Notes under the pieces: model-generated | Seen by the model: the letters and a program-made list of their open reading frames with translations, nothing else | Database searches by the model: none | What the model was told of the DNA's origin: nothing | In this document: positions 1 through 64,000 of the stretch, piece by piece | How positions within the stretch are numbered: the first letter of the stretch is position 1 | Layout of the letters: each line of letters begins with the position of its first letter | DNA from: a virus | Taxonomy: Duplodnaviria > Caudoviricetes | Direction: 5' to 3' (one strand) | IMG/VR virus record: IMGVR_UViG_3300010327_000802 | Location: 1-64,000 of that record | Length of the DNA stretch: 64,000 nucleotides | Made by a program: the position numbers and the translations under genes

Positions 1-518
1 CGTAAACCCCAAATATACCTTATATAATTGTATGCTCCTAAAGAAACATCAGATTTTTCAGAAGATAGGTTATAATTAAAACTTGTTGGACCGTGTGGAA
101 ATTTAAATATGTTTTTATTAAAGGCAGTGGATAAAAACTCATCTTCCTTTAATATAGTATAGTAGTATTCTTCTACTAAGGATACTACTAAACTTTCAAA
201 AGATAAAAGTCCCTCTGGAAAATACTCAAGTGTTATATTTTTTAAACTTTTTAATTCTTCATCTATTACTGCCTCTAAAGCATCAGTGGCAACACTCTTT
301 ATGATAGTCTCAGAACAACCCTTTAGGGTATTGAATACCTTTTCTTTTTCTTCTTCATCAGAAGTTGAAGTGATAAAAAACTTAACTAAATCCTCAAGAC
401 TCAGTATAACAAATGAATCTATAATTCGTGAAAAAAATGGACTTAAAGCTAATTCTTTTGTCGGAGGTAAAAGCTCCTTAACGGTTCTTTCTACTCTATT
501 TATGTCATCTATAATCAC
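1..518 (-). CDS. Hypothetical tail-module protein, partial (runs off the left edge)
   Basis: Read manually: GTG at 518 overlaps the TGA of the upstream frame (GTGA); frame MIIDDINRVERTVKELL... stays open to the window edge; follows the tail assembly chaperone. Confidence 0.7.
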   Translation of the reverse strand, partial: MIIDDINRVERTVKELLPPTKELALSPFFSRIIDSFVILSLEDLVKFFITSTSDEEEKEKVFNTLKGCSETIIKSVATDALEAVIDEELKSLKNITLEYFPEGLLSFESLVVSLVEEYYYTILKEDEFLSTAFNKNIFKFPHGPTSFNYNLSSEKSDVSLGAYNYIRYIWGL

Positions 519-1284
519 TTAATCTTTTCCTCTAGTCTAAATAACGAAGACACTTTAGCCATTTCTACTCGCTTTAATATAGCATTTTGTGGAATGGTAT
601 TACTCTTAGTGGTTCCAGTAAAGAGTTCGTCTTGTGGTTGATTGCCCAGAATTTTTGAAATAAATTCAAATATCATTTTAGTCTTCTCGGCTTCCTCTTC
701 CTCATCTTTTCTTATATTTTTTAATATCCAAAGAGACGCCACTGGATTCCTTATTATTCTCCAGAATCTTTTGTCTCTGGGGTCCTTAAATCCAAGGCGG
801 ACAAATATCTTCCAGAGGTTTCGAAAAAACCCCGAGCCAACACCTCCTCTACAGAGCCAAGCTTGTCCTTCAATTTGGCTTCGAGGTTACGCATTCCCCA
901 TTCATATCCTTCGTATAAGTAATTAATTATTCTTGGACGAAGTGAAAGTAATATTGTACGTAACTGCAATTTTTGTTCTCTATTAAGAAAGTCATATGTA
1001 ACACCATGGGGGGTTTTTATTGCTATAATGGAATCAACTAGATATTCAATTTTTAATAACCTTAGCCTAGTTAAGGCATCAAAATTAGCTGTATTTTTAA
1101 AAGCTAATCTTTCTTCAAATTCAAAAAGAGCACCATATACAAAAGTATACCCACCTAAATTTATTTCCCAAGTTTCACTTCCTAAATTAAGAAGTTCTTC
1201 AAAATCTGCAATTGTTCTATCATCTATGTCTCTAAGCTCTGGGTATTCTGTAAATAAAGTATCTTGTAGATCTGGCATAAACAT
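515..1284 (-). CDS. Tail assembly chaperone, -1 frameshift fusion product (GT-like)
   Basis: The -1 frame from the slippery site at 823-832 is open (FRNLWKIFVRLGFKDPRDKRFWRIIRNPV) and continuous with ORF 515..742 (ASLWILKNIRKDEEEEAEK...). Confidence 0.8.
754..1284 (-). CDS. Tail assembly chaperone (short, G-like product)
   Basis: AGGAGG RBS; lies directly after the tail tube gene; slippery site near the 3' end. Confidence 0.7.
   Translation of the reverse strand: MFMPDLQDTLFTEYPELRDIDDRTIADFEELLNLGSETWEINLGGYTFVYGALFEFEERLAFKNTANFDALTRLRLLKIEYLVDSIIAIKTPHGVTYDFLNREQKLQLRTILLSLRPRIINYLYEGYEWGMRNLEAKLKDKLGSVEEVLARGFFETSGRYLSALDLRTPETKDSGE
823..832 (-). promoter_or_regulatory. Programmed -1 ribosomal frameshift site
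   Basis: Minus strand CGG GGT TTT TTC holds two in-frame X XXY YYZ heptamers: G GGT TTT (832-826) and T TTT TTC (829-823). Confidence 0.8.
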
Positions 1285-1339
1285 CTACCTCCTTAGCTCT
1301 ATTATTAGAGCTTATTTTTTTATGAAGATTTATGGATAG

Positions 1340-1361
1340 TACCCCAATTTTAACTGGGGTA
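1340..1361. other. Intergenic stem-loop between tube and chaperone genes
   Basis: tacccca/tggggta 7-bp inverted repeat; function unknown. Confidence 0.45.
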
Positions 1362-1402
1362 GAACCCTTCAACTTATAATATACTTTTTAGCTATAAATA
1401 GT

Positions 1403-2005
1403 TTATTGTTGCCAACAGTTTCCGTCTATAGTTTCCATTGACCAAGCGGAAACTGTAACTTCTACTCTTTCGGCAACTACATAGTTAGTTGTATTATAGG
1501 TTCCAGACCAGCTTCTAATCAAACAGTCTTTGTATATTCTTCTTATAATCTTTTGTCCAATAGTAGGATTATCACAGATTTCTTCCCAAATATCAAATGG
1601 AATATGCTGCCTATTTAAAATAGTAAATATTTGTTGAGCGGAAAGTGGACCTGCTGGAACATTTTCTCCAATGAGCCTATCTATTAAATTCCCAGTTCTT
1701 GGTACATAAGTATCCTGTTGAGCTGTAGGGTCAAGATAATAAAGGGTAAACCCTTCAACAGTTAAATCAATATCTTCAGGTCCATAAGTTAATTCTATTA
1801 CTTGTCCAGCTGTAGTAGCAGATAAATGCCTTCTCCTATCAACAGTCCTTCTAGCACTAGGAGCTATCGAAGTGATATACCCTATTTCATTCCCGCTTTC
1901 ATCAATTATTCTTATAGCAATTAATGGGTTTAGAATGCGGGCTTTTCTATGAGAGCCCATTCTATGATTATAATCTACATAATCAAAAATATTCTTTGGT
2001 GCCAT
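1403..2005 (-). CDS. Tail tube protein
   Basis: 200 aa, immediately after the sheath gene; beta-rich with a C-terminal DCLIRSWSGTYNTTNYVVAERVEV segment typical of contractile-tail tubes. Confidence 0.7.
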   Translation of the reverse strand: MAPKNIFDYVDYNHRMGSHRKARILNPLIAIRIIDESGNEIGYITSIAPSARRTVDRRRHLSATTAGQVIELTYGPEDIDLTVEGFTLYYLDPTAQQDTYVPRTGNLIDRLIGENVPAGPLSAQQIFTILNRQHIPFDIWEEICDNPTIGQKIIRRIYKDCLIRSWSGTYNTTNYVVAERVEVTVSAWSMETIDGNCWQQ

Positions 2006-2016
2006 ATTTTACCTCC

Positions 2017-3933
2017 TTATATAACAAATTCATGCTCAATCCAAATCTTGTTAATTGGATAAATTGGTCTATACTTATAGTATCCGTGAAGCATTGTGGG
2101 ATCGGTTTCATCCATCCAGAATTTTAAATCGGCGAAAGCAGCGATCCAACCACGATCCATATAAGATTTTAATACATATTTTTCAAATTGTGTCTTTATT
2201 ACATTAAGATTTCTCGTAGTTGCTTTCATTCCTCTGTATTTTTTCAAGTAGTTTCTATTTTCCTTATCCATTAGATCTTCAACAACAGATATCGAAAGCT
2301 CTCCATCTTCAATAGATACAGGAAGAGCACAAGTTACACCCCTATATACGTATGGGGCTGTATTAGTGTCTTCTGCTATAATAACTGAAACACCTGCATT
2401 AGAAAGTGTTCTAAGCTCTGTAACAGAATAAACAAAATTACCTATATGCCTAAAAAGAGGTAATCCTTTTTCAGTAAGAGGAACAGAAGGATCATTTGTT
2501 GATAAGTATTGCATTATTGCCACTGTTCCTTCAATACACGGAGTTAAATCTATACTATTATAAATAAGGTTATAATTCGTTATTGTACTAGTCGGTGTCT
2601 CCCACATTGTAATAGCAACATTGTTATTATCAGGAACAAAGAAAATACTTCTTTTTCCTTTAGAAACTGTTCCTTGTAAAGTACTCAACAACTGAGCAAT
2701 AGAAGTTTTATTAAAGTCCCTTTCTCCCCCTGCAGTAATTGGTATACCATAAGAAAGCACAAGATATCTCTCTTTTTGACCTGTTATTTTATCTGATAAA
2801 GTTTCTATATCAACAAGAATAGAGCCTAGAATGTTATCTAGTGGATAAATGACAGAAAGAAAAGTAAGCTCAATATTGCTTAAGTTCTTTATTACCTCAT
2901 ATACTGATAATGCACTATAATCTTCTCTTATTCCAGCTATAACAACTTCAGGTAGTTTATAAGTATTAAGAGCAATATTCGCTAAATTACTAACAACAGA
3001 ACCGGCACCATGATCATTCACAACATCTCTATAGTTTGTATAAACTTTAGGTATTCCAATCTCACTAAAATCAGAAAAAGAACAATAAGCTTCTACTGGA
3101 GTAGTCTCATCTTTTATAGGATGTTGTTTTGCATTAATTTTCATCCACTGTGATATTATATTTGGTTTTTCCTCTGTGTCCTCCCAAATATTAACTTCAG
3201 TTCCATTAAAAGTCAAATTTAGTGTAGGGGATGCCCCTGGGTAAGTATTTCTTTCAGAATAAACACCTATAATATAATTCTGTATGTTACTAATATCATA
3301 CAAATTATAAATATCATTAGTAGATGTATTCTTTATATGTATAAGTATATACTCATAAATTCTAGAATCATACACACTTTCAACGATGATTATTGGTTCA
3401 GCTTCAGATATAGGAGTAGCCCCAGAAGAAAATATTGCTGGAAGAAAAGAATATAAATACGGAGAATCGGTATAGGGGAATTTACTTCTAATAGCTACAA
3501 CATAAACATTGATGTTTCTAGGAATAAAATCTATTCTTTCTAAGGCAATATTATCTTGTCTTAAAACAACGGGGGGAACAGTTAAAAGGGGAGCATTAGA
3601 CCAATCTAAAAATAAATTGGAAATTTCACTTACTCCTTTATAAACTATTCCTTTAGGTAAATAAGTTGTACCCTCATAAACCCTATAATGTATATCAGTT
3701 AAAAATTTATTTCCAACTGAATCTAGCGCATAATCCACAGTTCTTAAATATGTTTGGTCAGAAATAGTAACATCGGATTTGTTATTTCCTGAAAAAACTA
3801 AACTACAATTGTCCTCTACTTTTTTCCCATTAGAAAAACCTATAAAGGATAATCTTCCCCCTATAGGTACTGTAGGTGCACTTACCATTGCACCTTCGGA
3901 ACGAATACTAACTATATCTCCAGGTAAAGGCAT
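2017..3933 (-). CDS. Contractile tail sheath protein
   Basis: C-terminal sheath-like region (LSNAGVSVI...VYRGVT...ELSISVVEDLM...DETDPT...YRPIYPINKIWIEHEF); position before the tube gene. Confidence 0.85.
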   Translation of the reverse strand: MPLPGDIVSIRSEGAMVSAPTVPIGGRLSFIGFSNGKKVEDNCSLVFSGNNKSDVTISDQTYLRTVDYALDSVGNKFLTDIHYRVYEGTTYLPKGIVYKGVSEISNLFLDWSNAPLLTVPPVVLRQDNIALERIDFIPRNINVYVVAIRSKFPYTDSPYLYSFLPAIFSSGATPISEAEPIIIVESVYDSRIYEYILIHIKNTSTNDIYNLYDISNIQNYIIGVYSERNTYPGASPTLNLTFNGTEVNIWEDTEEKPNIISQWMKINAKQHPIKDETTPVEAYCSFSDFSEIGIPKVYTNYRDVVNDHGAGSVVSNLANIALNTYKLPEVVIAGIREDYSALSVYEVIKNLSNIELTFLSVIYPLDNILGSILVDIETLSDKITGQKERYLVLSYGIPITAGGERDFNKTSIAQLLSTLQGTVSKGKRSIFFVPDNNNVAITMWETPTSTITNYNLIYNSIDLTPCIEGTVAIMQYLSTNDPSVPLTEKGLPLFRHIGNFVYSVTELRTLSNAGVSVIIAEDTNTAPYVYRGVTCALPVSIEDGELSISVVEDLMDKENRNYLKKYRGMKATTRNLNVIKTQFEKYVLKSYMDRGWIAAFADLKFWMDETDPTMLHGYYKYRPIYPINKIWIEHEFVI

Positions 3934-3945
3934 TTGACCTCCTCT

Positions 3946-4419
3946 TTAAAAAATCATTCCTAAATAACCAAATAACTTTTCTGCAGCGCTAGGCAATATC
4001 CCTAATGCTAGCAAAGTAGCTAATGCCCACCACTGTATTGTTATTTGGATATTCATTCTATGTGTCATTGTTTTTAAATTTGATATTTCGTCTTTTAATT
4101 CTTTCAGTTCAGAAGATATACCGTCATTATTAATTTGTACGTCCAAATTAGACAATACTCGTGAAAGATCGTTCACTTGTTCTAACAAATTAGCCGATTG
4201 TTCCATAAATATCTTCTCCGAAAGTTCCTTTACTTTATTAAGTAATTTTTCTTCATTCAAATAAATAGTTTCAATAGCTGTACTTTTTGACTGCCTATCG
4301 AAATAAGTAATCAAGCGTTGCTCTAAATTAAGCAGGTCTTTTTTATCTGCTTTTCTTTGAACTTCTTCTTTTAACTCTTTTATTTTTTCTGATAAACTTT
4401 CATATATTGTTTCTTTCAT
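3946..4419 (-). CDS. Coiled-coil protein with C-terminal transmembrane segment (holin/XhlA-like architecture)
   Basis: Long K/E heptad region, then IQWWALATLLALGILPSAAEKLFGYLGMIF. Confidence 0.5.
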   Translation of the reverse strand: MKETIYESLSEKIKELKEEVQRKADKKDLLNLEQRLITYFDRQSKSTAIETIYLNEEKLLNKVKELSEKIFMEQSANLLEQVNDLSRVLSNLDVQINNDGISSELKELKDEISNLKTMTHRMNIQITIQWWALATLLALGILPSAAEKLFGYLGMIF

Positions 4420-5048
4420 CCTTCTTCTCCTCCACCTTCTTCTCCTATAATAACTTCTCTATAACTCTCTGTCATCGACACAATATCTCCAATTATAGAA
4501 GGCTCTGTAAGCGACTCTCCAATAGCCCATTCAGATCTAAAATCAATAGATAAAATTGTAGCATAATATTTCATTGTATTAAATTCTCCTCTAGACACTG
4601 GGCTATTATAATTTACTGTTCTAATATAGGATAAACCATAAGTGTCTAAAATTTTTATAAAATTAGTACTCATAATAATCGTAGAAAGTACAGAACGAAG
4701 ATGTTTTAAAGCATAAAAGCTAAAGTGAACTATTACAAAATTGGTTACACCTTCGTTCCACAGTAAAGCCCCTTCAGTGTAATCAGTTGAATCGGCAAAA
4801 TTAACAAAACCTACCCCCGTTGGTACCATCCTTTTAAACACAGAACCAACAATAATTGCAGGTAATATTAATTCGGCGTCCGACCACTCGGAATACAATT
4901 TTAATTTCTTCTCCATTTCAATAGTTTCCCCTGATGCAGAAGTGAATTGCCAAAACTCATTAGGTATATTACTAATACCAGATTCTAAAGCTTTTATAAA
5001 CACCCAATCAGCAAACCGTTCATCCTTTACCAATACAGAAATAGACAT
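4416..5048 (-). CDS. Putative tail terminator/completion protein
   Basis: Position between neck genes and sheath; size and beta-rich pattern. Confidence 0.5.
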   Translation of the reverse strand: MSISVLVKDERFADWVFIKALESGISNIPNEFWQFTSASGETIEMEKKLKLYSEWSDAELILPAIIVGSVFKRMVPTGVGFVNFADSTDYTEGALLWNEGVTNFVIVHFSFYALKHLRSVLSTIIMSTNFIKILDTYGLSYIRTVNYNSPVSRGEFNTMKYYATILSIDFRSEWAIGESLTEPSIIGDIVSMTESYREVIIGEEGGGEEG

Positions 5049-6226
5049 TATGCCTCCATATTCACTTCAACTGGGACATAATAGATGGGCTGGCTAGTGT
5101 CCACTAAGAATATAGTAGCTGTCTGGTGTAAAACAGCTCTTGAAATTCTTGTATAATTAACTCTACCAACTACCCACCTTGTTCCATCCGCCCTAACAAC
5201 TATGTCCCTAGATTTAACAGGTGGGAAATAGGATAGTAAAAGTTCCATAGTCCTACCGGTCCACCATTCTGCTATCTCCAATGGTTCATAAAGATAAGCC
5301 TCAGTAGGATATTGGAACTGACCTTTTAATCTATATTGAACATACCCACCTTTATATCCAGTATTATAACAAACCTTACACATTCCAGTAAGCATTTGTT
5401 TTAGAGTTTCGTCCCAACAAGCAGGACATCTCTCCCCAGCCCTTTTTCTTGATAATAAAACAAACTCTTCCCCAAAATTATCGTAATAAATAACATTATT
5501 CCTTCTAACAGTTTCTTTAATAATTCTACCAATAAGACCACCAAACTTATTACTAACATTTGGTTCTACTGACAAAAAAGAAATATCCCCTGTCATAAAA
5601 TCACTTAATGTAAAAACATTAATATCACGAAACTTAAAATTAACAGCTAAAGTTTTATTATTATTAGTTATACTAAATTTTACAGTATAATTCCCAGTTG
5701 AATCTATAATACAGCCAGCAATTTTACTATTTACTTCAGTATCTATAGGGGTTGATTCAAAAACAGTAACTCCCTCCTTTTCCAATTTAAATTTAAAAGT
5801 AAGATCAGCCGATACAGCCTCCCTAAGCTCTATAAGTAAAAAAATACCTTCTTCCTTATCGCTAACTTTGGAAAAAGAGTTGTAAAATGTTATTGTGCTT
5901 TCTGGGGGTATTTCAACTGAGAAACTATCAAAGGGATAAGAGGAGATAATAGTATCTGGGGGGATAATATTAAAAGTCTCCCCTGATACTGAAAGAACTG
6001 AGGGGGACTCGTAATACAAAGGTACTACTTTATAATGATAATTAGATACTTTCCTAAAATCAGCGTCCTCTGCGGTGTCGGAAATAACGAAAAAATTATC
6101 TGAAGTAGCTCCTAAAATATAGTATTTTTCTTCCCAAGTCATTTTTTGGTAGATAATAAATTTTCTAATTAAAGAACCACCTGGTATTTCGCTAGACCAT
6201 TCGATGTAAATTGGAGAATAATACAT
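5048..6226 (-). CDS. Putative head closure/neck protein with N-terminal FN3/Ig-like domains and a Zn finger
   Basis: RCPACW...MCKVCYNTGYKGGY Cys4 motif; C-terminal FPPVKSRDIVVRADGTRWVVGRV closure-like segment. Confidence 0.6.
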   Translation of the reverse strand: MYYSPIYIEWSSEIPGGSLIRKFIIYQKMTWEEKYYILGATSDNFFVISDTAEDADFRKVSNYHYKVVPLYYESPSVLSVSGETFNIIPPDTIISSYPFDSFSVEIPPESTITFYNSFSKVSDKEEGIFLLIELREAVSADLTFKFKLEKEGVTVFESTPIDTEVNSKIAGCIIDSTGNYTVKFSITNNNKTLAVNFKFRDINVFTLSDFMTGDISFLSVEPNVSNKFGGLIGRIIKETVRRNNVIYYDNFGEEFVLLSRKRAGERCPACWDETLKQMLTGMCKVCYNTGYKGGYVQYRLKGQFQYPTEAYLYEPLEIAEWWTGRTMELLLSYFPPVKSRDIVVRADGTRWVVGRVNYTRISRAVLHQTATIFLVDTSQPIYYVPVEVNMEA

Positions 6227-6229
6227 TTT

Positions 6230-7060
6230 TTATCCTGTAAAGAAATTATGATAGCCAAACATCATTGAAAGAGGCTTTATTACACGGAAAGGTAATTTAG
6301 TTAAAACTAGTACTCTATAAGAAGTAGTATAATAAACAAATGCTTTCTTCCATTCTCTTAAGTTTTGCCAATAAATATTTATTAATTGCTGAGCGGTTGA
6401 AGAAAGCTTATCCCCTTTATAAATTCTAACATTAACAGGAGCATTAATTTCATAATAGTTATAAATTTCAATAAGACCACGGGCGATTAGACCATATATC
6501 ATCCCCCCCATAACTACCATTGATGCACAAGGTACACTTTCTAAAGTAAAACTAACAGTTGGGGGAGGAGTAAAATTAGTATCTCCAACGGCTCTTTCAA
6601 GGTAAGATAAAAGCTCTTCATCCTCCCAGTTAAGTTCCTTTGGGTTCCAAACTAAATATCTGGAGGGAAAAAATTCCTGTGCTAACATATTATCTGCTAG
6701 ACTAATTCTAAGTTGGTCAATAAACCACTGTTTTCTTGTAACTGATCCAAATTTAACTATATTTGAAATGCTTAATTTTTCTGTAGTACCTTTCCTATAG
6801 GCTTCAAATGTAAGCTCGTAGTCCCCTGGAGTTCCGTTGAAAGTAGCAGTAGGGTCAAAAGCTACCTGAACATAACCAATATCTGGATGGTTTTCTTTTA
6901 CTGGATACATAAAATAAATATTATCTATTTGAGTAGTATCTTTTTTAATAGAAAAAGTGGCCCCCTCTACTTCAATAGGGCTACCATCTTCTTCAAATCT
7001 AGCACGCACAGTTGTATAATTATTTAAAATAAGAGACTTAGGTGAATTTAAGTATAACAT
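6230..7060 (-). CDS. Putative head-tail adaptor (Ig-like N-terminus plus helical adaptor domain)
   Basis: FIDQLRISLAD...WEDEELLSYLERAVGDTN helical adaptor-like pattern; position after the capsid genes. Confidence 0.55.
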   Translation of the reverse strand: MLYLNSPKSLILNNYTTVRARFEEDGSPIEVEGATFSIKKDTTQIDNIYFMYPVKENHPDIGYVQVAFDPTATFNGTPGDYELTFEAYRKGTTEKLSISNIVKFGSVTRKQWFIDQLRISLADNMLAQEFFPSRYLVWNPKELNWEDEELLSYLERAVGDTNFTPPPTVSFTLESVPCASMVVMGGMIYGLIARGLIEIYNYYEINAPVNVRIYKGDKLSSTAQQLINIYWQNLREWKKAFVYYTTSYRVLVLTKLPFRVIKPLSMMFGYHNFFTG

Positions 7061-7081
7061 GCCCCCCCTATACTACTATAT

Positions 7082-7126
7082 AAAAAAGACGGGTATACCT
7101 AAAAAAGATAGATATACCCGTCTTTT
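7082..7126 (-). terminator. Intrinsic terminator
   Basis: AGACGGGTATA/TATACCCGTCT stem followed by TTTTTT on the coding strand. Confidence 0.8.
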
Positions 7127-7146
7127 AGAAAGATGTTTGTTTAAAG

Positions 7147-7779
7147 TTAAATAACCTCTCCCCCTCTTGAAACTCCCTTAAAATCAGCCGAGGGGGCGGT
7201 TTCGTCATGTATCTTTTTTAGATCTTTCAATATTTTTTCCTCTTCAGGGGTCTTTCCCCGTATCGCTTCTATTGTGGTTTGTGCTGGCATAGAGTTACCT
7301 AAATCTAACATTCTTTCATAGATTGTCTTATTCTTTTTAATAATACTCATTACCTTTTCTAATTCTTCATCTGTTACATCTCCAGAAAAAGCTTTAATAC
7401 TACCTGAAACCAGAAGAGATCTAAGACCTCTAGACCCTAATAAACTTTTCTTAATTTCATCCGGAAGAGAAGATAGAGATAATATTGCTCTAGGTTGTAA
7501 TGAATACCCAGCAGCATCAGGTAGAATAATAATTTTATCAGTCATATTCACTAATATTTCTATATCCTCCGCATCAATTTCGGATTTAGCTAGTTGATTA
7601 ATTATTTCAGCGGTATCACCTTCAACAACAATCGAACCAGCTCGCTTTACTAGATCTACTATATTTGTTACTTCTTTTTTAATTTCTTCTTTTATCTGAG
7701 TCTCCTCAGCTAAGGCTTTATCTTGATTATATTTTACTTTCTTTTCCTTGTTTAAGTTTTTTTTATCTTCATTATCCAT
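7147..7779 (-). CDS. Hypothetical virion-associated protein after MCP
   Basis: AGGAGG RBS, 210 aa, charged N-terminus. Confidence 0.75.
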   Translation of the reverse strand: MDNEDKKNLNKEKKVKYNQDKALAEETQIKEEIKKEVTNIVDLVKRAGSIVVEGDTAEIINQLAKSEIDAEDIEILVNMTDKIIILPDAAGYSLQPRAILSLSSLPDEIKKSLLGSRGLRSLLVSGSIKAFSGDVTDEELEKVMSIIKKNKTIYERMLDLGNSMPAQTTIEAIRGKTPEEEKILKDLKKIHDETAPSADFKGVSRGGEVI

Positions 7780-7802
7780 AATTACCTCCTATATATTTTT
7801 TT

Positions 7803-7830
7803 GGGGGGGGAGTTAATTATCCTCCCCCCC
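7803..7830. other. G/C-run stem-loop after the MCP gene
   Basis: GGGGGGGAG/CTCCCCCCC stem; followed by an A-tract rather than a U-tract on the coding strand. Confidence 0.6.
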
Positions 7831-7845
7831 TCTGTTTAGTTTTTA

Positions 7846-8850
7846 TTATACAGCACCAATGTTAAACTTCATTTTTACTACGGATCTGGGGTTCCATAAT
7901 GAGACCCCAAGCATCTCCCAACCAACAAATCCAACCTGGAAATCGTCGAGGTTGTTTGATGCATATATTTCACTGTCTGCCCAGAAGGGCATAACCCCTA
8001 CAAATTGTGGATGGGCGGTGGCATAGGCGGACGACACATAATCTGAAGTTGATTTAACTACAGGCACTAGACGTGAAATAAACATATTTGCACCAAATAT
8101 CTGCCCAAGATAACCAGTCTGGCGGATTTCGATTCGTGCAACTTCATCTACGTTAGTATTACTCCAACTCCTAAGGTCAGCAATAGCATGTGGGTTAACC
8201 ACAATAGAATACCCAACTAAATTGTGCTTCTCTATTTGTTCGAATGCTTTAGCAACAGCAGGAAGAGTAAAGCCTGTAGTTGCATCAATTTCCGGGTTAA
8301 CTACATTAGCGGTTCCTTCAAGAGCATTAAAAACTATTAAGTCTTCTTTTATTCCAAAAGAAGTTCTTAGACGCTCCTTTGCTCTTTCTAGTACATTATA
8401 CTTACGCCATCTCATTTCTCTCAAAGGTACCTTGGCAACAACGCCAATTTCAAACGAATCTATAAAGATACGTTCTGCCTTTAGATATAGAATTCTAGTA
8501 GCACCATCCCTTGCAATAGAAATTGCAGGGAACATCTCCAAATCAAGATCGTAGTATGCAATTTCCCCTTCATTTTTCTGTTCTACAAAGAGAAGTTGAC
8601 GTCCAATTGGATAGATATCCAAATAACGCCTTACGGGCTCTTGTAAAGCTTGTGCAAGCTTTTGGAGTCCATACTGTGAGGAAAAAGCTTTCTCAAGAAG
8701 TGCTTCTCTTTTTAACTCTTCTTCCTTTGTAAGGGTTGCCTTTTTAGTCATAGTATCTTTTGAACTTTTGTCCCCATCCACAACAATTGTCTGAGGAAGA
8801 CCTGAGGGTCTCCCATTATCTGATGGATTAGATATAAATATTCTTGGCAT
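7846..8850 (-). CDS. Major capsid protein (HK97 fold, resembles Bxz1/cluster C-type MCP)
   Basis: GLQKLAQALQEPVRRYLDIYPIGRQLL...EIAYYDLD...FEIGVVAKV...IKEDLIVFNAL...GFVGWEMLGVSLWNPRSV pattern; 334 aa; follows the decoration protein. Confidence 0.9.
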   Translation of the reverse strand: MPRIFISNPSDNGRPSGLPQTIVVDGDKSSKDTMTKKATLTKEEELKREALLEKAFSSQYGLQKLAQALQEPVRRYLDIYPIGRQLLFVEQKNEGEIAYYDLDLEMFPAISIARDGATRILYLKAERIFIDSFEIGVVAKVPLREMRWRKYNVLERAKERLRTSFGIKEDLIVFNALEGTANVVNPEIDATTGFTLPAVAKAFEQIEKHNLVGYSIVVNPHAIADLRSWSNTNVDEVARIEIRQTGYLGQIFGANMFISRLVPVVKSTSDYVSSAYATAHPQFVGVMPFWADSEIYASNNLDDFQVGFVGWEMLGVSLWNPRSVVKMKFNIGAV

Positions 8851-8863
8851 ACTTTATCCCTCC

Positions 8864-9415
8864 TTACACCAAAACAGGACTAAACCAAACTACCATCATA
8901 TTAGGTGATGTCGTTGAATCAAGCGCGAGAACAACCCCATACCCAGCTGTGTCAGAAGTAGCACCTCCAGTAGTAGCAGGTTTCCATACTGCGTAGCCAA
9001 CTGAACCTACTGTAACCGTACCGGGGACTAATACCGTACCCACAGAGTAGGTTCCAGCAGCGTCAAATGGGGCAGTTTCATCATTTGGTCCTTTAAACAA
9101 AACAGCGTAGCAAGGAAAAGCCAAAATTGTTACCATTCCTTTATCCACAAAAGGCTCTGTTGGTCCTTTGTGGTTTTCCATTGCTATACCAAGAACTGTA
9201 TTTCCACTACACCCCTCTACAGTGTAATCAATTGAGTACTGCCAGTCATATGGTGTATATGGCAAATTTGTAGCCAATTCATCAATATACGAACCACTAA
9301 AACTGCCAGTACTTATTCCCATTGGTGAACCACCAACCCACAAAGTAGTGGGGCTTGAGGGAACCTTAAATTCCCCGAATTTTATTGCCCACTTTAGATC
9401 TGGTCTTATAGCCAT
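8864..9415 (-). CDS. Putative capsid decoration/cement protein
   Basis: 183 aa, Gly/Thr/Val-rich beta protein immediately upstream of MCP. Confidence 0.65.
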   Translation of the reverse strand: MAIRPDLKWAIKFGEFKVPSSPTTLWVGGSPMGISTGSFSGSYIDELATNLPYTPYDWQYSIDYTVEGCSGNTVLGIAMENHKGPTEPFVDKGMVTILAFPCYAVLFKGPNDETAPFDAAGTYSVGTVLVPGTVTVGSVGYAVWKPATTGGATSDTAGYGVVLALDSTTSPNMMVVWFSPVLV

Positions 9416-9483
9416 TTTATACCTCCTTGATTTACTTCAATGAACGGAGCATACTTTACTCCATTCTGTTTTCTTATAGCCAT
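9406..9483 (-). CDS. 25-aa mini-ORF MAIRKQNGVKYAPFIEVNQGGIKWL (missed by the ORF track)
   Basis: GGAGG RBS 4 nt before ATG; fills the gap after 9494; overlaps the start of the decoration gene. Confidence 0.6.
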   Translation of the reverse strand: MAIRKQNGVKYAPFIEVNQGGIKWL

Positions 9484-9493
9484 TTTACCTCCT

Positions 9494-10699
9494 TTATACG
9501 ATTTCTCTTAAATCGTGCACAACTCCATCATCATCTACAAGCAGCTGAGCATCTTCTGGCATATTTTCAAGAATTTCAGAAAGAGCTTTTAAATTTTTCT
9601 CATCGTAAGTAGCATATACTTTTCTATATTGATTTTTTAACTCTACTGGTATTATTTCTTTTGCTATTAGTTGGTCTACTAAATTTTCTACCAATATAGA
9701 AGAAGTTTTCTTTTTGTCCTCTTTAAAAGTTTCTCTCCCAAAGACAGTCTCCCCTTTAGAATCTAGCCCTTTTGGAAGATCCTCTCTACCGAAAATCCTC
9801 TCATCTTTCTTTCCGCCGACATCTTCTCTTCCTATTGTTGGTTTCTCCTTTGACATAAACCTCTTAAGGGGTCTTAAGGTCCTTGTTGGAATATCATAGG
9901 TGTAATATTCAGGGGGTTCTTCCGTAGATTTTACTTCAATAGAAGCTTCCTTAGGATCAATAACTAAACTAGCAGTAACAGGTAAACTTGTAACTTTATC
10001 ATTAAAAGTAAATGTAAGTGAAACCCTTCCTGTAGCTTTATCAATTGAAATAGTTTCAACAGATATGTTTTCAAAAGGAGCACCAACTAAATCAGAAACA
10101 GACTTTAATACAGCATTTACAGAAATCTCTCCAGATTCTTGGGGGACAGTTTCTGTTGGTTGCTGCACCTCTTGTGGGGTCTCAGATACTACTTCATTAA
10201 CGTTCATAGTATCCTGGGTATTGCCCACCCCTCCTGGATTAATTTCTATATTTTCAACTCTGTCTGGTCGTTCCATACCTTCCTCCGCAGTCTTTGCCAA
10301 AAATTCTGTGGCTTTTTCTTTAATAGAAGACACCTTTTTTAGTAAGGCATCAAGCTTTTTTTCTATATTTAACTTCTCATCTTTAGAGAAGTCTTTCTCA
10401 AGTTTCGTATTTAATTTTCTATTCATTACATTTTTTCCTCCTTTATTAAGAGACCAATCCTCGTCATATTTAACATTACCTCCTCTCCTAACTTTTTGAA
10501 GATACCTCTTAGTACAACTACATCCTTCTTTTGATTTAACATAAGGTTGTGAATATCTCTTAAGTGGATTATATCGAGGAGAGGATTTATGTCTTTTGTA
10601 AGTTTCTTCAAAATCATCAGCTAAACTTAGTATCTCTTTCTTAGCATCAATAACCTTTTCGACACTTTTTAAAAATTTACTTAAATAATCCTTTGCCAT
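9494..10699 (-). CDS. Putative scaffold/prohead core protein
   Basis: Start reassigned to the ATG after AAGGAGG (MAKDYLSKF); highly charged; KTAE and KEAS motifs; helical C-terminus typical of scaffolds placed before decoration/MCP genes. Confidence 0.6.
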   Translation of the reverse strand: MAKDYLSKFLKSVEKVIDAKKEILSLADDFEETYKRHKSSPRYNPLKRYSQPYVKSKEGCSCTKRYLQKVRRGGNVKYDEDWSLNKGGKNVMNRKLNTKLEKDFSKDEKLNIEKKLDALLKKVSSIKEKATEFLAKTAEEGMERPDRVENIEINPGGVGNTQDTMNVNEVVSETPQEVQQPTETVPQESGEISVNAVLKSVSDLVGAPFENISVETISIDKATGRVSLTFTFNDKVTSLPVTASLVIDPKEASIEVKSTEEPPEYYTYDIPTRTLRPLKRFMSKEKPTIGREDVGGKKDERIFGREDLPKGLDSKGETVFGRETFKEDKKKTSSILVENLVDQLIAKEIIPVELKNQYRKVYATYDEKNLKALSEILENMPEDAQLLVDDDGVVHDLREIV

Positions 10700-10709
10700 A
10701 AAATCCTCC

Positions 10710-13187
10710 TTACTGGGAATAGTTCCCAGAAATAAACCCCTCACAAAAGCTATCTAAGTCCGTTATTCCACTATTTTGTAGAATCTCTTTGCATCTTTCC
10801 TTTGCTGAGACTTTATTTTCTTTTGGGATATCTTTCATCCCTTCATTAAGCCTCTTTTTTACTTCCTCAGGTATAGGCGTTTGAGCATTTGTATCTGTAG
10901 TGGGAGGAGTAGGGGGTTGATTAGGATTTGTTACTGTTGAGGGAGTAGGCTGTGTTTCATCTTGGGCTTTCTTTCTTATAGAAGCTCTAGGGGCTTCTCT
11001 AACATTAAAGGAGACATTTTTCCCTCCAGAAGTAGGGCTAAAAGTAACTTGTTTAGATACTGGAGTGGATGGTACTTGTTTTCTTTTCTGTTCTTTACTT
11101 AGTATATTGGTCAATTCCCTTTTGTACCCCTTTTCTACTATTTCCTCAGGAAGAGGAAGATTTTTTAAGTAACTACTTCTCCATCCAGGCCCTTCGACCC
11201 TATCCCTCAAATTAATACAGAATTTTACAGGGTTGATTACTCTGCCGAACATTTTTAAAGTACATCCTCTGATTGGATCTTCAGGGTCGTCTTTCGATAA
11301 AGTGCTCCAGTATTTCTTCACACTTTCCTCAGTCCATCCCTTAGGTAGTCTTTCAAAAATAGAATATTTAACACTACCTTTCTTAAGTGGTCTTTTAACC
11401 AATGCTCTTGTAACCCTCTCTATACCCCCAACTTTATGTAAATAGCGCTTAAGACTAGCCAGCTTCTTTTCAATCTTACGGAGTGCTTCTATGTAAACCT
11501 CTTTTCTATTTTTCCCTATTTCAATTAAAGATTCAGGGGGAAGTGTAGTTTCAGTATAAGATGCATATCTCAGTCCTCTGGAAAGATCTAATATATCCTT
11601 ATAAGTATACCAGTAGCTAGAGAAAAATACCTCTCCCTTTTTGTCATATGTTATTGGGCTTAAAACAAATGCTCCTACTTTTTCAAAATTAAGATTTAAT
11701 GGTTTATGTATATCTAAAGAAGCAAATAGAACTTCTGCTGGCAAATAGATAAAATCCATTCCAGCAAAAGATAAACTAGACATTAGACTTTTTACATATT
11801 CGTCATCAGGTACAAATCTTACATAATCAGAAATAAACGTATCAATATAGTTATCTTCATCAATTGAAGAATGCTTTATTTTAGACAAATTATCCATATA
11901 CTTTTCTAAATCACTACCAAACTCATACAGTAGCTTTCCAATATTTCTATGCTTATAACTACTAACTGCCGATTCTTTAATAAGATAACCAAGATTCTTA
12001 AAACTGGAGGCAACTTTATAGTTTAATTCCGAAGAGGATTTAATATTCTTAATTTCATTAATTATTTCTTCACCCTTATCTGATTTTTTAGCTAAAGTTT
12101 CTATGTCTTTAACTGCTTTATCTATGCTATCTAAAGAAGAAATAGAATCAAAATAACCCTTTTGAGAAATCTTATCTCCAAGACCCTTCACAGATTTCTT
12201 AAAATATTCATAGGTAGGCTTTATTACTTTATAATAATCAATCGTATTGTTTGCTAATTTTGCAAAAACATAAGAAGCTAAATAGATAGAATCTGGGGTG
12301 TAATAAAATCTAAATGGAAATTCATTATAAGAAGAAATTTTCTTTATATTTGGTTTCTTAAAGACATGTATCGAGCTTTCTTTAGGTAAAGAGCCCTCTG
12401 GAGGAGTAGATTGATCTGTGGTTTGTTTCTGCGTTTGTATAGTAGAAGCGGGTTGATTTGAAGTTTGCTTTTGTTCCCGCACATCAGTCTTACTAGGAGT
12501 ACAAGTTCTACTAGTACAACCTTCAGAAGTAGCAAAATAAATCTCTCTCCCACCAAATGCAGAAGCCGCTGAACCACTAGGTAGTTTGGTTACTAAAAAG
12601 TTCATTCCACGCTCAAATGGAATAAGCATATTATCCCCAAAAGGAGTACCTTCCGGGAAAAAATAAGCAAGATACTCTAAAATTCCATCTGGTTTATCCT
12701 TTGTTTTCCTATATGATTCTATTAAAAAACCACCATGTGAAAAAATCCACTTATATCTAGTTTTCTTGCCTTCCTCTACAATACTTTTTCTATTGCCTGA
12801 GTATAAATGCCAAAAGTCTTTAACTTTTCCCTTTACTTCCTCTTTTTCTGTAATAAGTAACATTTCACCTGGATTTCCCTTTACAAGGATAAATGGAGAT
12901 TCTACAGGAGTGGGTAATCCGCACTCCGCCTCAAGGGATTCAGCCTCAACTCTCGCAGTGGCATTAAAGGGAGGAAACCCCACCCCACTAGGCATAATGT
13001 ATTTACAAACGTGAGATAAGCTAGGGTACGAAAGTCTATAAAAATCGTTTTCATTTTCAACTTTATTAGCAGCAAACTTCACATTTTCTATCTTAGATAG
13101 AAAATTATCTAGAGAATATATTAGCCTTTCAGCCTTATCTTTCTCTCTTCTAATTGAATTTATTAAATTGCCTATGGCTACTCTCAT
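10710..13187 (-). CDS. Large putative internal head/core protein
   Basis: 825 aa; KFAA, KVAS, RYAS, KLAS, KKAQ motifs; Q/T/P linkers; GC..KM...NP.KFC Cys-pair module. Confidence 0.6.
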   Translation of the reverse strand: MRVAIGNLINSIRREKDKAERLIYSLDNFLSKIENVKFAANKVENENDFYRLSYPSLSHVCKYIMPSGVGFPPFNATARVEAESLEAECGLPTPVESPFILVKGNPGEMLLITEKEEVKGKVKDFWHLYSGNRKSIVEEGKKTRYKWIFSHGGFLIESYRKTKDKPDGILEYLAYFFPEGTPFGDNMLIPFERGMNFLVTKLPSGSAASAFGGREIYFATSEGCTSRTCTPSKTDVREQKQTSNQPASTIQTQKQTTDQSTPPEGSLPKESSIHVFKKPNIKKISSYNEFPFRFYYTPDSIYLASYVFAKLANNTIDYYKVIKPTYEYFKKSVKGLGDKISQKGYFDSISSLDSIDKAVKDIETLAKKSDKGEEIINEIKNIKSSSELNYKVASSFKNLGYLIKESAVSSYKHRNIGKLLYEFGSDLEKYMDNLSKIKHSSIDEDNYIDTFISDYVRFVPDDEYVKSLMSSLSFAGMDFIYLPAEVLFASLDIHKPLNLNFEKVGAFVLSPITYDKKGEVFFSSYWYTYKDILDLSRGLRYASYTETTLPPESLIEIGKNRKEVYIEALRKIEKKLASLKRYLHKVGGIERVTRALVKRPLKKGSVKYSIFERLPKGWTEESVKKYWSTLSKDDPEDPIRGCTLKMFGRVINPVKFCINLRDRVEGPGWRSSYLKNLPLPEEIVEKGYKRELTNILSKEQKRKQVPSTPVSKQVTFSPTSGGKNVSFNVREAPRASIRKKAQDETQPTPSTVTNPNQPPTPPTTDTNAQTPIPEEVKKRLNEGMKDIPKENKVSAKERCKEILQNSGITDLDSFCEGFISGNYSQ

Positions 13188-13668
13188 TTTTCCTCCTTAT
13201 ATATCTAAACTTCTCATCTTCATCAACAAAATATTCTGTGTCTTCATCTTCAATTTCATCCTCATCTTTATATTTCTTGAAAAATAAATTTTTCTCTTCA
13301 TCTATATCGGCAAAAATACCACCCTCTAAAACTTCTTCTGAAAGATCATACACAAACGTTTCAATACCCATAATTATTTCATGTAATATATCTTCTTCTC
13401 CATCGGGTAGGGTTTTATCCTCAACAGATAATTCTTCTAAAATATCAACAAGTAAATTATAACAATAAAGTAAGTTAGAAACTCTGTCAGCTAGAGACCA
13501 AGTGTCCCACTCATAAAACAATATAGTAAAATGAGCTACTAAAGCATTAAACTTATCTATGTCCTTATCAACAGGCTTTCTTTGTTCAACATTTAATTTT
13601 TCCTTGAGAAGATCTATCTTTTTTCCCACTTCTCTTATAATTTCTTTATCAATATTTTTTTCTAACAT
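13150..13668 (-). CDS. Hypothetical acidic head-cluster protein
   Basis: 172-aa ORF in the operon with overlapping neighbours. Confidence 0.75.
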   Translation of the reverse strand: MLEKNIDKEIIREVGKKIDLLKEKLNVEQRKPVDKDIDKFNALVAHFTILFYEWDTWSLADRVSNLLYCYNLLVDILEELSVEDKTLPDGEEDILHEIIMGIETFVYDLSEEVLEGGIFADIDEEKNLFFKKYKDEDEIEDEDTEYFVDEDEKFRYIRRKNESSHRQFNKFN

Positions 13669-14047
13669 GTAAAATATCCTCCTTGTCTGAAACTATCTTT
13701 TTTAATTCAACCTCAAAAAGTTCTCCGCTTGAACCATATTCTAATTGTGGAAACCAAGCTACCTTTTCAACAGTATCTTTATATGCAGATTTAATGGGTC
13801 CCTCCATTGGGACTAAGGGTAAATAGTTCTTTTTATTATCATTAAAGTTTTTCTTATAATCTTCATAATATCTTTGATAATAATTTGACACCTTAATATA
13901 GCTTTTTATACAAGGGTCATTCTCAATACACTCATTTATTTTTTTAGAAAGCTCTTCATTTTTAGAAGCTGTTTTTACAAAACTACTCCATTTCATTTTG
14001 GAAAAGTATTTCTTCCAAACATAAGATAGTAAATCAAAGTTTGTCAT
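13649..14047 (-). CDS. Hypothetical head-cluster protein
   Basis: AGGAGG RBS; KTAS motif near the N-terminus. Confidence 0.75.
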   Translation of the reverse strand: MTNFDLLSYVWKKYFSKMKWSSFVKTASKNEELSKKINECIENDPCIKSYIKVSNYYQRYYEDYKKNFNDNKKNYLPLVPMEGPIKSAYKDTVEKVAWFPQLEYGSSGELFEVELKKIVSDKEDILHVRKKY

Positions 14048-14094
14048 ATCTCCTCCTATATATAATTAGACTAATAATTTCTTTTAACATAACC

Positions 14095-15231
14095 TCATAT
14101 AGTTTCATCTTTTATAGTCTTCATACAGATATATTTCTTAACAGAGTCTTCTATGGTATACCCTAAATTACTTAATTTATAAATATAATTAAATGAAGAA
14201 GTCCTTATTATATTAAGTTTCTTTAAAGCCTCTATAAGTTCTTCATCAGGGACAGCTGTAAGTAAATTTTCTCTATCAGATACTATAATAGTAGGTTCAG
14301 AAAGTTGCTGTTCTTTCCACTTTAACTCTTTCAGTCTGTTTTTAACAACAGATGAAAGGTCCTCTGGAAACAAAATATTAGTTTCTCTCGAAGATTCTTC
14401 CTCTTGGGGCTTCCCTATTTCGATTCGATCATATGGTGTTTTTTCATATTCTTGAGATTGAGGGTTTCTAAACTTATCACCAAGTGGTTCTACAGCTGAT
14501 TTATTAAAAGAAGCAGTTAATATCTCAAGCATCTTAGCATTTCTATCTGCACCTCTTCCACCAGCCAACCCACGAAGATTGAGTGGACGAATAATAGAGT
14601 CTTCGAAAAAGTCTACTCCATAACAAATTTCAAAAGAAAGCTTTTCTTCCCCAGAAGCAGTTTTAATCTTTTTCATTTTATACACAGCTATGTGTTCACA
14701 GTACTCACTTTCCACAGAAGCTTTCTTCCCACAAATACTACAAATAGAATATTGGACAATAGATCCCATTGAAGTATCAGTAACTTCTCCATTAACAATA
14801 TAATTAACAAGATTTTTATCATACTTTGCAGCAAGTTTCTTATCAATTGCCAATAGATTTTGAATATAATGTCCTGAAAGAGGATCATTTGGATATTGCT
14901 GAGGAACATACCTGCTGTCAAGTACAACTCCAATAATCATATCTGGGCGGTGATCAATGGTAACTCTTTTTCCTATAAAAGTGGAATAGGATTTTTTCAA
15001 CTCTTCATCTGGGAATCCGTCTCCATTATCATTTGGACCAAAAAATTCATAAGCAGAAACAGAATGATTTCTAAGATAAAGATATCTGGCGGGATCAAGC
15101 GTTATTCTCTTAAAACTTGGAATTGCAGAAGCAAACTTTTTAAGTCCAGGTTGATCGGAAAATAAATCTTTCATTTCTCCAACTTCTGATACCTTACTCA
15201 AGCCTAACCAGTACCCAGTTTTTACTAGCAT
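14095..15231 (-). CDS. Prohead maturation protease (HK97/assemblin-like serine protease with Zn finger)
   Basis: PNDNGDGF, TIDH (His), TSMG (Ser), CSICG...CEH, FFEDSI motifs; lies between portal and MCP. Confidence 0.8.
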   Translation of the reverse strand: MLVKTGYWLGLSKVSEVGEMKDLFSDQPGLKKFASAIPSFKRITLDPARYLYLRNHSVSAYEFFGPNDNGDGFPDEELKKSYSTFIGKRVTIDHRPDMIIGVVLDSRYVPQQYPNDPLSGHYIQNLLAIDKKLAAKYDKNLVNYIVNGEVTDTSMGSIVQYSICSICGKKASVESEYCEHIAVYKMKKIKTASGEEKLSFEICYGVDFFEDSIIRPLNLRGLAGGRGADRNAKMLEILTASFNKSAVEPLGDKFRNPQSQEYEKTPYDRIEIGKPQEEESSRETNILFPEDLSSVVKNRLKELKWKEQQLSEPTIIVSDRENLLTAVPDEELIEALKKLNIIRTSSFNYIYKLSNLGYTIEDSVKKYICMKTIKDETI

Positions 15232-15233
15232 TT

Positions 15234-16424
15234 TTATCCTCCTTTAGTTATCTTTGAAAGTTTTTGGCGTATAAGCTTTGATAGAGAATTGTAACTTTTT
15301 TCCGAAGACTGTTTGACTTCTCCAGCTGACGGGGTAGAAGGGGCAGAAGGGGCAGAAGTAGGAGGTGAAGGAGCATTTGTCTCAGACGTAGGAGTAACCT
15401 CAGTTTGAGTACTTGTTGGTTCTTGTGATGGAGTAAAATGTGTATGTTTATCTGTAGAAAAGCTCTGGTTGCCCATCTCTAAAGTTTCTCCTTCACTTCC
15501 ACTTGGTTCTTCCCATTCTTCTTTTAATTCCTCATCTGTTTCTTGAATAATTCCTGAGGGGAGATATATATAGGTATATTTATTAGGAGTGTTCTTTACA
15601 AATATCATTACAGAGGAAAAAGATGGAAAGTCTAATTTTAATAATTTTCTTTTTGTTTCAATAGAAATTGGAGAAAGAACAACATCCCCTCTACTATTCT
15701 TTGCCTTAATTTCTACCCTAAATAGAATAGTTGAGAAATTAGAAGATATAAACGTATCTTCAATATATATATTATCTTCTAATTCTTCTATAATATTTTT
15801 AGGCAAGTCTCCTGGAATACTAACAGTCCCTACAATAGTGGAAGTAACTTTTGCTTCCTTTAAATATTCTATTGCTTTACTAAACTTTTTTGAAAAATCT
15901 CGTAATATAGTACTTATACCCAATTCTCTTATCTCTGGGGAAACAGCTGCAATCTCATCTGCAATAATATTAAATATAGCCCTCTTAGTTGCTTTGTCCT
16001 TCGTCATTAAAAATTGAGTAAGAAAATTATTAATTAGAGCAACCCTAATTATATCATCTTTATATCTTTCGGCTTTCTTCAGAATCTCTTTACTTTTTTC
16101 AAATTTATGAGATAAAGAAGATATATCTTCAATAATCGTATCTTCAAACAGATTTTCTTTCAACATTTCTTTTGCAGTCTTAACTAAATTTTCAGCAGTG
16201 GAATGAAACTTATCTGATAGAATAGTCCTTACTATTTCTACAAAAGAAGAATCTGGGATAAAATCAGAAGAAAGTGAATTTATAGAAGCATTTTTTCCTT
16301 TAAATTCCTCAGAAACAGCAAAAACTAGAAAATCTTTTTCAATTCCTAAAAATAAAGGAGCTAATGATAGAGACGAAAAATGTTTAGCTGCAAAAGGATA
16401 ATCTCGGCAATGTATTATTCTCAT
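15234..16424 (-). CDS. Putative prohead core protein
   Basis: KNAS and KTAK motifs; P/S/T-rich C-terminal linker. Confidence 0.65.
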   Translation of the reverse strand: MRIIHCRDYPFAAKHFSSLSLAPLFLGIEKDFLVFAVSEEFKGKNASINSLSSDFIPDSSFVEIVRTILSDKFHSTAENLVKTAKEMLKENLFEDTIIEDISSLSHKFEKSKEILKKAERYKDDIIRVALINNFLTQFLMTKDKATKRAIFNIIADEIAAVSPEIRELGISTILRDFSKKFSKAIEYLKEAKVTSTIVGTVSIPGDLPKNIIEELEDNIYIEDTFISSNFSTILFRVEIKAKNSRGDVVLSPISIETKRKLLKLDFPSFSSVMIFVKNTPNKYTYIYLPSGIIQETDEELKEEWEEPSGSEGETLEMGNQSFSTDKHTHFTPSQEPTSTQTEVTPTSETNAPSPPTSAPSAPSTPSAGEVKQSSEKSYNSLSKLIRQKLSKITKGG

Positions 16425-16621
16425 TAAATCTGCTCCTTTTTCTCTTCAGGTTCCTCCTCCTTTCCTTCATGTTTTAAATTCTTTTTAATTCTCCCTTTTT
16501 TCGTTTCTTTATCTTCCTTTTTTAATGAGGCAATTCTTTTCTGAACCTCAGCATCCTTTTCAGATACAACCTCTAATATTTTTCCTTCTTTTTTTCCAAA
16601 TTTAATTATAGGCATAGTCAC
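16424..16621 (-). CDS. Small K/E-rich head-cluster protein
   Basis: 65 aa, highly charged, RIAS motif; abuts both neighbours. Confidence 0.7.
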   Translation of the reverse strand: MTMPIIKFGKKEGKILEVVSEKDAEVQKRIASLKKEDKETKKGRIKKNLKHEGKEEEPEEKKEQI

Positions 16622-16626
16622 ACCCC

Positions 16627-17847
16627 CTATTCTTCAACTCTTTCCAAATATGCTGTACCGTCTTCATCAAGAACAACTCTCCAAAATGTAGTCGAAGAGT
16701 CTTTCAAGTCAGACCTTATCTTCCTTCTGATTTTAACTTTTCTGTTGCCCTCCTCTATATCAGAGAGAACAAGCTTTCCGTAAAGACTTTCTACCTTAGT
16801 CAAAAACTGATTATCAACAGTTGCTTCCACTTTACCAATACCCTCTATTTCATATTCTTTTACATCTAAAATATCCGCAAGTCTATCTAGAAGTGCACCT
16901 TTAATTACTATATTATTTTCTTCATCAACACTTAAAGTTTCTATTGAATTAAGAAAGATGTCACCTTTATTGAAACGCACACTGTAGTTGTATGAAGCGG
17001 TGTCCTTGTCCTCTATACCTAGTGGAATCACTTCTAGATTATACTCTTTTGGGTCTAACCCCCATTCATTTAATTTAGATGCATATACCGAACAAACAAA
17101 AGAAGCTAATTTTACTTCTCTATCTCCTTCTGGATCGTATACATAATTAATTTCTTCTAATTCAGGTATAGATTTCTCAATCATCTCATCAACTTCTTTT
17201 TTATACCTTTCAGTCGATTTTAATTCCTTTCTCCTTTTGTCAATTTGTTTAGAGAGTTGACTAATAGCATCAAGTGAAGAAGCCCCAGTTAAAAAATCCA
17301 CCCAATTAGCATTATCTTCATCGTAAACAACGTTCTTTGATTTTTCCGTGCCAGCCATTCCATAAACAATTGAAGAGGAAACTTTGTTCTTGTATTCTTG
17401 CCCTACAGTAAAATTATGAATAAACTGGTAGGGATTTTGTAGAACAACATTGTCACTTGTTTTGTATGGGTATTTAATTGAGGATGCTACCTTTTTTACA
17501 GCAGAATCATAGGATATAGAAATCACCTTATATTTTCCATCAATAACGTACTCTGTAACTCCAGCTTCCTTAAGAAGATCGGTTAATTTTTCTTTATCAT
17601 AGGAATACATTTTCATCACAGTACCAAATATATTCTTAGATTTTGAAGAGCGAACAATTTTTAACTCTTGGTCTATTGGTAATTGCAATGTAACAAAATT
17701 TTCAGTTGGGTTCCCAGCCGAAAATTTTCTGAGTTTTATAATGACATTATTAGACTTTTCATCAAAGTCTACATCTATATCTTCTTCCCTAAAACCATAC
17801 CCCGATAGTATGGTAATAAAGTGTTCTCTTATTTCGTTATCCTGCAT
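16627..17847 (-). CDS. Putative prohead core protein
   Basis: AAGGAGG RBS; KVAS and KLAS motifs. Confidence 0.65.
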   Translation of the reverse strand: MQDNEIREHFITILSGYGFREEDIDVDFDEKSNNVIIKLRKFSAGNPTENFVTLQLPIDQELKIVRSSKSKNIFGTVMKMYSYDKEKLTDLLKEAGVTEYVIDGKYKVISISYDSAVKKVASSIKYPYKTSDNVVLQNPYQFIHNFTVGQEYKNKVSSSIVYGMAGTEKSKNVVYDEDNANWVDFLTGASSLDAISQLSKQIDKRRKELKSTERYKKEVDEMIEKSIPELEEINYVYDPEGDREVKLASFVCSVYASKLNEWGLDPKEYNLEVIPLGIEDKDTASYNYSVRFNKGDIFLNSIETLSVDEENNIVIKGALLDRLADILDVKEYEIEGIGKVEATVDNQFLTKVESLYGKLVLSDIEEGNRKVKIRRKIRSDLKDSSTTFWRVVLDEDGTAYLERVEE

Positions 17848-17922
17848 TACTTATTACCTCCTTATATTTTATATTTTTCCAAACTTGAAACTATAACTAC
17901 AAAGTTTGTAGTCAAAAAATTA

Positions 17923-19722
17923 TTACTTTGCACCATTTTTAGTATTCCCCTCTAATTTTAAATTTCCGTCCTCCCCAACTTTCAAACGGAAGACTACATC
18001 TGCTGGGATAGCTTTCCCCTTTTCTAACCAAGGGACAATGTAAGTATTAACTAATCTTAATTTTTCCATTATATTTTGCCCATCTGCCCATTTGAACTCT
18101 TTTTCTTCTATTATTGGTTCTTTAGTATATTTAGATCCCTGCCTCTCCCCAATAACTACAGGGAGTTTAAAAGTAGCTTCTTTCCCAGTAGGTCCTATTG
18201 GTGGGGGTATCAGAGCTATAGCTTTCCTTCTCCATTCAGAATAAAAAGGATCAAATATAGTTCCCTCTTCCTCTTCTTTCCAATAACGAACCTCATCGTA
18301 ATCAACATTAAGAACATCACTTATTATCTTCATTGGAAATCCTAAATCTCTCATTTGTCCAACCATACCAACTATAGAAGTACTATCAAGCAAGTTAATA
18401 TTTTTTTGCCACTCAAAAGTAGGTAAAATTGGTTTTCTCTCGGAAAATGGTCTTTTTATTAAGAAAGGCCCCCCTAAATCCGAAGTAGTGGTTTCATAAA
18501 ATTCATGTGCAATAGCAATGGGGAGAAAAAACCTTTCTGTTAACACATTTTCTAATAATGATCTCACAAAGGAATACCTCGCCATCAATACTCTCATAGC
18601 TACTGAGGCATTAGCATATGTAGGACCTTCACCATGGGTAACAGCTTTACTAGTAAATAGAGCAGTTAAAACTCTATCTTCAATCCAGTCAAATTCCTGC
18701 TTCAGCGGAGATAAAGCTCCCCCACCCATAACATATTCAGCCCTTACTGTATGATTAGCCACAAGAGTAAATAATGGGTTTTGTTCTGCTGTTTTTACAG
18801 CTTGCTCTAAAGCATCAATTTGGTCTTGTGTAGCGGGCCATGTATCTGACCCAATATGCCACAATTCCTTTGGGTTAATATATCGCTGAGCAATAGCAAA
18901 TTGAGCTTCACGTAGTTTATCTTCATACAATAAATCTTTCATAACACGAAGAACAATCGAAGTACCACGAGTCATATAAGGGCTTTGTTTTCTCTGGAAA
19001 GGCATAATAAAAAATGGAGAAAGCGGAACAGCTTCCCCTTTTCTTAAAGCTTCAATAATAGCTGGGGGGAGTTTCTCGAGAACTGCTTTATCGAGAGGGT
19101 TCATTTCAGGAGAAAAACTTCTCATTGCTACTTGGACTTTGTATTCTACCGCGTCTTGTCCTCCAGCCAACCATCCTTTATCTTCAACTATTAAATCTTC
19201 TGGGGGGATAAGTTGAGCATCAGTAAATATTCCGGATTCATCATCCCAAAAAAGATAAGTAAATGCTTCACCAAGAAGCCAATAGTCTCTTAAAATTGAA
19301 TATAGTAATAGTAACCCCCCACATGCTTCAAATGATTCTTTATAAATATTCTTAATAATTGGATCAGCTACTTTCAAAGAAAACCTTGATAATGGAACAG
19401 TTGTGTGTAAATCTATTGAGTTTCCTACCATAGGATGAAACGCGTCCCAGTGTCTAAGCCAAGTAATAGTTGTTTTCAAGTCTGTGGGCATATAAAAATG
19501 TACCCAAGACAACATTGGAGAAAACCATCTTGGAGGGTAGTATTCAACTGTAGAACCGGCAGCAGTTTTTGCAATTCCACCAGTAGAAGACCCCCAAATG
19601 ATATTATCTTTACTTCCCATCAAAGAAGCCCTCGTAACTCCACGAGGACTACCCAATTTATTATTTATTTTAGAGGATGTTTTCTTAGCTTGATTATTGC
19701 TTTCCGATTTTTGTCCTTTCAT
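17923..19722 (-). CDS. Portal protein
   Basis: HPMVGNSIDLH, RDYWLLGEAF, RKQSPYMTRGTSIVLRVMKDLLYEDKLREAQ, DRVLTAL segments; 599 aa; upstream of the protease. Confidence 0.85.
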   Translation of the reverse strand: MKGQKSESNNQAKKTSSKINNKLGSPRGVTRASLMGSKDNIIWGSSTGGIAKTAAGSTVEYYPPRWFSPMLSWVHFYMPTDLKTTITWLRHWDAFHPMVGNSIDLHTTVPLSRFSLKVADPIIKNIYKESFEACGGLLLLYSILRDYWLLGEAFTYLFWDDESGIFTDAQLIPPEDLIVEDKGWLAGGQDAVEYKVQVAMRSFSPEMNPLDKAVLEKLPPAIIEALRKGEAVPLSPFFIMPFQRKQSPYMTRGTSIVLRVMKDLLYEDKLREAQFAIAQRYINPKELWHIGSDTWPATQDQIDALEQAVKTAEQNPLFTLVANHTVRAEYVMGGGALSPLKQEFDWIEDRVLTALFTSKAVTHGEGPTYANASVAMRVLMARYSFVRSLLENVLTERFFLPIAIAHEFYETTTSDLGGPFLIKRPFSERKPILPTFEWQKNINLLDSTSIVGMVGQMRDLGFPMKIISDVLNVDYDEVRYWKEEEEGTIFDPFYSEWRRKAIALIPPPIGPTGKEATFKLPVVIGERQGSKYTKEPIIEEKEFKWADGQNIMEKLRLVNTYIVPWLEKGKAIPADVVFRLKVGEDGNLKLEGNTKNGAK

Positions 19723-19730
19723 AAAACCTC

Positions 19731-20924
19731 CTAGTAAGCCCCTACATAATTTTTCATATAGACATCATCCATAATGTCTTTAACCCCCTTGTAGGAAAAC
19801 TCATATGTTCTTCCTATAGAATCATAAAAAATACCTACAGGGGTGTTTTCTTCTTTCTTCCATGGAATAATAAGCACTTTTTCTATAGAACCATAAGCAT
19901 TCTTAAAAGGAAACTTTACTCGTGCCATTACATATACTATGTCGTTTCCCTCTTGTAAAATATTGGCATACCTTAAATCAGCCCCCAATTTAAACAAATA
20001 AAAAGTAACTGTATCTAAAATACTTCCATATTTATTCCCAACTTTATAACTAGCATTTATTCTAGAAACATCAACAATAGTATTATCGTATTGAGGTTTC
20101 TTAGATCTATTTCTTATAAAATCATCAATTAGTTGAGTTAAATTCCTAAATGCAGGTAAATCCATTCTTTCTATTGCACTAATAAGCTCTTTTTCATAGG
20201 TTGTAAGTTGTACCCGTTCAAGAGGATCTAAAAAGAATCTTTCTTTTGGTAAACCAAAGGCTTCCTGGGGGAAGTTTGCTTCCTCCCTATTCCCTCCAGC
20301 TTGTTCAGTTGCTTGATCTCCTGCTTCGCCTCCACCAAAACCTCTTTCTCCTAAACCACCTCCGCCTCCTAATCCAAGATTACTTAATGCAACTTCATTA
20401 ATTTCTTGTGATTCTTTACTAATAGAAGAAATATGAAAATAAAATTTATTAACCCCAATATCGGATATAGCAGTTACCAAATCATCTACTATATCCTTAT
20501 TTAAAGTACTTGCTATTTTTATCACCCTTTCCGCATAAGTTTGCGGGGGTTCTTCCTTCTTTGGATAAAGCTTATACTTATCAATAAAATTAATGATATC
20601 CATATTACTCTCCTTTTTTGAAGCAACAAAGGGGTTTAAAAGCCTTCTTACTATCCTCCATTCAGGGTTAGTATGCCTCTTACCCCTATCGCTCCAGTCT
20701 GGTTGTAATGTTGGTCGTGTTGAAGGCATTTGCATATTCATATGGTCTAATAAACGTTGAACATACTCCGAACTTCTTGAGTAAGGAGTTTTTGTTATCC
20801 ATTGAATAGGATCCATACCTCTTTTAACTGGAACATTACGTTTTTTCTTTAAATTTAGACGCTCAATCAGCTTTTCATAAGGAAATTCCATATTACTCAT
20901 TAGAGGTTTCCTTTTTTTCTCCAA
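19731..20924 (-). CDS. Putative prohead core protein with Gly-rich linker
   Basis: KIAS motif; GLGGGGGLGERGFGGGEAG segment. Confidence 0.65.
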   Translation of the reverse strand: MEKKRKPLMSNMEFPYEKLIERLNLKKKRNVPVKRGMDPIQWITKTPYSRSSEYVQRLLDHMNMQMPSTRPTLQPDWSDRGKRHTNPEWRIVRRLLNPFVASKKESNMDIINFIDKYKLYPKKEEPPQTYAERVIKIASTLNKDIVDDLVTAISDIGVNKFYFHISSISKESQEINEVALSNLGLGGGGGLGERGFGGGEAGDQATEQAGGNREEANFPQEAFGLPKERFFLDPLERVQLTTYEKELISAIERMDLPAFRNLTQLIDDFIRNRSKKPQYDNTIVDVSRINASYKVGNKYGSILDTVTFYLFKLGADLRYANILQEGNDIVYVMARVKFPFKNAYGSIEKVLIIPWKKEENTPVGIFYDSIGRTYEFSYKGVKDIMDDVYMKNYVGAY

Positions 20925-21384
20925 CAGCTAAACGTAAATTAGTAGGCAGTTCATATGTTCTTGCTCCATCTTCCCACTCTACTAAACAAAGAGGAATTCT
21001 TCTCCTTCCGCTATATTCAATTAGACGAACAACTCCTTTTCTCTTACCAAGGTACACTTTGCTAATAACTACATCTCCAACAACAGGAATAAAGTCAAAC
21101 CTAAAAAATGTAGGATCTTCAGAAAACATTTCATCAAGTTGTTCAAAGACATCTATCTCTTTATTTTTATTTCTATTTACAAAGTCCTCTAATAAACCGT
21201 TCATTTTTAGAAAATTAGATAAACTATCTTCCCCAAAAATATGGATATACTCTGAGTAACCCCCTTCTTTTTTTATTTCAATTAGATAAGGATACACATT
21301 AGTCATAAAAATAACGACATCACAAACAAAAGGAGAGTTGGAAAGTTTTACTCCTTTCTTTTCGTAAATTTTTTCTTTTATCAT
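20893..21384 (-). CDS. Hypothetical protein with C-terminal SH3/KOW-like barrel
   Basis: VGDVV...KGVV...CLVEWEDG pattern. Confidence 0.55.
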   Translation of the reverse strand: MIKEKIYEKKGVKLSNSPFVCDVVIFMTNVYPYLIEIKKEGGYSEYIHIFGEDSLSNFLKMNGLLEDFVNRNKNKEIDVFEQLDEMFSEDPTFFRFDFIPVVGDVVISKVYLGKRKGVVRLIEYSGRRRIPLCLVEWEDGARTYELPTNLRLAVGEKKETSNE

Positions 21385-21387
21385 AAA

Positions 21388-22311
21388 CTAACCTCCTTTA
21401 ATCACTTCTTTTAACAATTGGGATATAACCTTAGGGTCTATTGAGGATTGTTTGCGTATATTGTTTAATATGGATAAAGCATTCTCCCCAGATAATTTAA
21501 GAAAAGTAGCTATATCACTTACTGGAATATTACCTTTCTCAAGCAGCTTAGTAACTATTAATTGAGCTACATAAGGATCAGTTAATACTTCTTTAAGAAT
21601 ATTTACCATATCAATAGACAAAGTATTTTCATTCTCTTTCATTTGATATCCTTCTTGCCCCATGAAAGCTTTCTCTTGTTCTGATATAGGTCTAAAACTC
21701 ATAGGTCTTAAAACTTCCAGCTCTGTACCAAGAATACTATCATCTGCAATTTCTGGGTAAGGCTTAGAGTCCCATTTTACAATATACATTTTAGAGGATC
21801 GAGCAATATCTATAACAACACCACGTTCTTTATTGTTTTTATTATAAACAAAATCCCCTATTGCAAATCTAGGAAATGGCTTTAATTCCTCTGTTTCAAT
21901 CTCAGTACCTTTAGAAGGAACAACCATTTGTGGAGAAAGTTGAGTTGGAATGGGTGGGATATCTGCCTCTTTAACTTTAGAAGCTCTACTTATCGGATTA
22001 AAAGAATTGTTTAATTCACCAAATTTAAACTTAGCTGGAACATACTTAGTATCTTCCCCCTCCAATGTTTCTACAATAGAAGCCTTAGAAATGAGATGTT
22101 CTGTAGGGCTATCTAATATTGGAGTTTCTTCCTCATCGAAAAGATCTACTAAATTATCTATATCTTTATTTTCTTCTTTCTCTAAAGAGGCAATTTTTTC
22201 AAAAATATCTAATTTAGGATAAAATTCTGCCTCTTTTTCATCATATAAACTTTCAAAAGCCTCCTGAAGAAGCTTCCAGTCTCGAAGTTCTTCTTCTTTC
22301 CTATTCGGCAT
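21388..22311 (-). CDS. Putative head core protein with SH3/Tudor-like domain
   Basis: KIAS and KEAD motifs; FAIGDFV...RGVVI...YIVKWD pattern. Confidence 0.6.
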   Translation of the reverse strand: MPNRKEEELRDWKLLQEAFESLYDEKEAEFYPKLDIFEKIASLEKEENKDIDNLVDLFDEEETPILDSPTEHLISKASIVETLEGEDTKYVPAKFKFGELNNSFNPISRASKVKEADIPPIPTQLSPQMVVPSKGTEIETEELKPFPRFAIGDFVYNKNNKERGVVIDIARSSKMYIVKWDSKPYPEIADDSILGTELEVLRPMSFRPISEQEKAFMGQEGYQMKENENTLSIDMVNILKEVLTDPYVAQLIVTKLLEKGNIPVSDIATFLKLSGENALSILNNIRKQSSIDPKVISQLLKEVIKGG

Positions 22312-22313
22312 AT

Positions 22314-22880
22314 TTAAAACCCTCCTTCCTTATATAGTCCTGGGGTTATATTTTTTGCAGTCTTAAACTCCCAAGACGGTCTAGTTGGAATTTTTAATAG
22401 TCCACTTTGGAATTTCTTTAGCGTTTCTAAACTTCTTTTTAAAATTTCTTCATAAAACTCAAATAAAACTATGTCAGTTTGTTCTCCTATTCCCTTTATA
22501 TTTAAGCTAATTGGGATGTCTTCTTTCTCACTTTCTTCAACTTGTCGTGCTAAATCTGGGAAATTAATAGGTCTTTCCTTTTTTTCCTTCTCTAGGTGGT
22601 CTAGTCTCATATAGATTACCTTAATGGATTCTGCTACCCACTCTTCGAAAGTGGACTCTGTATTCCATCTTTCTTCAGAAAAGGCTTTTTTCTCCTGTAG
22701 GTTAACCGCCTCTAGAAAATTTTGGTAAGACATGTATATAAAGTCCTCTTCAGACCATTGTCTCACCTTTTCTGCTAGATAAACTCTCCAATTCTCATAA
22801 CCTTCCCTCTCTGCTATTTTTGTTAAATAATTAATTACTTCACTTTCTTCAAAAATCTTGCCTTCTATATTTATTTGCAT
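22314..22880 (-). CDS. Hypothetical head-cluster protein
   Basis: 188-aa ORF with RBS; KKAF and KTAK motifs. Confidence 0.7.
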   Translation of the reverse strand: MQINIEGKIFEESEVINYLTKIAEREGYENWRVYLAEKVRQWSEEDFIYMSYQNFLEAVNLQEKKAFSEERWNTESTFEEWVAESIKVIYMRLDHLEKEKKERPINFPDLARQVEESEKEDIPISLNIKGIGEQTDIVLFEFYEEILKRSLETLKKFQSGLLKIPTRPSWEFKTAKNITPGLYKEGGF

Positions 22881-22890
22881 ATTCTCCCCC

Positions 22891-23190
22891 TTAGCCTGTT
22901 ATACTTTTTACAGCCAAAGTAAGATCTTTAAAATCATTTATAAGATCTACCCCAAATACTTGTGAGGTCCATATATGTTCCATAAACCATTTAAGGATAG
23001 TATCTAATTCTTCAGGGGGAATCCTCTTTGGATCAAGGGATTCCTCTAAAGAAATCTTACCATATTCCTGAGCTTTATCTAAAATATATTCCCAAGGAAT
23101 ATAGTCTAATGAATACTCTAAAATTTTTTCTGAACCAAAATATAAGTTCCAAACATTTTCACTAAAAACAGCTTTAAACATTACTAACAC
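22891..23190 (-). CDS. Hypothetical protein
   Basis: AGGAGG RBS; in operon. Confidence 0.7.
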   Translation of the reverse strand: MLVMFKAVFSENVWNLYFGSEKILEYSLDYIPWEYILDKAQEYGKISLEESLDPKRIPPEELDTILKWFMEHIWTSQVFGVDLINDFKDLTLAVKSITG

Positions 23191-23584
23191 CTCCTAATTT
23201 TTCAGTAATAAAAGGTACTACAGAATAAACTTTATTTTCAATCTTAAACGTATAATGAGGAAAATTAAGTTTCTTATTGATAGTTACATAGCCCCCATTA
23301 TACATTCGCCTAAAAACCTCCTTTTCAGTTTTAGGCACCTTACCAAATATAATATTTATTATTTTATTAGATATTTCATCTATTTCTGTTAAAGTAAAAT
23401 TGATAGTGTCCCAGCACATTACCCCTTCAAATAGGGGAAAGTCTATACCCCCATTTATATTCCACCTTGCAACTTCGGTTGGTATAACAGCATATTTTCT
23501 ATTAAATTTATCAAAAATATTCACTAATAAACATTCATCAAAAATTTTATTTTTATCTGAAAATAAAATTATGTTTATATTCAT
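23174..23584 (-). CDS. Hypothetical protein
   Basis: 136-aa ORF in operon; no free RBS upstream (hairpin instead). Confidence 0.65.
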   Translation of the reverse strand: MNINIILFSDKNKIFDECLLVNIFDKFNRKYAVIPTEVARWNINGGIDFPLFEGVMCWDTINFTLTEIDEISNKIINIIFGKVPKTEKEVFRRMYNGGYVTINKKLNFPHYTFKIENKVYSVVPFITEKLGGVSNV

Positions 23585-23589
23585 ATCTA

Positions 23590-23621
23590 TTAGGGGGGAG
23601 ACTATGATATCTCCCCCCTAA
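23590..23621. other. G/C-run stem-loop
   Basis: 12-bp stem TTAGGGGGGAGA/TCTCCCCCCTAA with 8-nt loop; no U-tract. Confidence 0.65.
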
Positions 23622-23627
23622 CAATGT

Positions 23628-24311
23628 TCACTCTTTACCATCAAACGTAGAAACGTCCTTCGTCTGAGGTGTTTCTTCCTTATTACCCAACTCTTCTCTA
23701 ATATAATTTATCTCCGCTGCGGAGAAAAACTCACTTGGGTTCATAGCTACTTTTTCTAGGAAAGCTTCAAACGGAAATATTCTAGACATCAATAATAAAT
23801 TTCTATTAATTCCTTCTGGACAGGACATCATTAGATATTGTGATACTTCATACCAAAACTCTTCTGTTTTCGTTTTAGCAAGCAGCCTTTCTTTTAATTC
23901 TTCCTCTGTTAATTTAGACTCTTCTAACGAGTCCTCTTGGTATTCTCTAACAATTCTATCCACAAAACGGCTTGCAATAGTTTCAACTGCTTCTTCTATA
24001 GCCTCTCCAAAAAATCCCTCTAGCTCTTGAATCCACATATTGAGATCTGAGGAGGGTTCATACCCAAAGAAAGGCTCCCTTTCTCTGTTAGAAATAGCAT
24101 AACATAAATCGTATGCCCTTTCTACAAGAAATAGATTATACTTATAGTATAGAAAAAGCTCTAATTCAGTATTTCTTTCTATTAGATTAACTAATTCATC
24201 ATAAGAAAGCGAAGAAGTTTTCGAGGTCCCTAAGGCTGAAAGCTTTTCTATAACACGTTCCAATTTATTCTGTATTTTAATAAATCTATTAGGTAGTCTC
24301 TTATTTCTCAT
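23628..24311 (-). CDS. Hypothetical head-cluster protein
   Basis: 227-aa acidic ORF overlapping its upstream neighbour. Confidence 0.7.
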   Translation of the reverse strand: MRNKRLPNRFIKIQNKLERVIEKLSALGTSKTSSLSYDELVNLIERNTELELFLYYKYNLFLVERAYDLCYAISNREREPFFGYEPSSDLNMWIQELEGFFGEAIEEAVETIASRFVDRIVREYQEDSLEESKLTEEELKERLLAKTKTEEFWYEVSQYLMMSCPEGINRNLLLMSRIFPFEAFLEKVAMNPSEFFSAAEINYIREELGNKEETPQTKDVSTFDGKE

Positions 24312-25926
24312 CTTTTTTCTCCCGATAAGGAGATTTCCTTCTATTTCTATTTCTGTTAAATAGCTCTTTACGTATGTCCTTACGCTCTTTCCCTATTAAA
24401 TCGTTTTCCTTCCCATTTTCTTCGTCCTCTTCCTCTTCCTTTTCCTTTTCTCCCTCGTCTTCTTCCTCTTCCTTTTCCTTTTCTCCCTCGTCCTCTTCTT
24501 CATCCTCTTCCTTTTCTTCCTCGTCTTCTTCCTTCTCTTCCTCGTATTCCTTTTCTACCTCGTCCTCTTCTTCCTTTTCCTTTTCTTCCTCGTCTTCTTC
24601 TTTCTCTTCCTCTTCCTCGTCTTCTGTGTCTATAAATACCTCAATTTCCCCAATACTGTCGGTTTCATCTTCCGTCTCTTCCTCTTCTTTCTTAATACGA
24701 GAAAAATCAATACGCTTATCCTCAACAGACTTTGTTATAATATCTGTAATAGTATCAAGTGTTTCCTCTATTGCCGAAGCCATCTCTTCAAATTTTGATA
24801 AAAAGTCCTCTATAATCTTCTGCATACTTGTATCAAGTACAGCCTCTCTTCTTTGTAGGGACGCATAGGCAGGAGCGGTAAGTCTCCTTTCATACCTTTC
24901 TTCTACTTCCTCTTCTTCCTCTTCCTCAAATTCTACCCCTTTAATTTCAGCATACTCTAATATCTCTATATTATAATCATCTATAAGATCTTTCCATATT
25001 TCAAAATAAACATCCAAAGCTCTAATTACATAGTTTATATACCTCCCGAATACCAACAAATCTCTCAAATAAGGTGAAGCATATTTTGAAAAATGTTTAT
25101 AGGAACTAAGCTTTCTAACTTCGACATAATTTAAAACACTCTTTGCTATATCTGCGAGACAATCGATTAATCTTTCTACCTCTTTTGAGGAAGAAGAACT
25201 AATTATAGATCCAGTCTCAAACCCAATTAACACTTCCTTACAATTTTCAATAATCTCCCTACCAATCTTACCCTTCCCTAAAGCTACTTCCTCTAGGGCT
25301 TCTCTAATTAAGGCTCTAAACTTACGTGCCTGCCTAGAGTTTCCGGCGGAAGAAGCTAACTTCTCAGCAATAGCGTAAACTATATTATAAATACCAGACT
25401 TAGGTATTCCCCCACCATAACTATATACAGATACTTGTAGTTTTCTTTTATCCCCTTTGGGATGGATAACATAAATCTTGTCATCAATTAGTTCAACCTC
25501 TTCAGCCAAATTGTAAAGACTATTTATAGCTTTATCAAGTTCTATTTTTACCTTTTTAGTCAAAGCTTCCATTTCCTCTTTTGTTTCTCTAGCTTCGGGG
25601 TTTGTCGCATAAAACTTTTCGGTAAGTTTTTCCATACGATTGGTTAAATCTGCAATCCTTTTTTGTATTTCATCCTTTTCTTTAATAAAATTATATATAG
25701 CATTAAAGTACTCTTTCGCCTCACCCTCAACTGTGATTTCTTTTATAGTTTCTCCAAGAGGAACAACTGGCTTAGTTAAACGGGGTCTTTCCTCTGTTCT
25801 ATCCAGAAATTCCTTTTTACTTTCAGGAGATACAATTTTTTTCTTGATATCATCAACATCGGCTATTTTGCGGATTATCCTATCCGCATTCTTTTTTTCT
25901 CTCAGAAAGTCTTCAAATCTACTCAT
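24301..25926 (-). CDS. Putative prohead core protein with coiled coil and poly-Glu/Asp tail
   Basis: KIAD, KLAS, KYAS motifs; about 90-aa E/D/K low-complexity C-terminal region. Confidence 0.7.
   Translation of the reverse strand: MSRFEDFLREKKNADRIIRKIADVDDIKKKIVSPESKKEFLDRTEERPRLTKPVVPLGETIKEITVEGEAKEYFNAIYNFIKEKDEIQKRIADLTNRMEKLTEKFYATNPEARETKEEMEALTKKVKIELDKAINSLYNLAEEVELIDDKIYVIHPKGDKRKLQVSVYSYGGGIPKSGIYNIVYAIAEKLASSAGNSRQARKFRALIREALEEVALGKGKIGREIIENCKEVLIGFETGSIISSSSSKEVERLIDCLADIAKSVLNYVEVRKLSSYKHFSKYASPYLRDLLVFGRYINYVIRALDVYFEIWKDLIDDYNIEILEYAEIKGVEFEEEEEEEVEERYERRLTAPAYASLQRREAVLDTSMQKIIEDFLSKFEEMASAIEETLDTITDIITKSVEDKRIDFSRIKKEEEETEDETDSIGEIEVFIDTEDEEEEEKEEDEEEKEKEEEDEVEKEYEEEKEEDEEEKEEDEEEDEGEKEKEEEEDEGEKEKEEEEDEENGKENDLIGKERKDIRKELFNRNRNRRKSPYREKKDEK
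24422..24497. repeat. 33-bp tandem repeat (about 2.3 copies) within the acidic low-complexity tail
   Basis: tcgtcctcttcctcttccttttccttttctccc at 24422 and 24455 (1 mismatch), partial at 24488; encodes EDEGEKEKEEE units. Confidence 0.85.
25073..25100. repeat. Dispersed 28-bp direct repeat, copy 1 (copy 2 at 32024-32051)
   Basis: ggtgaagcatattttgaaaaatgtttat; encodes KHFSKYASP. Confidence 0.95.
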
Positions 25927-25928
25927 TT

Positions 25929-27215
25929 TTACACCTCCCTAGTGCCATACTTTCTACGTTTTATATATGCACACATTTTCTTAGCCCGTTCAAGAGACAA
26001 GTTCTTTTCACTCATAAAATATCTAACACACCCACAGAACTTGGACTTTTTTTCTGGAGCATCTGGACAAGTCATTTCTTTAAATGACCCCTTTTCTGTT
26101 TGATACTTTTTGTTCTTTGGTTTAGCGGCTGTTTTTTCTAAATCAGCAAAATTTGTTAAAATATCAGCTGCTTTTGAAAATGAATTAGTTGCATTAATAA
26201 AATAATCATATACCTTGTTAGAAAGGTCTTCTATAAGATTTTTGTAATAATTAACCTTAGTAGAAGCAATTTTTGTAGAACCTATACTTTGATCTTCCAA
26301 GATAGAAGATGCAAGGTCAACTAAATCAAGCACTAGAAGTAGACCCTCTCTACCTACAGAAGAAGCTGCTTTTGATAAGAAATCAGCTGCTTTTTCTATA
26401 GAATAAATTCTCTCTTCATATTCCCCTAATCCTTCTGATTCCTCTACCTCTTCTGCTTCATACAAATCTCCGTACATTTCTCCCAACTCCTCTATTCTTT
26501 TAATAAAAGAAAAGTATCTTTCTTTCGCAACTTCTCTAGCCTCTTCGTATTCATCCTCTGTATAAAAATCAATTATTTCTAGACCAGAAAAATCACAAAA
26601 GGCTACAATATTACCACGCATTCCTTTAATTTTCTTTATTTCTTCATCCGTAAATCCGAAATCTTCATCTTTAGCAAGATAAACTATTTCATCATCAATT
26701 ATTATATACTTAACTGGATGTAAATCATCTGAAATAGAGTAGAGGTCTTCATAACACTCTGAGCTTTCATCTTCTTCAGCACACAAATCTTCTATCCTTC
26801 TCCATTCGGAATCAGAAATAAATTCTAAATAGATGTCGGACTCTTCCTCAGGTTCAATATTTTCAGTTTCTAATATAACTTCAAGGAAATCTTCAAACTT
26901 TGTTTTAAATCCGAGTTTTACTCTAGAAAGTGAACTAAGCTTTTTAGAGTCTATTTTATACCCCCTTCTTTTAAGCTCTCTTATTAACGGAGCCCTATTT
27001 ACTTCACTAACTTTCTTTTCCTTGAAAAATCTATCTAGCTTTTCCGTAATATTAGACCCCTTTTTAGGATTCTTAGCCCACTTAATAAAATTATCAGCAT
27101 GGGTTGAGGGAGATACTTCTCCACTCTCTTTTTCTTTCTTAGCCACTTCGCCAGTTTTACCACCTTGCTTTAATAGATTTTCAAGGTGGGAAAATAATGC
27201 TTCGATATTACCCAT
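25929..27215 (-). CDS. Putative prohead core protein, acidic centre and C-terminal Cys module
   Basis: KAAD, KAAS, KIAS, KTAA motifs; KFCGCVRYFM...AKKMCAYI. Confidence 0.65.
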   Translation of the reverse strand: MGNIEALFSHLENLLKQGGKTGEVAKKEKESGEVSPSTHADNFIKWAKNPKKGSNITEKLDRFFKEKKVSEVNRAPLIRELKRRGYKIDSKKLSSLSRVKLGFKTKFEDFLEVILETENIEPEEESDIYLEFISDSEWRRIEDLCAEEDESSECYEDLYSISDDLHPVKYIIIDDEIVYLAKDEDFGFTDEEIKKIKGMRGNIVAFCDFSGLEIIDFYTEDEYEEAREVAKERYFSFIKRIEELGEMYGDLYEAEEVEESEGLGEYEERIYSIEKAADFLSKAASSVGREGLLLVLDLVDLASSILEDQSIGSTKIASTKVNYYKNLIEDLSNKVYDYFINATNSFSKAADILTNFADLEKTAAKPKNKKYQTEKGSFKEMTCPDAPEKKSKFCGCVRYFMSEKNLSLERAKKMCAYIKRRKYGTREV

Positions 27216-27217
27216 AG

Positions 27218-27595
27218 TTACCTTTCCTCCTTTAATACATCTAACTTAAACCTATTTTTTTCACAAATTTTTTCAAACTCCTCCTTATAATACTTCCCCA
27301 TTAATTCTAACACAGAGAATATTATTCTCCATTCACTGAGATTAGAATCTCTTAAGAGTTTAAATATAAACTCTAACTCTTCTAGAGTAAAATTTTCTTT
27401 ATCCTCTAATATCTTCTTTGTTAGCGGATAAAGAATTGCAATTTCCATAGAAGTGGGAGTATGTTTATCCAATAAAGAAACTATTACATCTTTTACAGTA
27501 ATAACAATTTCCTTTTCTTTATTTTCTTCATCTTTGGCTAAAACTACTAATACTCTGCCAAGTAAATCTCTTACTGGTTCTTTTAAAAATGACAT
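27218..27595 (-). CDS. Hypothetical protein, first gene of the head cluster
   Basis: AAGGAGG RBS after a 150-bp intergenic region. Confidence 0.75.
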   Translation of the reverse strand: MSFLKEPVRDLLGRVLVVLAKDEENKEKEIVITVKDVIVSLLDKHTPTSMEIAILYPLTKKILEDKENFTLEELEFIFKLLRDSNLSEWRIIFSVLELMGKYYKEEFEKICEKNRFKLDVLKEER

Positions 27596-27748
27596 ATAAG
27601 CCTCCTTTTTTGGCTAAATATTTAGTGAACTACGAAATATGATTCATCCAAAAATTTAATTTATTTCTTAGAAACCCTCTATTAACCTTCTTTACAAAGA
27701 AATATATTTAGAATTTTCAACATAAGAGGGTTATAATAAACAATATAT

Positions 27749-28036
27749 TTATTTTTCCACCCCCAATAAATGAATATCTATATCAATATCACCACTGTAA
27801 GATTCAACAACTACTTTTACAGATTTAGCATAAGGAAAAGCATAATCACTAGAATCAAAAATAGCATCCTCTTCTAATAAAACTATATAGGAATAGATAT
27901 TATAGTTTTTATAAAATACCTCTCCGTCTGGAGAAAAAAGAAACGTAACGTCTACACTAACATTAGACTTATTTTTCACATAAACAGAATACCTTGAGTA
28001 TTTTTCAACTTCAAATACCTTCTCTATTTTTGCCAC
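27749..28036 (-). CDS. Small beta-sandwich virion protein
   Basis: YSVYVKN...VTFLFSPDG pattern; resembles 37568..37936. Confidence 0.55.
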   Translation of the reverse strand: MAKIEKVFEVEKYSRYSVYVKNKSNVSVDVTFLFSPDGEVFYKNYNIYSYIVLLEEDAIFDSSDYAFPYAKSVKVVVESYSGDIDIDIHLLGVEK

Positions 28037-28037
28037 A

Positions 28038-28259
28038 TTAACCTCCCCAAACCTTCTTCCAATTGCTTTGGTATTTTACATACAATTCTTTTACCTTAGT
28101 CCAAGTACCATTAGACTTCATATATATATCTTTTAAATTAGTCCAAAGATTTTCTACCTTTACATAAACTCGCTTAACAGCACTTACAACCTTGCCTAAC
28201 CCTACAAAATAGCTATCACTTGAACAATTCCTTTTTAAAAAACCTATAAAATAGCTCAT
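28038..28259 (-). CDS. Small fibre-associated protein
   Basis: Repeated YVK...W motifs (VYVKVENLW, IYMKSNGTW, LYVKYQSNW). Confidence 0.55.
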   Translation of the reverse strand: MSYFIGFLKRNCSSDSYFVGLGKVVSAVKRVYVKVENLWTNLKDIYMKSNGTWTKVKELYVKYQSNWKKVWGG

Positions 28260-28669
28260 GTCAAAATTATCTCTCGAATATAAGCAGGAACTAATTCAGA
28301 ATAGTGAGGACGATTAAAGCTACCTATAAATAAGCCACTATAGCTTACAGAAAAGTTAATTGTTATCTGTTGTTCAACCATATTCCTTATTTCGGGTAAA
28401 GTTTCAACAAAGATATGTTCTCTTGTAGAAAAGTCTGAAAGAATAAAACAAAATTTACTTGAAACACTTCTAGCCATAAAGGAAAGAGTATAAGAACCAG
28501 CGGGCAAATCAAGTACAAATTCATAACTACCTCCAACTATAATATAACTAACTGAATCAATAGTAATAGTAGTATCGGCAGCACGGGTATATAAACTATT
28601 AAAAATTGTTGCCAACATATCTCCAAAGTCAGTAATAGGTGGGAAAAGAAATCCGTCATAGTCAGCCAT
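28256..28669 (-). CDS. Putative virion accessory protein (carbohydrate-binding-like beta fold)
   Basis: Start reassigned to MADYDGFL after GAGG; LPAGSYTLSFMAR pattern. Confidence 0.55.
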   Translation of the reverse strand: MADYDGFLFPPITDFGDMLATIFNSLYTRAADTTITIDSVSYIIVGGSYEFVLDLPAGSYTLSFMARSVSSKFCFILSDFSTREHIFVETLPEIRNMVEQQITINFSVSYSGLFIGSFNRPHYSELVPAYIREIILT

Positions 28670-28671
28670 AT

Positions 28672-29505
28672 CTAGTCCAACCTCACAAAACAACCATATC
28701 CACCACCAACACCAACGTAATGTTTCCAAGCAACTCCATTTATATAAACAGTATCCCCTGGAGATAAACCTAGAGAATTACTATAATTTCCAGTAGCCAT
28801 AACTCCGTCCAATTGACCATGAACAAAATAAGGTGAATTTTGCTCTTGAACTATAGTCTCTAATATCATTATAGTACCCGCCGTAGTTTTGCAACCAACA
28901 TATAAGTCATAGGTGCCACCAACCTTTCCCCAACCATACATTTTTATACTAATGCTGCCTGTGTTGCTAACTAAGGATTTAAAAATTGGAGAACTAACGT
29001 TATTACTACTACCAAGAAAACCCAATGGATTTGAGGTGTAGGAAGAACTCTCACTATGTCCTATAAATAAAACATCTTTTAGTGAAGTATTAAATCTCTT
29101 CGGGTACCCTATATAATTCCCAAAACTCAAAGTTGTATTCATAAAAATGAATCTTTGATGATTAACGAGAAGTATATAGCCCTCTCCTTGATCTGTTGTT
29201 GTGTGCTTAACTATAACAGGCTTATTGGAAGAGTATCCAGTTAACATGGTACGCCCTGTATATGTTTTATTAGTAATATCCCAACCCTCAGCTATACCAA
29301 TAACAGAATAATTATTATAATTATCATCAACACTAAAAATAAAATCTATATCAGAGTTGGGATCAAGGTGCCCATATACTTTCTTATTTGTCCCCGCTTC
29401 TGGATCTACAGAAACCCAATAAGCAGATTGGTCTAACAAATTTTCATCCAAAATAGGTAATAAAGTTCCTACTCCCAGCTGTATTACTCCAGTATATAAA
29501 GCCAT
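28672..29505 (-). CDS. Putative tail fibre/receptor-binding associated protein
   Basis: Start reassigned to MALYTGV after AGGAGG; Gly/Ser/Tyr-rich beta protein. Confidence 0.55.
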   Translation of the reverse strand: MALYTGVIQLGVGTLLPILDENLLDQSAYWVSVDPEAGTNKKVYGHLDPNSDIDFIFSVDDNYNNYSVIGIAEGWDITNKTYTGRTMLTGYSSNKPVIVKHTTTDQGEGYILLVNHQRFIFMNTTLSFGNYIGYPKRFNTSLKDVLFIGHSESSSYTSNPLGFLGSSNNVSSPIFKSLVSNTGSISIKMYGWGKVGGTYDLYVGCKTTAGTIMILETIVQEQNSPYFVHGQLDGVMATGNYSNSLGLSPGDTVYINGVAWKHYVGVGGGYGCFVRLD

Positions 29506-29513
29506 ATTTCCTC

Positions 29514-31058
29514 CTAAATTACAAAACAAATATCTCCATCTTCTCCAACATCAGAAGATGGAACCTCTGGTAATATATAAATTCTATAGCCAAAGGTTAA
29601 ACCATTTTCCCCCTCACTTACCAAAACGGATCTGTTTGATTTACCAGTATAACTGTTTGGTGTATCTTTAATATTCAAAAAGCTATCTAACTTACTCGCT
29701 TTCAATTTATTATTATATACTATTATAGTATCCGCATCAATTTTATTTCCAAGGTAATCTGCTATATCATTCGCATCTATTTTCACTTTACCATCGGAAA
29801 CACCACCTGTTGTTGGAAGTGGGTATGCCCCATAAACTCCATCTTCATTTGTACCTAGATAATAATTTTTACCAAGTACGCAAGTCAAATCACGATAAGA
29901 ATGCACATGTGGTGGAACTGTAGACAAATCTGGTTTATTGATAATAATATCCCAATCTACACTTTTTACATATATTTTATGTGTAGTAGTATTAACCCCA
30001 AGAGTAATATTGTCTATTTTGTCGGTAAGAAACCCTACTACAGTATCCTGTGTATCAGCATAGACTTTACCATAATTTTTTACAAAAACTTTATGAAGAG
30101 TAGTATTAACCCCAAGGGTAACATTATCTACTTTATCTATTATAAAACCACGAATAGGATCTAAACTATCTGCATAAACTTTGCCATCTGAAATATTATT
30201 AGAAACAAAATTTAGTTGAACAAAGTAGAGTATACCGTCTCCAGGCAACTCATCATAAAATTGAAGACTTCCTTCATCTATAGGTGAATAATCAAACTCT
30301 TCAACAAGAATCTGGTTGTTAAGACTAATTAAAATAATCTTAGATGCAACTAAACCTTCAGGTAAAGTTAATATCCCATTTTGGATATTTAAGGTATTTA
30401 CTACATAATAAGCTTTGTATAGTGGTTCTTCTTCGTTATAAGGAGTAGGGCTGGTTTCTAAAATATTAAACCCACCACCACTGCTACTAAGGTATTCAGA
30501 ACAAAAGATAGCATTCAAATCCAATTCAAGCTGATTCCAAATAACAGATAAAGTAGGACCTAAACAACTAGCAATAATCGATTTGAATAAAGAAGAACCC
30601 AGCACCGCCCTCAAACTTATAAGCGTGCTTATAACCTGACGTGTCATACTCCCTTCTACATCTCTTAGAGGATCTATATCTGCACCTTCTTGGTAAACAA
30701 ATTCCCAATCTTGAAATGGATAGTGCTCTTTATAAAGATCATAAATTGAATCCAAATCATCAATTAGTGGTTGTAAAACTTCATTATACTTTGCTAAATC
30801 CTCTTCATTTTCTCCATAACTAATTAAATGTAATATATTTAAAAGTAATTTTAATCTAAAAGCATACTCTCTAGAAAAAACAATCCTAAAAATCCTTTCA
30901 TATAAAGTCTGTTCAGAATCACCTAATAGAAAGTTAACAATGCTGTCTTCCCCCTCATCAACTTCTCCCTCTATAAGTGAAAGTGGGGTAAATAGTTGAG
31001 ATATAATTGTTTCAACAACATCTTGTGGGTTAGATAAGTGAATTGGGCAGTCAAACAT
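29514..31058 (-). CDS. Putative fibre/virion structural protein with internal 38-aa repeats
   Basis: GKVYAD..D...GF..DK.DN.TLGVNTT.HK repeated with 114-bp period; FLNIKDTPNSYTG fibre motif. Confidence 0.6.
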   Translation of the reverse strand: MFDCPIHLSNPQDVVETIISQLFTPLSLIEGEVDEGEDSIVNFLLGDSEQTLYERIFRIVFSREYAFRLKLLLNILHLISYGENEEDLAKYNEVLQPLIDDLDSIYDLYKEHYPFQDWEFVYQEGADIDPLRDVEGSMTRQVISTLISLRAVLGSSLFKSIIASCLGPTLSVIWNQLELDLNAIFCSEYLSSSGGGFNILETSPTPYNEEEPLYKAYYVVNTLNIQNGILTLPEGLVASKIILISLNNQILVEEFDYSPIDEGSLQFYDELPGDGILYFVQLNFVSNNISDGKVYADSLDPIRGFIIDKVDNVTLGVNTTLHKVFVKNYGKVYADTQDTVVGFLTDKIDNITLGVNTTTHKIYVKSVDWDIIINKPDLSTVPPHVHSYRDLTCVLGKNYYLGTNEDGVYGAYPLPTTGGVSDGKVKIDANDIADYLGNKIDADTIIVYNNKLKASKLDSFLNIKDTPNSYTGKSNRSVLVSEGENGLTFGYRIYILPEVPSSDVGEDGDICFVI

Positions 31059-31068
31059 ATTTTATTAC

Positions 31069-32433
31069 TTATTCCTCAAAAACAGTCAAATATCTTTTGG
31101 ATGAAATATAGCCCAACTCAAAAAGATCATGAATATAGTCAAAGACTTTTAGCCCAATATCTATACGATAATACCCATTTGGGATTATAATATCCTCAAT
31201 ATTTTCGTATGCCTTATCTATAGATCCCTGCAAAGTTTGATCCATTCCAACCGCCACAAAAACCCTAGAGTGAGTAGGAACAGAACGAATATACCCCTTG
31301 TCGTCTTTATATATTCCAGCCGGTATATGTTTATACAGATAATCAGGGTTTTTAACTCGAATAATAACATTATCCCCAGAAGTAGGGGAAGATAAGTTAT
31401 CTACATTTGCACAAACTCCTGTCAGCCAATCAGGTGAAATATCTATCCGTTTCATTATTCCTTTAGTTACATCATAAAATATCTTTCCAAGCGGTGTTTT
31501 TATTGCTGGTAACATTATAGATATATGTGGATACCCAAATCTTGATGTATGCTCTAAATAATAAGGTTTTCCATCTTTATAAGAAACAATGGCGTTTATA
31601 TCCACATAGCCAATTCCATAATTCTCCTTATACCACTTTTCATATTTACCAAACATAATTTCAAAAAGATTGTCCACATCACTATTATCCTTATTAAAAA
31701 TAACTGTTCCCATTTCACCAGTCATTTTACCAAGCTCTCCAGGAAATAACCGTTTATGCTCAAAATTCATATTCCAAGGCATAACAAAGCCATCAGGTCC
31801 TACAAAAACTCCCATTGCTACTTCAATACCATCCACATAATCTGTTACAAGAATTTCAGTAGAATCATCAATCCCCTTTTCTTTCAGGTTTTCTAAATGA
31901 ATAACCGCATCTTCATTATCAACAGAAACATAAGTTTTTATACTTGAATCCCCAATTTTATTTAGCTTGATAACAGGTCGATTGAACTCTTCTTCCTCTA
32001 TATCCTTTATAGCTTCAATAATTGGTGAAGCATATTTTGAAAGATGTTTATTTGAATAGACTTTAGATTTTGGGAAATATTCATATATGCCTGCTTCCTT
32101 TGCATACCCTCTATCATTTTCAAGCCTTGTGCCTTTTTCAGATGCTCCCCAAACTAACTTGCCTTCCTCTCTTAACTTATCTGCAGCTTCCCCCCAGAAA
32201 ACATCTGTGAAAATAATTACATCTACGTCATCAACATATTTTTCATAGTTTTCAACAAATTTAACTCCAGCCTCCTCAAGAAATCCCTTTCCGTAAAGAA
32301 TATCAGATTGCTCCGGGGTGCTTCTTTGCCAAGAAACGTAATAATAAACTTTTTCTCCCTCTTCCGCCAATCTATAGGCTATAGATTCAGCTAATCCAGT
32401 GTCAACTATTAGGTATTTCATTTGTGGGTACAC
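31069..32433 (-). CDS. PurD (GAR synthetase)-like ATP-grasp ligase
   Basis: WGASEKGTRLENDR, RPVIK, DYVDGIEV, EHKRLFPGELGKMTGEMG, LEHTSRFGYP, RVFVAVG, YYRIDIG align by eye with PurD motifs along the full length. Confidence 0.8.
   Translation of the reverse strand: MYPQMKYLIVDTGLAESIAYRLAEEGEKVYYYVSWQRSTPEQSDILYGKGFLEEAGVKFVENYEKYVDDVDVIIFTDVFWGEAADKLREEGKLVWGASEKGTRLENDRGYAKEAGIYEYFPKSKVYSNKHLSKYASPIIEAIKDIEEEEFNRPVIKLNKIGDSSIKTYVSVDNEDAVIHLENLKEKGIDDSTEILVTDYVDGIEVAMGVFVGPDGFVMPWNMNFEHKRLFPGELGKMTGEMGTVIFNKDNSDVDNLFEIMFGKYEKWYKENYGIGYVDINAIVSYKDGKPYYLEHTSRFGYPHISIMLPAIKTPLGKIFYDVTKGIMKRIDISPDWLTGVCANVDNLSSPTSGDNVIIRVKNPDYLYKHIPAGIYKDDKGYIRSVPTHSRVFVAVGMDQTLQGSIDKAYENIEDIIIPNGYYRIDIGLKVFDYIHDLFELGYISSKRYLTVFEE
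32024..32051. repeat. Dispersed 28-bp direct repeat, copy 2
   Basis: ggtgaagcatattttgaaagatgtttat; 27/28 identical to 25073-25100; encodes KHLSKYASP. Confidence 0.95.
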
Positions 32434-32719
32434 TCGTTCCTACATATAAGCCCGATACACTTTTAATATACTGGGAGTAAATTTCCGGAGCAGGAATAAA
32501 GTACGCATTCCAGTTTTTAACAACTATAGTTTTATCCTCTGAAGGGATTGGTAAAAACATCAATACTTGCCTCCCTGAAATATCTTGAACCCCAACCTGT
32601 ACAAATACTGGACGGGACAATAAAAAGCTATCATCCATAATTTTATCCACCCTACCCATTACCCATAGATCACCAACTATAAATATTATAACTTCCCCTT
32701 CTTCAATTTTCTTAAACAT
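32402..32719 (-). CDS. Small Sm-like/beta-barrel phage protein
   Basis: GDLWVMGRV...DSFLLSRPV...FLP...P.PEIYSQY pattern like the small Sm-fold proteins of large myoviruses. Confidence 0.5.
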   Translation of the reverse strand: MFKKIEEGEVIIFIVGDLWVMGRVDKIMDDSFLLSRPVFVQVGVQDISGRQVLMFLPIPSEDKTIVVKNWNAYFIPAPEIYSQYIKSVSGLYVGTSVPTNEIPNS

Positions 32720-32728
32720 TTTTACCTC

Positions 32729-34621
32729 CTATTTTTCTAAATCTGCCATTCTACCCGAAAACCTTACTCGACCACCCTTCCCCGCTCCACTAAAGGGATT
32801 ATAAACTCTAGCAACTGGAGCAGGACTACGTGATGGTTGAGGGGGGGATAACATGGCTAAAGGTGAAACTTGTGATACTGTCATGTAAACTGGTCTAGCA
32901 ACAAAAAAGTTAGGAGAATTTTGTGAAAAGTATGCATGTTCATCAGATTCTTTAGAAAGTTTAAATACTTTTCCAAACCAAGAGATAGCACTAACTACGG
33001 CATCAGTAATATCTTGATAACCTACAATTACTCTCGGTTTAGAGTTTCCTCTAGGAACAGCTAAAGCCCTTACCTGTTCGAGAAACTCATAAGACTCAAG
33101 CTGATTGGGAAGTCTTATACTAGAAGGTGCAGTATAAAATAAATTTTTCATTAAGTAATAATCATCTAGAACTACTGGTTTATCATCCCATTCATGCGAG
33201 ATATTTTTCCACCCAGCCGTATTCCACTTATCTGATCTGATTTTTGTTATTCTTAACATTCTTGAGATTTTAACAACAATCTCAAAGAAATTATACACAT
33301 CAATTGTTGTTCCCGTTTCTTTATCCGTTCTCCAAACCATAAGCGTATCTACTACAAAAGTAGGTTGGTTGTTTAATATTTCTCCGTGAGCAACACAAAG
33401 AGCAGCCATACAATCAACTTCGCCAGCGTCAACTCCCATAAAATATTCTACTGGTTTAGGAGGATAATTTAGTTTTAAAGAAAGAGGATTATACCTATAC
33501 TTATACCCTCCAGTCGTAGTACGAACCCTCTCTGGTTCGGCAGATAATAATGAAGGTCTTTCTGAATCGATAAATAAATCTACAGGAGTTCTATCTAAAA
33601 TATCAAACCATTTAGCCCCAGATACTGATAAAGGTAAAGCTATGTATTTTGAAACACTAGAAGCATAATCTCTACTAAAAGAAGAAGCAAGTTCAATTGG
33701 AACATCATACTCCTTATTAAACTCTCTTACATATAGTTTAAAGGTTTCTTTCGATTCAAATCTACTAGCTGGGGCTACTTCCCAAGTAGGATAGTGTGAA
33801 GTAATTGCATTAGGTATCTTACCCTCATTTATCTTTTTATATAGATTATAAGTAAAATCAACATCTGAAGTTAATCTTGGATATGAGGTTACTATCCCAA
33901 GATAGGGCAGTTCTCTTGTAGAACTAGTCAAAGTTTCAAAGATTTTATTAGCATTTGGCTGCCCCGAAGCCGAAATATGACCTGAAGCTTCATCCATAAC
34001 CCAACCAATTAGTGTGAGTCCTTCAAAAGATTCATTTCTCGAAGGTACGGACATAAATTCTAAATTAATCGCATCAAACCGTATAGTTTCAGTAGTCATT
34101 CTTATCTTAGGTAATCTTGTATCAGCTACGTCTTCATTTATAATCTTATTTCCACTCTCAATAGGAAAACTACCAAAAAAAGTAGACCTGCTTATACGGG
34201 CTTTTACTCTATCAAATATTTTCTTCGACATATTCTGGTTGGTAGAAACAACTACAATTGATAATGGATCCGAAGGAGATAAGCCAAAGAAACTACTAGG
34301 GTTGGGTTTTAAAAAATGTAACAAATAAATAATATAAGTCATTAGTGCTGTGCTTACAGTTCCTTTTCCACTTCCTTTCCCCCATAAAAGGACAACAAGG
34401 TTAGGATGATTTCCTTTCTTAAAAAACTTTTCAGCACTACCTTCCCAACCAGCTTTACCTAAAGCCCTTTTACACTCTTTTTCTTGGTTAGGAGTAAACT
34501 TTACTTCTTTAATATCTTTATACAAAAAAGATAGAAAATCCCAGGGCTCTGTGTGTGGTAAGCTTATTGAGTGTCGTTCCTCGTAGCTTTCAAAAACTAC
34601 CCTCCAATCTAAATCAGCCAT
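32729..34621 (-). CDS. terL: Terminase large subunit
   Basis: Walker A WGKGSGKG, Walker B WVMDEA, nuclease YFMGVD and C-terminal QDITDA. Confidence 0.9.
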   Translation of the reverse strand: MADLDWRVVFESYEERHSISLPHTEPWDFLSFLYKDIKEVKFTPNQEKECKRALGKAGWEGSAEKFFKKGNHPNLVVLLWGKGSGKGTVSTALMTYIIYLLHFLKPNPSSFFGLSPSDPLSIVVVSTNQNMSKKIFDRVKARISRSTFFGSFPIESGNKIINEDVADTRLPKIRMTTETIRFDAINLEFMSVPSRNESFEGLTLIGWVMDEASGHISASGQPNANKIFETLTSSTRELPYLGIVTSYPRLTSDVDFTYNLYKKINEGKIPNAITSHYPTWEVAPASRFESKETFKLYVREFNKEYDVPIELASSFSRDYASSVSKYIALPLSVSGAKWFDILDRTPVDLFIDSERPSLLSAEPERVRTTTGGYKYRYNPLSLKLNYPPKPVEYFMGVDAGEVDCMAALCVAHGEILNNQPTFVVDTLMVWRTDKETGTTIDVYNFFEIVVKISRMLRITKIRSDKWNTAGWKNISHEWDDKPVVLDDYYLMKNLFYTAPSSIRLPNQLESYEFLEQVRALAVPRGNSKPRVIVGYQDITDAVVSAISWFGKVFKLSKESDEHAYFSQNSPNFFVARPVYMTVSQVSPLAMLSPPQPSRSPAPVARVYNPFSGAGKGGRVRFSGRMADLEK

Positions 34622-34624
34622 GTC

Positions 34625-35122
34625 TTACCACTCCTCCCCACTTCTCCAAATTCTTTTCCCACCCATTCTTGCAATGGTAAAGCTGTTTATCACAAAACCA
34701 AAATCTACATGGATATATTTGTAATCATACTTTTCTCCACCAATTCTTGCTAGTTTACAGTTACTTCTCACAAAATCCTTAAGTATTTTATTATTATTAT
34801 CCTTTAGTGATATATCCATTGCTAACCCGAAATTATGTGGGCTTACATTCTGTTTATATTCAAGTTTCTTTTGACAAGCAGAGCATCTATAAAGCTCTAC
34901 ACAAAATAAATCTGGAAAATTATCTAAAGCAGTTTTATAAATCTCTAACATAACTAAGAAAGCATTCTGTTCTCTGTCATTTAATTTAGAAATATCCAAC
35001 TCTTCTTTACAGTAATTACATTTAAACCTACTTAGTGGTAGTCCTTTTAAAAATATATTTCTATTAAGATTATCTTCTAACTCAGGATAAAAAGAGAGTA
35101 GAAAATTCTTTATGTTACTCAA
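34625..35122 (-). CDS. Peptidase M15 family Zn peptidoglycan peptidase
   Basis: FKCNYC, YRC, SPHNFGLAMDI, YIHVD. Confidence 0.8.
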   Translation of the reverse strand: MSNIKNFLLSFYPELEDNLNRNIFLKGLPLSRFKCNYCKEELDISKLNDREQNAFLVMLEIYKTALDNFPDLFCVELYRCSACQKKLEYKQNVSPHNFGLAMDISLKDNNNKILKDFVRSNCKLARIGGEKYDYKYIHVDFGFVINSFTIARMGGKRIWRSGEEW

Positions 35123-35441
35123 TATCGTTAGTTTTCTCTACCTTTGGAAGGTCCAAATAAAATTGTTCCTTTGACACTTCTTCGAAATCCAGATCCTTCA
35201 AGACTTCTACAAATTTATCATAATTTTCACCACTAATTTCGTATGAAGTAAGCATGACAAAAGCCAACTTTTCTAAAATGAAAAAGGTAGAATCTGGAAA
35301 GAATACGCTCTCACCAATAACAAAAGCAGTTTTATCATTAGCAAAACCAGCAGCTTCTTTTGGTAGTTCCTTGCAAAAAAGAGTACCTTTTAAATTATCA
35401 TCCATTAGATAGATACAAAAGTATGATTTTACTTGATCCAT
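35115..35441 (-). CDS. Hypothetical protein
   Basis: GGAGG RBS; 108 aa. Confidence 0.7.
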   Translation of the reverse strand: MDQVKSYFCIYLMDDNLKGTLFCKELPKEAAGFANDKTAFVIGESVFFPDSTFFILEKLAFVMLTSYEISGENYDKFVEVLKDLDFEEVSKEQFYLDLPKVEKTNDIE

Positions 35442-35452
35442 GTCTCCTCCCT

Positions 35453-36424
35453 CTAACTATCTGATACGTCTGGATATTTTAACATAAGGGTATCCTTATG
35501 CTTACTCCTTATATCAAAGATATAAATATTCTGGTAGGGTATTTCTAATGATCCGTAATATGGATGTGATACTTTATACCCCGTAAGCGTCTTCTCTATC
35601 TTTAGTTCTTTATCTTTTATTTCATCCAGCCCTAAAACTTTTGTTCCATATAGTCTGTCATTAACTATAAGATAAGGACCTAATTTATTATGCATCAATA
35701 ACCCAAAAGGAATATTAGTAGGGGTCTCTTGGTGTGGGTATAGATATCCATTAAATTCTTCCCAAACTAAATGGTATTTATTTTTCTCCAAAACAACAAC
35801 CTTCCTTCCGTCAGGGTATTTCTTAAAATATATATTCTGTTTAGGAAAAGATATTTTGTGGTAAAGCAGCGAAGAAGAAGCAGGAGTAACTGAAAAATTA
35901 CCTTTAACAAGATGAACCAATATCTCGCCCCAAACAAACTGGGCAACGAAACTTTGTGGAAGAAACTTTAGAAAAGCATCCTCCCCAGTTAATTCTTGTA
36001 AAGATAATGCTTGTGCTTTTAACCAGGTGTAATATAAAGGTAACCCTCTTTTTAATGGATCGTCTACTTTATCAAGTTTAATCGGGTGTAACAAAGAAAA
36101 GATATACCCATACTGACTATGAATACTTTTGTGGATTATTATTTCGTCATCAATAGTTATATCTACTTTTTCCTTAAGTACTTTAGGATCATTTACAACC
36201 AGCGCTTGTCTATACTGTTTCGTTCCATCTGAATATTCAACCGCTCCAGTATTGTAGTAAACTAAATCATCTTCTATTTTTTCTATCTCTCCTGGCGGGT
36301 AAATCCATTCTCCTGAAAATCTACCCCTACCAAGCAGTATAGCTTTTTTTGGATTAGCTTCAAATGAAACAACATAGTAGCTTGTTCTTTCATTCTCGAA
36401 GATAAACTTCTTATGTACTTTCAT
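35453..36424 (-). CDS. Hypothetical protein
   Basis: AGGAGG RBS; 323 aa. Confidence 0.75.
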   Translation of the reverse strand: MKVHKKFIFENERTSYYVVSFEANPKKAILLGRGRFSGEWIYPPGEIEKIEDDLVYYNTGAVEYSDGTKQYRQALVVNDPKVLKEKVDITIDDEIIIHKSIHSQYGYIFSLLHPIKLDKVDDPLKRGLPLYYTWLKAQALSLQELTGEDAFLKFLPQSFVAQFVWGEILVHLVKGNFSVTPASSSLLYHKISFPKQNIYFKKYPDGRKVVVLEKNKYHLVWEEFNGYLYPHQETPTNIPFGLLMHNKLGPYLIVNDRLYGTKVLGLDEIKDKELKIEKTLTGYKVSHPYYGSLEIPYQNIYIFDIRSKHKDTLMLKYPDVSDS

Positions 36425-36443
36425 AAAATCCTCCTATTTTTAG

Positions 36444-36710
36444 TTAAAATAAATAATCTAACTCTCCATTCATAAACTTTATTACCCTATCGGGTTTGTT
36501 TAATGTTTTTCCGCTTTCTATCCAAGCAGTTATAACTTTCTTTGCTTGGTCTTTACTTAAATATACCCTTTTCTTTCCCTTTCCAGGTAAAAGATTATCT
36601 GGAAGTACCTTTTTATCAATTAGAAGATTTATAAAGTCCCTGATAACATGGTAATTAGCGTCTAACACCCAACAAAGATCCCATAGAGTATATCTAATTT
36701 CTCTTTTCAT
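36444..36710 (-). CDS. Small putative HTH (MerR/excisionase-like) DNA-binding protein
   Basis: YTLWDLCWVLDANYHVIRDFI...LP...GKKRVYLSKDQA pattern. Confidence 0.5.
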   Translation of the reverse strand: MKREIRYTLWDLCWVLDANYHVIRDFINLLIDKKVLPDNLLPGKGKKRVYLSKDQAKKVITAWIESGKTLNKPDRVIKFMNGELDYLF

Positions 36711-36713
36711 ATT

Positions 36714-36875
36714 TTATTCTCCTTTAGTTATTTTTATCTTGTCCAACAGCCCCTCCATCCCTAAATAGATAAGTGCCACCGCAAGCCAAATCACACTATC
36801 TATTTTACCAAAATACAATAAAGCGGTAGCAATAACAAATACCAAGAATTTACGTGATAGAAATTTTTTCATCAT
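36714..36875 (-). CDS. Putative holin, 53 aa (missed by the ORF track)
   Basis: MMKKFLSRKFLVFVIATALLYFGKIDSVIWLAVALIYLGMEGLLDKIKITKGE: SRKF motif, two hydrophobic helices, basic tail, Met-Met start, GAGG RBS. Confidence 0.7.
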   Translation of the reverse strand: MMKKFLSRKFLVFVIATALLYFGKIDSVIWLAVALIYLGMEGLLDKIKITKGE

Positions 36876-36897
36876 CAGACATCCTCTTATACTAACT

Positions 36898-37557
36898 CTA
36901 ATTCCGCAATTCTAATTCCGGAATAAAGATATACGGACTTACAAATACGAAATCCGTGACATCATAAAGCCCCATGCTATGGATAACAACCTTAAGTGGG
37001 TCGCAAGTAGCTAAGCTGTGGAATTCTATTCTGCAGGCGGGGGTTTGGGCTGTTTTATTAGATGGGAATTGCGTAATTAAAGAAGGTAGCTGTGTACGGA
37101 GATTAAGTGGAGTGGTAAAGTTCAAAGCGTTATAAAGAAAACCTGCCCCACATCTTACTCTTGTGAAGTCGCCTGGTTCTGTTGCCAACGTTATTTGTGA
37201 ATAATAAGTGAGGTTTTGCCCCTCAGTGACGGTATAGTCAACTACAACCACGTATTTATGGTTAGCTAAATAAGTAAAATTATCCGCTGAATTTATTGTG
37301 AGATTAACCCCATCAGTCCCTGCCACTTTAGTAAATGTTATTTCCATACCGTCATCCACTTGTGCCAAGCTGTAAGTCAGTGTATATTCTGTGTCTTTTT
37401 CTGTAAATACCCAACCAGTAGGTACACCACCACTCCAAGTCTTAAAATCATAATTAGCATTAAGGGGTGGTATCTTCTTGTCTTTTATAAGTTGCAATAA
37501 CTCTGTCATATCTCTTGGTCTTTCTATGTCAACGTATGGTTGAAATTTTCCTTTCAT
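36898..37557 (-). CDS. Putative virion protein with carbohydrate-binding-like domain
   Basis: NYDFKTWSGGVPTGW start of a CBM-like jelly roll; RBS present. Confidence 0.5.
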   Translation of the reverse strand: MKGKFQPYVDIERPRDMTELLQLIKDKKIPPLNANYDFKTWSGGVPTGWVFTEKDTEYTLTYSLAQVDDGMEITFTKVAGTDGVNLTINSADNFTYLANHKYVVVVDYTVTEGQNLTYYSQITLATEPGDFTRVRCGAGFLYNALNFTTPLNLRTQLPSLITQFPSNKTAQTPACRIEFHSLATCDPLKVVIHSMGLYDVTDFVFVSPYIFIPELELRN

Positions 37558-37567
37558 TTATCACCTC

Positions 37568-37936
37568 CTATTGTGCTATCTGTCTTGCTATTTTAACTTC
37601 AATATCAGTAGCTTTATTTACTGTTATTTTTAATCTACCCCAAATAGCACTATAGGGATTTAACGGAAGCACCACCCACTCAGCATTAGCCACCAGTCCA
37701 GTTGCTAATACTATAGCCCCAGTAGCATTTTTAGCACACCATTCTTCACCATAGAAAAAAGGACTATATTCTATGTTTACATTAAGTGTAGCGTCGTTAC
37801 TTGCTTTAATATAAACAGCAAAGTACTCATACCCTGAAACCAGGAATTTTCCCGTGTATTTAGGGGTTGTATCCAAAAATTTAAGAGTATAGGTGTCTAC
37901 ATGAGTCGACACTTCAAGATTGCCTTTTTCTGTCAT
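37568..37936 (-). CDS. Small beta-sandwich virion protein
   Basis: FAVYIKA...VNIEYSP...W pattern; paralogue-like to 27749..28036. Confidence 0.5.
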   Translation of the reverse strand: MTEKGNLEVSTHVDTYTLKFLDTTPKYTGKFLVSGYEYFAVYIKASNDATLNVNIEYSPFFYGEEWCAKNATGAIVLATGLVANAEWVVLPLNPYSAIWGRLKITVNKATDIEVKIARQIAQ

Positions 37937-37938
37937 AT

Positions 37939-38415
37939 TTACCTCCCAAATTGTTTTAAAAACTTTTCGTATCTGGTCATAACCGAGCGTACATATTGCT
38001 CGTTGTTCTGACCATTATAAGCACCCATCAGCCTTTCTAAATTTTTTATCTTTCTCTTGTTTTCCAAATAATCTAAGTGCTTTATACCATAGGTCAAATT
38101 CTCAAATGGACTGAACAGTTTAGTAAGCCAGCCTGTCATTCCGTACACCCTCGCATTGAATCCCATTATTTGCATTAAACCAAACGAGCATTTCTGTAGA
38201 AATACCTCAGTATCATAAGAACAATTTTTAGGTTTATGTTTCTTAGGGTCTTGTATATATTTGCTTGAAAGTTTAGGCTCATATCTTATAGCATAAGGCT
38301 CAAATGAACTTTCTTGTTCTATAATAGCAAGCACCAGCGGTAGATTGACTATCTCGAATTTATAGTCTTCAAATATTTTCTTTATATATGAAATAAGTTC
38401 TTCTATTTCAATCAT
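37939..38415 (-). CDS. SLT-family lytic transglycosylase (probable endolysin)
   Basis: AIIEQESSF (catalytic Glu), SFGLMQI, NLTYGIKHL, AYNG. Confidence 0.9.
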   Translation of the reverse strand: MIEIEELISYIKKIFEDYKFEIVNLPLVLAIIEQESSFEPYAIRYEPKLSSKYIQDPKKHKPKNCSYDTEVFLQKCSFGLMQIMGFNARVYGMTGWLTKLFSPFENLTYGIKHLDYLENKRKIKNLERLMGAYNGQNNEQYVRSVMTRYEKFLKQFGR

Positions 38416-38442
38416 TCTACTTACCTCCTATGCTATTAAAAA

Positions 38443-38788
38443 TGGAGGTGGTGGGAATCGAACCCACGTCCGAATATAAAAAACTATTAGATACTACGAG
38501 CCTATCCTGCTTGATGTTTCTTTGTTTAGCTAACAGCAGGCGATCAGCTAAACAAATACTCTCAATCGGTTTCAGTTCTCTTTTCGAGAGTAAAAGAGAA
38601 CCAGCCCCCTTTCTATTACATTTCGCTTCCAAGAAAGAGGGAACTTGGAAGGAAACGTACTGCCATATTAAGCAGTATAAGCGTAATTGTAGTTGTCGCT
38701 TGTTTTTTTGTGGATTTTTTGACGGGGTACCCACCCCCCGGCTCGCATCTAATAGCTTTTTATTATCCGTCGACATCCTTTCACCCCC
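38443..38788 (-). ncRNA. ssrA: tmRNA (346 nt), predicted tag (A)DNYNYAYTA
   Basis: 5' GGGGGTGAAAGGATGTCGACGG; 3' T-arm GGACGTGGGTTCGATTCCCAC and acceptor CACCTCCA with G3-U70; helix 2 AAAAAGCTATTAG/CTAATAGTTTTT; pk1 CGGGG..GTGGG..CCCCG..TCCAC; tag frame 38697-38668 with H5 TACTGC/GCAGTA; CCA not encoded. Confidence 0.97.
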
Positions 38789-39600
38789 TATAAAACCATT
38801 TCTTTTTTTCTTGTACTAGGAACGGAATTTACCAAAGAAATAATTTGCTTTTTAGTATTATCTAGTGTTACATAAAAAGGTTTAATAACCTGAGGTCTAA
38901 ACTGAGCTTTCTCTGCATACTTTGGATAAGCAAGAAAAGAAGGTAAAGAAACATATGTTACCTCTTTCCAAAGTACTCTCTTTGTATGGTTATTATACTG
39001 TCTAGTCATAGCTTGATATATAATAAATTTATGAGAATGCCCCCAAACATACATATCACAACCTTCTACAATAAGCTGAGATAATTCAAGATTGTTCAAA
39101 ACACTACCCGGTCTTCTACCCCCACCCATACCATGAGTAATATAAAAAACATAGGAGTATGATCTAGACGGATGATCACTTGCAGGTATAACTATATCCA
39201 CTAAGCCTGAGACGGAAGAATATGGAACATTAAAAGAGTTAGAAATCAATTGAAGTAAATCAACACCAACCCTTCTTCTTATTCTATCTTCGTGGTTTCC
39301 GCTTACAACTAATAATATCTTGGACGAAATTGGTTGGAGTAAATTAATTAATTTCTCTATTGAAGCCTGTACGTTCATTTTAACACTATATGCATCCGCA
39401 ATACTATCGAATAAAGCAACATCAAGTAAATCCCCATTTAGTATAGCAAGTGAATCTTCTTCCTTACTAATACAGTCTATTGTATCTTGAAACAACCTTT
39501 CATCAACAAATAGTGACTGCAAATGCAAGTCTGCTAAAAACCAAAGTTTTATGGGTCTACTTTCTTTGGCTTTATACAACACCTGTTGCATTGTTTCCAA
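38788..39600 (-). CDS. Calcineurin-like metallophosphoesterase
   Basis: DLH, GD, GNHE, HG and GHSH motifs. Confidence 0.9.
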   Translation of the reverse strand: METMQQVLYKAKESRPIKLWFLADLHLQSLFVDERLFQDTIDCISKEEDSLAILNGDLLDVALFDSIADAYSVKMNVQASIEKLINLLQPISSKILLVVSGNHEDRIRRRVGVDLLQLISNSFNVPYSSVSGLVDIVIPASDHPSRSYSYVFYITHGMGGGRRPGSVLNNLELSQLIVEGCDMYVWGHSHKFIIYQAMTRQYNNHTKRVLWKEVTYVSLPSFLAYPKYAEKAQFRPQVIKPFYVTLDNTKKQIISLVNSVPSTRKKEMVL

Positions 39601-39601
39601 T

Positions 39602-40546
39602 TTATCCAGCCTCCTTAATAAAATTTAGGACTTCTATCCCGTTTTTCTCCAAAAAAACTTTATTTTTTAAAATAAAATCAACTCTTTCATTAAAGGGGAT
39701 AATAAAGTTGTTTATATTTCCCCTTAAATCATTAGGATCTTTTTCATAGGGCAGCATTCCTATAAAAACTTCATTAAAATGACCTTTCAATTTATTAGCT
39801 ATTTTTATTTCATTAGAAATAGCATCTCCATCTAAAACTATATAAATTTTTTCAAAACCATAATCCAATAATTCTTCTGTTTGAAGATCAGTTAACTCTT
39901 TTCCTAATAAAGAAAAAACATTTTTTATTCCAGAGAGATATAAAGAAAGAGCATCAAAAATGCCTTCCACAAGATAAGCTTCTTTCTTTTCTATGGCTGA
40001 AAATATATCCAATTTAAAAAGAGGTTTTGAAAATTTAGGGTTTAGAAATACCTTACTAAATATCTTACGTAAAGTATAATAATCAATTTCCCCCCAAATA
40101 TTATAAGAGAAAAAGATAATCCAAATAGATTTATTAGTTTTATTTTCCAAAATTCGATACAACTTTTTAGGTATATCAGTAGAAGTAGAAGTATTTTCAA
40201 ACAATCTCTGTTTCAAATATAGTTCCCCTATTAGACTAGAATCCGTTGCTTGAAAATCTGTAAGACTATTAAGCACATCATAAACAGTCTCAAATACATT
40301 TCTGATATTTACCTCTTTCTTTTCTAAAGGAAGTTTACTATAAGTATCAAGCATAATTCCAATTAAATCATTAGGAAGGGAAGAAAAACTGCCCCTTGCC
40401 CCACATCTGAAACAATAATAAACTTCTTTTCGACTGTTCATATAAAGATGAAACTTTGTATCTGGAGTTTTTCCTCTTTTTACACAAAAGGGACAATTTA
40501 CTCTTATTTCTTCTGTGTTAGTTAATTTATAGTCTACAGATCCCAT
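39602..40546 (-). CDS. dnaG: DNA primase (Zn finger plus Toprim)
   Basis: CPFC...H...CFRC zinc finger; LVEGIFDA and VLDGD Toprim motifs. Confidence 0.88.
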   Translation of the reverse strand: MGSVDYKLTNTEEIRVNCPFCVKRGKTPDTKFHLYMNSRKEVYYCFRCGARGSFSSLPNDLIGIMLDTYSKLPLEKKEVNIRNVFETVYDVLNSLTDFQATDSSLIGELYLKQRLFENTSTSTDIPKKLYRILENKTNKSIWIIFFSYNIWGEIDYYTLRKIFSKVFLNPKFSKPLFKLDIFSAIEKKEAYLVEGIFDALSLYLSGIKNVFSLLGKELTDLQTEELLDYGFEKIYIVLDGDAISNEIKIANKLKGHFNEVFIGMLPYEKDPNDLRGNINNFIIPFNERVDFILKNKVFLEKNGIEVLNFIKEAG

Positions 40547-41074
40547 TTACCACCTTGCGCCTTTTTTACTCCAAGGAACTATTACACGTTTTGGTACATA
40601 ACCAAGAGAATTTAACTCTTTTAGAGGAGTTAAATAGGTCATATCTATATGAATCCATTTTAAATTGTACTCATAGTGCCCAATTCTCATTTCCGAATAG
40701 TTCTTTTGGAGAAAGATTAGTAAATCCTTATTCAGTCTAGCATTACCCCTTGTTATATCAGCCGCTACTCCCATTGAGTGCGGCGAGAACGAAACTGCGT
40801 GGGGGTTTTTATTATGAAGTGAATTTTGATAATTGGAACACCTGTACATAGAGTTCATTTTTAAATTTCTAAAGTTATCTTTTAGGTTATCTATAACGTT
40901 CAAAAATTCCCTTATTGCTTTATACCATTGATTAGATACTTGTTCTGGATACTCCTGTAAAGGTGGAAAGCCAGAACAATGAGAGCAAGCATATTCAGAC
41001 TTTGTAACATTCTTAGACACATTTGTATCAATTAAGTGTTCTTCTCCTAAGTATTCAAGGAAGCTCTTGCCCAT
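40547..41074 (-). CDS. Peptidase M15 family Zn peptidoglycan peptidase (second copy)
   Basis: YACSHC, YRC, SPHSMGVAADI, WIHID. Confidence 0.8.
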   Translation of the reverse strand: MGKSFLEYLGEEHLIDTNVSKNVTKSEYACSHCSGFPPLQEYPEQVSNQWYKAIREFLNVIDNLKDNFRNLKMNSMYRCSNYQNSLHNKNPHAVSFSPHSMGVAADITRGNARLNKDLLIFLQKNYSEMRIGHYEYNLKWIHIDMTYLTPLKELNSLGYVPKRVIVPWSKKGARW

Positions 41075-41087
41075 TTTTACCCTCCTT

Positions 41088-41831
41088 TTAATCTAATTTA
41101 TCTGTTAAATTGAACCTTTCTAAAAAACTCTCAATTGTCACAGGTACCACTTGTTTTAATAATCTAACAATTGCTTTTGCAAGTTCTCTCATTTCCCATT
41201 GTGCATGTGAATCCAGTCTCTGACGAAGAAAATTCATTAAACTCCTCATATTTATAGTCCAATAAAAAGAAGTACGAAGACCAAAAGGTAGTATAGTTCT
41301 TGCGGCTTCTTTCCGTAATCCAGCGCTAATAAGATTCTCATAAAGCTCAAATGATTTCTTAATATGATCCAAAATCTCATTGAGAAGTACTTCTTTATCT
41401 TGTGATAATTCTGATTCCTTTAAACCTAAAAACTCAGGGGGGATATGAACTATTTTATTTAGAGAATCAGCGGTAGTTTCTGATAAAAGATTACTATTGG
41501 GTCCTGTAAATCTGAACGATCTCTTGAGAGGGCTAGCCATCCTATGCCTTAAAACCTGTTCTGCAATATATATAGGTATATCTTCTATTTTAAATCTAAA
41601 AACTTGGTGTTCAAACGGTGTTTCATGCCCCCACTCCAAAAGATTTTTAATGAGCCTTTCATCATCTGTCTCTGGTCCTTCTGATAAACGAGAAATTCTA
41701 GCCACACGAGCGGGAGTAAGATCGTCTCCTAACATTTCCTCTAATATTACGCACCCCCCACCCTTAATTTGTTCTACCTTGGGGCTATTTATATAGTATG
41801 CTTTAGTTTCTGAAAAATAATTATTTTCCAT
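41088..41831 (-). CDS. thyX: Flavin-dependent thymidylate synthase
   Basis: GHETPFEH, RHR-x7-S (RHRMASPLKRS), EAARTILP, RLDSHAQWEMR; start at ATG 41831 after GGGG. Confidence 0.93.
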   Translation of the reverse strand: MENNYFSETKAYYINSPKVEQIKGGGCVILEEMLGDDLTPARVARISRLSEGPETDDERLIKNLLEWGHETPFEHQVFRFKIEDIPIYIAEQVLRHRMASPLKRSFRFTGPNSNLLSETTADSLNKIVHIPPEFLGLKESELSQDKEVLLNEILDHIKKSFELYENLISAGLRKEAARTILPFGLRTSFYWTINMRSLMNFLRQRLDSHAQWEMRELAKAIVRLLKQVVPVTIESFLERFNLTDKLD

Positions 41832-41833
41832 GT

Positions 41834-44308
41834 TTAATCCCCATTGCATTTATTTGAATATCCACAATTTTGGCAAGGATGCTCACAGTCAAAAACGTAA
41901 GGTCTCATCTTTGTTATATGAACTGCACCACAGATAGGGCAACGAGTAAGAACAGCATCATTAGGAAGATTATCTATTTTGGATTCTCCATAAAGATTAA
42001 TATAAATTTCACCTTTTCCAGTAGGTTCCTTCTTAGGGATTGCTTGTGGCTTCAGAGAAAACATAGCTTTTTTAAAATTTTCCTCAAGTTGCTCTACATT
42101 TACGCCCTCAATAAACCAATCAAGAGCAAGCCCCCAAAGACCTATTGTAGAATCTACTTTCTCCCCTAAAATATAATAATTTACTCCAGAATCATATTCT
42201 CTAAACTTTTTAGCCATTCTTCTTGCAAACTTTACAGCTAGCTCTGCTGGAAGCATCCGCAGAATTTCGGATAATGTATGATTTAGAGCAACTGCAAACT
42301 CATAACATCTAATATTTCTTGATCCTAAGAAAATTTCTCTAGGCACTGTACCCTCACCAAAAATCATTAAATAAATTGTTTCACTATCTGGTTTAAATCT
42401 ATATCTCTTGCCTTCCATACAAGATTTCTTTATAGGCTGGATATGAACACTATATGTTTCCTCAGGAGCACCAAGAGAAACAGTCTTTTCCTTTTTATGT
42501 TCCATTTTCTTAATAACGGGTATTCTACTTCCTTCTCTGTAAACAGTAATTCCCTTTAAACCTTTTTCCCAAGCATTATAGAAAACATCCCAGATGTCTT
42601 GTGTAGTAGACGATTGTGGGAGATTCACTGTAGAACTAATAGCATTATCTATATATTTTTGAAGAATAGATTGTGCTTCTATCCTAGTCTGAGGTGTTAT
42701 TTGGTCAAATGTTTGAAAAAAGGGAAAGCTTTCGGGCTTAAGTCCCTTTTCCATGTATTCTGCGTAAACGGGAATATAAAACTCAAAGGTCCTTCCAGCA
42801 GTTTCAAACCATCTTTGTACTTTAAAACCAAAAATAGGCTCAATACCAGAAGACGCCCCAGCCATAATAGAAATAGACCCTGTTGGTGCAATTGTCAGTA
42901 AAGCCGAATTGGCAAGCCCTGTCTTCTCAATACTATTGAATAATGCATCAAAGTCCTTATCATCCTTTCTCAATCTTTCAAAGTAAGGCTGGCTAAAATG
43001 TTTTACAGGATCAAATTCTGGGAATACACCAAAAATATCTACCATTTCAGAGGAAGCTTTATACGCATAAAAAGCCATATTTTTCCCAATCTTTGTAGTT
43101 AAATCATAATCACCATACAACCTTTTAGCTCGAATATAAGCATCTGCTAGACCCATAATTCCAAGACCTACTCTTCTTGTTCTCTGTGCTGATTCCTTTT
43201 GTTTTTCTAGCGGGTGGTTGTCTAAGTTATACCAAATTATAGTGTTCATAAACAAAACAGCGGCATAAATAAGTTTTCTTAATTCTTCTACGTTTAAAGA
43301 AGAATCAACAAAAAGAGAAGAATGCCCAATATTAATTGCACCAAGATTACAATTTCCATAAGGCTCAAGCCACTGTTCCCCACACGGATTTGTGTTTACA
43401 ATAGGAGCAAAATACTCTGTTGTGGAATATTTTTTAGCAGTACTTTCAAATAAAATTCCAGGTTCAGCCCAATTCCAAGCATTATCTACAATAACTTTAA
43501 AAACTTCTCTAGCTGGTTGTTTAGAAATAACTTCATCTTTCCATTTGAATTCCCACATTTCATCTTCTTTAACTGCTTCCATAAACTCGTCTACAATTTT
43601 AACAGAAATATTAGCAAAACGGACTTGGGACATTACTAGAACTTTTTCGGCAACCTCTAGTTGTTCTTGAGACCAACCATAAGCAGAAGCCTGTTGAATA
43701 AGTTTCTTATTAGCTTGAGAAAGAATAGACTTAGAAGTAACAAACTTTAAAATATCTGGATGGGTAACCCCCATTGCAAGAAGCAAAGCTCCCCTTCTTC
43801 CAGATTGACCTATAGTTCCCGTTAAAACAGAATATAGTTCAGAAAAACTCCAGGCACCTGTAGAGGTCTTAGCTGCATTATGTACAGATGATCCTTCGTA
43901 TCGTAAACTCGAAATATCAAATCCAACTCCCCCACCTCTCTTAAAAGTCTCAGCCGTTTCTAAAGCTGTCTCTAATATACCTTCAATTGAATCTTCTGGA
44001 GAAGGAAGAACATAACAATTTGTAAGGGTAACTTTATTAGGATTCCCTGCACCAAATAAAACTCTACCCCCTGGTAAAAATAATCCATCTGACATCATAG
44101 AATAAAATAAATCACCAGGGGGAATTTCCCCAAAAAGTTGACGATATTTTTGTAAAGCTTTTTCATTCTGAGAGAGAAATTCTTTATCAAGGAAATTACC
44201 CACACTATATGCTACTCTGCGAATTACATCATCCCATGATTCTTCATCTGCCAAGAAATATTTCTCTGAAGCTACCAAGTCTCTAAACTCTATAAAATCT
44301 TGATTCAT
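41834..44308 (-). CDS. nrdJ: Class II (adenosylcobalamin-dependent) ribonucleotide reductase
   Basis: TLTNCY, TNPCGEQ, CNLG, TIAPTGSIS, KGITVYREGSR; C-terminal domain with CPIC/CQNC; no beta-subunit gene nearby. Confidence 0.92.
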   Translation of the reverse strand: MNQDFIEFRDLVASEKYFLADEESWDDVIRRVAYSVGNFLDKEFLSQNEKALQKYRQLFGEIPPGDLFYSMMSDGLFLPGGRVLFGAGNPNKVTLTNCYVLPSPEDSIEGILETALETAETFKRGGGVGFDISSLRYEGSSVHNAAKTSTGAWSFSELYSVLTGTIGQSGRRGALLLAMGVTHPDILKFVTSKSILSQANKKLIQQASAYGWSQEQLEVAEKVLVMSQVRFANISVKIVDEFMEAVKEDEMWEFKWKDEVISKQPAREVFKVIVDNAWNWAEPGILFESTAKKYSTTEYFAPIVNTNPCGEQWLEPYGNCNLGAINIGHSSLFVDSSLNVEELRKLIYAAVLFMNTIIWYNLDNHPLEKQKESAQRTRRVGLGIMGLADAYIRAKRLYGDYDLTTKIGKNMAFYAYKASSEMVDIFGVFPEFDPVKHFSQPYFERLRKDDKDFDALFNSIEKTGLANSALLTIAPTGSISIMAGASSGIEPIFGFKVQRWFETAGRTFEFYIPVYAEYMEKGLKPESFPFFQTFDQITPQTRIEAQSILQKYIDNAISSTVNLPQSSTTQDIWDVFYNAWEKGLKGITVYREGSRIPVIKKMEHKKEKTVSLGAPEETYSVHIQPIKKSCMEGKRYRFKPDSETIYLMIFGEGTVPREIFLGSRNIRCYEFAVALNHTLSEILRMLPAELAVKFARRMAKKFREYDSGVNYYILGEKVDSTIGLWGLALDWFIEGVNVEQLEENFKKAMFSLKPQAIPKKEPTGKGEIYINLYGESKIDNLPNDAVLTRCPICGAVHITKMRPYVFDCEHPCQNCGYSNKCNGD

Positions 44309-44310
44309 AT

Positions 44311-44562
44311 TTACCCCCCTGCTTGCTCCTTATTTTCTCTTTCCATTTCTTCTTCTAATAGATCTAAATAATGTTTGTTCCCCTCAAAATGCGCATTTAT
44401 ATACGAAACAACAAAAGAGGGGAAACTTGATAAATAAACGCCATATTCATTTTTTAAAATTGACACAAAGTCATTAAAATCTTTACTTTCATAAAATAAC
44501 CTAGTAGGCAAAACTGATAAGATTGCCTTACAAATATCTAATTGTAGTTTTATCTTACTCAT
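44311..44562 (-). CDS. Hypothetical protein
   Basis: 83-aa ORF in operon. Confidence 0.65.
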   Translation of the reverse strand: MSKIKLQLDICKAILSVLPTRLFYESKDFNDFVSILKNEYGVYLSSFPSFVVSYINAHFEGNKHYLDLLEEEMERENKEQAGG

Positions 44563-44588
44563 CTCATCTGGTATTATATGCCCCTCCT

Positions 44589-45014
44589 TTATTCTGTTTT
44601 ATATACCCCAAATTCTGATTCCGAAAGCTCCACAGCCTTAAGTTCTAATAGTTCGAAAACTTTATAAACAACTCTTATATCCTGTGGAGAGAAGTTCTTG
44701 TCACTTACTATAGTTTGAGAAGTAATAAATAATATTTTTTTAAAGAATTTTATAAAACTATCTCTCCTTATTTCAGCTTCATTGAGAAGTTTTAAAAGCA
44801 TATTACGATAGTTTACAAGAGACTGATGGATTCTTACTGCGTCGTCCTCCTCTTCAACATCAAGTAGCTTTTTTTCCAAAAGTTGAATATTCTCTTGTGT
44901 AGATATAATTAATTTATAAATTTCAAATGTTTTATCAAAAATAATTAAATCAAAAGGAATAGTAAAGTGTCTCCGTTCTTGAGTATTTTCTAATAAAGTT
45001 TGCTCTTCACTCAT
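44589..45014 (-). CDS. Hypothetical helical protein
   Basis: 141-aa ORF overlapping the upstream gene. Confidence 0.7.
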   Translation of the reverse strand: MSEEQTLLENTQERRHFTIPFDLIIFDKTFEIYKLIISTQENIQLLEKKLLDVEEEDDAVRIHQSLVNYRNMLLKLLNEAEIRRDSFIKFFKKILFITSQTIVSDKNFSPQDIRVVYKVFELLELKAVELSESEFGVYKTE

Positions 45015-45642
45015 CTATTACTTCACCTTCTTCTTCTTCTTCTATATAAGTCTCTTTATATCCCTTTGGAGTATCCTCAGAATTAATATACAATGGAACA
45101 GCAGTTACAGATATCCTTTTAGCAATCGGAGCACCACGAGCAGATAACTTTGTTATTGTTATTGAGTTATCCGTATTTATATAAAAGCCAAAATCCTTAT
45201 AAGTCACATAAACTGTAACATCTTTCTTTGCGGGGTTTTTCCACACTTTTACATTATCTGGTTTACCAATATATTTGCACAACTCATCGTATACAGGTTT
45301 CTTATTTTCTGGGATATCAAATTCATCAAATGGAATATCTTTAGATTTCTTTGTAGTCTTTATTTCCCTCTTCCACCCGCCATAGAAATTATTTTGCACA
45401 TATTTTATATGTGATAAGAGCAAAGATTTCTGCTTGTATTCTTCTTCATCTCTTGGAACTAGACTATTAATTAACCTATAGGCAATTAGCCAACTAACTA
45501 TTCCATCACTAACCCCAACACAAAGACTAGGAAGCGAACACTCTTTACATTCAGGGTCGCCACTATCATATAAGAAACCAAAACAAGTTAATGGCTGTAT
45601 CTCTTTAGAATCTAATTCTTGATCTTCCTTTTCTTCTTTCAT
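45007..45642 (-). CDS. Hypothetical protein with N-terminal Cys4 Zn finger
   Basis: CFGFLYDSGDPECKECSLPSLC. Confidence 0.7.
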   Translation of the reverse strand: MKEEKEDQELDSKEIQPLTCFGFLYDSGDPECKECSLPSLCVGVSDGIVSWLIAYRLINSLVPRDEEEYKQKSLLLSHIKYVQNNFYGGWKREIKTTKKSKDIPFDEFDIPENKKPVYDELCKYIGKPDNVKVWKNPAKKDVTVYVTYKDFGFYINTDNSITITKLSARGAPIAKRISVTAVPLYINSEDTPKGYKETYIEEEEEGEVIDE

Positions 45643-45689
45643 TTTCCCTCCTATAAAAGTAGATAAATTTTACTACTTATTAGATTTTT

Positions 45690-46262
45690 TTAAGTTTCTT
45701 CTGTTTTAGAGGGTAGAAGTTCAAAAAATTCAATTAAAAAGAGTATATCTGCAGACATATCAACCCCTTCCTCATAGTCTGAAAGTAACCAAGAAATATT
45801 ATCAAAAGAAAGTATCTTAGAAACAACTGACTTGTCTGCTATTTTCCTTGCGGTATCTTTATCTAGCCCATAAATAAAAACAGAGTTGGGATAAATATTT
45901 GTAAAAGAATTGGTAGAAACTTCAAAGGTAGCACCAAAAGCCTCAATATAAGAATTCTTAGGAAGTTTCGATTTGACGTCAAAATTACTACCTTCTTTTA
46001 TAAATAACAAAGAAGCAACATTCCCACAAATTCCTTTAAACATTTCAATGAATGATTCACTAGCCTTTTCAAATACACTTCCTTCAAGTTTGGAGTTACA
46101 TAATTTTTCTACTACTTTTTCCTGTGGGGGGAAAATCGGTAAAAAATAATACCCAAACGCTCTCTCTTCATGGTATTTCGGAACCCAACTTCTCTTTGGT
46201 GCAAATACATAAGTGGGACCAAGAAAAGTCCCATGCATTATTGGTACTCCAAATGTATACAT
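45690..46262 (-). CDS. Hypothetical protein
   Basis: GGAGG RBS; 190 aa. Confidence 0.7.
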   Translation of the reverse strand: MYTFGVPIMHGTFLGPTYVFAPKRSWVPKYHEERAFGYYFLPIFPPQEKVVEKLCNSKLEGSVFEKASESFIEMFKGICGNVASLLFIKEGSNFDVKSKLPKNSYIEAFGATFEVSTNSFTNIYPNSVFIYGLDKDTARKIADKSVVSKILSFDNISWLLSDYEEGVDMSADILFLIEFFELLPSKTEET

Positions 46263-46276
46263 ATTACCCTCCCTTG

Positions 46277-46897
46277 TTACGCTGTTGGTTTATCTGATGA
46301 TTGAGATGTATTCATTTGAGATAACATCTCAATCATAGAATTACTCACATTTTGTACAGCCCTTTCTATAATTATTGTGGATAGTTCAACTAAAGAAGCA
46401 TAAGCAAATCCCATTATACCTAAGTCTCTGTAAGCTATTACAAGTCTTTTAACAAATGGATATTTTATATAAAATAAATAATCATGTTCTTTCTTTTCCG
46501 AAAACAGAATCTCCTTAAATTCATCTAAGTAAACGTATTTAAATTCCTCAGGTTTTATAACCCATTCAGGGTCTTTAATAAGATCTTCATCCTTTGCTTC
46601 ATCATACTCAAGCATTCCTGTACCATAAGCAACTGCCCTATAACCTATTGTTTCATAGATTAATTCCATTCTATAAAGAATCCTAGAGGGGAGAAGAAAC
46701 CCTTCAGCTAGAGTGAGAGCAGAAAAAAGTTCTTCCCGAAAAGGTAAATCTTCCCCCTTTAAATATTTATCAATTACTTTTTCAAAGGGAAATTCTGCTG
46801 GATTGATCTCAAGAAGATCAGTAACCGATTTTTGAAAATTTATACTTCCATTCTCTACAGGAAGTGGGACTACTCCTGCTTTTGTTATTCCATACAT
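46277..46897 (-). CDS. Hypothetical protein
   Basis: GGAGG RBS; 206 aa. Confidence 0.7.
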   Translation of the reverse strand: MYGITKAGVVPLPVENGSINFQKSVTDLLEINPAEFPFEKVIDKYLKGEDLPFREELFSALTLAEGFLLPSRILYRMELIYETIGYRAVAYGTGMLEYDEAKDEDLIKDPEWVIKPEEFKYVYLDEFKEILFSEKKEHDYLFYIKYPFVKRLVIAYRDLGIMGFAYASLVELSTIIIERAVQNVSNSMIEMLSQMNTSQSSDKPTA

Positions 46898-46898
46898 G

Positions 46899-47459
46899 TT
46901 AACCTCCTTCTTTGTTTAAACACCTATATAAGCTCAAATAATAGCTTTCTCTACTAGTGCCCCCACTATATTTTATAAGAGCAGTATAAAAGTCTCCATT
47001 TGATTCCTCTAGATACTCTAAAAAGATGTTTATACCTAATTCTAAATTATAAATTGGATTATACAAACTTTCAATATTTCTACCCCAATATTTTGGATTT
47101 ATTTGTAATAATCCTATACATTCTTTATCAGAAACAATATGTGGAATCCAGGAAGATTCCTGAAAAGCAAAAGTTAAGATAAATTCAATTGGGACATTAT
47201 ATATTTCAGATAATTCAATTGTAGCATAGGCATAAACATCTGCTTCAAAATCTGTTAGTTCAGGGTTAATGTCTAATATAATTTGTTTTACCTCCCACTG
47301 TATTGTAAATTTATCGTAGTCAGCTTTTGCTATATCTTCTTCTTGTATATTACTTCCTTTAAGCATGGTATAATTAACATAACCTATTCCACACCCAACT
47401 CCTACAAGAAAAAAGAAAAGAGAACACAATATTTTAACCATATATTTTTTTAACTTCAT
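46899..47459 (-). CDS. SLT-family lytic transglycosylase with N-terminal signal/membrane anchor
   Basis: ILCSLFFFLVGVGCGIG hydrophobic segment; FAFQESSW, IGLLQI, NLELG, ALIKYSGG. Confidence 0.85.
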   Translation of the reverse strand: MKLKKYMVKILCSLFFFLVGVGCGIGYVNYTMLKGSNIQEEDIAKADYDKFTIQWEVKQIILDINPELTDFEADVYAYATIELSEIYNVPIEFILTFAFQESSWIPHIVSDKECIGLLQINPKYWGRNIESLYNPIYNLELGINIFLEYLEESNGDFYTALIKYSGGTSRESYYLSLYRCLNKEGG

Positions 47460-48769
47460 AGATTAACTCCTTCTACCTCTACCATTGGTAGAGGCATAGT
47501 ATCAAAGTAAGATATATCTTTATAGAAGAAAAGATTTATATTTGCTTTTCTTCCATGTCGATTCTTTAAAACTCTAAGAGAGTACTCACTTGCTAATGTT
47601 AAACCTAAATACGATGTATCAACAGCAGCCCTTGAATCGTCTTCTGTTTTAGCAATCAACGCTAAAACTAAGTCAGCACCAAAGGCTTTCTCTGAGCTAC
47701 CATAAATAGCACTTAAGTCTGCATCTAAATTATACATCTCTTTTTTTCCTATTTCAGTAGCAGTCCAGATAACAATATCATGTTCCTTTGCGTAACCCGG
47801 TAAATAATGAAATATATCTGCTGCTTCTTCCCAAACACTTGTTCGTCTGGATAGGGGAGCAAACATATCAGCGAAATCTATTATTACTATATCTGGGGTG
47901 AAATTGTATTTTAATTGAAAAGTAGTTAAAATACCAGGTAAACGAGTAACTGGTATTGATTTTGAAGGATAGTAAATAATTTTCATCTCCCCACCGGATT
48001 TTTTTATTAGATCTTTCATTTTTTTAACTTGAACCTCATATCTAGGAATCTCCAATTTATTTCTTAAAAGATTTATTGATATTTTTGTAAGATTGGCATC
48101 ACATCTTAGTACAATATCTGATTGAGGCATTTCCAAAGATATATAAAGTACTTTTTTACCTTCCTTTATAGCATTAATCGCAATAGTAATTAAAAAAGAA
48201 GATTTTCCTATTCCCGAACCAGCTGCAACCACACCAAACCATCCTTTCCTCATTCCATGATCTATTAAGCTATCAAGGTCGGATATCCCAGTTTTAATTA
48301 TTCTAGACGGGTCTTCATCTCTATGATAAATAAAATAACTGTCTAAATAGTCAACTATCTCTGAATCGGTAGATGGTAGGTATAATAAATTTCTACCATA
48401 CTCCCATACTTCCGCTGGGTCTACATTGGGGTCATCAAAAGATTGTAGTACTCTTTCAACCAACTTTCTTAGTCTATGTCTTTTAATTTCTCTTACAACT
48501 TCATCATAAAGCCACTGCTCTTCAGTCGGGTTATAATCATTAACTATATCTATAAATAGCTGAGAGTTATTAGGAAAGGTATCAAGAATAAGACTCGAAC
48601 TTGGTAATTTCCCATATTTATCAAAATATGATTTTGTAAATAATATAATTGGCTTTACAACTGGTGTAGTTACAACTTCAGTAACACCAAAAGCTAAAAG
48701 ATTTGACACTACTTGACTTCTTTCACAAAGTAATGCACCAAGTAGTCTTCTCTCTACTGATTCTTTCAT
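47456..48769 (-). CDS. dnaB: Replicative DNA helicase (DnaB/T4 gp41-like)
   Basis: AGSGIGKS Walker A, ISLEM, IIDFAD, VLKNRHG. Confidence 0.92.
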   Translation of the reverse strand: MKESVERRLLGALLCERSQVVSNLLAFGVTEVVTTPVVKPIILFTKSYFDKYGKLPSSSLILDTFPNNSQLFIDIVNDYNPTEEQWLYDEVVREIKRHRLRKLVERVLQSFDDPNVDPAEVWEYGRNLLYLPSTDSEIVDYLDSYFIYHRDEDPSRIIKTGISDLDSLIDHGMRKGWFGVVAAGSGIGKSSFLITIAINAIKEGKKVLYISLEMPQSDIVLRCDANLTKISINLLRNKLEIPRYEVQVKKMKDLIKKSGGEMKIIYYPSKSIPVTRLPGILTTFQLKYNFTPDIVIIDFADMFAPLSRRTSVWEEAADIFHYLPGYAKEHDIVIWTATEIGKKEMYNLDADLSAIYGSSEKAFGADLVLALIAKTEDDSRAAVDTSYLGLTLASEYSLRVLKNRHGRKANINLFFYKDISYFDTMPLPMVEVEGVNL

Positions 48770-49398
48770 AGGTTCTCCATATACTCGTTTAAAACCTCTA
48801 GTTCGGTCTTGATTATCCTAGATAAATCTGGGTGTTTATCTAATATCCGATTAAAGGCTTCTTTAAGACTTTGCAATCTATTTTTCTTTTGTCTGAGAGG
48901 TCTTAAAAAAGTAACAATTTCCTGGTCTATAAGTTTTACTCTACTCATTTTTAAATATACAGGATCTACAATAAGCCAATACTGAACTGGATCTAATAGA
49001 AACGGCATTTTCTTTAAAACTTCTTGATAGGTTATTTTTCTGTCAATAATATCCTCAATGTGTGGCTCAATATAAAATCTATAAACTGAATCTAAAATTT
49101 CCTCATAACCTCCTTCTAAATTAACTTTAAAACCACTAACTTTTTCAAGATCCTTTGCTACTTTTAAAATTTTCTGAAAATAATCTTCATTATAAAGCCA
49201 ATATAATTCAAACTTAGGGGAAAGAACAAGGGCGTTTATTATTAATTTTAAATCCTCAAAGCTCTTTCCTCTACTTAATAAATTATAAAAGATATCTCTT
49301 GCTTTTCTACCCTGTATAGAAGTATTTATCTCAACTTTATCTAAAATACTATTATAGAGCTTCCAAAGTTCTGTTGCTTTTTCTGATAAATCTTCCAT
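48766..49398 (-). CDS. Hypothetical protein translationally coupled to the helicase (possible loader)
   Basis: ATGA overlap with dnaB; function inferred from position only. Confidence 0.5.
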   Translation of the reverse strand: MEDLSEKATELWKLYNSILDKVEINTSIQGRKARDIFYNLLSRGKSFEDLKLIINALVLSPKFELYWLYNEDYFQKILKVAKDLEKVSGFKVNLEGGYEEILDSVYRFYIEPHIEDIIDRKITYQEVLKKMPFLLDPVQYWLIVDPVYLKMSRVKLIDQEIVTFLRPLRQKKNRLQSLKEAFNRILDKHPDLSRIIKTELEVLNEYMENL

Positions 49399-49411
49399 TT
49401 ATACCCCCTAC

Positions 49412-51187
49412 TTATTTCTTTTTAACAATAGATACCTTATTATTTGACAAAAATCTAACAAAACTAGCTGCATCTTTTAGTGCTGCAGAAACATCCATCT
49501 TTCTTTTTAAAATACTTAATACTCTTTCTTCTATAGTATTTACAGCAACAAAATCAACAATAGTAACAACTCCCTTCTTTGCAGGATGAAGTAAACGAGA
49601 TATGGCTTGGTCTCTATTTATCAGAGAAAAATCTCTAGAATAAAAAATAGCAAGCCTTGCTGTAGAGAGGTCTACCCCTAAACCAAGCACAGAAGGCTTA
49701 CTAATTAAAATTCTTGTTTTCTTTGTCCTAAATGCATTAAGAAGACTTTCTCTCTTTTGTAGAGCTACTCTACCATCTATAACGATTGGTCTATATTTTT
49801 TAAGTATATAAGCAATTTTATCTACTTCATAATCAAAAGTGGCCCAAATAACTATCTGAGTTTGATTTATATAGGTATCAACAATATCTCGTAATAAATC
49901 TTCTTTAAATGGAGAGCCTACAACTATATCGTCAGAGTCGGGCACTTTAAGAAAACCAGAACAAATTTCCATAAGCTTTAATGATTCAACTAAAGCGTTA
50001 GATACGCTTAGTTTACCATCTAAAATGTTAGTAGAAATTCTATTAACAATCTCATCATAGTAATCTCTTTGTTGTTTAGTAATATCATAGTGGTGAACAA
50101 CTTGTTGAACTTCTAATCGTGGAAAAACATCTTCTTGCTTTACAGAAACACTATATTTTGAAAATTTATTTAAAATATCTTTCTCTGATCCTCTCTTAGG
50201 TTTCCAAAAAAAGTTATTCACTTTATACATATACCTTTCTCTAAACATTTTTAAAGTAGTCCCAAGTAAATGTTGTATCCTCACAAAACGACCTTGAGAA
50301 TATAAATCTTCTAATGAATTTGCGTAGGGCGTCCCAGAAAGTAATAATGTCCTTCTGGCTTTTTCTGATATACTAAAGTAAATTCTATGTGCTTTTGTAG
50401 AAGCATCTTTTACTTTATGGCTTTCGTCAAGAATCATAAGAAAAGGAGAAAGCTTTGGCATAGCGTTTAAAAACTCTTCCCATCTATTCGATCTCCAGAA
50501 TTCATAATTAAAAATTATAATATTTAACTTGTCTTCATTTAATTTTTCTTCCAAGTTTTCTACATGATTTTCACGTATATTAAAAAAGTTATTAGGATAA
50601 ATAAGATTAGTTTCAGCCTCAAGTTTCCAACCCTCTAGTGCAGAGAGAGGAGCAACTACTACTACGTTTTTTATAAGTTTCTTTTCATGTAAAATTGAGG
50701 CATAAACAAGCGAAGTAATTGTTTTACCGCATCTCATTTCAAAAAAGAAACCATGCCCAAGTTGGTAGAGCGCTCTTTCAATTGCTATAGTTTGATGAGG
50801 ATAAAGTTTAATTTTTGTATATTTACTATAATCTATATCTGTTTTCCACACATAATCTAAATAAGAAAGACAATCTTCGTAAATCTCCATTAAAGTATAC
50901 GGAAGGGAAGAAAGGATTTTATCAGATATATCTAATTGAGCAGAAGGGTATGCAAGAATAAGTCTCTTTAATACACTCGCAGTCAAGTTCAGATAAAAAT
51001 TGCCTTTAATTGTGTAAATTCCCCCCTCATTTTCTTTCGGAAATACAATATAAAAAACTGGGTATTCATTAAGTGGGATTATAACGTGTGTGTTTACAAA
51101 GGAAGAAATGCTTTCAGGATAAGTTATAGTAAACTGCCCCCTATCACCAACCTTTTCAACCTTTATAGTCAGAGCATCTCCTTTCAT
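49412..51187 (-). CDS. SNF2/SF2 helicase
   Basis: EMRCGKT, ILDESH, LSGTP, GVDL, QAISR motifs. Confidence 0.9.
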   Translation of the reverse strand: MKGDALTIKVEKVGDRGQFTITYPESISSFVNTHVIIPLNEYPVFYIVFPKENEGGIYTIKGNFYLNLTASVLKRLILAYPSAQLDISDKILSSLPYTLMEIYEDCLSYLDYVWKTDIDYSKYTKIKLYPHQTIAIERALYQLGHGFFFEMRCGKTITSLVYASILHEKKLIKNVVVVAPLSALEGWKLEAETNLIYPNNFFNIRENHVENLEEKLNEDKLNIIIFNYEFWRSNRWEEFLNAMPKLSPFLMILDESHKVKDASTKAHRIYFSISEKARRTLLLSGTPYANSLEDLYSQGRFVRIQHLLGTTLKMFRERYMYKVNNFFWKPKRGSEKDILNKFSKYSVSVKQEDVFPRLEVQQVVHHYDITKQQRDYYDEIVNRISTNILDGKLSVSNALVESLKLMEICSGFLKVPDSDDIVVGSPFKEDLLRDIVDTYINQTQIVIWATFDYEVDKIAYILKKYRPIVIDGRVALQKRESLLNAFRTKKTRILISKPSVLGLGVDLSTARLAIFYSRDFSLINRDQAISRLLHPAKKGVVTIVDFVAVNTIEERVLSILKRKMDVSAALKDAASFVRFLSNNKVSIVKKK

Positions 51188-51209
51188 ATCTCCTCCTGCT
51201 AGTAATTTA

Positions 51210-51238
51210 ATTATACTCTAAATTATATGGTCTGTCAA
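51210..51238 (-). promoter_or_regulatory. Consensus sigma70/sigmaA promoter for the SNF2-dnaB operon
   Basis: TTGACA-17 nt-TATAAT, then AGGAGG and ATG. Confidence 0.9.
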
Positions 51239-51768
51239 GCGGGTTCAATAGTTCCATAGTTATTTTCAATCAAAAAGGCTTCTACAAGTGCAATCGAATC
51301 GGCGAAATGTTCTATCTTAGACTTAGGTAAAGAAACTCTTTTTATTAAACCTGCATATCTTTTTTGAACCCCCTCCTTGGATTTACCTTTCTCAATAGAT
51401 AGAATCTTATTTACTCTATATTTAGAAATTAAAATATATCCCACAGAAGGTGGCAAAACTGATAAAAAGACAGCAAGCGAACCAAAAAGATATGCTTGAG
51501 TTTTCCGTGAAATAGTATTTCTAAAATCAACATCTTCAAACACAACAAAGTCCGCCTTGTATTTTTTTATTATTTTTACAAAATCATTTCGCAAACTATT
51601 ATATCGAGTAGCTAAATCCTCTTTCTCACTTGCAGAAAAGACACCACCTTTAACAAAACAAAATGTTGAATTTTCTTTTTTGGTAAATACTGACCACCCA
51701 ACATTAACTATAGCTGGGTCGATTCCAACAATACAAAATTTATTATCAGTTTGAAAGTCTTGAGACAC
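51235..51768 (-). CDS. ruvC: RuvC-like Holliday junction resolvase
   Basis: IVGIDP, VVFED, HFADSIA acidic catalytic motifs. Confidence 0.85.
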   Translation of the reverse strand: MSQDFQTDNKFCIVGIDPAIVNVGWSVFTKKENSTFCFVKGGVFSASEKEDLATRYNSLRNDFVKIIKKYKADFVVFEDVDFRNTISRKTQAYLFGSLAVFLSVLPPSVGYILISKYRVNKILSIEKGKSKEGVQKRYAGLIKRVSLPKSKIEHFADSIALVEAFLIENNYGTIEPA

Positions 51769-53314
51769 CTGTCTTTTCCTTTATTATAGTCCACCTATAA
51801 TCATACTCTATAGGAATATCTCCTCGGTGGGAAATTATACTAATAAGTATAGGATTAGTTTGTAAGAAATGCTCAATAACAAGATTAGTAGCCTCTAAAC
51901 CAACCTGGTCTAAATGATCAAAAATTTCATCAATAACTAAAACGGGAAACGGGCAAGGTATAACTTGACGAAGTGCAAACATAAGTGCTATTTCTACTCT
52001 TCGCCTTTCCCCAGAACTTAATGATTTATAGTCTACAGAATAGTTTATTTTCCCTCGGTTATCTATGACTGTTGTTACTTCACCAAAACCCATAAGTTCA
52101 GTATACAATGACATATATTCTCCAACAGCTTCAATAACGTGATCAATCACACGAGAAATAAGTCCTGTTGGTGAAAAAACTTTTTCCCAAAGTTTTAATT
52201 CCTCTACCTTACTTTCCTCTTGTTTTAATACATTTATTAAAGAGTTAATTTTATCAGAAAGTTCGGCATGCCTTTTAGTTTCGTTTGAAATAGACGCTAA
52301 CTTTTTATATATTTCAATTAACTCGGAAAACTCTGATTTGATGCCCTGGTATCCGGATAATTCACTTTGTATTTTATATATTTCTTCTGTTAAAAGCTTT
52401 ATTTCCTCACTATAATTTTTACTTTCTTCTTCCAAAGATTTTTTCACATTATCTTTATGTGAATCAGGAATATCTTGCAAGCATACTGGGCAAGAGGTTA
52501 ATACTGAAAGGTTATGTGTCTTAGTATTTATTTCTCGTATCTTACTTTCAAGCTCCCTTCTTCTGTATTCCTTCACAGCAAGCTGTTGCATAGATTGACT
52601 TATTTGAGTTTCTATGACAGATAAATATTTATCAAAATCAGTTGGTTGAATATCCTCTTTTAATAAATCCTTCATAAAAGAAAGTTTATCATTAAAACTT
52701 TTATACATTTCATTGTACGGTTCTAAAATCCTATTTATTTCGTTTAAAGCAGACTGGGTAGAAAAGTAATCAAGCTTTGTCTTATTATATAGTTCTTCTG
52801 CTGATCTTTTATCTGCTTTTACTTTCTCAGTTAGAGCGGTTAGGGATTCAAGCCCTAAAGACTCAACAAAAAGCTTTTTTCTATCTGTGTCATCAAATTC
52901 TATAAACCATTTAGTTAGAGTGTAAGGGTTTAAATAAATTAAGGTTTGGAATAACTTATAAGAAAACCCAACTACAAAGGTTTCAATATATGACTGAATA
53001 TTTGTTTTTAAATCCTTCTGCTGAACCCCATTCTCTTCCAAATATAAACTTGATTTTGTTCTGTTTATTAGATAAACATTGTTTCCTTTTTCAACTATAA
53101 TTGAAACATTAGCATTGGCATCCGTGGACCCTCGCAAAGTTTTTCCATAAATAGCCCAATAAATAGCCTCAAATAAAGCTGTTTTACCAGAACCGTTTGA
53201 GCCATTAGTTATTTTATTAATCCCATCAACCAAAATAGTCCCAGTCTCAGGAAGTTGGTAAGTAACATTTTCTAAAGATAAGAACTTTTTTATATTAACT
53301 TCCCTTATTTTCAT
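51746..53314 (-). CDS. sbcC: SbcC/Rad50/gp46-like ATPase
   Basis: NGSGKTA Walker A, coiled coil with CPVC hook, LSSGERRR signature, VIDE. Confidence 0.92.
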   Translation of the reverse strand: MKIREVNIKKFLSLENVTYQLPETGTILVDGINKITNGSNGSGKTALFEAIYWAIYGKTLRGSTDANANVSIIVEKGNNVYLINRTKSSLYLEENGVQQKDLKTNIQSYIETFVVGFSYKLFQTLIYLNPYTLTKWFIEFDDTDRKKLFVESLGLESLTALTEKVKADKRSAEELYNKTKLDYFSTQSALNEINRILEPYNEMYKSFNDKLSFMKDLLKEDIQPTDFDKYLSVIETQISQSMQQLAVKEYRRRELESKIREINTKTHNLSVLTSCPVCLQDIPDSHKDNVKKSLEEESKNYSEEIKLLTEEIYKIQSELSGYQGIKSEFSELIEIYKKLASISNETKRHAELSDKINSLINVLKQEESKVEELKLWEKVFSPTGLISRVIDHVIEAVGEYMSLYTELMGFGEVTTVIDNRGKINYSVDYKSLSSGERRRVEIALMFALRQVIPCPFPVLVIDEIFDHLDQVGLEATNLVIEHFLQTNPILISIISHRGDIPIEYDYRWTIIKEKTGVSRLSN

Positions 53315-54260
53315 TTATTATCTCCCTTATTGATGGACCATAAACTTGCTCTAACAAGCTTACTCCATAGTCTAAATTGCTAATGTTATATTCTTTGGAT
53401 AATTCCAGCATTGAATTTACCGTCAATTTTAATAAATCTACAGTTCCACCACCAACTGCACCTGAAGACCTATTAAGTTGATTTTCCTCTACTTTTCTAA
53501 CATAAATAGGAATAATATCATCTCGTGCTTCCTGAACTAACTGATCATATTCAAGCCTGGAGGATATTATTTTTATAATCGGATGTGGAATATCTATAAA
53601 CAAAATGCCCGAATTGGATGTATCAAACAAAGTAAGACACTTCTGATCCCCATAATCGCTAAGAGTTCTTTGCATTACCGAACCCACATTAATTATATTA
53701 CCATATCTGCTTCGTTTGTGGTAATGCCCATTAAATAAGTAATAAAATTTACTGACTATATCTTTATTTAGACCAGTAGAAGGAGAAGATTTCTCTGATG
53801 GATAAGAGATCCCAACTATATCTGCATGAGAAAAGGCAAGAGTATTATTCCCAAAAAACTCAATTGGTATCTCTTTTTTCCAACTGTTCCAAGGAAGAAA
53901 AACTAACTTAAATCCATTAAAAGAAGCAGATCCATATTCTGTAAATACTTTTGCATGCTTTAATATATGCTCTATCTCAAAAGGAGAAACCTCTTCTGTA
54001 TAATAATCATGATTTCCAATAACAAGATAAACTTGTAGCTTAGTTGATAAGTCTTCTATCCAACTTAGCACTTTAAAAACCAATTGTTTATCAACCATCT
54101 TTCTAGACTCAAATATATCTCCCATAAATACAATACCATTAGGTGAGTATTGTTTTATTACACTAGGGATAAAAGACTCCATAAATTCATTTTGAAATTT
54201 TAAAAGCTGTGGTTGTTTCCAGGTATGGAAGTGTAAGTCTCCTATTATTAATAATTTCAT
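53295..54260 (-). CDS. sbcD: SbcD/Mre11/gp47-like nuclease
   Basis: GDLH, GDIF, GNHD, SHAD, GHYH. Confidence 0.92.
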   Translation of the reverse strand: MKLLIIGDLHFHTWKQPQLLKFQNEFMESFIPSVIKQYSPNGIVFMGDIFESRKMVDKQLVFKVLSWIEDLSTKLQVYLVIGNHDYYTEEVSPFEIEHILKHAKVFTEYGSASFNGFKLVFLPWNSWKKEIPIEFFGNNTLAFSHADIVGISYPSEKSSPSTGLNKDIVSKFYYLFNGHYHKRSRYGNIINVGSVMQRTLSDYGDQKCLTLFDTSNSGILFIDIPHPIIKIISSRLEYDQLVQEARDDIIPIYVRKVEENQLNRSSGAVGGGTVDLLKLTVNSMLELSKEYNISNLDYGVSLLEQVYGPSIREIINENKGS

Positions 54261-54304
54261 CAGCCCTCCTTTATGTTAGAACACTATAATAGTTCTAAAT
54301 CCCT

Positions 54305-54835
54305 TTATAAGTTTATATCTTCTGTAGGGGGTGTCTGGTAATTTTTCACCCCCCAATTTTTATAGAAATGCGTCGAACTCCTCCAAATCTTGTCACAAAG
54401 GTCTATAAACCCTAATAGTTCCTTATTATCCCCTACTAATCTTTTTAATCTTTTAACAACAAAATATTTTAGTCGGAAGTAAAAATAATTTTTACTTCCT
54501 TTAGTTAATTTAGAAAAAAAATACTCCTTATTTAACTCGGGTCTCTGTATAAAAAGAAGAGCAAAAAGTAATGCATTTTCTGAAAAACTATTAATTATCA
54601 ATCTGCTAAGATAAGGATAATATTCTTCTAGAAGAAATCTGTGCCTTGTTACATTCAAGATAAATCTATTGGTAGGGTCTTTAGTAAATGTCTTTCTGCC
54701 CCTGGGTATATTAATTAATACATCTACTATAGAGGATTCTACAAGTAAGCTATCCTCCTTACCATTAAGTAAGTCTTCTAATAAATCATAGACACTAATA
54801 TACTTTCCAACTGTAAATCTTTTTCTTTCTTTCAT
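54305..54835 (-). CDS. Hypothetical basic protein coupled to the NusG-like gene
   Basis: ATGA overlap with 54832..55320. Confidence 0.65.
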   Translation of the reverse strand: MKERKRFTVGKYISVYDLLEDLLNGKEDSLLVESSIVDVLINIPRGRKTFTKDPTNRFILNVTRHRFLLEEYYPYLSRLIINSFSENALLFALLFIQRPELNKEYFFSKLTKGSKNYFYFRLKYFVVKRLKRLVGDNKELLGFIDLCDKIWRSSTHFYKNWGVKNYQTPPTEDINL

Positions 54836-55320
54836 AGCGGCTTAGCATTTTTCTTACTACACTCAAATATTACCGTTTTACCCATAATAGTAGATCTCAC
54901 AATCAATCTGTTTTTCTTTACTTCCAATACGTATGCTTTTAAAGAAAGAGTTGGTATATAGACGGTATCCCCCACAAAGAAATTTCCCCTCCTTAATCTT
55001 AAATAGTTATTCATATTTTCAAACCAGTTGTTTATTTCCTCAACAGGTATCTTTCTTGGTATACCACCAATCGGTAGAAAATAGTATACGTCCGTAATAT
55101 CACTAAAATAAGATACAAAAGATTCAGGGGGGGAAAAGTAATAAGTATTTACCCCAACAATCATGTAATCATGAGGATAAACTGCACCTTCATATTCAAT
55201 TTTTTTAAATTCAAACATATCCTCGTATAAAGCACGAGAGGTTACTATCTTTTGTATTTGAGGCTGCTTAAAGCTTCTTATTCTGGCAGCATAATAGTTG
55301 AAGGATTCTTCTGTTTCCAT
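54832..55320 (-). CDS. NusG/RfaH-family transcription elongation factor (specialised paralogue)
   Basis: NGN-like YYAARI...YPHDYMIV...VYYFLPIGGIPRKIPVEEI, then KOW-like FFVGDTVYI...VLEV..NRLIV...IMGK. Confidence 0.75.
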   Translation of the reverse strand: METEESFNYYAARIRSFKQPQIQKIVTSRALYEDMFEFKKIEYEGAVYPHDYMIVGVNTYYFSPPESFVSYFSDITDVYYFLPIGGIPRKIPVEEINNWFENMNNYLRLRRGNFFVGDTVYIPTLSLKAYVLEVKKNRLIVRSTIMGKTVIFECSKKNAKPL

Positions 55321-56306
55321 AACCTCTCCAGCTCTTTTATATGCTCCTCTTTAGCTAATTCCATTTCCAACTCTTCACTTCTGAAACTCTTTTGAGGGGC
55401 ATTTGGAGTATCTAACTTCCACCAACCACCAGTTGCCTTAATATATCCTAAATCCTTAGCTATCTCAAAAAGAGTCTTAGGAATATCTACCCCCTTTCCA
55501 TGTTTAATATATAAAGAGACTTCTCTTCCCAAAACCACAGAAGATAATTTAGATTTAGCAACTCGTATTCTTATTTTTACTAAACCGTCCTTATCTTTAA
55601 CTAACCCCTGCTGAGTGAAATCCAAAGCTAATACTTGATAGTGCTTGAGCGCATAACCCCCATATAAGTTATAAGTTGGTCCCCAAAACACATTCTTAGA
55701 AATATCCTCCCTTACTTGGGTTATAGCTAATATAGAAATTTTAGGATACCCAGAAAGTTTAGTTGAAAGTAATCTGAACCCCTTTGACATGGCTCTTGCT
55801 CCTGTAGCAATAGTAGTAGAATCAAGAGCAGCCTCTCTTTCTTGTAAAGCTGGAGTGGTGGCTACAGAATCCCAAACAAAGAGTATTGGTATATCCTTAT
55901 TTTCTATGGCAATATCGATAACATCATCCATCAATTTAAAAACCTGTTCTACTACAAGACCTGAAGTATATTGGACCTCATCTGGGTTTAAACCAAAACT
56001 TTGAAAATATTCACGAGAAAATGAATATTCATTATCCACCCAAACAACAACACCACCTGCCTTTTGTATGCTAGCTGCTACGTGAGCAGCTACGGTGGTC
56101 TTTCCCGATCCCTGAGGTCCAAAAAATGTAGTTACTGCCGATGTAGGAATCCCCTCTATTAACCAATCAAGGGGATATATACTTGTAGGAATCATTTCAT
56201 GTGGAAGCTCAGGTGGGGGACCTAATTGAATCCCCTCTTTATTTAACTTCTTCGAAATTTCTGAAAAATCTACAGGCAAGGTAAACCTCCTTCTTTTAAA
56301 ATCCAT
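55278..56306 (-). CDS. recA: RecA/UvsX recombinase
   Basis: GPQGSGKT, VWVDNE, VWDSVA, GGYALKH, KSK, GGWW. Confidence 0.93.
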   Translation of the reverse strand: MDFKRRRFTLPVDFSEISKKLNKEGIQLGPPPELPHEMIPTSIYPLDWLIEGIPTSAVTTFFGPQGSGKTTVAAHVAASIQKAGGVVVWVDNEYSFSREYFQSFGLNPDEVQYTSGLVVEQVFKLMDDVIDIAIENKDIPILFVWDSVATTPALQEREAALDSTTIATGARAMSKGFRLLSTKLSGYPKISILAITQVREDISKNVFWGPTYNLYGGYALKHYQVLALDFTQQGLVKDKDGLVKIRIRVAKSKLSSVVLGREVSLYIKHGKGVDIPKTLFEIAKDLGYIKATGGWWKLDTPNAPQKSFRSEELEMELAKEEHIKELERLWKQKNPSTIMLPE

Positions 56307-56312
56307 TTACTA

Positions 56313-56699
56313 CTATTGTATACTTTTAATAAGTTCTATCTGTGTACTTATTGTCCATATAACTGTATTAATTAACTCTAACCAGTATTCTACCATTCTC
56401 TTCTGATCTTCTACAATTTTATAGCTCTCATCTAGGTAAATGTTTTCTGAAGCGGCTGTCTTAGTTTTACCGTCCTTTACTTGGAGATCTATTATTTCTG
56501 CTCTAGTTCTTTTGGACTCATACTCCAAATCATTGAGTATTTTAGAGGCTTCGCTTTTTAACACCCCCCAATAATATCTAAGTGTAAGTAGTTGCTCTGG
56601 TGCCATAGTTGACATACTTTCTGGGGAGAAAAACAGTGTATCGGCATCTAATTGAGCCTTTATTACCTTTCCGTCTCTAGCTACATTTATATTACTCAC
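56313..56699 (-). CDS. Putative UvsY-like recombination mediator
   Basis: 128-aa coiled coil between SSB and RecA. Confidence 0.55.
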   Translation of the reverse strand: MSNINVARDGKVIKAQLDADTLFFSPESMSTMAPEQLLTLRYYWGVLKSEASKILNDLEYESKRTRAEIIDLQVKDGKTKTAASENIYLDESYKIVEDQKRMVEYWLELINTVIWTISTQIELIKSIQ

Positions 56700-57751
56700 G
56701 ATTTACCTTCTTTATTTTTTAGCTGTCTGAGCTTTTCAACTATTTGTTCTTTTGCTGACTCATTAAAGTTAGATGGAGCAGAACCAACCACTGGGTCAGC
56801 TTCTGGTTGAGGGGTTGGTATATTATTTTGGGCTGGTTGGGGCGGAGGTGTAGGTATATTATTTTGGGCTGGTTGGGGCGGAGGTGTAGGTATATTATAT
56901 TGAACTGGGGCGGAGGGAGGTGCATAATATTGAGCTGGTTGGGTTGGTGTAGAAACAGGAAGAGTAGAAATTGGTTCTATCTCTGGGGCGTTTGCTGAAG
57001 CTAGCATAGAAGTATCTACCCCTTGGATATTTTTATAAAACTCATTGATTAGATCTTCATAGCTTAAATCAAATTCCGCGATTACAGCTCTTAAGTCATA
57101 GGCTTTACTTAAATAATCTTCACCGTGTGGAAGTGGAACTTCCGGTTGTGGCACAAATAAAGAATAAGTTGTATTCCTACCAGTCCCTACTCTTTTTATA
57201 TCGATATTTGCCCCTCTTTCTAAATCCACCAGATTCCTAAAGTAAACTTTATGTAGGTTAAGTATGTCTAAAAGCACCGTTCTTGGAACAATAAATACCA
57301 CAGGTTGTTCTTGAGGGTAATTTTGATTAACCACAAAAGGTTCTTCAGGTAGAGCATTCTCTCTTCTCCACCCTAGAATAACTGCGTTAAAATACCCCTT
57401 TACTTCCGGACGTAACCCCCTCAATACATCATCAAAGACGGGGTCAGTAGACTGGGGCTTACCTTTTGCACTTTCTAGGGTTTTGTATACTTCACAAATT
57501 GGACACTGCTTTTTATAGGTTATATTTTTACATAAGTAAATTTTTATTGAGCCTGGGTTATCTGGGTTGGGGAAAACATGTCTTCCTACTATTTCATAGT
57601 ATTTTGTTGCACCAGGCGTGGGTGGGAGAATCCTTATTCTAGTTGTCCCTGGGAGTGGGTGAGCAAACCTCACTCTCTGTCCGCTTGGAAAGGAGTATTT
57701 CCTTTCCAAGTCCTCTATGTCTTTGTTTATTTGTTCCCATATATCTTCCAT
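56696..57751 (-). CDS. Single-stranded DNA-binding protein (T4 gp32-like)
   Basis: TRIRILP, H, C...CPICE, YFNAV, GANIDIKRVGTGRNTTYS; Pro/Gln-rich tail. Confidence 0.85.
   Translation of the reverse strand: MEDIWEQINKDIEDLERKYSFPSGQRVRFAHPLPGTTRIRILPPTPGATKYYEIVGRHVFPNPDNPGSIKIYLCKNITYKKQCPICEVYKTLESAKGKPQSTDPVFDDVLRGLRPEVKGYFNAVILGWRRENALPEEPFVVNQNYPQEQPVVFIVPRTVLLDILNLHKVYFRNLVDLERGANIDIKRVGTGRNTTYSLFVPQPEVPLPHGEDYLSKAYDLRAVIAEFDLSYEDLINEFYKNIQGVDTSMLASANAPEIEPISTLPVSTPTQPAQYYAPPSAPVQYNIPTPPPQPAQNNIPTPPPQPAQNNIPTPQPEADPVVGSAPSNFNESAKEQIVEKLRQLKNKEGKS
56817..56897. repeat. 36-bp tandem repeat (2 copies plus partial) in the SSB tail
   Basis: ggtatattattttgggctggttggggcggaggtgta at 56817 and 56853; encodes NIPTPPPQPAQN. 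Confidence 0.9.
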
Positions 57752-57764
57752 CTTTTACCTCCAG

Positions 57765-57800
57765 TTGTATATAATATAATCCATATAGATGAATTGTCAA
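57765..57800 (-). promoter_or_regulatory. Sigma70-type promoter for the SSB-recA-nusG operon
   Basis: TTGACA followed after 16-18 nt by TATATT/TATTAT; GGAGG RBS downstream. Confidence 0.75.
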
Positions 57801-60232
57801 GTAGGTATATGGATTATATTTTTAAACTTTTCTAAACTTTCTAAATTCCCCCAAGAAGCACCACATTTTATATCTACTTCTAAGGGGACTTTTATAAATT
57901 TAAATATCTCTTTTATTCTTTTAGTTGTTATTTCATTTACAATATTTACCACATAAGGTAATTCGTCTAGGATAACATCAATTAATATAGAATCGTGTAC
58001 AGTGTTAACAACAAAACTTTTAAGTCCATTAGCTTTAATCTCACGATCTATACCTAATAGAGCAGTCAAAGTAATATACGCCGCTGTAGATTGTACTGGA
58101 GCGTTAACAGCTTGTCTAATCTCTTCTTCAGTAGTTTCAGAACTGAAATGGCGCTTCTTACCAAAAGGAGTTACAACGTATTTCATTTGACGAGCAAAAG
58201 CCTTCTGTAACTCAGCCCAAAAATAAACATTTCTGTACGTATCAAAAAATCTTTTAATATAAACCTTTGCCTCTTTTTCACTTATTTCCTTACCTGTAGC
58301 GAGCTTAATTCTATTCGCTAATCCCGCCGGTGTGATTCCATAAACAATACCAAAATTAATAGTCTTACCTATCTTTCTTTCCTCTTCCGTAATCTTTTCT
58401 ATTGGTTTATTAAAAATTATAGAGCTTGTTAGAGTATGTAAGTCTATGTTCTCATTATATGCTTTTATCATTTCAGGGTCTTGAGAAAGAGAGGCTACTA
58501 CCCGTAATTCCATTTGTGAGTAATCTACCTCAAGTAAAAGGTCATTTTGTGGAACAAAAATTACCTTTATTTCGGAATCTTTAGGTATCTGTTGCAAATT
58601 AGGTCGCTCACAAGATACTCTCCCCGTAACAGTCCCAATAAGATTAAAACTAGGGTGAATACACCCATCGATAGACAACATGTCCTTAAATTTTTCCAAA
58701 AAGGTAGAAGTCATTTTCTGTAACCTTCTATACTCTAATAATAAATCGGCAAAACTATTTCCTGCAATATTTAGTAAAGATTCTTCGTTAGTAGATACTC
58801 TACCTGTTTTGGGGGTACGCTTTCCAGTATTAAAATTATTTAACTCCAAAATTTCAGATATTTGAATAGAAGAGTTAGGGTTAAACTCTTTCCCAGTTGT
58901 TTTTTCCCACTTTTTTACCTCCTCAAGATTCTTTAGCTTAATAACTATTTCTTTCATCCGTTTCTTATATTCTGTAATTAAGTTTTCTAGTTTTAGAACA
59001 TTTATCTTCATTCCCCTTAATTCCATATCTATAAACGTGTCTACCAATGGAAGGTATAAATTGTTGTGTAGAGCCTTCAGAGGGGGGTCATTTTCGAGTA
59101 GTTTTGATAATCTTTCATATGCTATATAAGTAATAAATGCGTCTTTTGCATTATAAACTAAGAGATTTTCTATTTTATCTGCAAGTATATTTCCATCTTT
59201 GTCAAATATATATTCAGATAAATCAGCTGCTCCACTATCTTTCACATCTCCCCAAAAACTTTCTTTGTAAGATACCACTCCCATTTCACTCGCAATAAAG
59301 GATAAACTATGCGGCAAGTTTTCGTCTAACAAATAATGGGCTATTATTGTATCAAAAATCAATCCACATACTTTTATACCAAAATACTTTAACCACTTCA
59401 TATCAAACTTAGCATTATGAGCCACTTTAGGAATATCATTCTCAAAAATAACCCTAAGTATATCATAAAATGTAGACTCTTCCCACCTTATTCCATCAAG
59501 AGACAGGGAATATAAATTACCATCTTTATACCTACCTGATAAGCCCACGGATATAATCCTACTATTAGAAGCAAAAGGAGAAAAACTAGTTGTTTCTAAA
59601 TCAAAAGCAAAACATTTTACATTTGAAATAAAATCAATAAGTATATCGTAGTCCTCATTTTTCCCTTGAAGAATCTGATAGGTAAACTCCGGGAGAGTAA
59701 AACTACTATCTAAAATTGTTTTTAATATTTCAAACGTTTTTTTGAATTCAAATACTAGGACTGGATTACGCAGAACAGCGGCTGGATGGTAGGTTGGTAT
59801 TACTATTCTCTCTTTACCAAATAGATTTATTTTCTTAGTTCTATTTACAGCACTCTTTAAACTATCGTTGAAGCCAAGACTTCTATAAGCGACTAATCCA
59901 AGAGGAACAACTATATCAGGATCAGCAATTTCAAAATCTTTGGCTAAATAGTAATTACATTTCTTTGCTATATCGGCTGTAGGCGTTTCATTTTGAGGTG
60001 GGCGACACTTAACTGTATTAGTAATCCCAAAAGTAAAACTTGTTTCCTTTAATAAAAGTGAAATTTGTTCTCTCAACTTCATACCAGATCTACCAATAAA
60101 AGGTACCCCTTGTCTCTCTTCTTCCTCACCAGGAGCTTCACCAATGAAAAGTATTTTTACCTTTCCAGCGTATTGTGGTGGAACAAATGTACAAGGGTAA
60201 AGTTTACATTCTTCACATATTGTATTTTTCAT
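57797..60232 (-). CDS. polA: Family A DNA polymerase with N-terminal family-4 uracil-DNA glycosylase and 3'-5' exonuclease domains
   Basis: UDG: CEEC, GEAPG, KCRPP, YHPA; exo: FDLET, HNAKFD, YNAKD; pol: TGRVS, PNLQQIP, DYSQMELR, KTINFGIVYG (Phe at the 762-equivalent position), VHDS. Confidence 0.95.
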   Translation of the reverse strand: MKNTICEECKLYPCTFVPPQYAGKVKILFIGEAPGEEEERQGVPFIGRSGMKLREQISLLLKETSFTFGITNTVKCRPPQNETPTADIAKKCNYYLAKDFEIADPDIVVPLGLVAYRSLGFNDSLKSAVNRTKKINLFGKERIVIPTYHPAAVLRNPVLVFEFKKTFEILKTILDSSFTLPEFTYQILQGKNEDYDILIDFISNVKCFAFDLETTSFSPFASNSRIISVGLSGRYKDGNLYSLSLDGIRWEESTFYDILRVIFENDIPKVAHNAKFDMKWLKYFGIKVCGLIFDTIIAHYLLDENLPHSLSFIASEMGVVSYKESFWGDVKDSGAADLSEYIFDKDGNILADKIENLLVYNAKDAFITYIAYERLSKLLENDPPLKALHNNLYLPLVDTFIDMELRGMKINVLKLENLITEYKKRMKEIVIKLKNLEEVKKWEKTTGKEFNPNSSIQISEILELNNFNTGKRTPKTGRVSTNEESLLNIAGNSFADLLLEYRRLQKMTSTFLEKFKDMLSIDGCIHPSFNLIGTVTGRVSCERPNLQQIPKDSEIKVIFVPQNDLLLEVDYSQMELRVVASLSQDPEMIKAYNENIDLHTLTSSIIFNKPIEKITEEERKIGKTINFGIVYGITPAGLANRIKLATGKEISEKEAKVYIKRFFDTYRNVYFWAELQKAFARQMKYVVTPFGKKRHFSSETTEEEIRQAVNAPVQSTAAYITLTALLGIDREIKANGLKSFVVNTVHDSILIDVILDELPYVVNIVNEITTKRIKEIFKFIKVPLEVDIKCGASWGNLESLEKFKNIIHIPT

Positions 60233-60238
60233 AGTACT

Positions 60239-60267
60239 ATAATAATGTCTTTTATGTGAAAAGTAAA
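60239..60267 (-). promoter_or_regulatory. Putative promoter giving a leaderless polA mRNA
   Basis: TTTACT-17 nt-TATTAT, then 6 nt (AGTACT) to ATG; no Shine-Dalgarno sequence. Confidence 0.65.
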
Positions 60268-60311
60268 CCCTGTTTTTTTAAATATATTTTCACTATTCCA
60301 ACTTTACTATT

Positions 60312-60413
60312 TTTACTATACGATTATACTTTACCAACTTTACTATACGATTATACTTTACCAACTTTACTATACGATTATACTTTACCAACTTTACTAT
60401 ACGATTATACTTT
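60312..60413. repeat. 27-bp tandem repeat array (3 full copies plus a partial fourth); probable origin iterons
   Basis: tttactatacgattatactttaccaac at 60312, 60339, 60366, partial at 60393; no spacers; in the largest non-coding gap. Confidence 0.9.
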
Positions 60414-60649
60414 TTTATACTATATCTTGTAATCAAAGATGTATAAAGGGAAAATACTATTTTATGGTAAGGTATTTCTATTTCCACTAATACCAATGAA
60501 TACAGAAAAGTATAGTAATTAGACAGTAAAGGTACAAAGCCACCTACTACTACACCCCCTAAGAAAACAAAGAAAAGGTATAGTAGTTAACTGTTACACG
60601 GGGGGGGTATAGATGACTTTGTAAAAAGGTTTCTAAAATATTTTAGAAA

Positions 60650-61069
60650 TTAGACTAATTGTTGTTTTATTTTTGTCCAACCATCTTTTAATAATAATAA
60701 CATTAAAGCAAGTTCACCATCTGGAACTTTAAATCTTCCATTAACTAAACCATAAAAATCTCCATAGATTATATCTCTAAGCAACTTCTCCAGCTCAGTT
60801 TTATTTTTACCCAAATAGGGTTTAGGCAAAAATATTCTTTTTTTTAAATTAGGTTTACTCCCAGATAATCTTTTTATTTCCCTAATCATTTTTTCAAAGC
60901 CTATATCATCTTGAGGTATCATAGGTAGTATCTTTTGTAAATAACTATCCGTTTTCTTTATAAAATGATTAATATATTTCCTTGTTATCTGTTCAAGTCC
61001 ACAAATATTGTCTTTTAGTTCTTTACTTTCTATTGTCTCCTTTAACTTTACAAAATCTATCTCTTTCAT
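60650..61069 (-). CDS. Hypothetical protein
   Basis: 139-aa ORF abutting the upstream gene. Confidence 0.7.
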   Translation of the reverse strand: MKEIDFVKLKETIESKELKDNICGLEQITRKYINHFIKKTDSYLQKILPMIPQDDIGFEKMIREIKRLSGSKPNLKKRIFLPKPYLGKNKTELEKLLRDIIYGDFYGLVNGRFKVPDGELALMLLLLKDGWTKIKQQLV

Positions 61070-61501
61070 TTAATCCCTCTTTATTTCTTTTATATGCCCA
61101 ACTTTATCAATGTCAGCTGTATTTTCTATAAAAGCTATTAGTGAATCTATTCCCAGCTGTAAAGCCTTTAAAAGTATAATTAATTTATCCTTCGGTATAC
61201 CTAAGGCTTGAGAAAGCATATCTAAATTACCATTAAACAGGGCTTGAATAGCCTTACCTCCCTGGGTCTCTGGGAACTCTACTTCTACTTTTAAATTAGG
61301 TAAATAATTATACATATCTAATAACATATCTGAACATTTTATCAATTCACTTAGTTTAACAGCAACCCCTTTGCCATCATCCTGTATTAATTTATAAAAT
61401 ATATCTTCAATTCTATCATGTTTCTTTTTTAACATCTCAAAACTATTAGAGATACTTATAGCTATTTTAAGCAAGTTCTTAGTATTTATATCAAGTATCA
61501 C
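61070..61501 (-). CDS. Hypothetical helical protein
   Basis: AGGAG RBS, GTG start. Confidence 0.7.
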   Translation of the reverse strand: MILDINTKNLLKIAISISNSFEMLKKKHDRIEDIFYKLIQDDGKGVAVKLSELIKCSDMLLDMYNYLPNLKVEVEFPETQGGKAIQALFNGNLDMLSQALGIPKDKLIILLKALQLGIDSLIAFIENTADIDKVGHIKEIKRD

Positions 61502-61512
61502 TTTTTTCTCCT

Positions 61513-63411
61513 CTAAGCATTTATTTGATCATTTTTTGTTAATCCTCCTACAAAATCAAACACTTGGGGGTCTGCTTGGAAAGCTTTCATTATTTCTGTT
61601 GGATTTAATATGTACTTACCCCAACTTAACTTCTTTATAAATCCTTTTTCACACAAGCGATTAAGCCCCCATTTTATTGTCGATTCAGAAACATCACTTA
61701 ATTCATCTTTTATCTTCTTCACCGTAGCGATTTCACTAGAATTTTCCACTATAGATTTCAAAATTTTCCTTTCAGCTTCTCCCAAGAATATCGTTGGTAG
61801 GTGTACTTTATCTACTGGATAGTATCTCTTAACTGAATTATCATCCCCCACTAAAGAAATATCTATGTCATCTATTTCTGCATACCTTGATTGAACTTCA
61901 ATAGTTCTAATTCTATCTTCTTTGCTCTTATATTGTAAGCCTATAACCACATCAACAACTGCTGCTATACCTGTAGTGCCTAGTATTTTTCCTACTAAAT
62001 CTATACCTTCTGTATTCTTTTTATAATGATGTATGAAAATCAAAGCTGTATTGTATTTCTCTGCTAGTCGCTTCATTTCTGAGAGAAACTTATACATATA
62101 TTCGTAATCACTTTCTTTACTTTTATAATCCCTTTGTGGTAGAAAATAATACAGTGTATCAAATAAAACTACTTCCGGATTATTAGTAGCAATTATACTT
62201 TCAATGACTTTAATTACTCTTTTTAAACTTCTATCCTCATAAAAGAAAGGGTCTATATCTTGTCTAGAAAGAAAGAGAAAATTTTTATCTATGGATTCTC
62301 TAAACCTTATATCTGGTCCTCCTATCATTTCTAGTCTCTTTTTTAGGATTGGTCTTCCATTTTCCATATCAACATAAATTACTTTACTTTGATTTACTTC
62401 AAACATATCTAAAAATTTTTCATTTTCTGCTATGCATTGTAGTAGCTGTAGCCCTAATAAGGATTTACCTACTTTAGGTGACCCTGCTAATATGCTTACT
62501 GACCCACGAGGTATAAGGTTTTCTACTATATAGGAAATTTGGTTTTCTTCTTCCCATAAACTGTTGATATTACGACCATTTATTTGAAATAATTCTTCCT
62601 TTTCTTCCTTCTTTCCCTTATGTGCTTCCTCCGTTACAGCAAGTATATTTAATTGATTAAATATTTCTTTTCCTAATAACTCAATTAACCCCGAGCTTCC
62701 AGCAACTTCTTTTTCTCCCTTCTCTTGTAATTTTTTATAAGTAGATTTTACTGTTGAAACCCGCTGTCTTATTTCTTCGTCTTGTGTTAAGTGTCCTAGT
62801 ACGTTTATTACTCTTTCCACTTCCTCTATAGTATAACCTAGTTTCAATAACCACCCTGAAGCGTAAAGAGCTAAATTTTGCCTATACCCCTTAATCCACA
62901 TAAGAGATAATGCATAAGTTATAGTAGCTAAGTTTATTGATCTAACTAGGCTATTGAATTCTATCTCTGTTATATCAAAAGAATCATTTAACCATTTTAA
63001 TTCCTCACCTGAAGGATGTATGGAAGGAGGTATGATTGTTTGTTGTTTGCCTGTACGTATTTCAACAAGTAACTTATTGTCAAATTTCCACTGAATTGTT
63101 TTTGTAGTCTCCCCGTTCTTTGTAGCAAATATGAAGTGAGAATATTTCTTCCCCGCCCTAGAAATTATAGCTTTGCAAGAGCTATCTAAAAATAAGTTTA
63201 TTATTTCTCCAAGGCTACTTATTTCTACATCTACATCTACTAAATTACCTAAAACTAATCCAACATTAGTCTCATAGCTAAAATCATTAATAGTAAACTC
63301 TTTTTCTGGCCACCCCTCTATTGTGGGTGCCTTTGATTGTAGTGGTACTGGAATTATATGCAATCTCTTAGAAAAATAAGCTCTTAAGAGATCGTTCATC
63401 TTTGAACTCAT
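61513..63411 (-). CDS. Bifunctional primase-polymerase (PrimPol) fused to a RepA/AAA_25-type helicase and C-terminal wHTH
   Basis: IIPV...KAP...W, NVGLVLG..VDVDVE, HFIF, PPSIHPSG; GSPKVGKS Walker A, LFDT, IHHYKK; C-terminal VSESTIKWGLNRLCEKGFI. Confidence 0.85.
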   Translation of the reverse strand: MSSKMNDLLRAYFSKRLHIIPVPLQSKAPTIEGWPEKEFTINDFSYETNVGLVLGNLVDVDVEISSLGEIINLFLDSSCKAIISRAGKKYSHFIFATKNGETTKTIQWKFDNKLLVEIRTGKQQTIIPPSIHPSGEELKWLNDSFDITEIEFNSLVRSINLATITYALSLMWIKGYRQNLALYASGWLLKLGYTIEEVERVINVLGHLTQDEEIRQRVSTVKSTYKKLQEKGEKEVAGSSGLIELLGKEIFNQLNILAVTEEAHKGKKEEKEELFQINGRNINSLWEEENQISYIVENLIPRGSVSILAGSPKVGKSLLGLQLLQCIAENEKFLDMFEVNQSKVIYVDMENGRPILKKRLEMIGGPDIRFRESIDKNFLFLSRQDIDPFFYEDRSLKRVIKVIESIIATNNPEVVLFDTLYYFLPQRDYKSKESDYEYMYKFLSEMKRLAEKYNTALIFIHHYKKNTEGIDLVGKILGTTGIAAVVDVVIGLQYKSKEDRIRTIEVQSRYAEIDDIDISLVGDDNSVKRYYPVDKVHLPTIFLGEAERKILKSIVENSSEIATVKKIKDELSDVSESTIKWGLNRLCEKGFIKKLSWGKYILNPTEIMKAFQADPQVFDFVGGLTKNDQINA

Positions 63412-63854
63412 TCCGCACCTCCAGTTGAACCAAACCCTCCTTCTCCTCTTTCAGTTGGAAAGAGGTGTTCAACTTGTTCCCACTCTATTCTTTCTACCTT
63501 ACTTAAAACAAGTTGAGCTACTTTATCATATTTTTCAAGTTTTATTTTTTCTTTTCCTATATTAGCTAAAATCAATTTAATTTCTCCTCTGTAATCTGAA
63601 TCTATTGTCCCAGGTGAATTAGCTATAATAAGCCCCTTTAATGCATAACTACTACGGAGACGCACTTGGATTTCATACCCTACGGGGATTTCCACAGAAA
63701 TACCTGTACTTACTAATACTACTTCTCCAGGATTTATAGTGACATTTTCTATTATGGCAATGTCTGCTCCAGAAGATCCCTTTGTTGCATAATAGGGCAA
63801 ACTATAAAAACTATCATCTTTTATAATATCTCCAAGTTTTACCTTTACTTTCAA
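63408..63854 (-). CDS. dut: Trimeric dUTPase
   Basis: GSSGADI, RLRSS, GTIDSDYRGEI, VAQLV, RGEGGFGSTG. Confidence 0.97.
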   Translation of the reverse strand: MKVKVKLGDIIKDDSFYSLPYYATKGSSGADIAIIENVTINPGEVVLVSTGISVEIPVGYEIQVRLRSSYALKGLIIANSPGTIDSDYRGEIKLILANIGKEKIKLEKYDKVAQLVLSKVERIEWEQVEHLFPTERGEGGFGSTGGAE

Positions 63855-63863
63855 TTATACCCC

Positions 63864-64000
63864 CTATATATATTTGATAAGTAACTTATCCGCAAATATT
63901 TTAAGACTACCTAAAATAGAGCTCAGTACATTATCTCTCTGTTCCTCATTCTCAGAAAGAAGACCAATTATATATTTTAGTTCGTTGAGAATTTCATTAT
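63864..64000 (-). CDS. 3' end of a hypothetical gene entering from the right edge
   Basis: Open frame NEILNELKYIIGLL...KLLIKYI ending in TAG at 63864. Confidence 0.6.
   Translation of the reverse strand, partial: NEILNELKYIIGLLSENEEQRDNVLSSILGSLKIFADKLLIKYI

Follow-up and report, generated by a model that had tools for sequence, protein, structure and literature searches.

In the head-assembly proteins of a 73-kb phage and of many uncultured relatives, the tetrapeptide Lys-x-Ala-Ser (K-x-A-S) shows genuine over-representation. The phage's own prohead protease (14095..15231) is likely to recognise and cleave a motif built around this core. The sequence-only reading had proposed that this enzyme cuts after K-x-A. 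The enrichment and its replication, the conserved positions in the protease and the major capsid protein (MCP), the co-variation of Lys and Arg at P3, the enzyme fold and a disordered MCP segment strongly favour this cleavage code, cleavage itself being predicted. We infer that the motif is cut, that the scissile bond is A|S and that the marked proteins lie inside the head; the placement of the bond draws on analogy with the assemblins and on the start points of homologues.

K-x-A-S enrichment in the window and in relatives

The window is the whole analysed stretch of 64,000 nucleotides, and all of its features named here lie on the minus strand. Scanning its 75 translated minus-strand ORFs for exact K-x-A-S gave 17 occurrences, spread over 11 ORFs from 9494 to 32433; all ORFs and tetrapeptides match those listed in the sequence-only reading. 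The comparison of head with non-head proteins that it proposed gave 17 occurrences versus 2.28 expected from composition in the 7578 residues of the head region (Poisson p 4e-10), and none of 2000 within-protein shuffles reached 17 (maximum 9). Outside the head region, two occurrences were found versus 3.6 expected (13,270 residues of the window): KDAS in the SNF2 protein, which had been taken for the only one in the replication arm, and KLAS338 in a Rad50/SbcC-like ORF (51746..53314). In an unbiased scan of ~48,000 gapped three-residue motifs in the head region, K.AS came first once Glu runs and low-complexity sequence were set aside, and it thus passes Bonferroni correction (~2e-5). Glu-ending motifs showed no enrichment in the head region ([LI].E 145 versus 125 expected, [SAG].E 121 versus 138, A.E 34 versus 35), and [VLI].AS occurred 9 times in the window versus 6 expected. 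Sites crowd at residues 21-50 of their proteins (13 of 55 versus 9.1% expected, p 0.001).

At the DNA level, AAR-NNN-GCN-(TCN/AGY) matches 18 times on the coding strand, with 17 of the 18 in frame, and 4 times on the other strand, and the sites are encoded by at least six codon pairs. Frame specificity and varied codons place the signal at the protein level and rule out a repeated nucleotide motif as its origin. Two of the sites, KYAS in 24301..25926 and KYAS in an ATP-grasp ORF, lie within a shared 28-nt stretch (27 of 28 identical), which leaves 16 independent sites rather than 17.

The motif was fixed beforehand for the test in six independent metagenomic relatives (protease identity 44-51%), where K-x-A-S occurs 46 times versus 11.9 expected (p 4e-14); reordering K, A and S in the five other ways gives 7-14 each, about the expectation. 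In two of the loci (L003 and L004) the tail genes are devoid of K-x-A-S. IMG/VR relatives were found by an alignment-based search, a single-protein protease query having returned none. Across 39 such loci (GC 25-66%), K.AS occurs 222 times versus 73.3 expected (p 2e-44), and in seven of them (L026, L027, L031, L034, L036/37 and L045) it is the top-ranked of 8000 a.bc motifs. The leading motif of locus L018 is R.AS (16 versus 1.7 expected) and the N-terminal site of its own protease is R-T-A-S; judged from these sequences, Lys or Arg at P3 co-varies between the protease's own site and the neighbouring proteins. No K.AS enrichment was seen in L012, the closest IMG/VR relative (50% identity), in the K-T-A-K clade (L021-L025, L028, L042) or in the cluster C mycobacteriophage Catera, which has a distantly related protease. 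These negatives count against the code, and the result for Catera indicates that the rule does not span the whole protease superfamily. Two candidate alternative codes, V.EQ (L035/L044) and A.EW (L012), proved to be tandem repeats. Conservation in homologues, the check suggested alongside the original proposal, gave a divided answer: the N-terminal sites of the protease and the MCP are kept, with the x residue varying, as are several columns of two other head proteins, and many other window sites, including K136 of 19731..20924, K39 of 21388..22311 and K265 of 9494..10744, are not conserved column for column. This fits fast turnover, yet it weakens the case for any single site.

In the pooled head sets, enrichment at P1 is strongest for Ala (59 versus 11.9 expected), followed by Ser; Ser leads at P1', followed by Gln, Ala and Glu; and Lys leads at P3 (59 versus 11.9 expected), with Val next (25 versus 10.6). 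Of 182 pooled sites, 95 have a hydrophobic residue at P5, versus a background of 28% (p 7e-12), as expected for an extended substrate-binding groove. The best reading of the code is hydrophobic-x-K-x-(A/S)|(S/A/T), with a putative cut position. The motif is broader than the K-x-A-S core originally proposed, having a hydrophobic P5, Lys (sometimes Arg or Val) at P3, Ala or Ser at P1 and Ser, Ala, Thr or Gln at P1'.

Protease and major capsid protein

The 378-aa product of 14095..15231 matches phrog_18299 (head maturation protease, E 7e-17) and is a predicted prohead (head-maturation) serine protease. Its gene is placed between the portal gene (17923..19722) and the MCP gene (7846..8850), an order kept in relatives and in phage G. 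From its N-terminus, the protein runs through a propeptide, the catalytic domain (residues ~46-240) and a disordered linker (244-288) to a helical C-terminal region (292-377); in the AF2 model, pLDDT is >94 across residues 50-240 and <50 from 244, with a strand at 233-239. VIA-align superimposed the model on VZV protease (Z 9.9, rmsd 2.5, 118 aligned) and on T4 gp21 (5jbl; Z 9.8, rmsd 3.1, 131 aligned); the top 37 matches were all assemblins or gp21, the next falling to Z 5.4, and Foldseek gave probabilities of 0.96-1.0 for this fold. The model thus assigns the protein the assemblin/T4 gp21 beta-barrel fold (MEROPS clan SH: S21, S77, S78, S80), a link made by fold comparison only, as a profile search of PDB sequences returned no relative of the protease. 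H94, S154 and H180 do not vary among 35 homologues. Their spacing (60 and 26 residues) is one that we take to resemble HCMV H63/S132/H157, as a comparison of intervals rather than a residue-level superposition. The catalytic domain also holds an invariant CxxC...CxH knuckle, and H180 may instead be a metal ligand together with C164, C167 and C178.

Just upstream of the catalytic domain lies K32-F-A-S35 (15127..15138, Leu at P5), the predicted self-processing site. [KR]-x-A-[ST] occupies this column in ~30 of 34 homologues, at identities down to 35%, and the IMG/VR relatives likewise carry the motif there. At the end of the last catalytic-domain strand, before the disordered linker, L238-T-A-S241 (14509..14520) is a candidate release site; relatives have [LV]-[TV]-A-[SDRG] in this column, and the hydrophobic P3 is like that of the herpesvirus R and M sites (PMC4498786). 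A conserved variant site, R343-T-S-S346 (14194..14205), is found in the C-terminal helical region and aligns with KTSS, KTSS, KKSS, K-S-G-S and (R)VTAS in relatives. The two remaining exact motifs of the protease, KKAS169 and KTAS190, had been counted in the original set. Both are weak as processing sites, since the part of the catalytic domain that contains them is confidently folded; KKAS169 sits within the invariant Cys/His knuckle, where the motif itself is not conserved.

The HK97-type MCP (7846..8850, 334 aa) matches phrog_2522 (major head protein, E 1e-36), and its homologues carry PF25209. Its site K36-K-A-T39 (8734..8745, Met at P5) is the predicted propeptide boundary, with a mature start at T39; like KTAA52 of the portal protein and LTAS238 of the protease, this variant was found where the sequence-only reading had placed it. 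Relatives show KIAS, KSAS, KKAA and KKAS in this column, and the sequence upstream varies in length and content. In the AF2 model (mean pLDDT 88), coil of pLDDT <=56 makes up residues 1-40 and the first helix spans 42-57, the site lying three residues before this first ordered helix. MCP homologues lacking the N-extension, including phage G gp27, begin at window residues ~37-47. Upstream stretches of at least 20 residues are present in 84 family representatives, 32 of which have [KR].A[STA] within the last 32 residues of the stretch, versus ~6 expected. Mature MCP bodies were checked for depletion of the motif and none was seen, a point against the cleavage reading.

During prohead maturation, the protease would trim itself at three places: A34|S35, probably A240|S241 behind the catalytic domain, and the vicinity of S345|S346. 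The MCP would lose its 38-residue propeptide, exposing T39, and about ten scaffold-like or internal head proteins, whose genes are located between the terminase and capsid genes, would be cut at N-terminal propeptides (residues ~20-50) and at internal sites.

Other motif-bearing proteins

The genes between the MCP and protease genes include 9494..10744 (416 aa; KVSS137, KEAS265, KTSS346), upstream of the decoration-like and MCP genes and, by this position, probably scaffold-like. Its orthologues in L003, L004 and L006 retain sites in aligned columns, which read KVSS/KRSS/KKAA and KTSS/KKAT/KVAS, and the one in L006 (11574..13259) has eight strict or loose sites. An 825-aa orphan (10710..13187) carries KVAS391, KLAS575, KFAA37, RYAS540 and five K-x-S-S, and a 132-aa protein (13649..14047) KWSS19 and KTAS25 (Phe at P5). 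Beyond the protease gene, 15234..16424 (396 aa, no family match found) has an N-terminal KNAS44. The portal-adjacent protein 16627..17847 (406 aa) contains KVAS119, KVSS155, KLAS246 and KDSS382, with aligned columns of KVSS, KKSS and RASS at residue 155 and of KLAS and KVSS at residue 246. Weaker evidence comes from the portal protein itself (17923..19722, 599 aa; phrog_16240, E 2e-41), whose N-terminal variants KTSS14 and KTAA52 fall in columns with KRSS (L007) and with KRAD and KTAA in relatives. Upstream of the portal, 19731..20924 (397 aa) has KIAS136 (Val at P5), which is not conserved in L001 or L003, and 21388..22311 (307 aa) has an N-terminal KIAS39 (Phe at P5) and KQSS287, its orthologues having K-x-A-S nearby in a different column. 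Two orphans and putative head components follow, 24301..25926 (541 aa; KLAS189, KLSS272, KYAS281) and 25929..27215 (428 aa; KLSS92, KAAS282, KIAS315, KTAA361). Neither the 825-aa nor the 541-aa orphan had a family match or a usable ESM Atlas match, and a Pfam search of the head proteins matched the ATP-grasp enzyme only. The sequence-only reading, in which about 15 proteins were ejection cargo, overstated the case: the exact motif is present in ten non-enzyme ORFs, packaging and ejection are putative, and several of these ORFs are probably scaffold, portal-associated or self-processing components.

The PurD-like ATP-grasp enzyme (31069..32433; Pfam GARS_A, E 3e-8, and GARS_C) had been included in the marked set for its KYAS133. 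This site sits in the copied cassette, in which the shared 28-nt stretch encodes H-(F/L)-S-K-Y-A-S-P in both the enzyme and the 541-aa orphan, and so provides no independent evidence. The enzyme is probably outside the K-x-A-S system, or at most recruited through the cassette. A bolder proposal, which we hold to be unlikely, is that K-x-A|S is a portable processing and loading tag moved as a DNA cassette, in which case a metabolic-type enzyme would have been recruited as a processed capsid passenger; on a broader view, the Ala|Ser rule shared with herpesvirus assemblins could be ancestral to the protease fold and the Glu rule of T4 and phiKZ derived.

Alternative readings and known systems

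Instead of being cut, the motif might be an uncleaved docking or targeting signal bound by scaffold, portal or capsid interior, the protease cutting elsewhere or not at all. Within the window it is indeed enriched in head-module proteins only and prefers N-terminal regions, as capsid-targeting sequences do, but we give this reading little credence: many proteins have several sites along their length, up to eight (11574..13259 of L006 and a 916-aa protein of L018), which suggests fragmentation rather than a single tag, homologues that lack the propeptide naturally begin at the MCP site, the protease bears the motif on both sides of its own catalytic domain, and Ala at P1 with Ser at P1' agrees with the rule of the structurally related assemblins. 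Slightly less probable again is that another enzyme reads the motif, either a host protease, of the kind that processes the capsid proteins of some staphylococcal phages, or an enzyme modifying Ser or Lys. The motif tracks the protease family across hosts of GC 25% to 66% and is kept at the protease's own domain boundaries, its P3 residue appears to shift jointly in the protease's own site and in neighbouring proteins (L018), and no kinase or transferase is conserved in the head module. An origin in chance, in composition, or in repeats or paralogy among Lys/Ala/Ser-rich head proteins is effectively refuted: although the motif was picked post hoc, Lys and Glu abound in the head proteins and 2 of the 17 sites share the copied cassette, this explanation is rejected by the shuffles, the permutation controls, the unbiased scan, the replication in more than 40 independent loci and the mutually unrelated flanks of the window sites.

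Cleavage by the phage's own protease can be compared with three known systems. The nearest named phage is the Bacillus phage G (portal 28% and protease 35% identical), which shares the gene order portal (gp14), protease (gp19), decoration (gp26) and MCP (gp27). Its gp11-gp27 contain K.AS 6 times versus 1.4 expected, and the aligned N-terminal site in gp19 reads K-T-A-A; phage G differs in its 497-kb genome and in an MCP that lacks the N-terminal extension. Our literature search found no published cleavage rule for phage G and no paper reporting a K-x-A-S protease rule. One homologue bears an NCBI MAG label that suggested an archaeal host, an idea rejected on the bacterial-type replication arm with PolA, DnaB, RecA and gp32.

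To our knowledge, cleavage rules of prohead proteases are experimentally known in only a handful of phages, and all known large-myovirus rules end in Glu. T4 gp21 (S77), phiKZ gp175 and SPN3US gp245 (S80) follow L/I-x-E, S/A/G-x-E and A-x-E rules (PMC5694885, PMC10052503). The present enzyme resembles T4 gp21 in fold and, like the single protease of the T4/phiKZ type, is predicted to process itself, the capsid protein and a set of internal head proteins at a short motif of three positions; N-terminal propeptides and multiple sites within propeptides are further shared features. It differs in that those enzymes cut after Glu, whereas here Lys stands at P3, Ala or Ser at P1 and Ser at P1'. Such a rule, readable from sequence alone, would extend over a wide, mostly uncultured clade reaching the cultivated megaphage G; it would predict mature protein ends, as an aid to cryo-EM model building and virion proteomics, and mark which orphan genes encode processed head components.

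Herpesvirus assemblins (MEROPS S21) have x-A|S/T cleavage sites, such as YLQA|T and VQA|S in PrV (PMC4498786). The phage protease is like them in fold (Z 8-10 to the VZV, PrV, HCMV, HSV, EBV and KSHV proteases), in a small P1 (Ala), Ser or Thr at P1' and the P3-x-P1 frame, with cutting at this bond predicted here, in the predicted self-processing sites that flank the catalytic domain and in a helical scaffold-like region C-terminal behind a linker. It is unlike them in having no detectable sequence similarity, a CxxC...CxH knuckle in the catalytic domain, Lys (sometimes Arg) rather than Val, Leu or Ile at P3, where LTAS238 alone fits the hydrophobic preference, an added preference for a hydrophobic P5, and a predicted substrate range that extends beyond the scaffold to the capsid protein and many further head proteins. 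The predicted rule would thus provide a sequence-level link between the maturation proteases of phages and herpesviruses, beyond their shared fold.

Enrichment of K-x-A-S in the head genes

The window covers the first 64 kb of one contig of 73.2 kb; its GC content is ~33%, and practically all of its genes lie on the minus strand. PHROG and Pfam matches placed the large terminase (32729..34621), a PurD-like ATP-grasp enzyme (31069..32433), the portal (17923..19722), the head-maturation protease (14095..15231), the major capsid protein (MCP; 7846..8850) and the tail sheath (2017..3933). Bacillus phage G is the nearest named phage (portal 28% identical, protease 35%) and shares the gene order portal, protease, decoration protein, MCP. 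The MCP homologue P0043 of locus L003, a 45-kb relative, carries the NCBI label Nitrososphaeria archaeon MAG; because PolA, DnaB, RecA and gp32 in the replication arm of the window are of bacterial type, this label is probably a binning artefact and an archaeal host was rejected.

The sequence-only reading had proposed Lys-x-Ala-Ser (K-x-A-S; K.AS in motif scans) as the cutting motif of the phage's own prohead protease. Its 17 occurrences in 11 ORFs were reproduced at the same tetrapeptides, and its single occurrence outside the head proteins was corrected to two in the other 13,270 residues of the window, the missed one being KLAS338 in a Rad50/SbcC-like ORF (51746-53314). Comparison of the head with the rest of the window bore out the suspected enrichment: composition predicts 2.28 occurrences in the 7578 head-region residues (Poisson p 4e-10), and the most that any of 2000 within-protein shuffles gave was 9. 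An unbiased scan over six gap patterns times 8000 residue triplets put K.AS first, Glu runs excepted, and the motif therefore survives correction for its post-hoc choice. The signal acts at the protein level: the degenerate DNA pattern matched 18 times on the coding strand, 17 of them in frame, and 4 times on the opposite strand, and the sites are encoded by several codon pairs approximately at the genome's own codon preferences. The extended form hydrophobic-x-K-x-A occurred 27 times in the head proteins (9.2 expected) and 12 times elsewhere (14.9 expected).

A 28-nt stretch of the minus strand, identical at 27 of 28 positions between its two copies (about 25073-25100 and 32024-32051), contains the KYAS sites of the 541-aa orphan (24301..25926) and of the ATP-grasp ORF, so that 16 independent sites remain and the ATP-grasp site, previously taken as a hit of its own, is a copied cassette instead. 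The stretch encodes H-(F/L)-S-K-Y-A-S-P, which holds the complete hydrophobic-x-K-x-A-S motif, and the two genes (K281 in the orphan, K133 in the enzyme) are otherwise unrelated.

Recurrence and shape of the motif in relatives

Metagenomic homologues sharing 44-51% identity with the protease came from contigs as long as 83 kb, and more distant homologues from contigs of up to 170 kb. With the motif fixed beforehand, ~20 kb around the protease was examined in six distinct metagenomic relatives, where K.AS occurred 8, 7, 6, 5, 9 and 11 times (2.0, 2.0, 2.0, 1.7, 2.2 and 2.0 expected), in total 46 against 11.9 (p 4e-14); the other five orderings of K, A and S gave 7-14. K.AS was the top motif of the unbiased scan in L009, and K-x-S-S was favoured in L001/L002 (14 vs 2.8 expected). 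In L003 and L004, neither a strict nor a loose site was present in the tail genes located downstream of the MCP. A profile scan of IMG/VR yielded 39 further loci spanning 25% to 66% GC, with 222 K.AS against 73.3 expected (p 2e-44) and rank 1 of 8000 motifs in L026, L027, L031, L034, L036/37 and L045; the phage G head genes gp11-gp27 had 6 (1.4 expected). Enrichment was absent from L012, the closest IMG/VR locus, from the clade with a K-T-A-K protease site and from the cluster C mycobacteriophage Catera, and the rule is thus not universal across the protease superfamily.

In the pooled head modules, P3 was K first (59 vs 11.9 expected) with V and R next, P2 chiefly T, I, V or L, P1 A with S second, and P1' S followed by Q, A and E. 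Of 182 K.AS sites, 52% had a hydrophobic P5 (L, I, V, M or F; 28% background, p 7e-12). Residues 21-50 were over-represented (13 of 55 sites vs 9.1% expected, p 0.001), as expected of N-terminal propeptides, and the first site falls at residues 25-44 in five window proteins.

Several relatives showed further peculiarities. Intein-type insertions or LAGLIDADG interruptions were located at L006:3314-7351 and L009:1-2730 and 13835-15381: inserted intein-type sequences (Pfam Intein_splicing / Hint matches) lengthen the portal genes of both loci, and LAGLIDADG endonuclease ORFs break up the L009 capsid gene region. Directly upstream of the protease in L012 (8293-9429), two small ORFs are built from a total of eight copies of a ~26-residue repeat with the pattern G-F-(T/S)-P-x-x-A-x-E-W. 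Plus-strand ORFs of L004 (83-kb contig) contain a hexapeptide-like S-L-T-L-R-N ~20 times, with T-L-x-R at 21 vs 1.9 expected.

Conserved sites in the protease and its neighbours

In its AF2 model the protease combines a confidently predicted domain (residues 50-240) with a disordered linker (244-288) and C-terminal helices. Its fold matches the herpesvirus assemblins (Z 9.9) and T4 gp21 (Z 9.8); the top 37 rows of the comparison all have this fold, followed by a gap to Z 5.4. H94, S154 and H180 are invariant among homologues, as are C164, C167, C178 and H180 of a CxxC...CxH knuckle inserted into the domain (residues 164-180), and H180 may act as the third catalytic residue or instead bind a metal. 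The motif flanks the domain on both sides, with K32-F-A-S35 N-terminal to it, L238-T-A-S241 where its last strand ends and R343-T-S-S346 among the C-terminal helices, in a column that is K-x-S-S in relatives. Counting KKAS169 and KTAS190 as sites was an overreach, since both sit inside the folded catalytic domain, the former within the knuckle. In many relatives (L013, L016-L018, L026, L031, L033, L036, L038, L040, L043, L046-L050 and L011, i.e. Catera gp94) the protease domain forms the N-terminal part of a very long protein (750-1760 aa); the window enzyme has 378 aa.

Conservation among homologues held for the protease, the MCP and three more head proteins, and several other window sites were not column-conserved. 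About 30 of 34 aligned protease homologues carry [KR]-x-A-[ST] directly upstream of the catalytic domain, with x and flanks variable (KFAS, KLAS, KVAS, KIAS, KYAS, KTAS, R-V-A-S, R-L-A-S); in the deepest group, to which phage G gp19 belongs, the site is K-T-A-K or K-T-A-A. The MCP site K36-K-A-T39 aligns with KIAS, KSAS, KKAA and KKAS in relatives, and the segment upstream is variable in both length and sequence. Exhaustive searching recovered 325 relatives of the MCP; of the 84 representatives in which 20 or more residues precede the conserved first helix, 32 had [KR].A[STA] within the last 32 residues (about 6 expected) and 17 had [KR].AS (about 1 expected). Many relatives that have no N-extension, including phage G gp27, start at window residues 37-47. 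The window MCP, modelled by AF2 with a mean pLDDT of 88, has low-confidence coil at residues 1-40 and its first helix at 42-57; on this model, a cut after A38 would strip exactly the disordered part. Conserved columns were also seen in the 406-aa portal-adjacent protein (16627..17847; KVSS/KKSS/RASS and KLAS/KVSS), the 416-aa scaffold-like protein (9494..10744) and the portal N-terminus.

The relative L018 has R.AS as its top motif (16 vs 1.7 expected), usually K-R-x-A-S, and R-T-A-S as the N-terminal site of its protease; P3 therefore co-changes in enzyme and neighbours. Upstream of this protease, a 916-aa protein (L018:5042-7792) has eight K-R-x-A-S sites ~60-120 residues apart, each after a similar (A/G)-S-K context, and by its sequence looks like a polyprotein, a string of small domains parted by candidate cutting sites.

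A proposed cleavage code and its known counterparts

Most likely, and with good though not full confidence, this prohead protease uses hydrophobic-x-K-x-(A/S)↓(S/A/T) as its cleavage code, where the arrow marks the bond. The enrichment, its recurrence in relatives, the conserved positions, the joint change of P3 and the protease fold are direct observations; we infer cutting at the motif, the exact bond and a position inside the head for the orphan proteins. The protease would process itself at A34↓S35, probably A240↓S241 and near S345↓S346, remove a 38-residue MCP propeptide to leave T39 as the mature N-terminus, and trim or fragment some ten proteins of the head that are scaffold-like or internal. 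Neither the earlier figure of 'about 15 proteins' nor the label 'ejection cargo' is covered by the evidence. A targeting motif that is not cleaved would equally be concentrated in head proteins, and we consider it improbable; slightly less probable still is recognition by another enzyme, against which speaks the change of the protease's own site together with those of its neighbours. Chance is hardly credible given the recurrence in independent loci.

The mechanism is classical; the novelty of the proposed cleavage code lies in the recognition code and the herpesvirus-like Ala/Ser core, and a literature search of incomplete coverage yielded no published report of a prohead protease with a K-x-A-S or K-x-A rule. 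The proteases of T4, phiKZ, 201phi2-1 and SPN3US all cut after Glu (PMC5694885; PMC10052503), whereas Glu-ending motifs are not enriched in the window head proteins. In its Ala/Ser core the proposed code instead resembles that of the herpesvirus assemblins, which cut after Ala and before Ser/Thr (YLQA-T, VQA-S; PMC4498786).

Follow-up and report, generated by a model that had tools for sequence, protein, structure and literature searches.

An in-frame 27-nt insertion in the ATP-grasp ligase gene of an anaerobic-digester phage, probably copied from an unrelated gene of the same genome

Introduction

Polymerase template switching at microhomology can produce templated insertions. This class of event (MMBIR/FoSTeS type, or MMB-TI) is known chiefly from the genomes of eukaryotes and cancers (PMC8421209). 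In phage T4, a targeting peptide (CTS) occurs at the N terminus of a set of packaged proteins, the internal proteins IPI-III and Alt; it ends at a prohead-protease site and experimentally loads foreign proteins (PMC3012670, PMC9026906). Prohead proteases act on short motifs, L/I-x-E for T4 gp21 and A/S/G-x-E for phiKZ and SPN3US (PMC5694885, PMC10052503). The herpesvirus assemblin cuts x-A-S/T sites after the A (PMC4498786).

Here, we describe a nine-codon cassette shared by two unrelated genes of a large phage of anaerobic digesters, a clone of which is seen in digesters in many studies. The case resembles MMB-TI in that an insert of tens of nucleotides was probably copied once from a nearby locus of the same genome. 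In MMB-TI, a few homologous bases, matching perfectly or imperfectly, mark the junction, and the 5′ junction here has a weak candidate for them. The case differs in that it is found in a phage, the donor lies 6.95 kb away, the insert is in frame in the predicted hinge of an enzyme and is fixed in a clone, and the 3′ junction has no clear microhomology. Like the T4 CTS, the cassette encodes a short peptide common to unrelated proteins; unlike the CTS, it is internal (residues 129-137 of 454 and 277-285 of 541) and occurs in two proteins only.

The peptide contains K-x-A-S. As with the known prohead-protease motifs, this is a pattern of three to four residues that recurs across many head proteins of a single virus whose head module also encodes a protease, and as in the assemblin sites, A-S stands at the putative scissile bond. 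In contrast to the known prohead motifs, K-x-A-S was recognized by sequence statistics, and the major head and portal proteins do not carry it. We know of no earlier report of K-x-A-S as a phage motif.

The repeated DNA segment

In the window (the whole 64-kb stretch of DNA analyzed), positions 25073-25100 and 32024-32051 are identical at 27 of 28 nt. The preliminary description had reported this match in unrelated genes, synonymous positions included, and our analysis confirmed it. The match can be stretched to 25073-25105 and 32024-32056, with 30 of 33 nt identical. Both copies are on the same strand, 6951 nt apart (3 × 2317), and in frame within minus-strand ORFs (Table 1). The single mismatch of the 28-nt repeat is A/G on the plus strand and T/C on the coding strand.

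This was the top dispersed ungapped match of the window, with a score of 25 (the runner-up had 18). The score exceeded those of all simulations, whose maxima were 16-22 in 120 Markov sequences of order 2, 3, or 5. Seven codons match fully. Given the peptide and the codon usage of this genome, the same synonymous choice is expected in about 0.3% of cases, and the shared codons include the minority Ser codon TCA, used twice. The sequences thus compared support a copy made at the DNA level and not convergence.

A search for more copies, suggested at the outset, revealed no third copy in the 73.2-kb record with up to three mismatches allowed; this record covers about 37% of the genome (CheckV), and about 60% of the genome lies outside it. 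Within the 64 kb, there were no partial or half-cassette copies beyond the AT-rich background. The 26-mer was not found in other contexts in viral contigs or genome contigs, and in metagenome contigs it occurred in the same phage only, at an identity of at least 99%. Neither a palindrome nor a significant fold was seen in the cassette, and the two contexts have no RNA fold in common.

The exact ligase was present in at least eight contigs, six of whose loci, from different samples, were compared, and every locus spanning both sites showed the same T/C difference. JGI contigs with the repeat were at least 99% identical. All or part of the stretch occurred in 20 runs from 15 studies (2016-2025), and contigs from four of the runs, one of them 160 kb long, bridged the copies without indels wherever they were covered. 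Since both copies and the same T/C difference recur in independent assemblies and runs of many studies, the repeat is not an artefact.

Table 1. Location of the cassette copies and of the genes discussed in the text
Feature	Position	Strand	Description
Major head protein	7846..8850	-	phrog_2522, E 1e-36; no K-x-A-S
Head maturation protease candidate	14095..15231	-	378 aa; phrog_18299 "head maturation protease", E 7e-17
Portal protein	17923..19722	-	phrog_16240, E 1.9e-41; no K-x-A-S
Probable donor, ORFan	24301..25926	-	541 aa; mostly helical; Glu/Asp-rich tract of about 100 aa; basic tail
Cassette copy in the ORFan, codons K277-P285 (KHFSKYASP)	25072..25098	-	DNA repeat 25073-25100, extendable to 25105
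PurD-like ATP-grasp ligase, recipient gene	31069..32433	-	454 aa from GTG; 450 aa from ATG at 32421
In-frame 27-nt insertion, ligase codons K129-P137 (KHLSKYASP)	32023..32049	-	Numbered from the GTG start
Terminase large subunit	32729..34621	-	phrog_2, E 4e-08; immediately upstream of the ligase operon position

The ligase gene and its insertion

An alignment of 15 sequences showed that KHLSKYASP corresponds to a nine-column gap in 14 of the 14 homologues, including those with 58% (the nearest one aligned) and 50% identity. A codon-level comparison agreed, so the clean insertion of a nonapeptide that had been seen by eye was borne out. The edges of the insert and of the repeat agree within 1-2 nt: the ligase repeat proper, 32024-32051, lacks the last base of the insert and adds 2 nt (AT) of homology at the upstream junction. 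As a lineage-specific insertion, the nonapeptide marks the ligase gene as the recipient of the DNA-level copy, as first proposed. The insertion is younger than the divergence from the homologue with 58% identity.

In a confident AF2 model of the ligase (pLDDT 85.9), the insert lies in a coil (127-136) between a strand (123-126) and a helix (137-146), the latter being the first helix after the N domain. The model places it where the N domain hinges on the ATP-grasp lid, in a loop predicted to be accessible and tolerant.

The ligase passed the Pfam threshold for GARS_A (3e-08; 34.2 bits, cut-off 27); GARS_C reached 29.4, under its cut-off of 34.8, and GARS_N gave no match. The best Foldseek matches of the model were GAR synthetases, with overall TM values of 0.70-0.78. 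The ATP-grasp and C domains match those of PurD (PDB 2xcl, 2yw2, 1gso). Unlike PurD, the ligase has about 76 N-terminal residues that remain unaligned, the profile match to the PDB PurDs beginning at about residue 77, and there are no further purine genes near it. The viral clade of ligase homologues (P0004-P0009) is about 32% identical to cellular PurDs, and K-x-A-S is absent throughout it. The ligase gene is inside the structural block, beside the terminase gene; in other contigs, a protein identical to this terminase matches PF27249. A few genes separate the ligase homologue from a terminase-like gene in two related contigs, L003 and L011.

K-x-A-S in the head-gene block and the probable donor

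Both copies of the cassette encode K-Y-A-S, an instance of K-x-A-S. This pattern ranked first among 8,000 patterns of the form a.bc in the head-gene block from MCP to TerL, with 17 occurrences observed and 2.77 expected (p 7e-9), about a sixfold enrichment. Against shuffles, the ORFs of 7147-32433 had 17 versus 2.5 +/- 1.5, and the rest had 2 versus 3.1. The totals were 19 sites in 20,267 aa and 17 in the 8,240 aa of the block. The control patterns K.SA, K.AA, R.AS, and K.GS were flat. In related loci there was no significant enrichment, in small samples. Codons within the motif vary among sites; therefore, the motif acts at the protein level.

We infer that K-x-A-S may be the recognition site of the head maturation protease, with a cut between A and S, by analogy with the assemblin sites; as a cleavage site, it is a statistical proposal. 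The candidate protease has three K-x-A-S sites of its own and no Pfam family match. The link between the patch and a K-x-A motif made in the preliminary description was upheld by the enrichment. Its notion of a portable tag was not, as there are only two copies and the other 17 K-x-A-S sites have no flanking DNA in common with the cassette (6-13 of 30 non-motif bases identical).

The ORFan taken as the probable donor had been called a core protein, a name that was not supported; Pfam, PHROG, HMMER, and Atlas searches found no relatives. It carries two K-x-A-S sites (189 and 281), and all five variants of the protein in the clone have KHFSKYASP. In an AF2 model of low confidence, built from the single sequence, this copy falls in a break between long helices.

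Origin and possible roles of the insertion

The locus is probably the result of a single ectopic templated insertion of about 27 nt from gene 24301-25926 into the ligase gene. The ligase gene would have supplied a 3′ end (...TCA AAT) that paired imperfectly, by a few bases, with ...TCC TAT of gene 24301-25926 during replication or break repair, and some 26-27 nt would have been copied before the return; this would be MMBIR or a template switch. The 5′ junction shows 2 nt (AT) of abutting identity and, just upstream, 4 of 6 matches (TCA-AAT/TCC-TAT). The 3′ junction has no clear homology except TTATT offset by 2 nt. Both signals are weak in AT-rich DNA. The cassette is presumably native to gene 24301-25926, a gene for which no homologues were found.

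The product survived because the frame was kept, no stop codon arose, and it landed in the hinge coil. Both copies and the same T/C difference are common to all strains, so the event is older than the spread of the sampled clone. We regard the insertion as most likely a tolerated passenger, and the ligase would be cut at A135-S136 only upon meeting the protease inside proheads. Pure neutrality needs a coincidence, because a random stop-free nine-codon patch carries K-x-A-S in less than 1% of cases (from the motif density, further reduced for strand and frame). Read as a templated insertion, the locus is a natural example of short pieces of coding DNA moving between unrelated phage genes, with the recipient identified and the edges exact to 1-2 nt, fixed in a digester clone and in a structurally defined hinge.

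It is conceivable, though doubtful, that the patch was instead fixed by selection because it supplied the ligase with a protease site, K-Y-A-S, in an exposed hinge. The protease would then split the N domain from the ATP-grasp body in or near proheads and turn the enzyme off or on at maturation. The rarity of the motif in random patches argues for this, as do its rank in the head block without enrichment elsewhere, its action at the protein level, the presence of a protease gene, and the preference of assemblin-family proteases for x-A-S/T (PMC4498786). The insert also lies in a predicted accessible coil and is invariant in all strains, and the ligase gene has its place beside the terminase gene, with terminase-like genes near the homologues in the two related contigs. 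However, the ligase as a virion protein is a supposition, its viral homologues lack K-x-A-S, and both the statistical nature of the motif and its unremarkable frequency in the small samples of related loci count against a cleavage role.

A packaging function, which the preliminary description had attributed to the cassette, was not sustained: a cleavage site alone recruits nothing into the prohead, and the T4 targeting peptide is N-terminal and common to many cargo proteins (PMC3012670), whereas the cassette is internal and has two copies. We consider it unlikely that the ligase is packaged or associated with proheads and that selection fixed a working site in its hinge, where capsid maturation would cut it.

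Because the nonapeptide is shared by two proteins of very different kinds, the locus has a built-in test of the proposed K-x-A-S protease code. Were the ligase cut, the copying of short patches would be a route that brings viral proteins under maturation-protease control; were it left uncut, the patch would be an ordinary mutational scar. Should selection have favored the site, a cleavage site would have been recruited by a DNA copy between genes, giving a first handle on a new K-x-A-S maturation code in this phage group.

An origin of both copies in a mobile or repeatedly copied cassette, or in another gene outside the record, so that gene 24301-25926 was not the donor, is improbable. It would fit a record of about 37% of the genome, a donor gene without homologues, and a contig of run X14 whose homology stops precisely at the boundary of the donor-gene cassette. 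Yet the 26-mer is in no other viral, genome, or metagenome context, and the cassette is not palindromic, has no significant fold, and lacks partial copies within the 64 kb. RPE-like mobile elements, which are small and in frame, occur in many copies and form palindromes or hairpins, unlike this two-copy cassette with no significant shared fold.

Another view, already raised as an alternative at the start, is that the repeat serves as a DNA or RNA site retained in both genes (promoter, sRNA target, recombination site, or site of protein binding). Near-perfect conservation at synonymous positions would agree with it, but young age accounts for this equally well. The insertion creates a 6-bp hairpin (GCTTCA..TGAAGC, 32012-32031); however, the folds differ by context, and shuffled sequences fold at least as well as the copy in gene 24301 (z +0.8). 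With two copies only, no overlap with promoter-like matches, and nothing beyond AT-rich background in half-cassette searches, we find such a site very improbable. Chance is favored by AT-rich, codon-biased DNA, which raises the background of short matches, and by the many windows scanned, but chance and assembly artefact are effectively refuted by a score above the simulated maximum of 22, the coincidence of the match with an indel against 14 homologues, and the recurrence in independent assemblies and runs.

The contig of run X14 is of low depth. Its match to the window ends at 25097, where the cassette has its coding-5′ edge, and gives way to unfamiliar sequence, which may point to a further junction there.

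A near-identical repeat in two unrelated genes

The two 28-mers differed at a single base, and the match could be extended to 30 of 33 positions. They lay 6951 nt apart (3 x 2317) on a common strand and in a common reading frame, and encoded KHFSKYASP in a 541-aa product and KHLSKYASP in the PurD-like ligase. The pair scored 25 (ungapped, +1/-2). The next dispersed pairs in the window, which were ribosome-binding or low-complexity stretches, scored 18 or less, and the maximum scores in Markov simulations (n = 120; order 2, 3 or 5) were 16-22. The near-identity between unrelated genes noticed in the preliminary description (27/28 nt) was thus borne out. Under the codon usage of the window, a peptide that arose twice independently would have all seven synonymous choices in common in only about 0.3% of cases. 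The minority Ser codon TCA was used twice in each copy; the other K-x-A-S sites mostly had TCT. A search of the window for further copies returned these two only, with no extra or partial copy (see table).

Features of the window discussed in the text
Feature	Positions	Strand	Basis
Major head protein	7846-8850	minus	PHROG profile
Head maturation protease (candidate)	14095-15231	minus	PHROG profile
Portal	17923-19722	minus	PHROG profile
Probable donor gene (541-aa product)	24301-25926	minus
Repeat copy in probable donor gene	25073-25100
428-aa protein	25929-27215	minus
Tandem duplication, 111-114 nt	29963-30187
PurD-like ligase	31069-32433	minus
Inverted repeat, 6 bp	32012-32031
Repeat copy in ligase	32024-32051
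Terminase large subunit	32729-34621	minus	PHROG profile
tmRNA gene	38443-38788	minus	ARAGORN
Tandem 27-nt units	60301-60435

The ligase copy arose by insertion

The ligase had 309 detectable homologues, and 14 of them (58% to 32% identity) were taken into an alignment. KHLSKYASP corresponded to a clean 9-column gap in 14/14, which upholds the proposed insertion specific to this lineage. The junction reads ...KVYSN[KHLSKYASP]IIEAIKD in this phage, ...KIYSS/VKEAIDD in the viral homologue P0004 and ...KVYNS/LSEAWEA in the viral homologue P0005. The inserted DNA is AAA CAT CTT TCA AAA TAT GCT TCA CCA (32049 down to 32023). The repeat spans 26 of its 27 bases and the two bases (AT) directly upstream, and at the upstream junction a further TC-/-AT brings the identity to 4/6. 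Because the repeat edge coincides with the indel boundary within 1-2 nt, a chance match is excluded for practical purposes, and the copying into the ligase at the DNA level is confirmed.

The insertion generated a 6-bp inverted repeat, GCTTCA-N8-TGAAGC, whose arms lie in the new Ala-Ser codons and the pre-existing Glu-Ala codons. There the z of the local mRNA fold was -2.1, and the inverted repeat is probably incidental.

A confident AF2 model of the ligase (pLDDT 85.9, pTM 0.87), for which the alignment served as input, placed the insert within a coil (127-136), between a strand (123-126) and a helix (137-146). The best Foldseek matches of the model were GAR synthetases (TM 0.70-0.78). The family profile aligned with PDB PurDs from about residue 77; the N-terminal subdomain was not PurD-like by sequence. 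The insert site corresponds to ...TFTS/FDEA... of Bacillus subtilis PurD, right ahead of the helix leading to the ATP-binding VIK strand. In PurD structures this is where the N domain gives way to the B (lid) domain. The ligase is probably active, since the catalytic ATP-grasp residues were invariant across the alignment.

A terminase-like gene occurred in the same neighbourhood as the viral ligases (P0004-P0009) in the contigs examined; it adjoins the ligase in this phage and lies a few genes off in the contigs L003 and L011. In the related contig L011, a tandem pair of PurD-like ATP-grasp paralogues (7221-10089) lay close to the terminase gene.

Distribution and age of the insertion

The exact ligase protein was encoded on eight contigs, with six places shown (ENA, NCBI, JGI and Logan samples). 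Both copies, with the identical T/C difference, were present at each locus spanning the sites. In JGI metagenome contigs a 26-mer of the repeat was found only in the same phage, at 99% nucleotide identity or more, and it was absent from viral_contigs and from 185,579 species genomes. The ligase stretch, whole or in part, was detected in 20 runs from 15 studies (2016-2025), three metatranscriptomes included, and in 16 of the 20 half or more of its sampled words were present; runs X20-X24, with small word shares, were left out of the evidence. Contigs of four further runs, compared with positions 24900-32300, bridged both copies without indels wherever covered, those of the most divergent strain (run X12, 57 differences in 7.4 kb) included. 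The cassette was kept in all protein variants of the 90% clusters. Both copies are thus carried by independent samples and runs, not created by assembly, and we give almost no credence to chance or artefact as the explanation.

The insertion is fixed within one clone. Because the closest ligase relative outside the clone is only 58% identical, the insertion happened after the split from that relative and before the sampled clone spread. Protein searches of viral_contigs for related loci, one with the ligase and one with the 428-aa neighbour protein, found none, and for the ligase homologues of 50% and 58% identity the contigs stop short of the syntenic position.

The probable donor gene

Homologues of the gene for the 541-aa product were confined to its own cluster, both in a word-index search and in an exhaustive HMMER search against 1.84 billion representatives, and it had no Pfam, PHROGs or ESM Atlas match. 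A single-sequence AF2 model, poor in quality (pLDDT 46.5), was mostly helical, with the cassette in an inter-helix break. The product ends in a long Glu/Asp-rich tract, where an 11-aa in-frame indel (EEEDEGEKEKE, residues 476-486) was polymorphic between strains. Outside the tract we found four point substitutions; the cassette was invariant.

That this gene was the source would follow solely from the ligase having received the insert. A third source, either a mobile cassette or some part of the genome outside the record, seems improbable to us. A low-depth contig of run X14 followed the window as far as 25097, from where it read GGAATGAAATTCAGCAAGGATATACTTGTC. The break (25097/25098) is the cassette's coding-5' edge in the probable donor gene; for the five loose ends counted over 7.4 kb, the probability of one falling inside the cassette is about 2%. 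The loose 30-mer was absent from the record of the window, viral_contigs and genome_contigs, and two exact-protein look-ups gave no match. The contig may be chimeric, or it may come from a relative with homology starting at the cassette.

K-x-A-S is enriched in the head-gene block

The ORFs of the head-gene block (7147-32433) contained 17 K-x-A-S sites against 2.5 +/- 1.5 in per-protein shuffles, and the rest of the window had 2 against 3.1. The control patterns K.SA, K.AA, R.AS and K.GS were flat. In an unbiased scan of all 8,000 patterns of the form a.bc over the MCP-TerL block, K.AS came first, with 17 occurrences for 2.77 expected (p 7e-9, or about 6e-5 once corrected) and above the low-complexity E.EE; it was not among the top patterns of the genes outside the block. 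The signal is at the protein level, because the codons inside the motif vary (AAA/AAG; GCT/GCA/GCC/GCG; TCT/TCC/AGT/TCA). Three sites were in the protease candidate and none in the major head, portal and terminase proteins. In three related loci, where samples were small, the enrichment was not significant.

Herpesvirus assemblins are related to phage prohead proteases. They cleave at x-A↓S/T (PMC4498786). From this analogy and the enrichment in the block, a K-x-A↓S cleavage code makes a sensible hypothesis, though an unproven one.

Origin and possible role of the insert

The explanation that we favour, and hold to be fairly probable, is a one-off templated insertion of the MMBIR/template-switch type (PMC8421209), which would have entered a tolerant hinge and been retained as a passenger. 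This kind of event is already known; its distinguishing marks here are fixation in all sampled strains and a cargo consisting of an independently enriched motif.

It is possible, though we think it rather unlikely, that the insert was fixed because the ligase thereby came under protease control. The one real argument for selection is that a random stop-free 9-codon patch would contain a full K-x-A-S in less than 1% of cases. For same-frame patches from the block the value is 1.2% (17 x 6 / 8240) and for the whole window 0.6%, lower still when other strands and frames are counted.

The preliminary description went further and proposed a portable packaging tag. This is not supported: the cassette has two copies only, and the other 17 K-x-A-S sites share no flanking DNA with it. 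The viral homologues of the ligase lack K-x-A-S altogether, and a cleavage site alone brings no protein into the prohead. The capsid targeting sequence of T4 is an N-terminal peptide common to many cargo proteins (PMC3012670), whereas the cassette is internal.

The other proposal, a DNA or RNA site embedded in coding sequence, found no support and is very improbable. Besides the lack of extra or partial copies, no promoter-like match overlapped the cassette in a promoter/terminator scan, and the RNA folds differed between the two contexts, were not significant and had no common structure.

A DGR-type TR/VR pair, a CRISPR spacer, an intron or intein scar and an IS footprint were all rejected: the repeat is too short and has one mismatch, no RT or array accompanies it, and the IS605/TnpB insertions found in some strains sit elsewhere (about 27797).

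The phage and other features of the window

The window covers the first 64 kb of an IMG/VR virus record of 73.2 kb (completeness 37%, CheckV); GC is about 33% and all genes are on the minus strand. The phage is large, since one run (X12) gave a 160-kb contig. Contigs and runs with its DNA came from biogas fermenters, anaerobic digesters, activated sludge and wastewater.

In part of the strains of this phage (L004, L012, L013), an insertion of 1.2-1.4 kb at about 27797 (between 27595 and 28036) encoded an OrfB_IS605/Cas12f-like TnpB protein; this is an IS insertion polymorphism inside a 99%-identical clone. A second OrfB_IS605/TnpB-type gene was at the end of contig L004. One strain was 89.8% identical over about 1 kb (L004:1221-2254 vs. 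window 36945-37975) between flanks of 99.5%, and this diverged stretch is a mosaic replacement patch.

The 428-aa protein ends in a Cys-containing module of about 60 aa (residues 353-425; FKEMTCPD...SKFCGCVRYFM...CAYIKRRKYG). In other phage proteins, a module placed after the S78 prohead-protease domain was 57-66% identical to this one, whereas the remainder of the 428-aa protein matched nothing. The Cys-containing module has the appearance of a shuffled head-assembly module. The 406-aa post-portal protein had no ESM Atlas match. The tandem duplication (73% identity) is within the 514-aa gene located downstream of the ligase; this gene weakly matched a tail-protein PHROG.

The tmRNA gene, with the tag peptide DNYNYAYTA, overlapped a short ORF. 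The 27-nt unit (ACTTTACCAACTTTACTATACGATTAT), in 4-5 tandem copies in an intergenic gap, resembles iterons and may mark an origin or a binding array.
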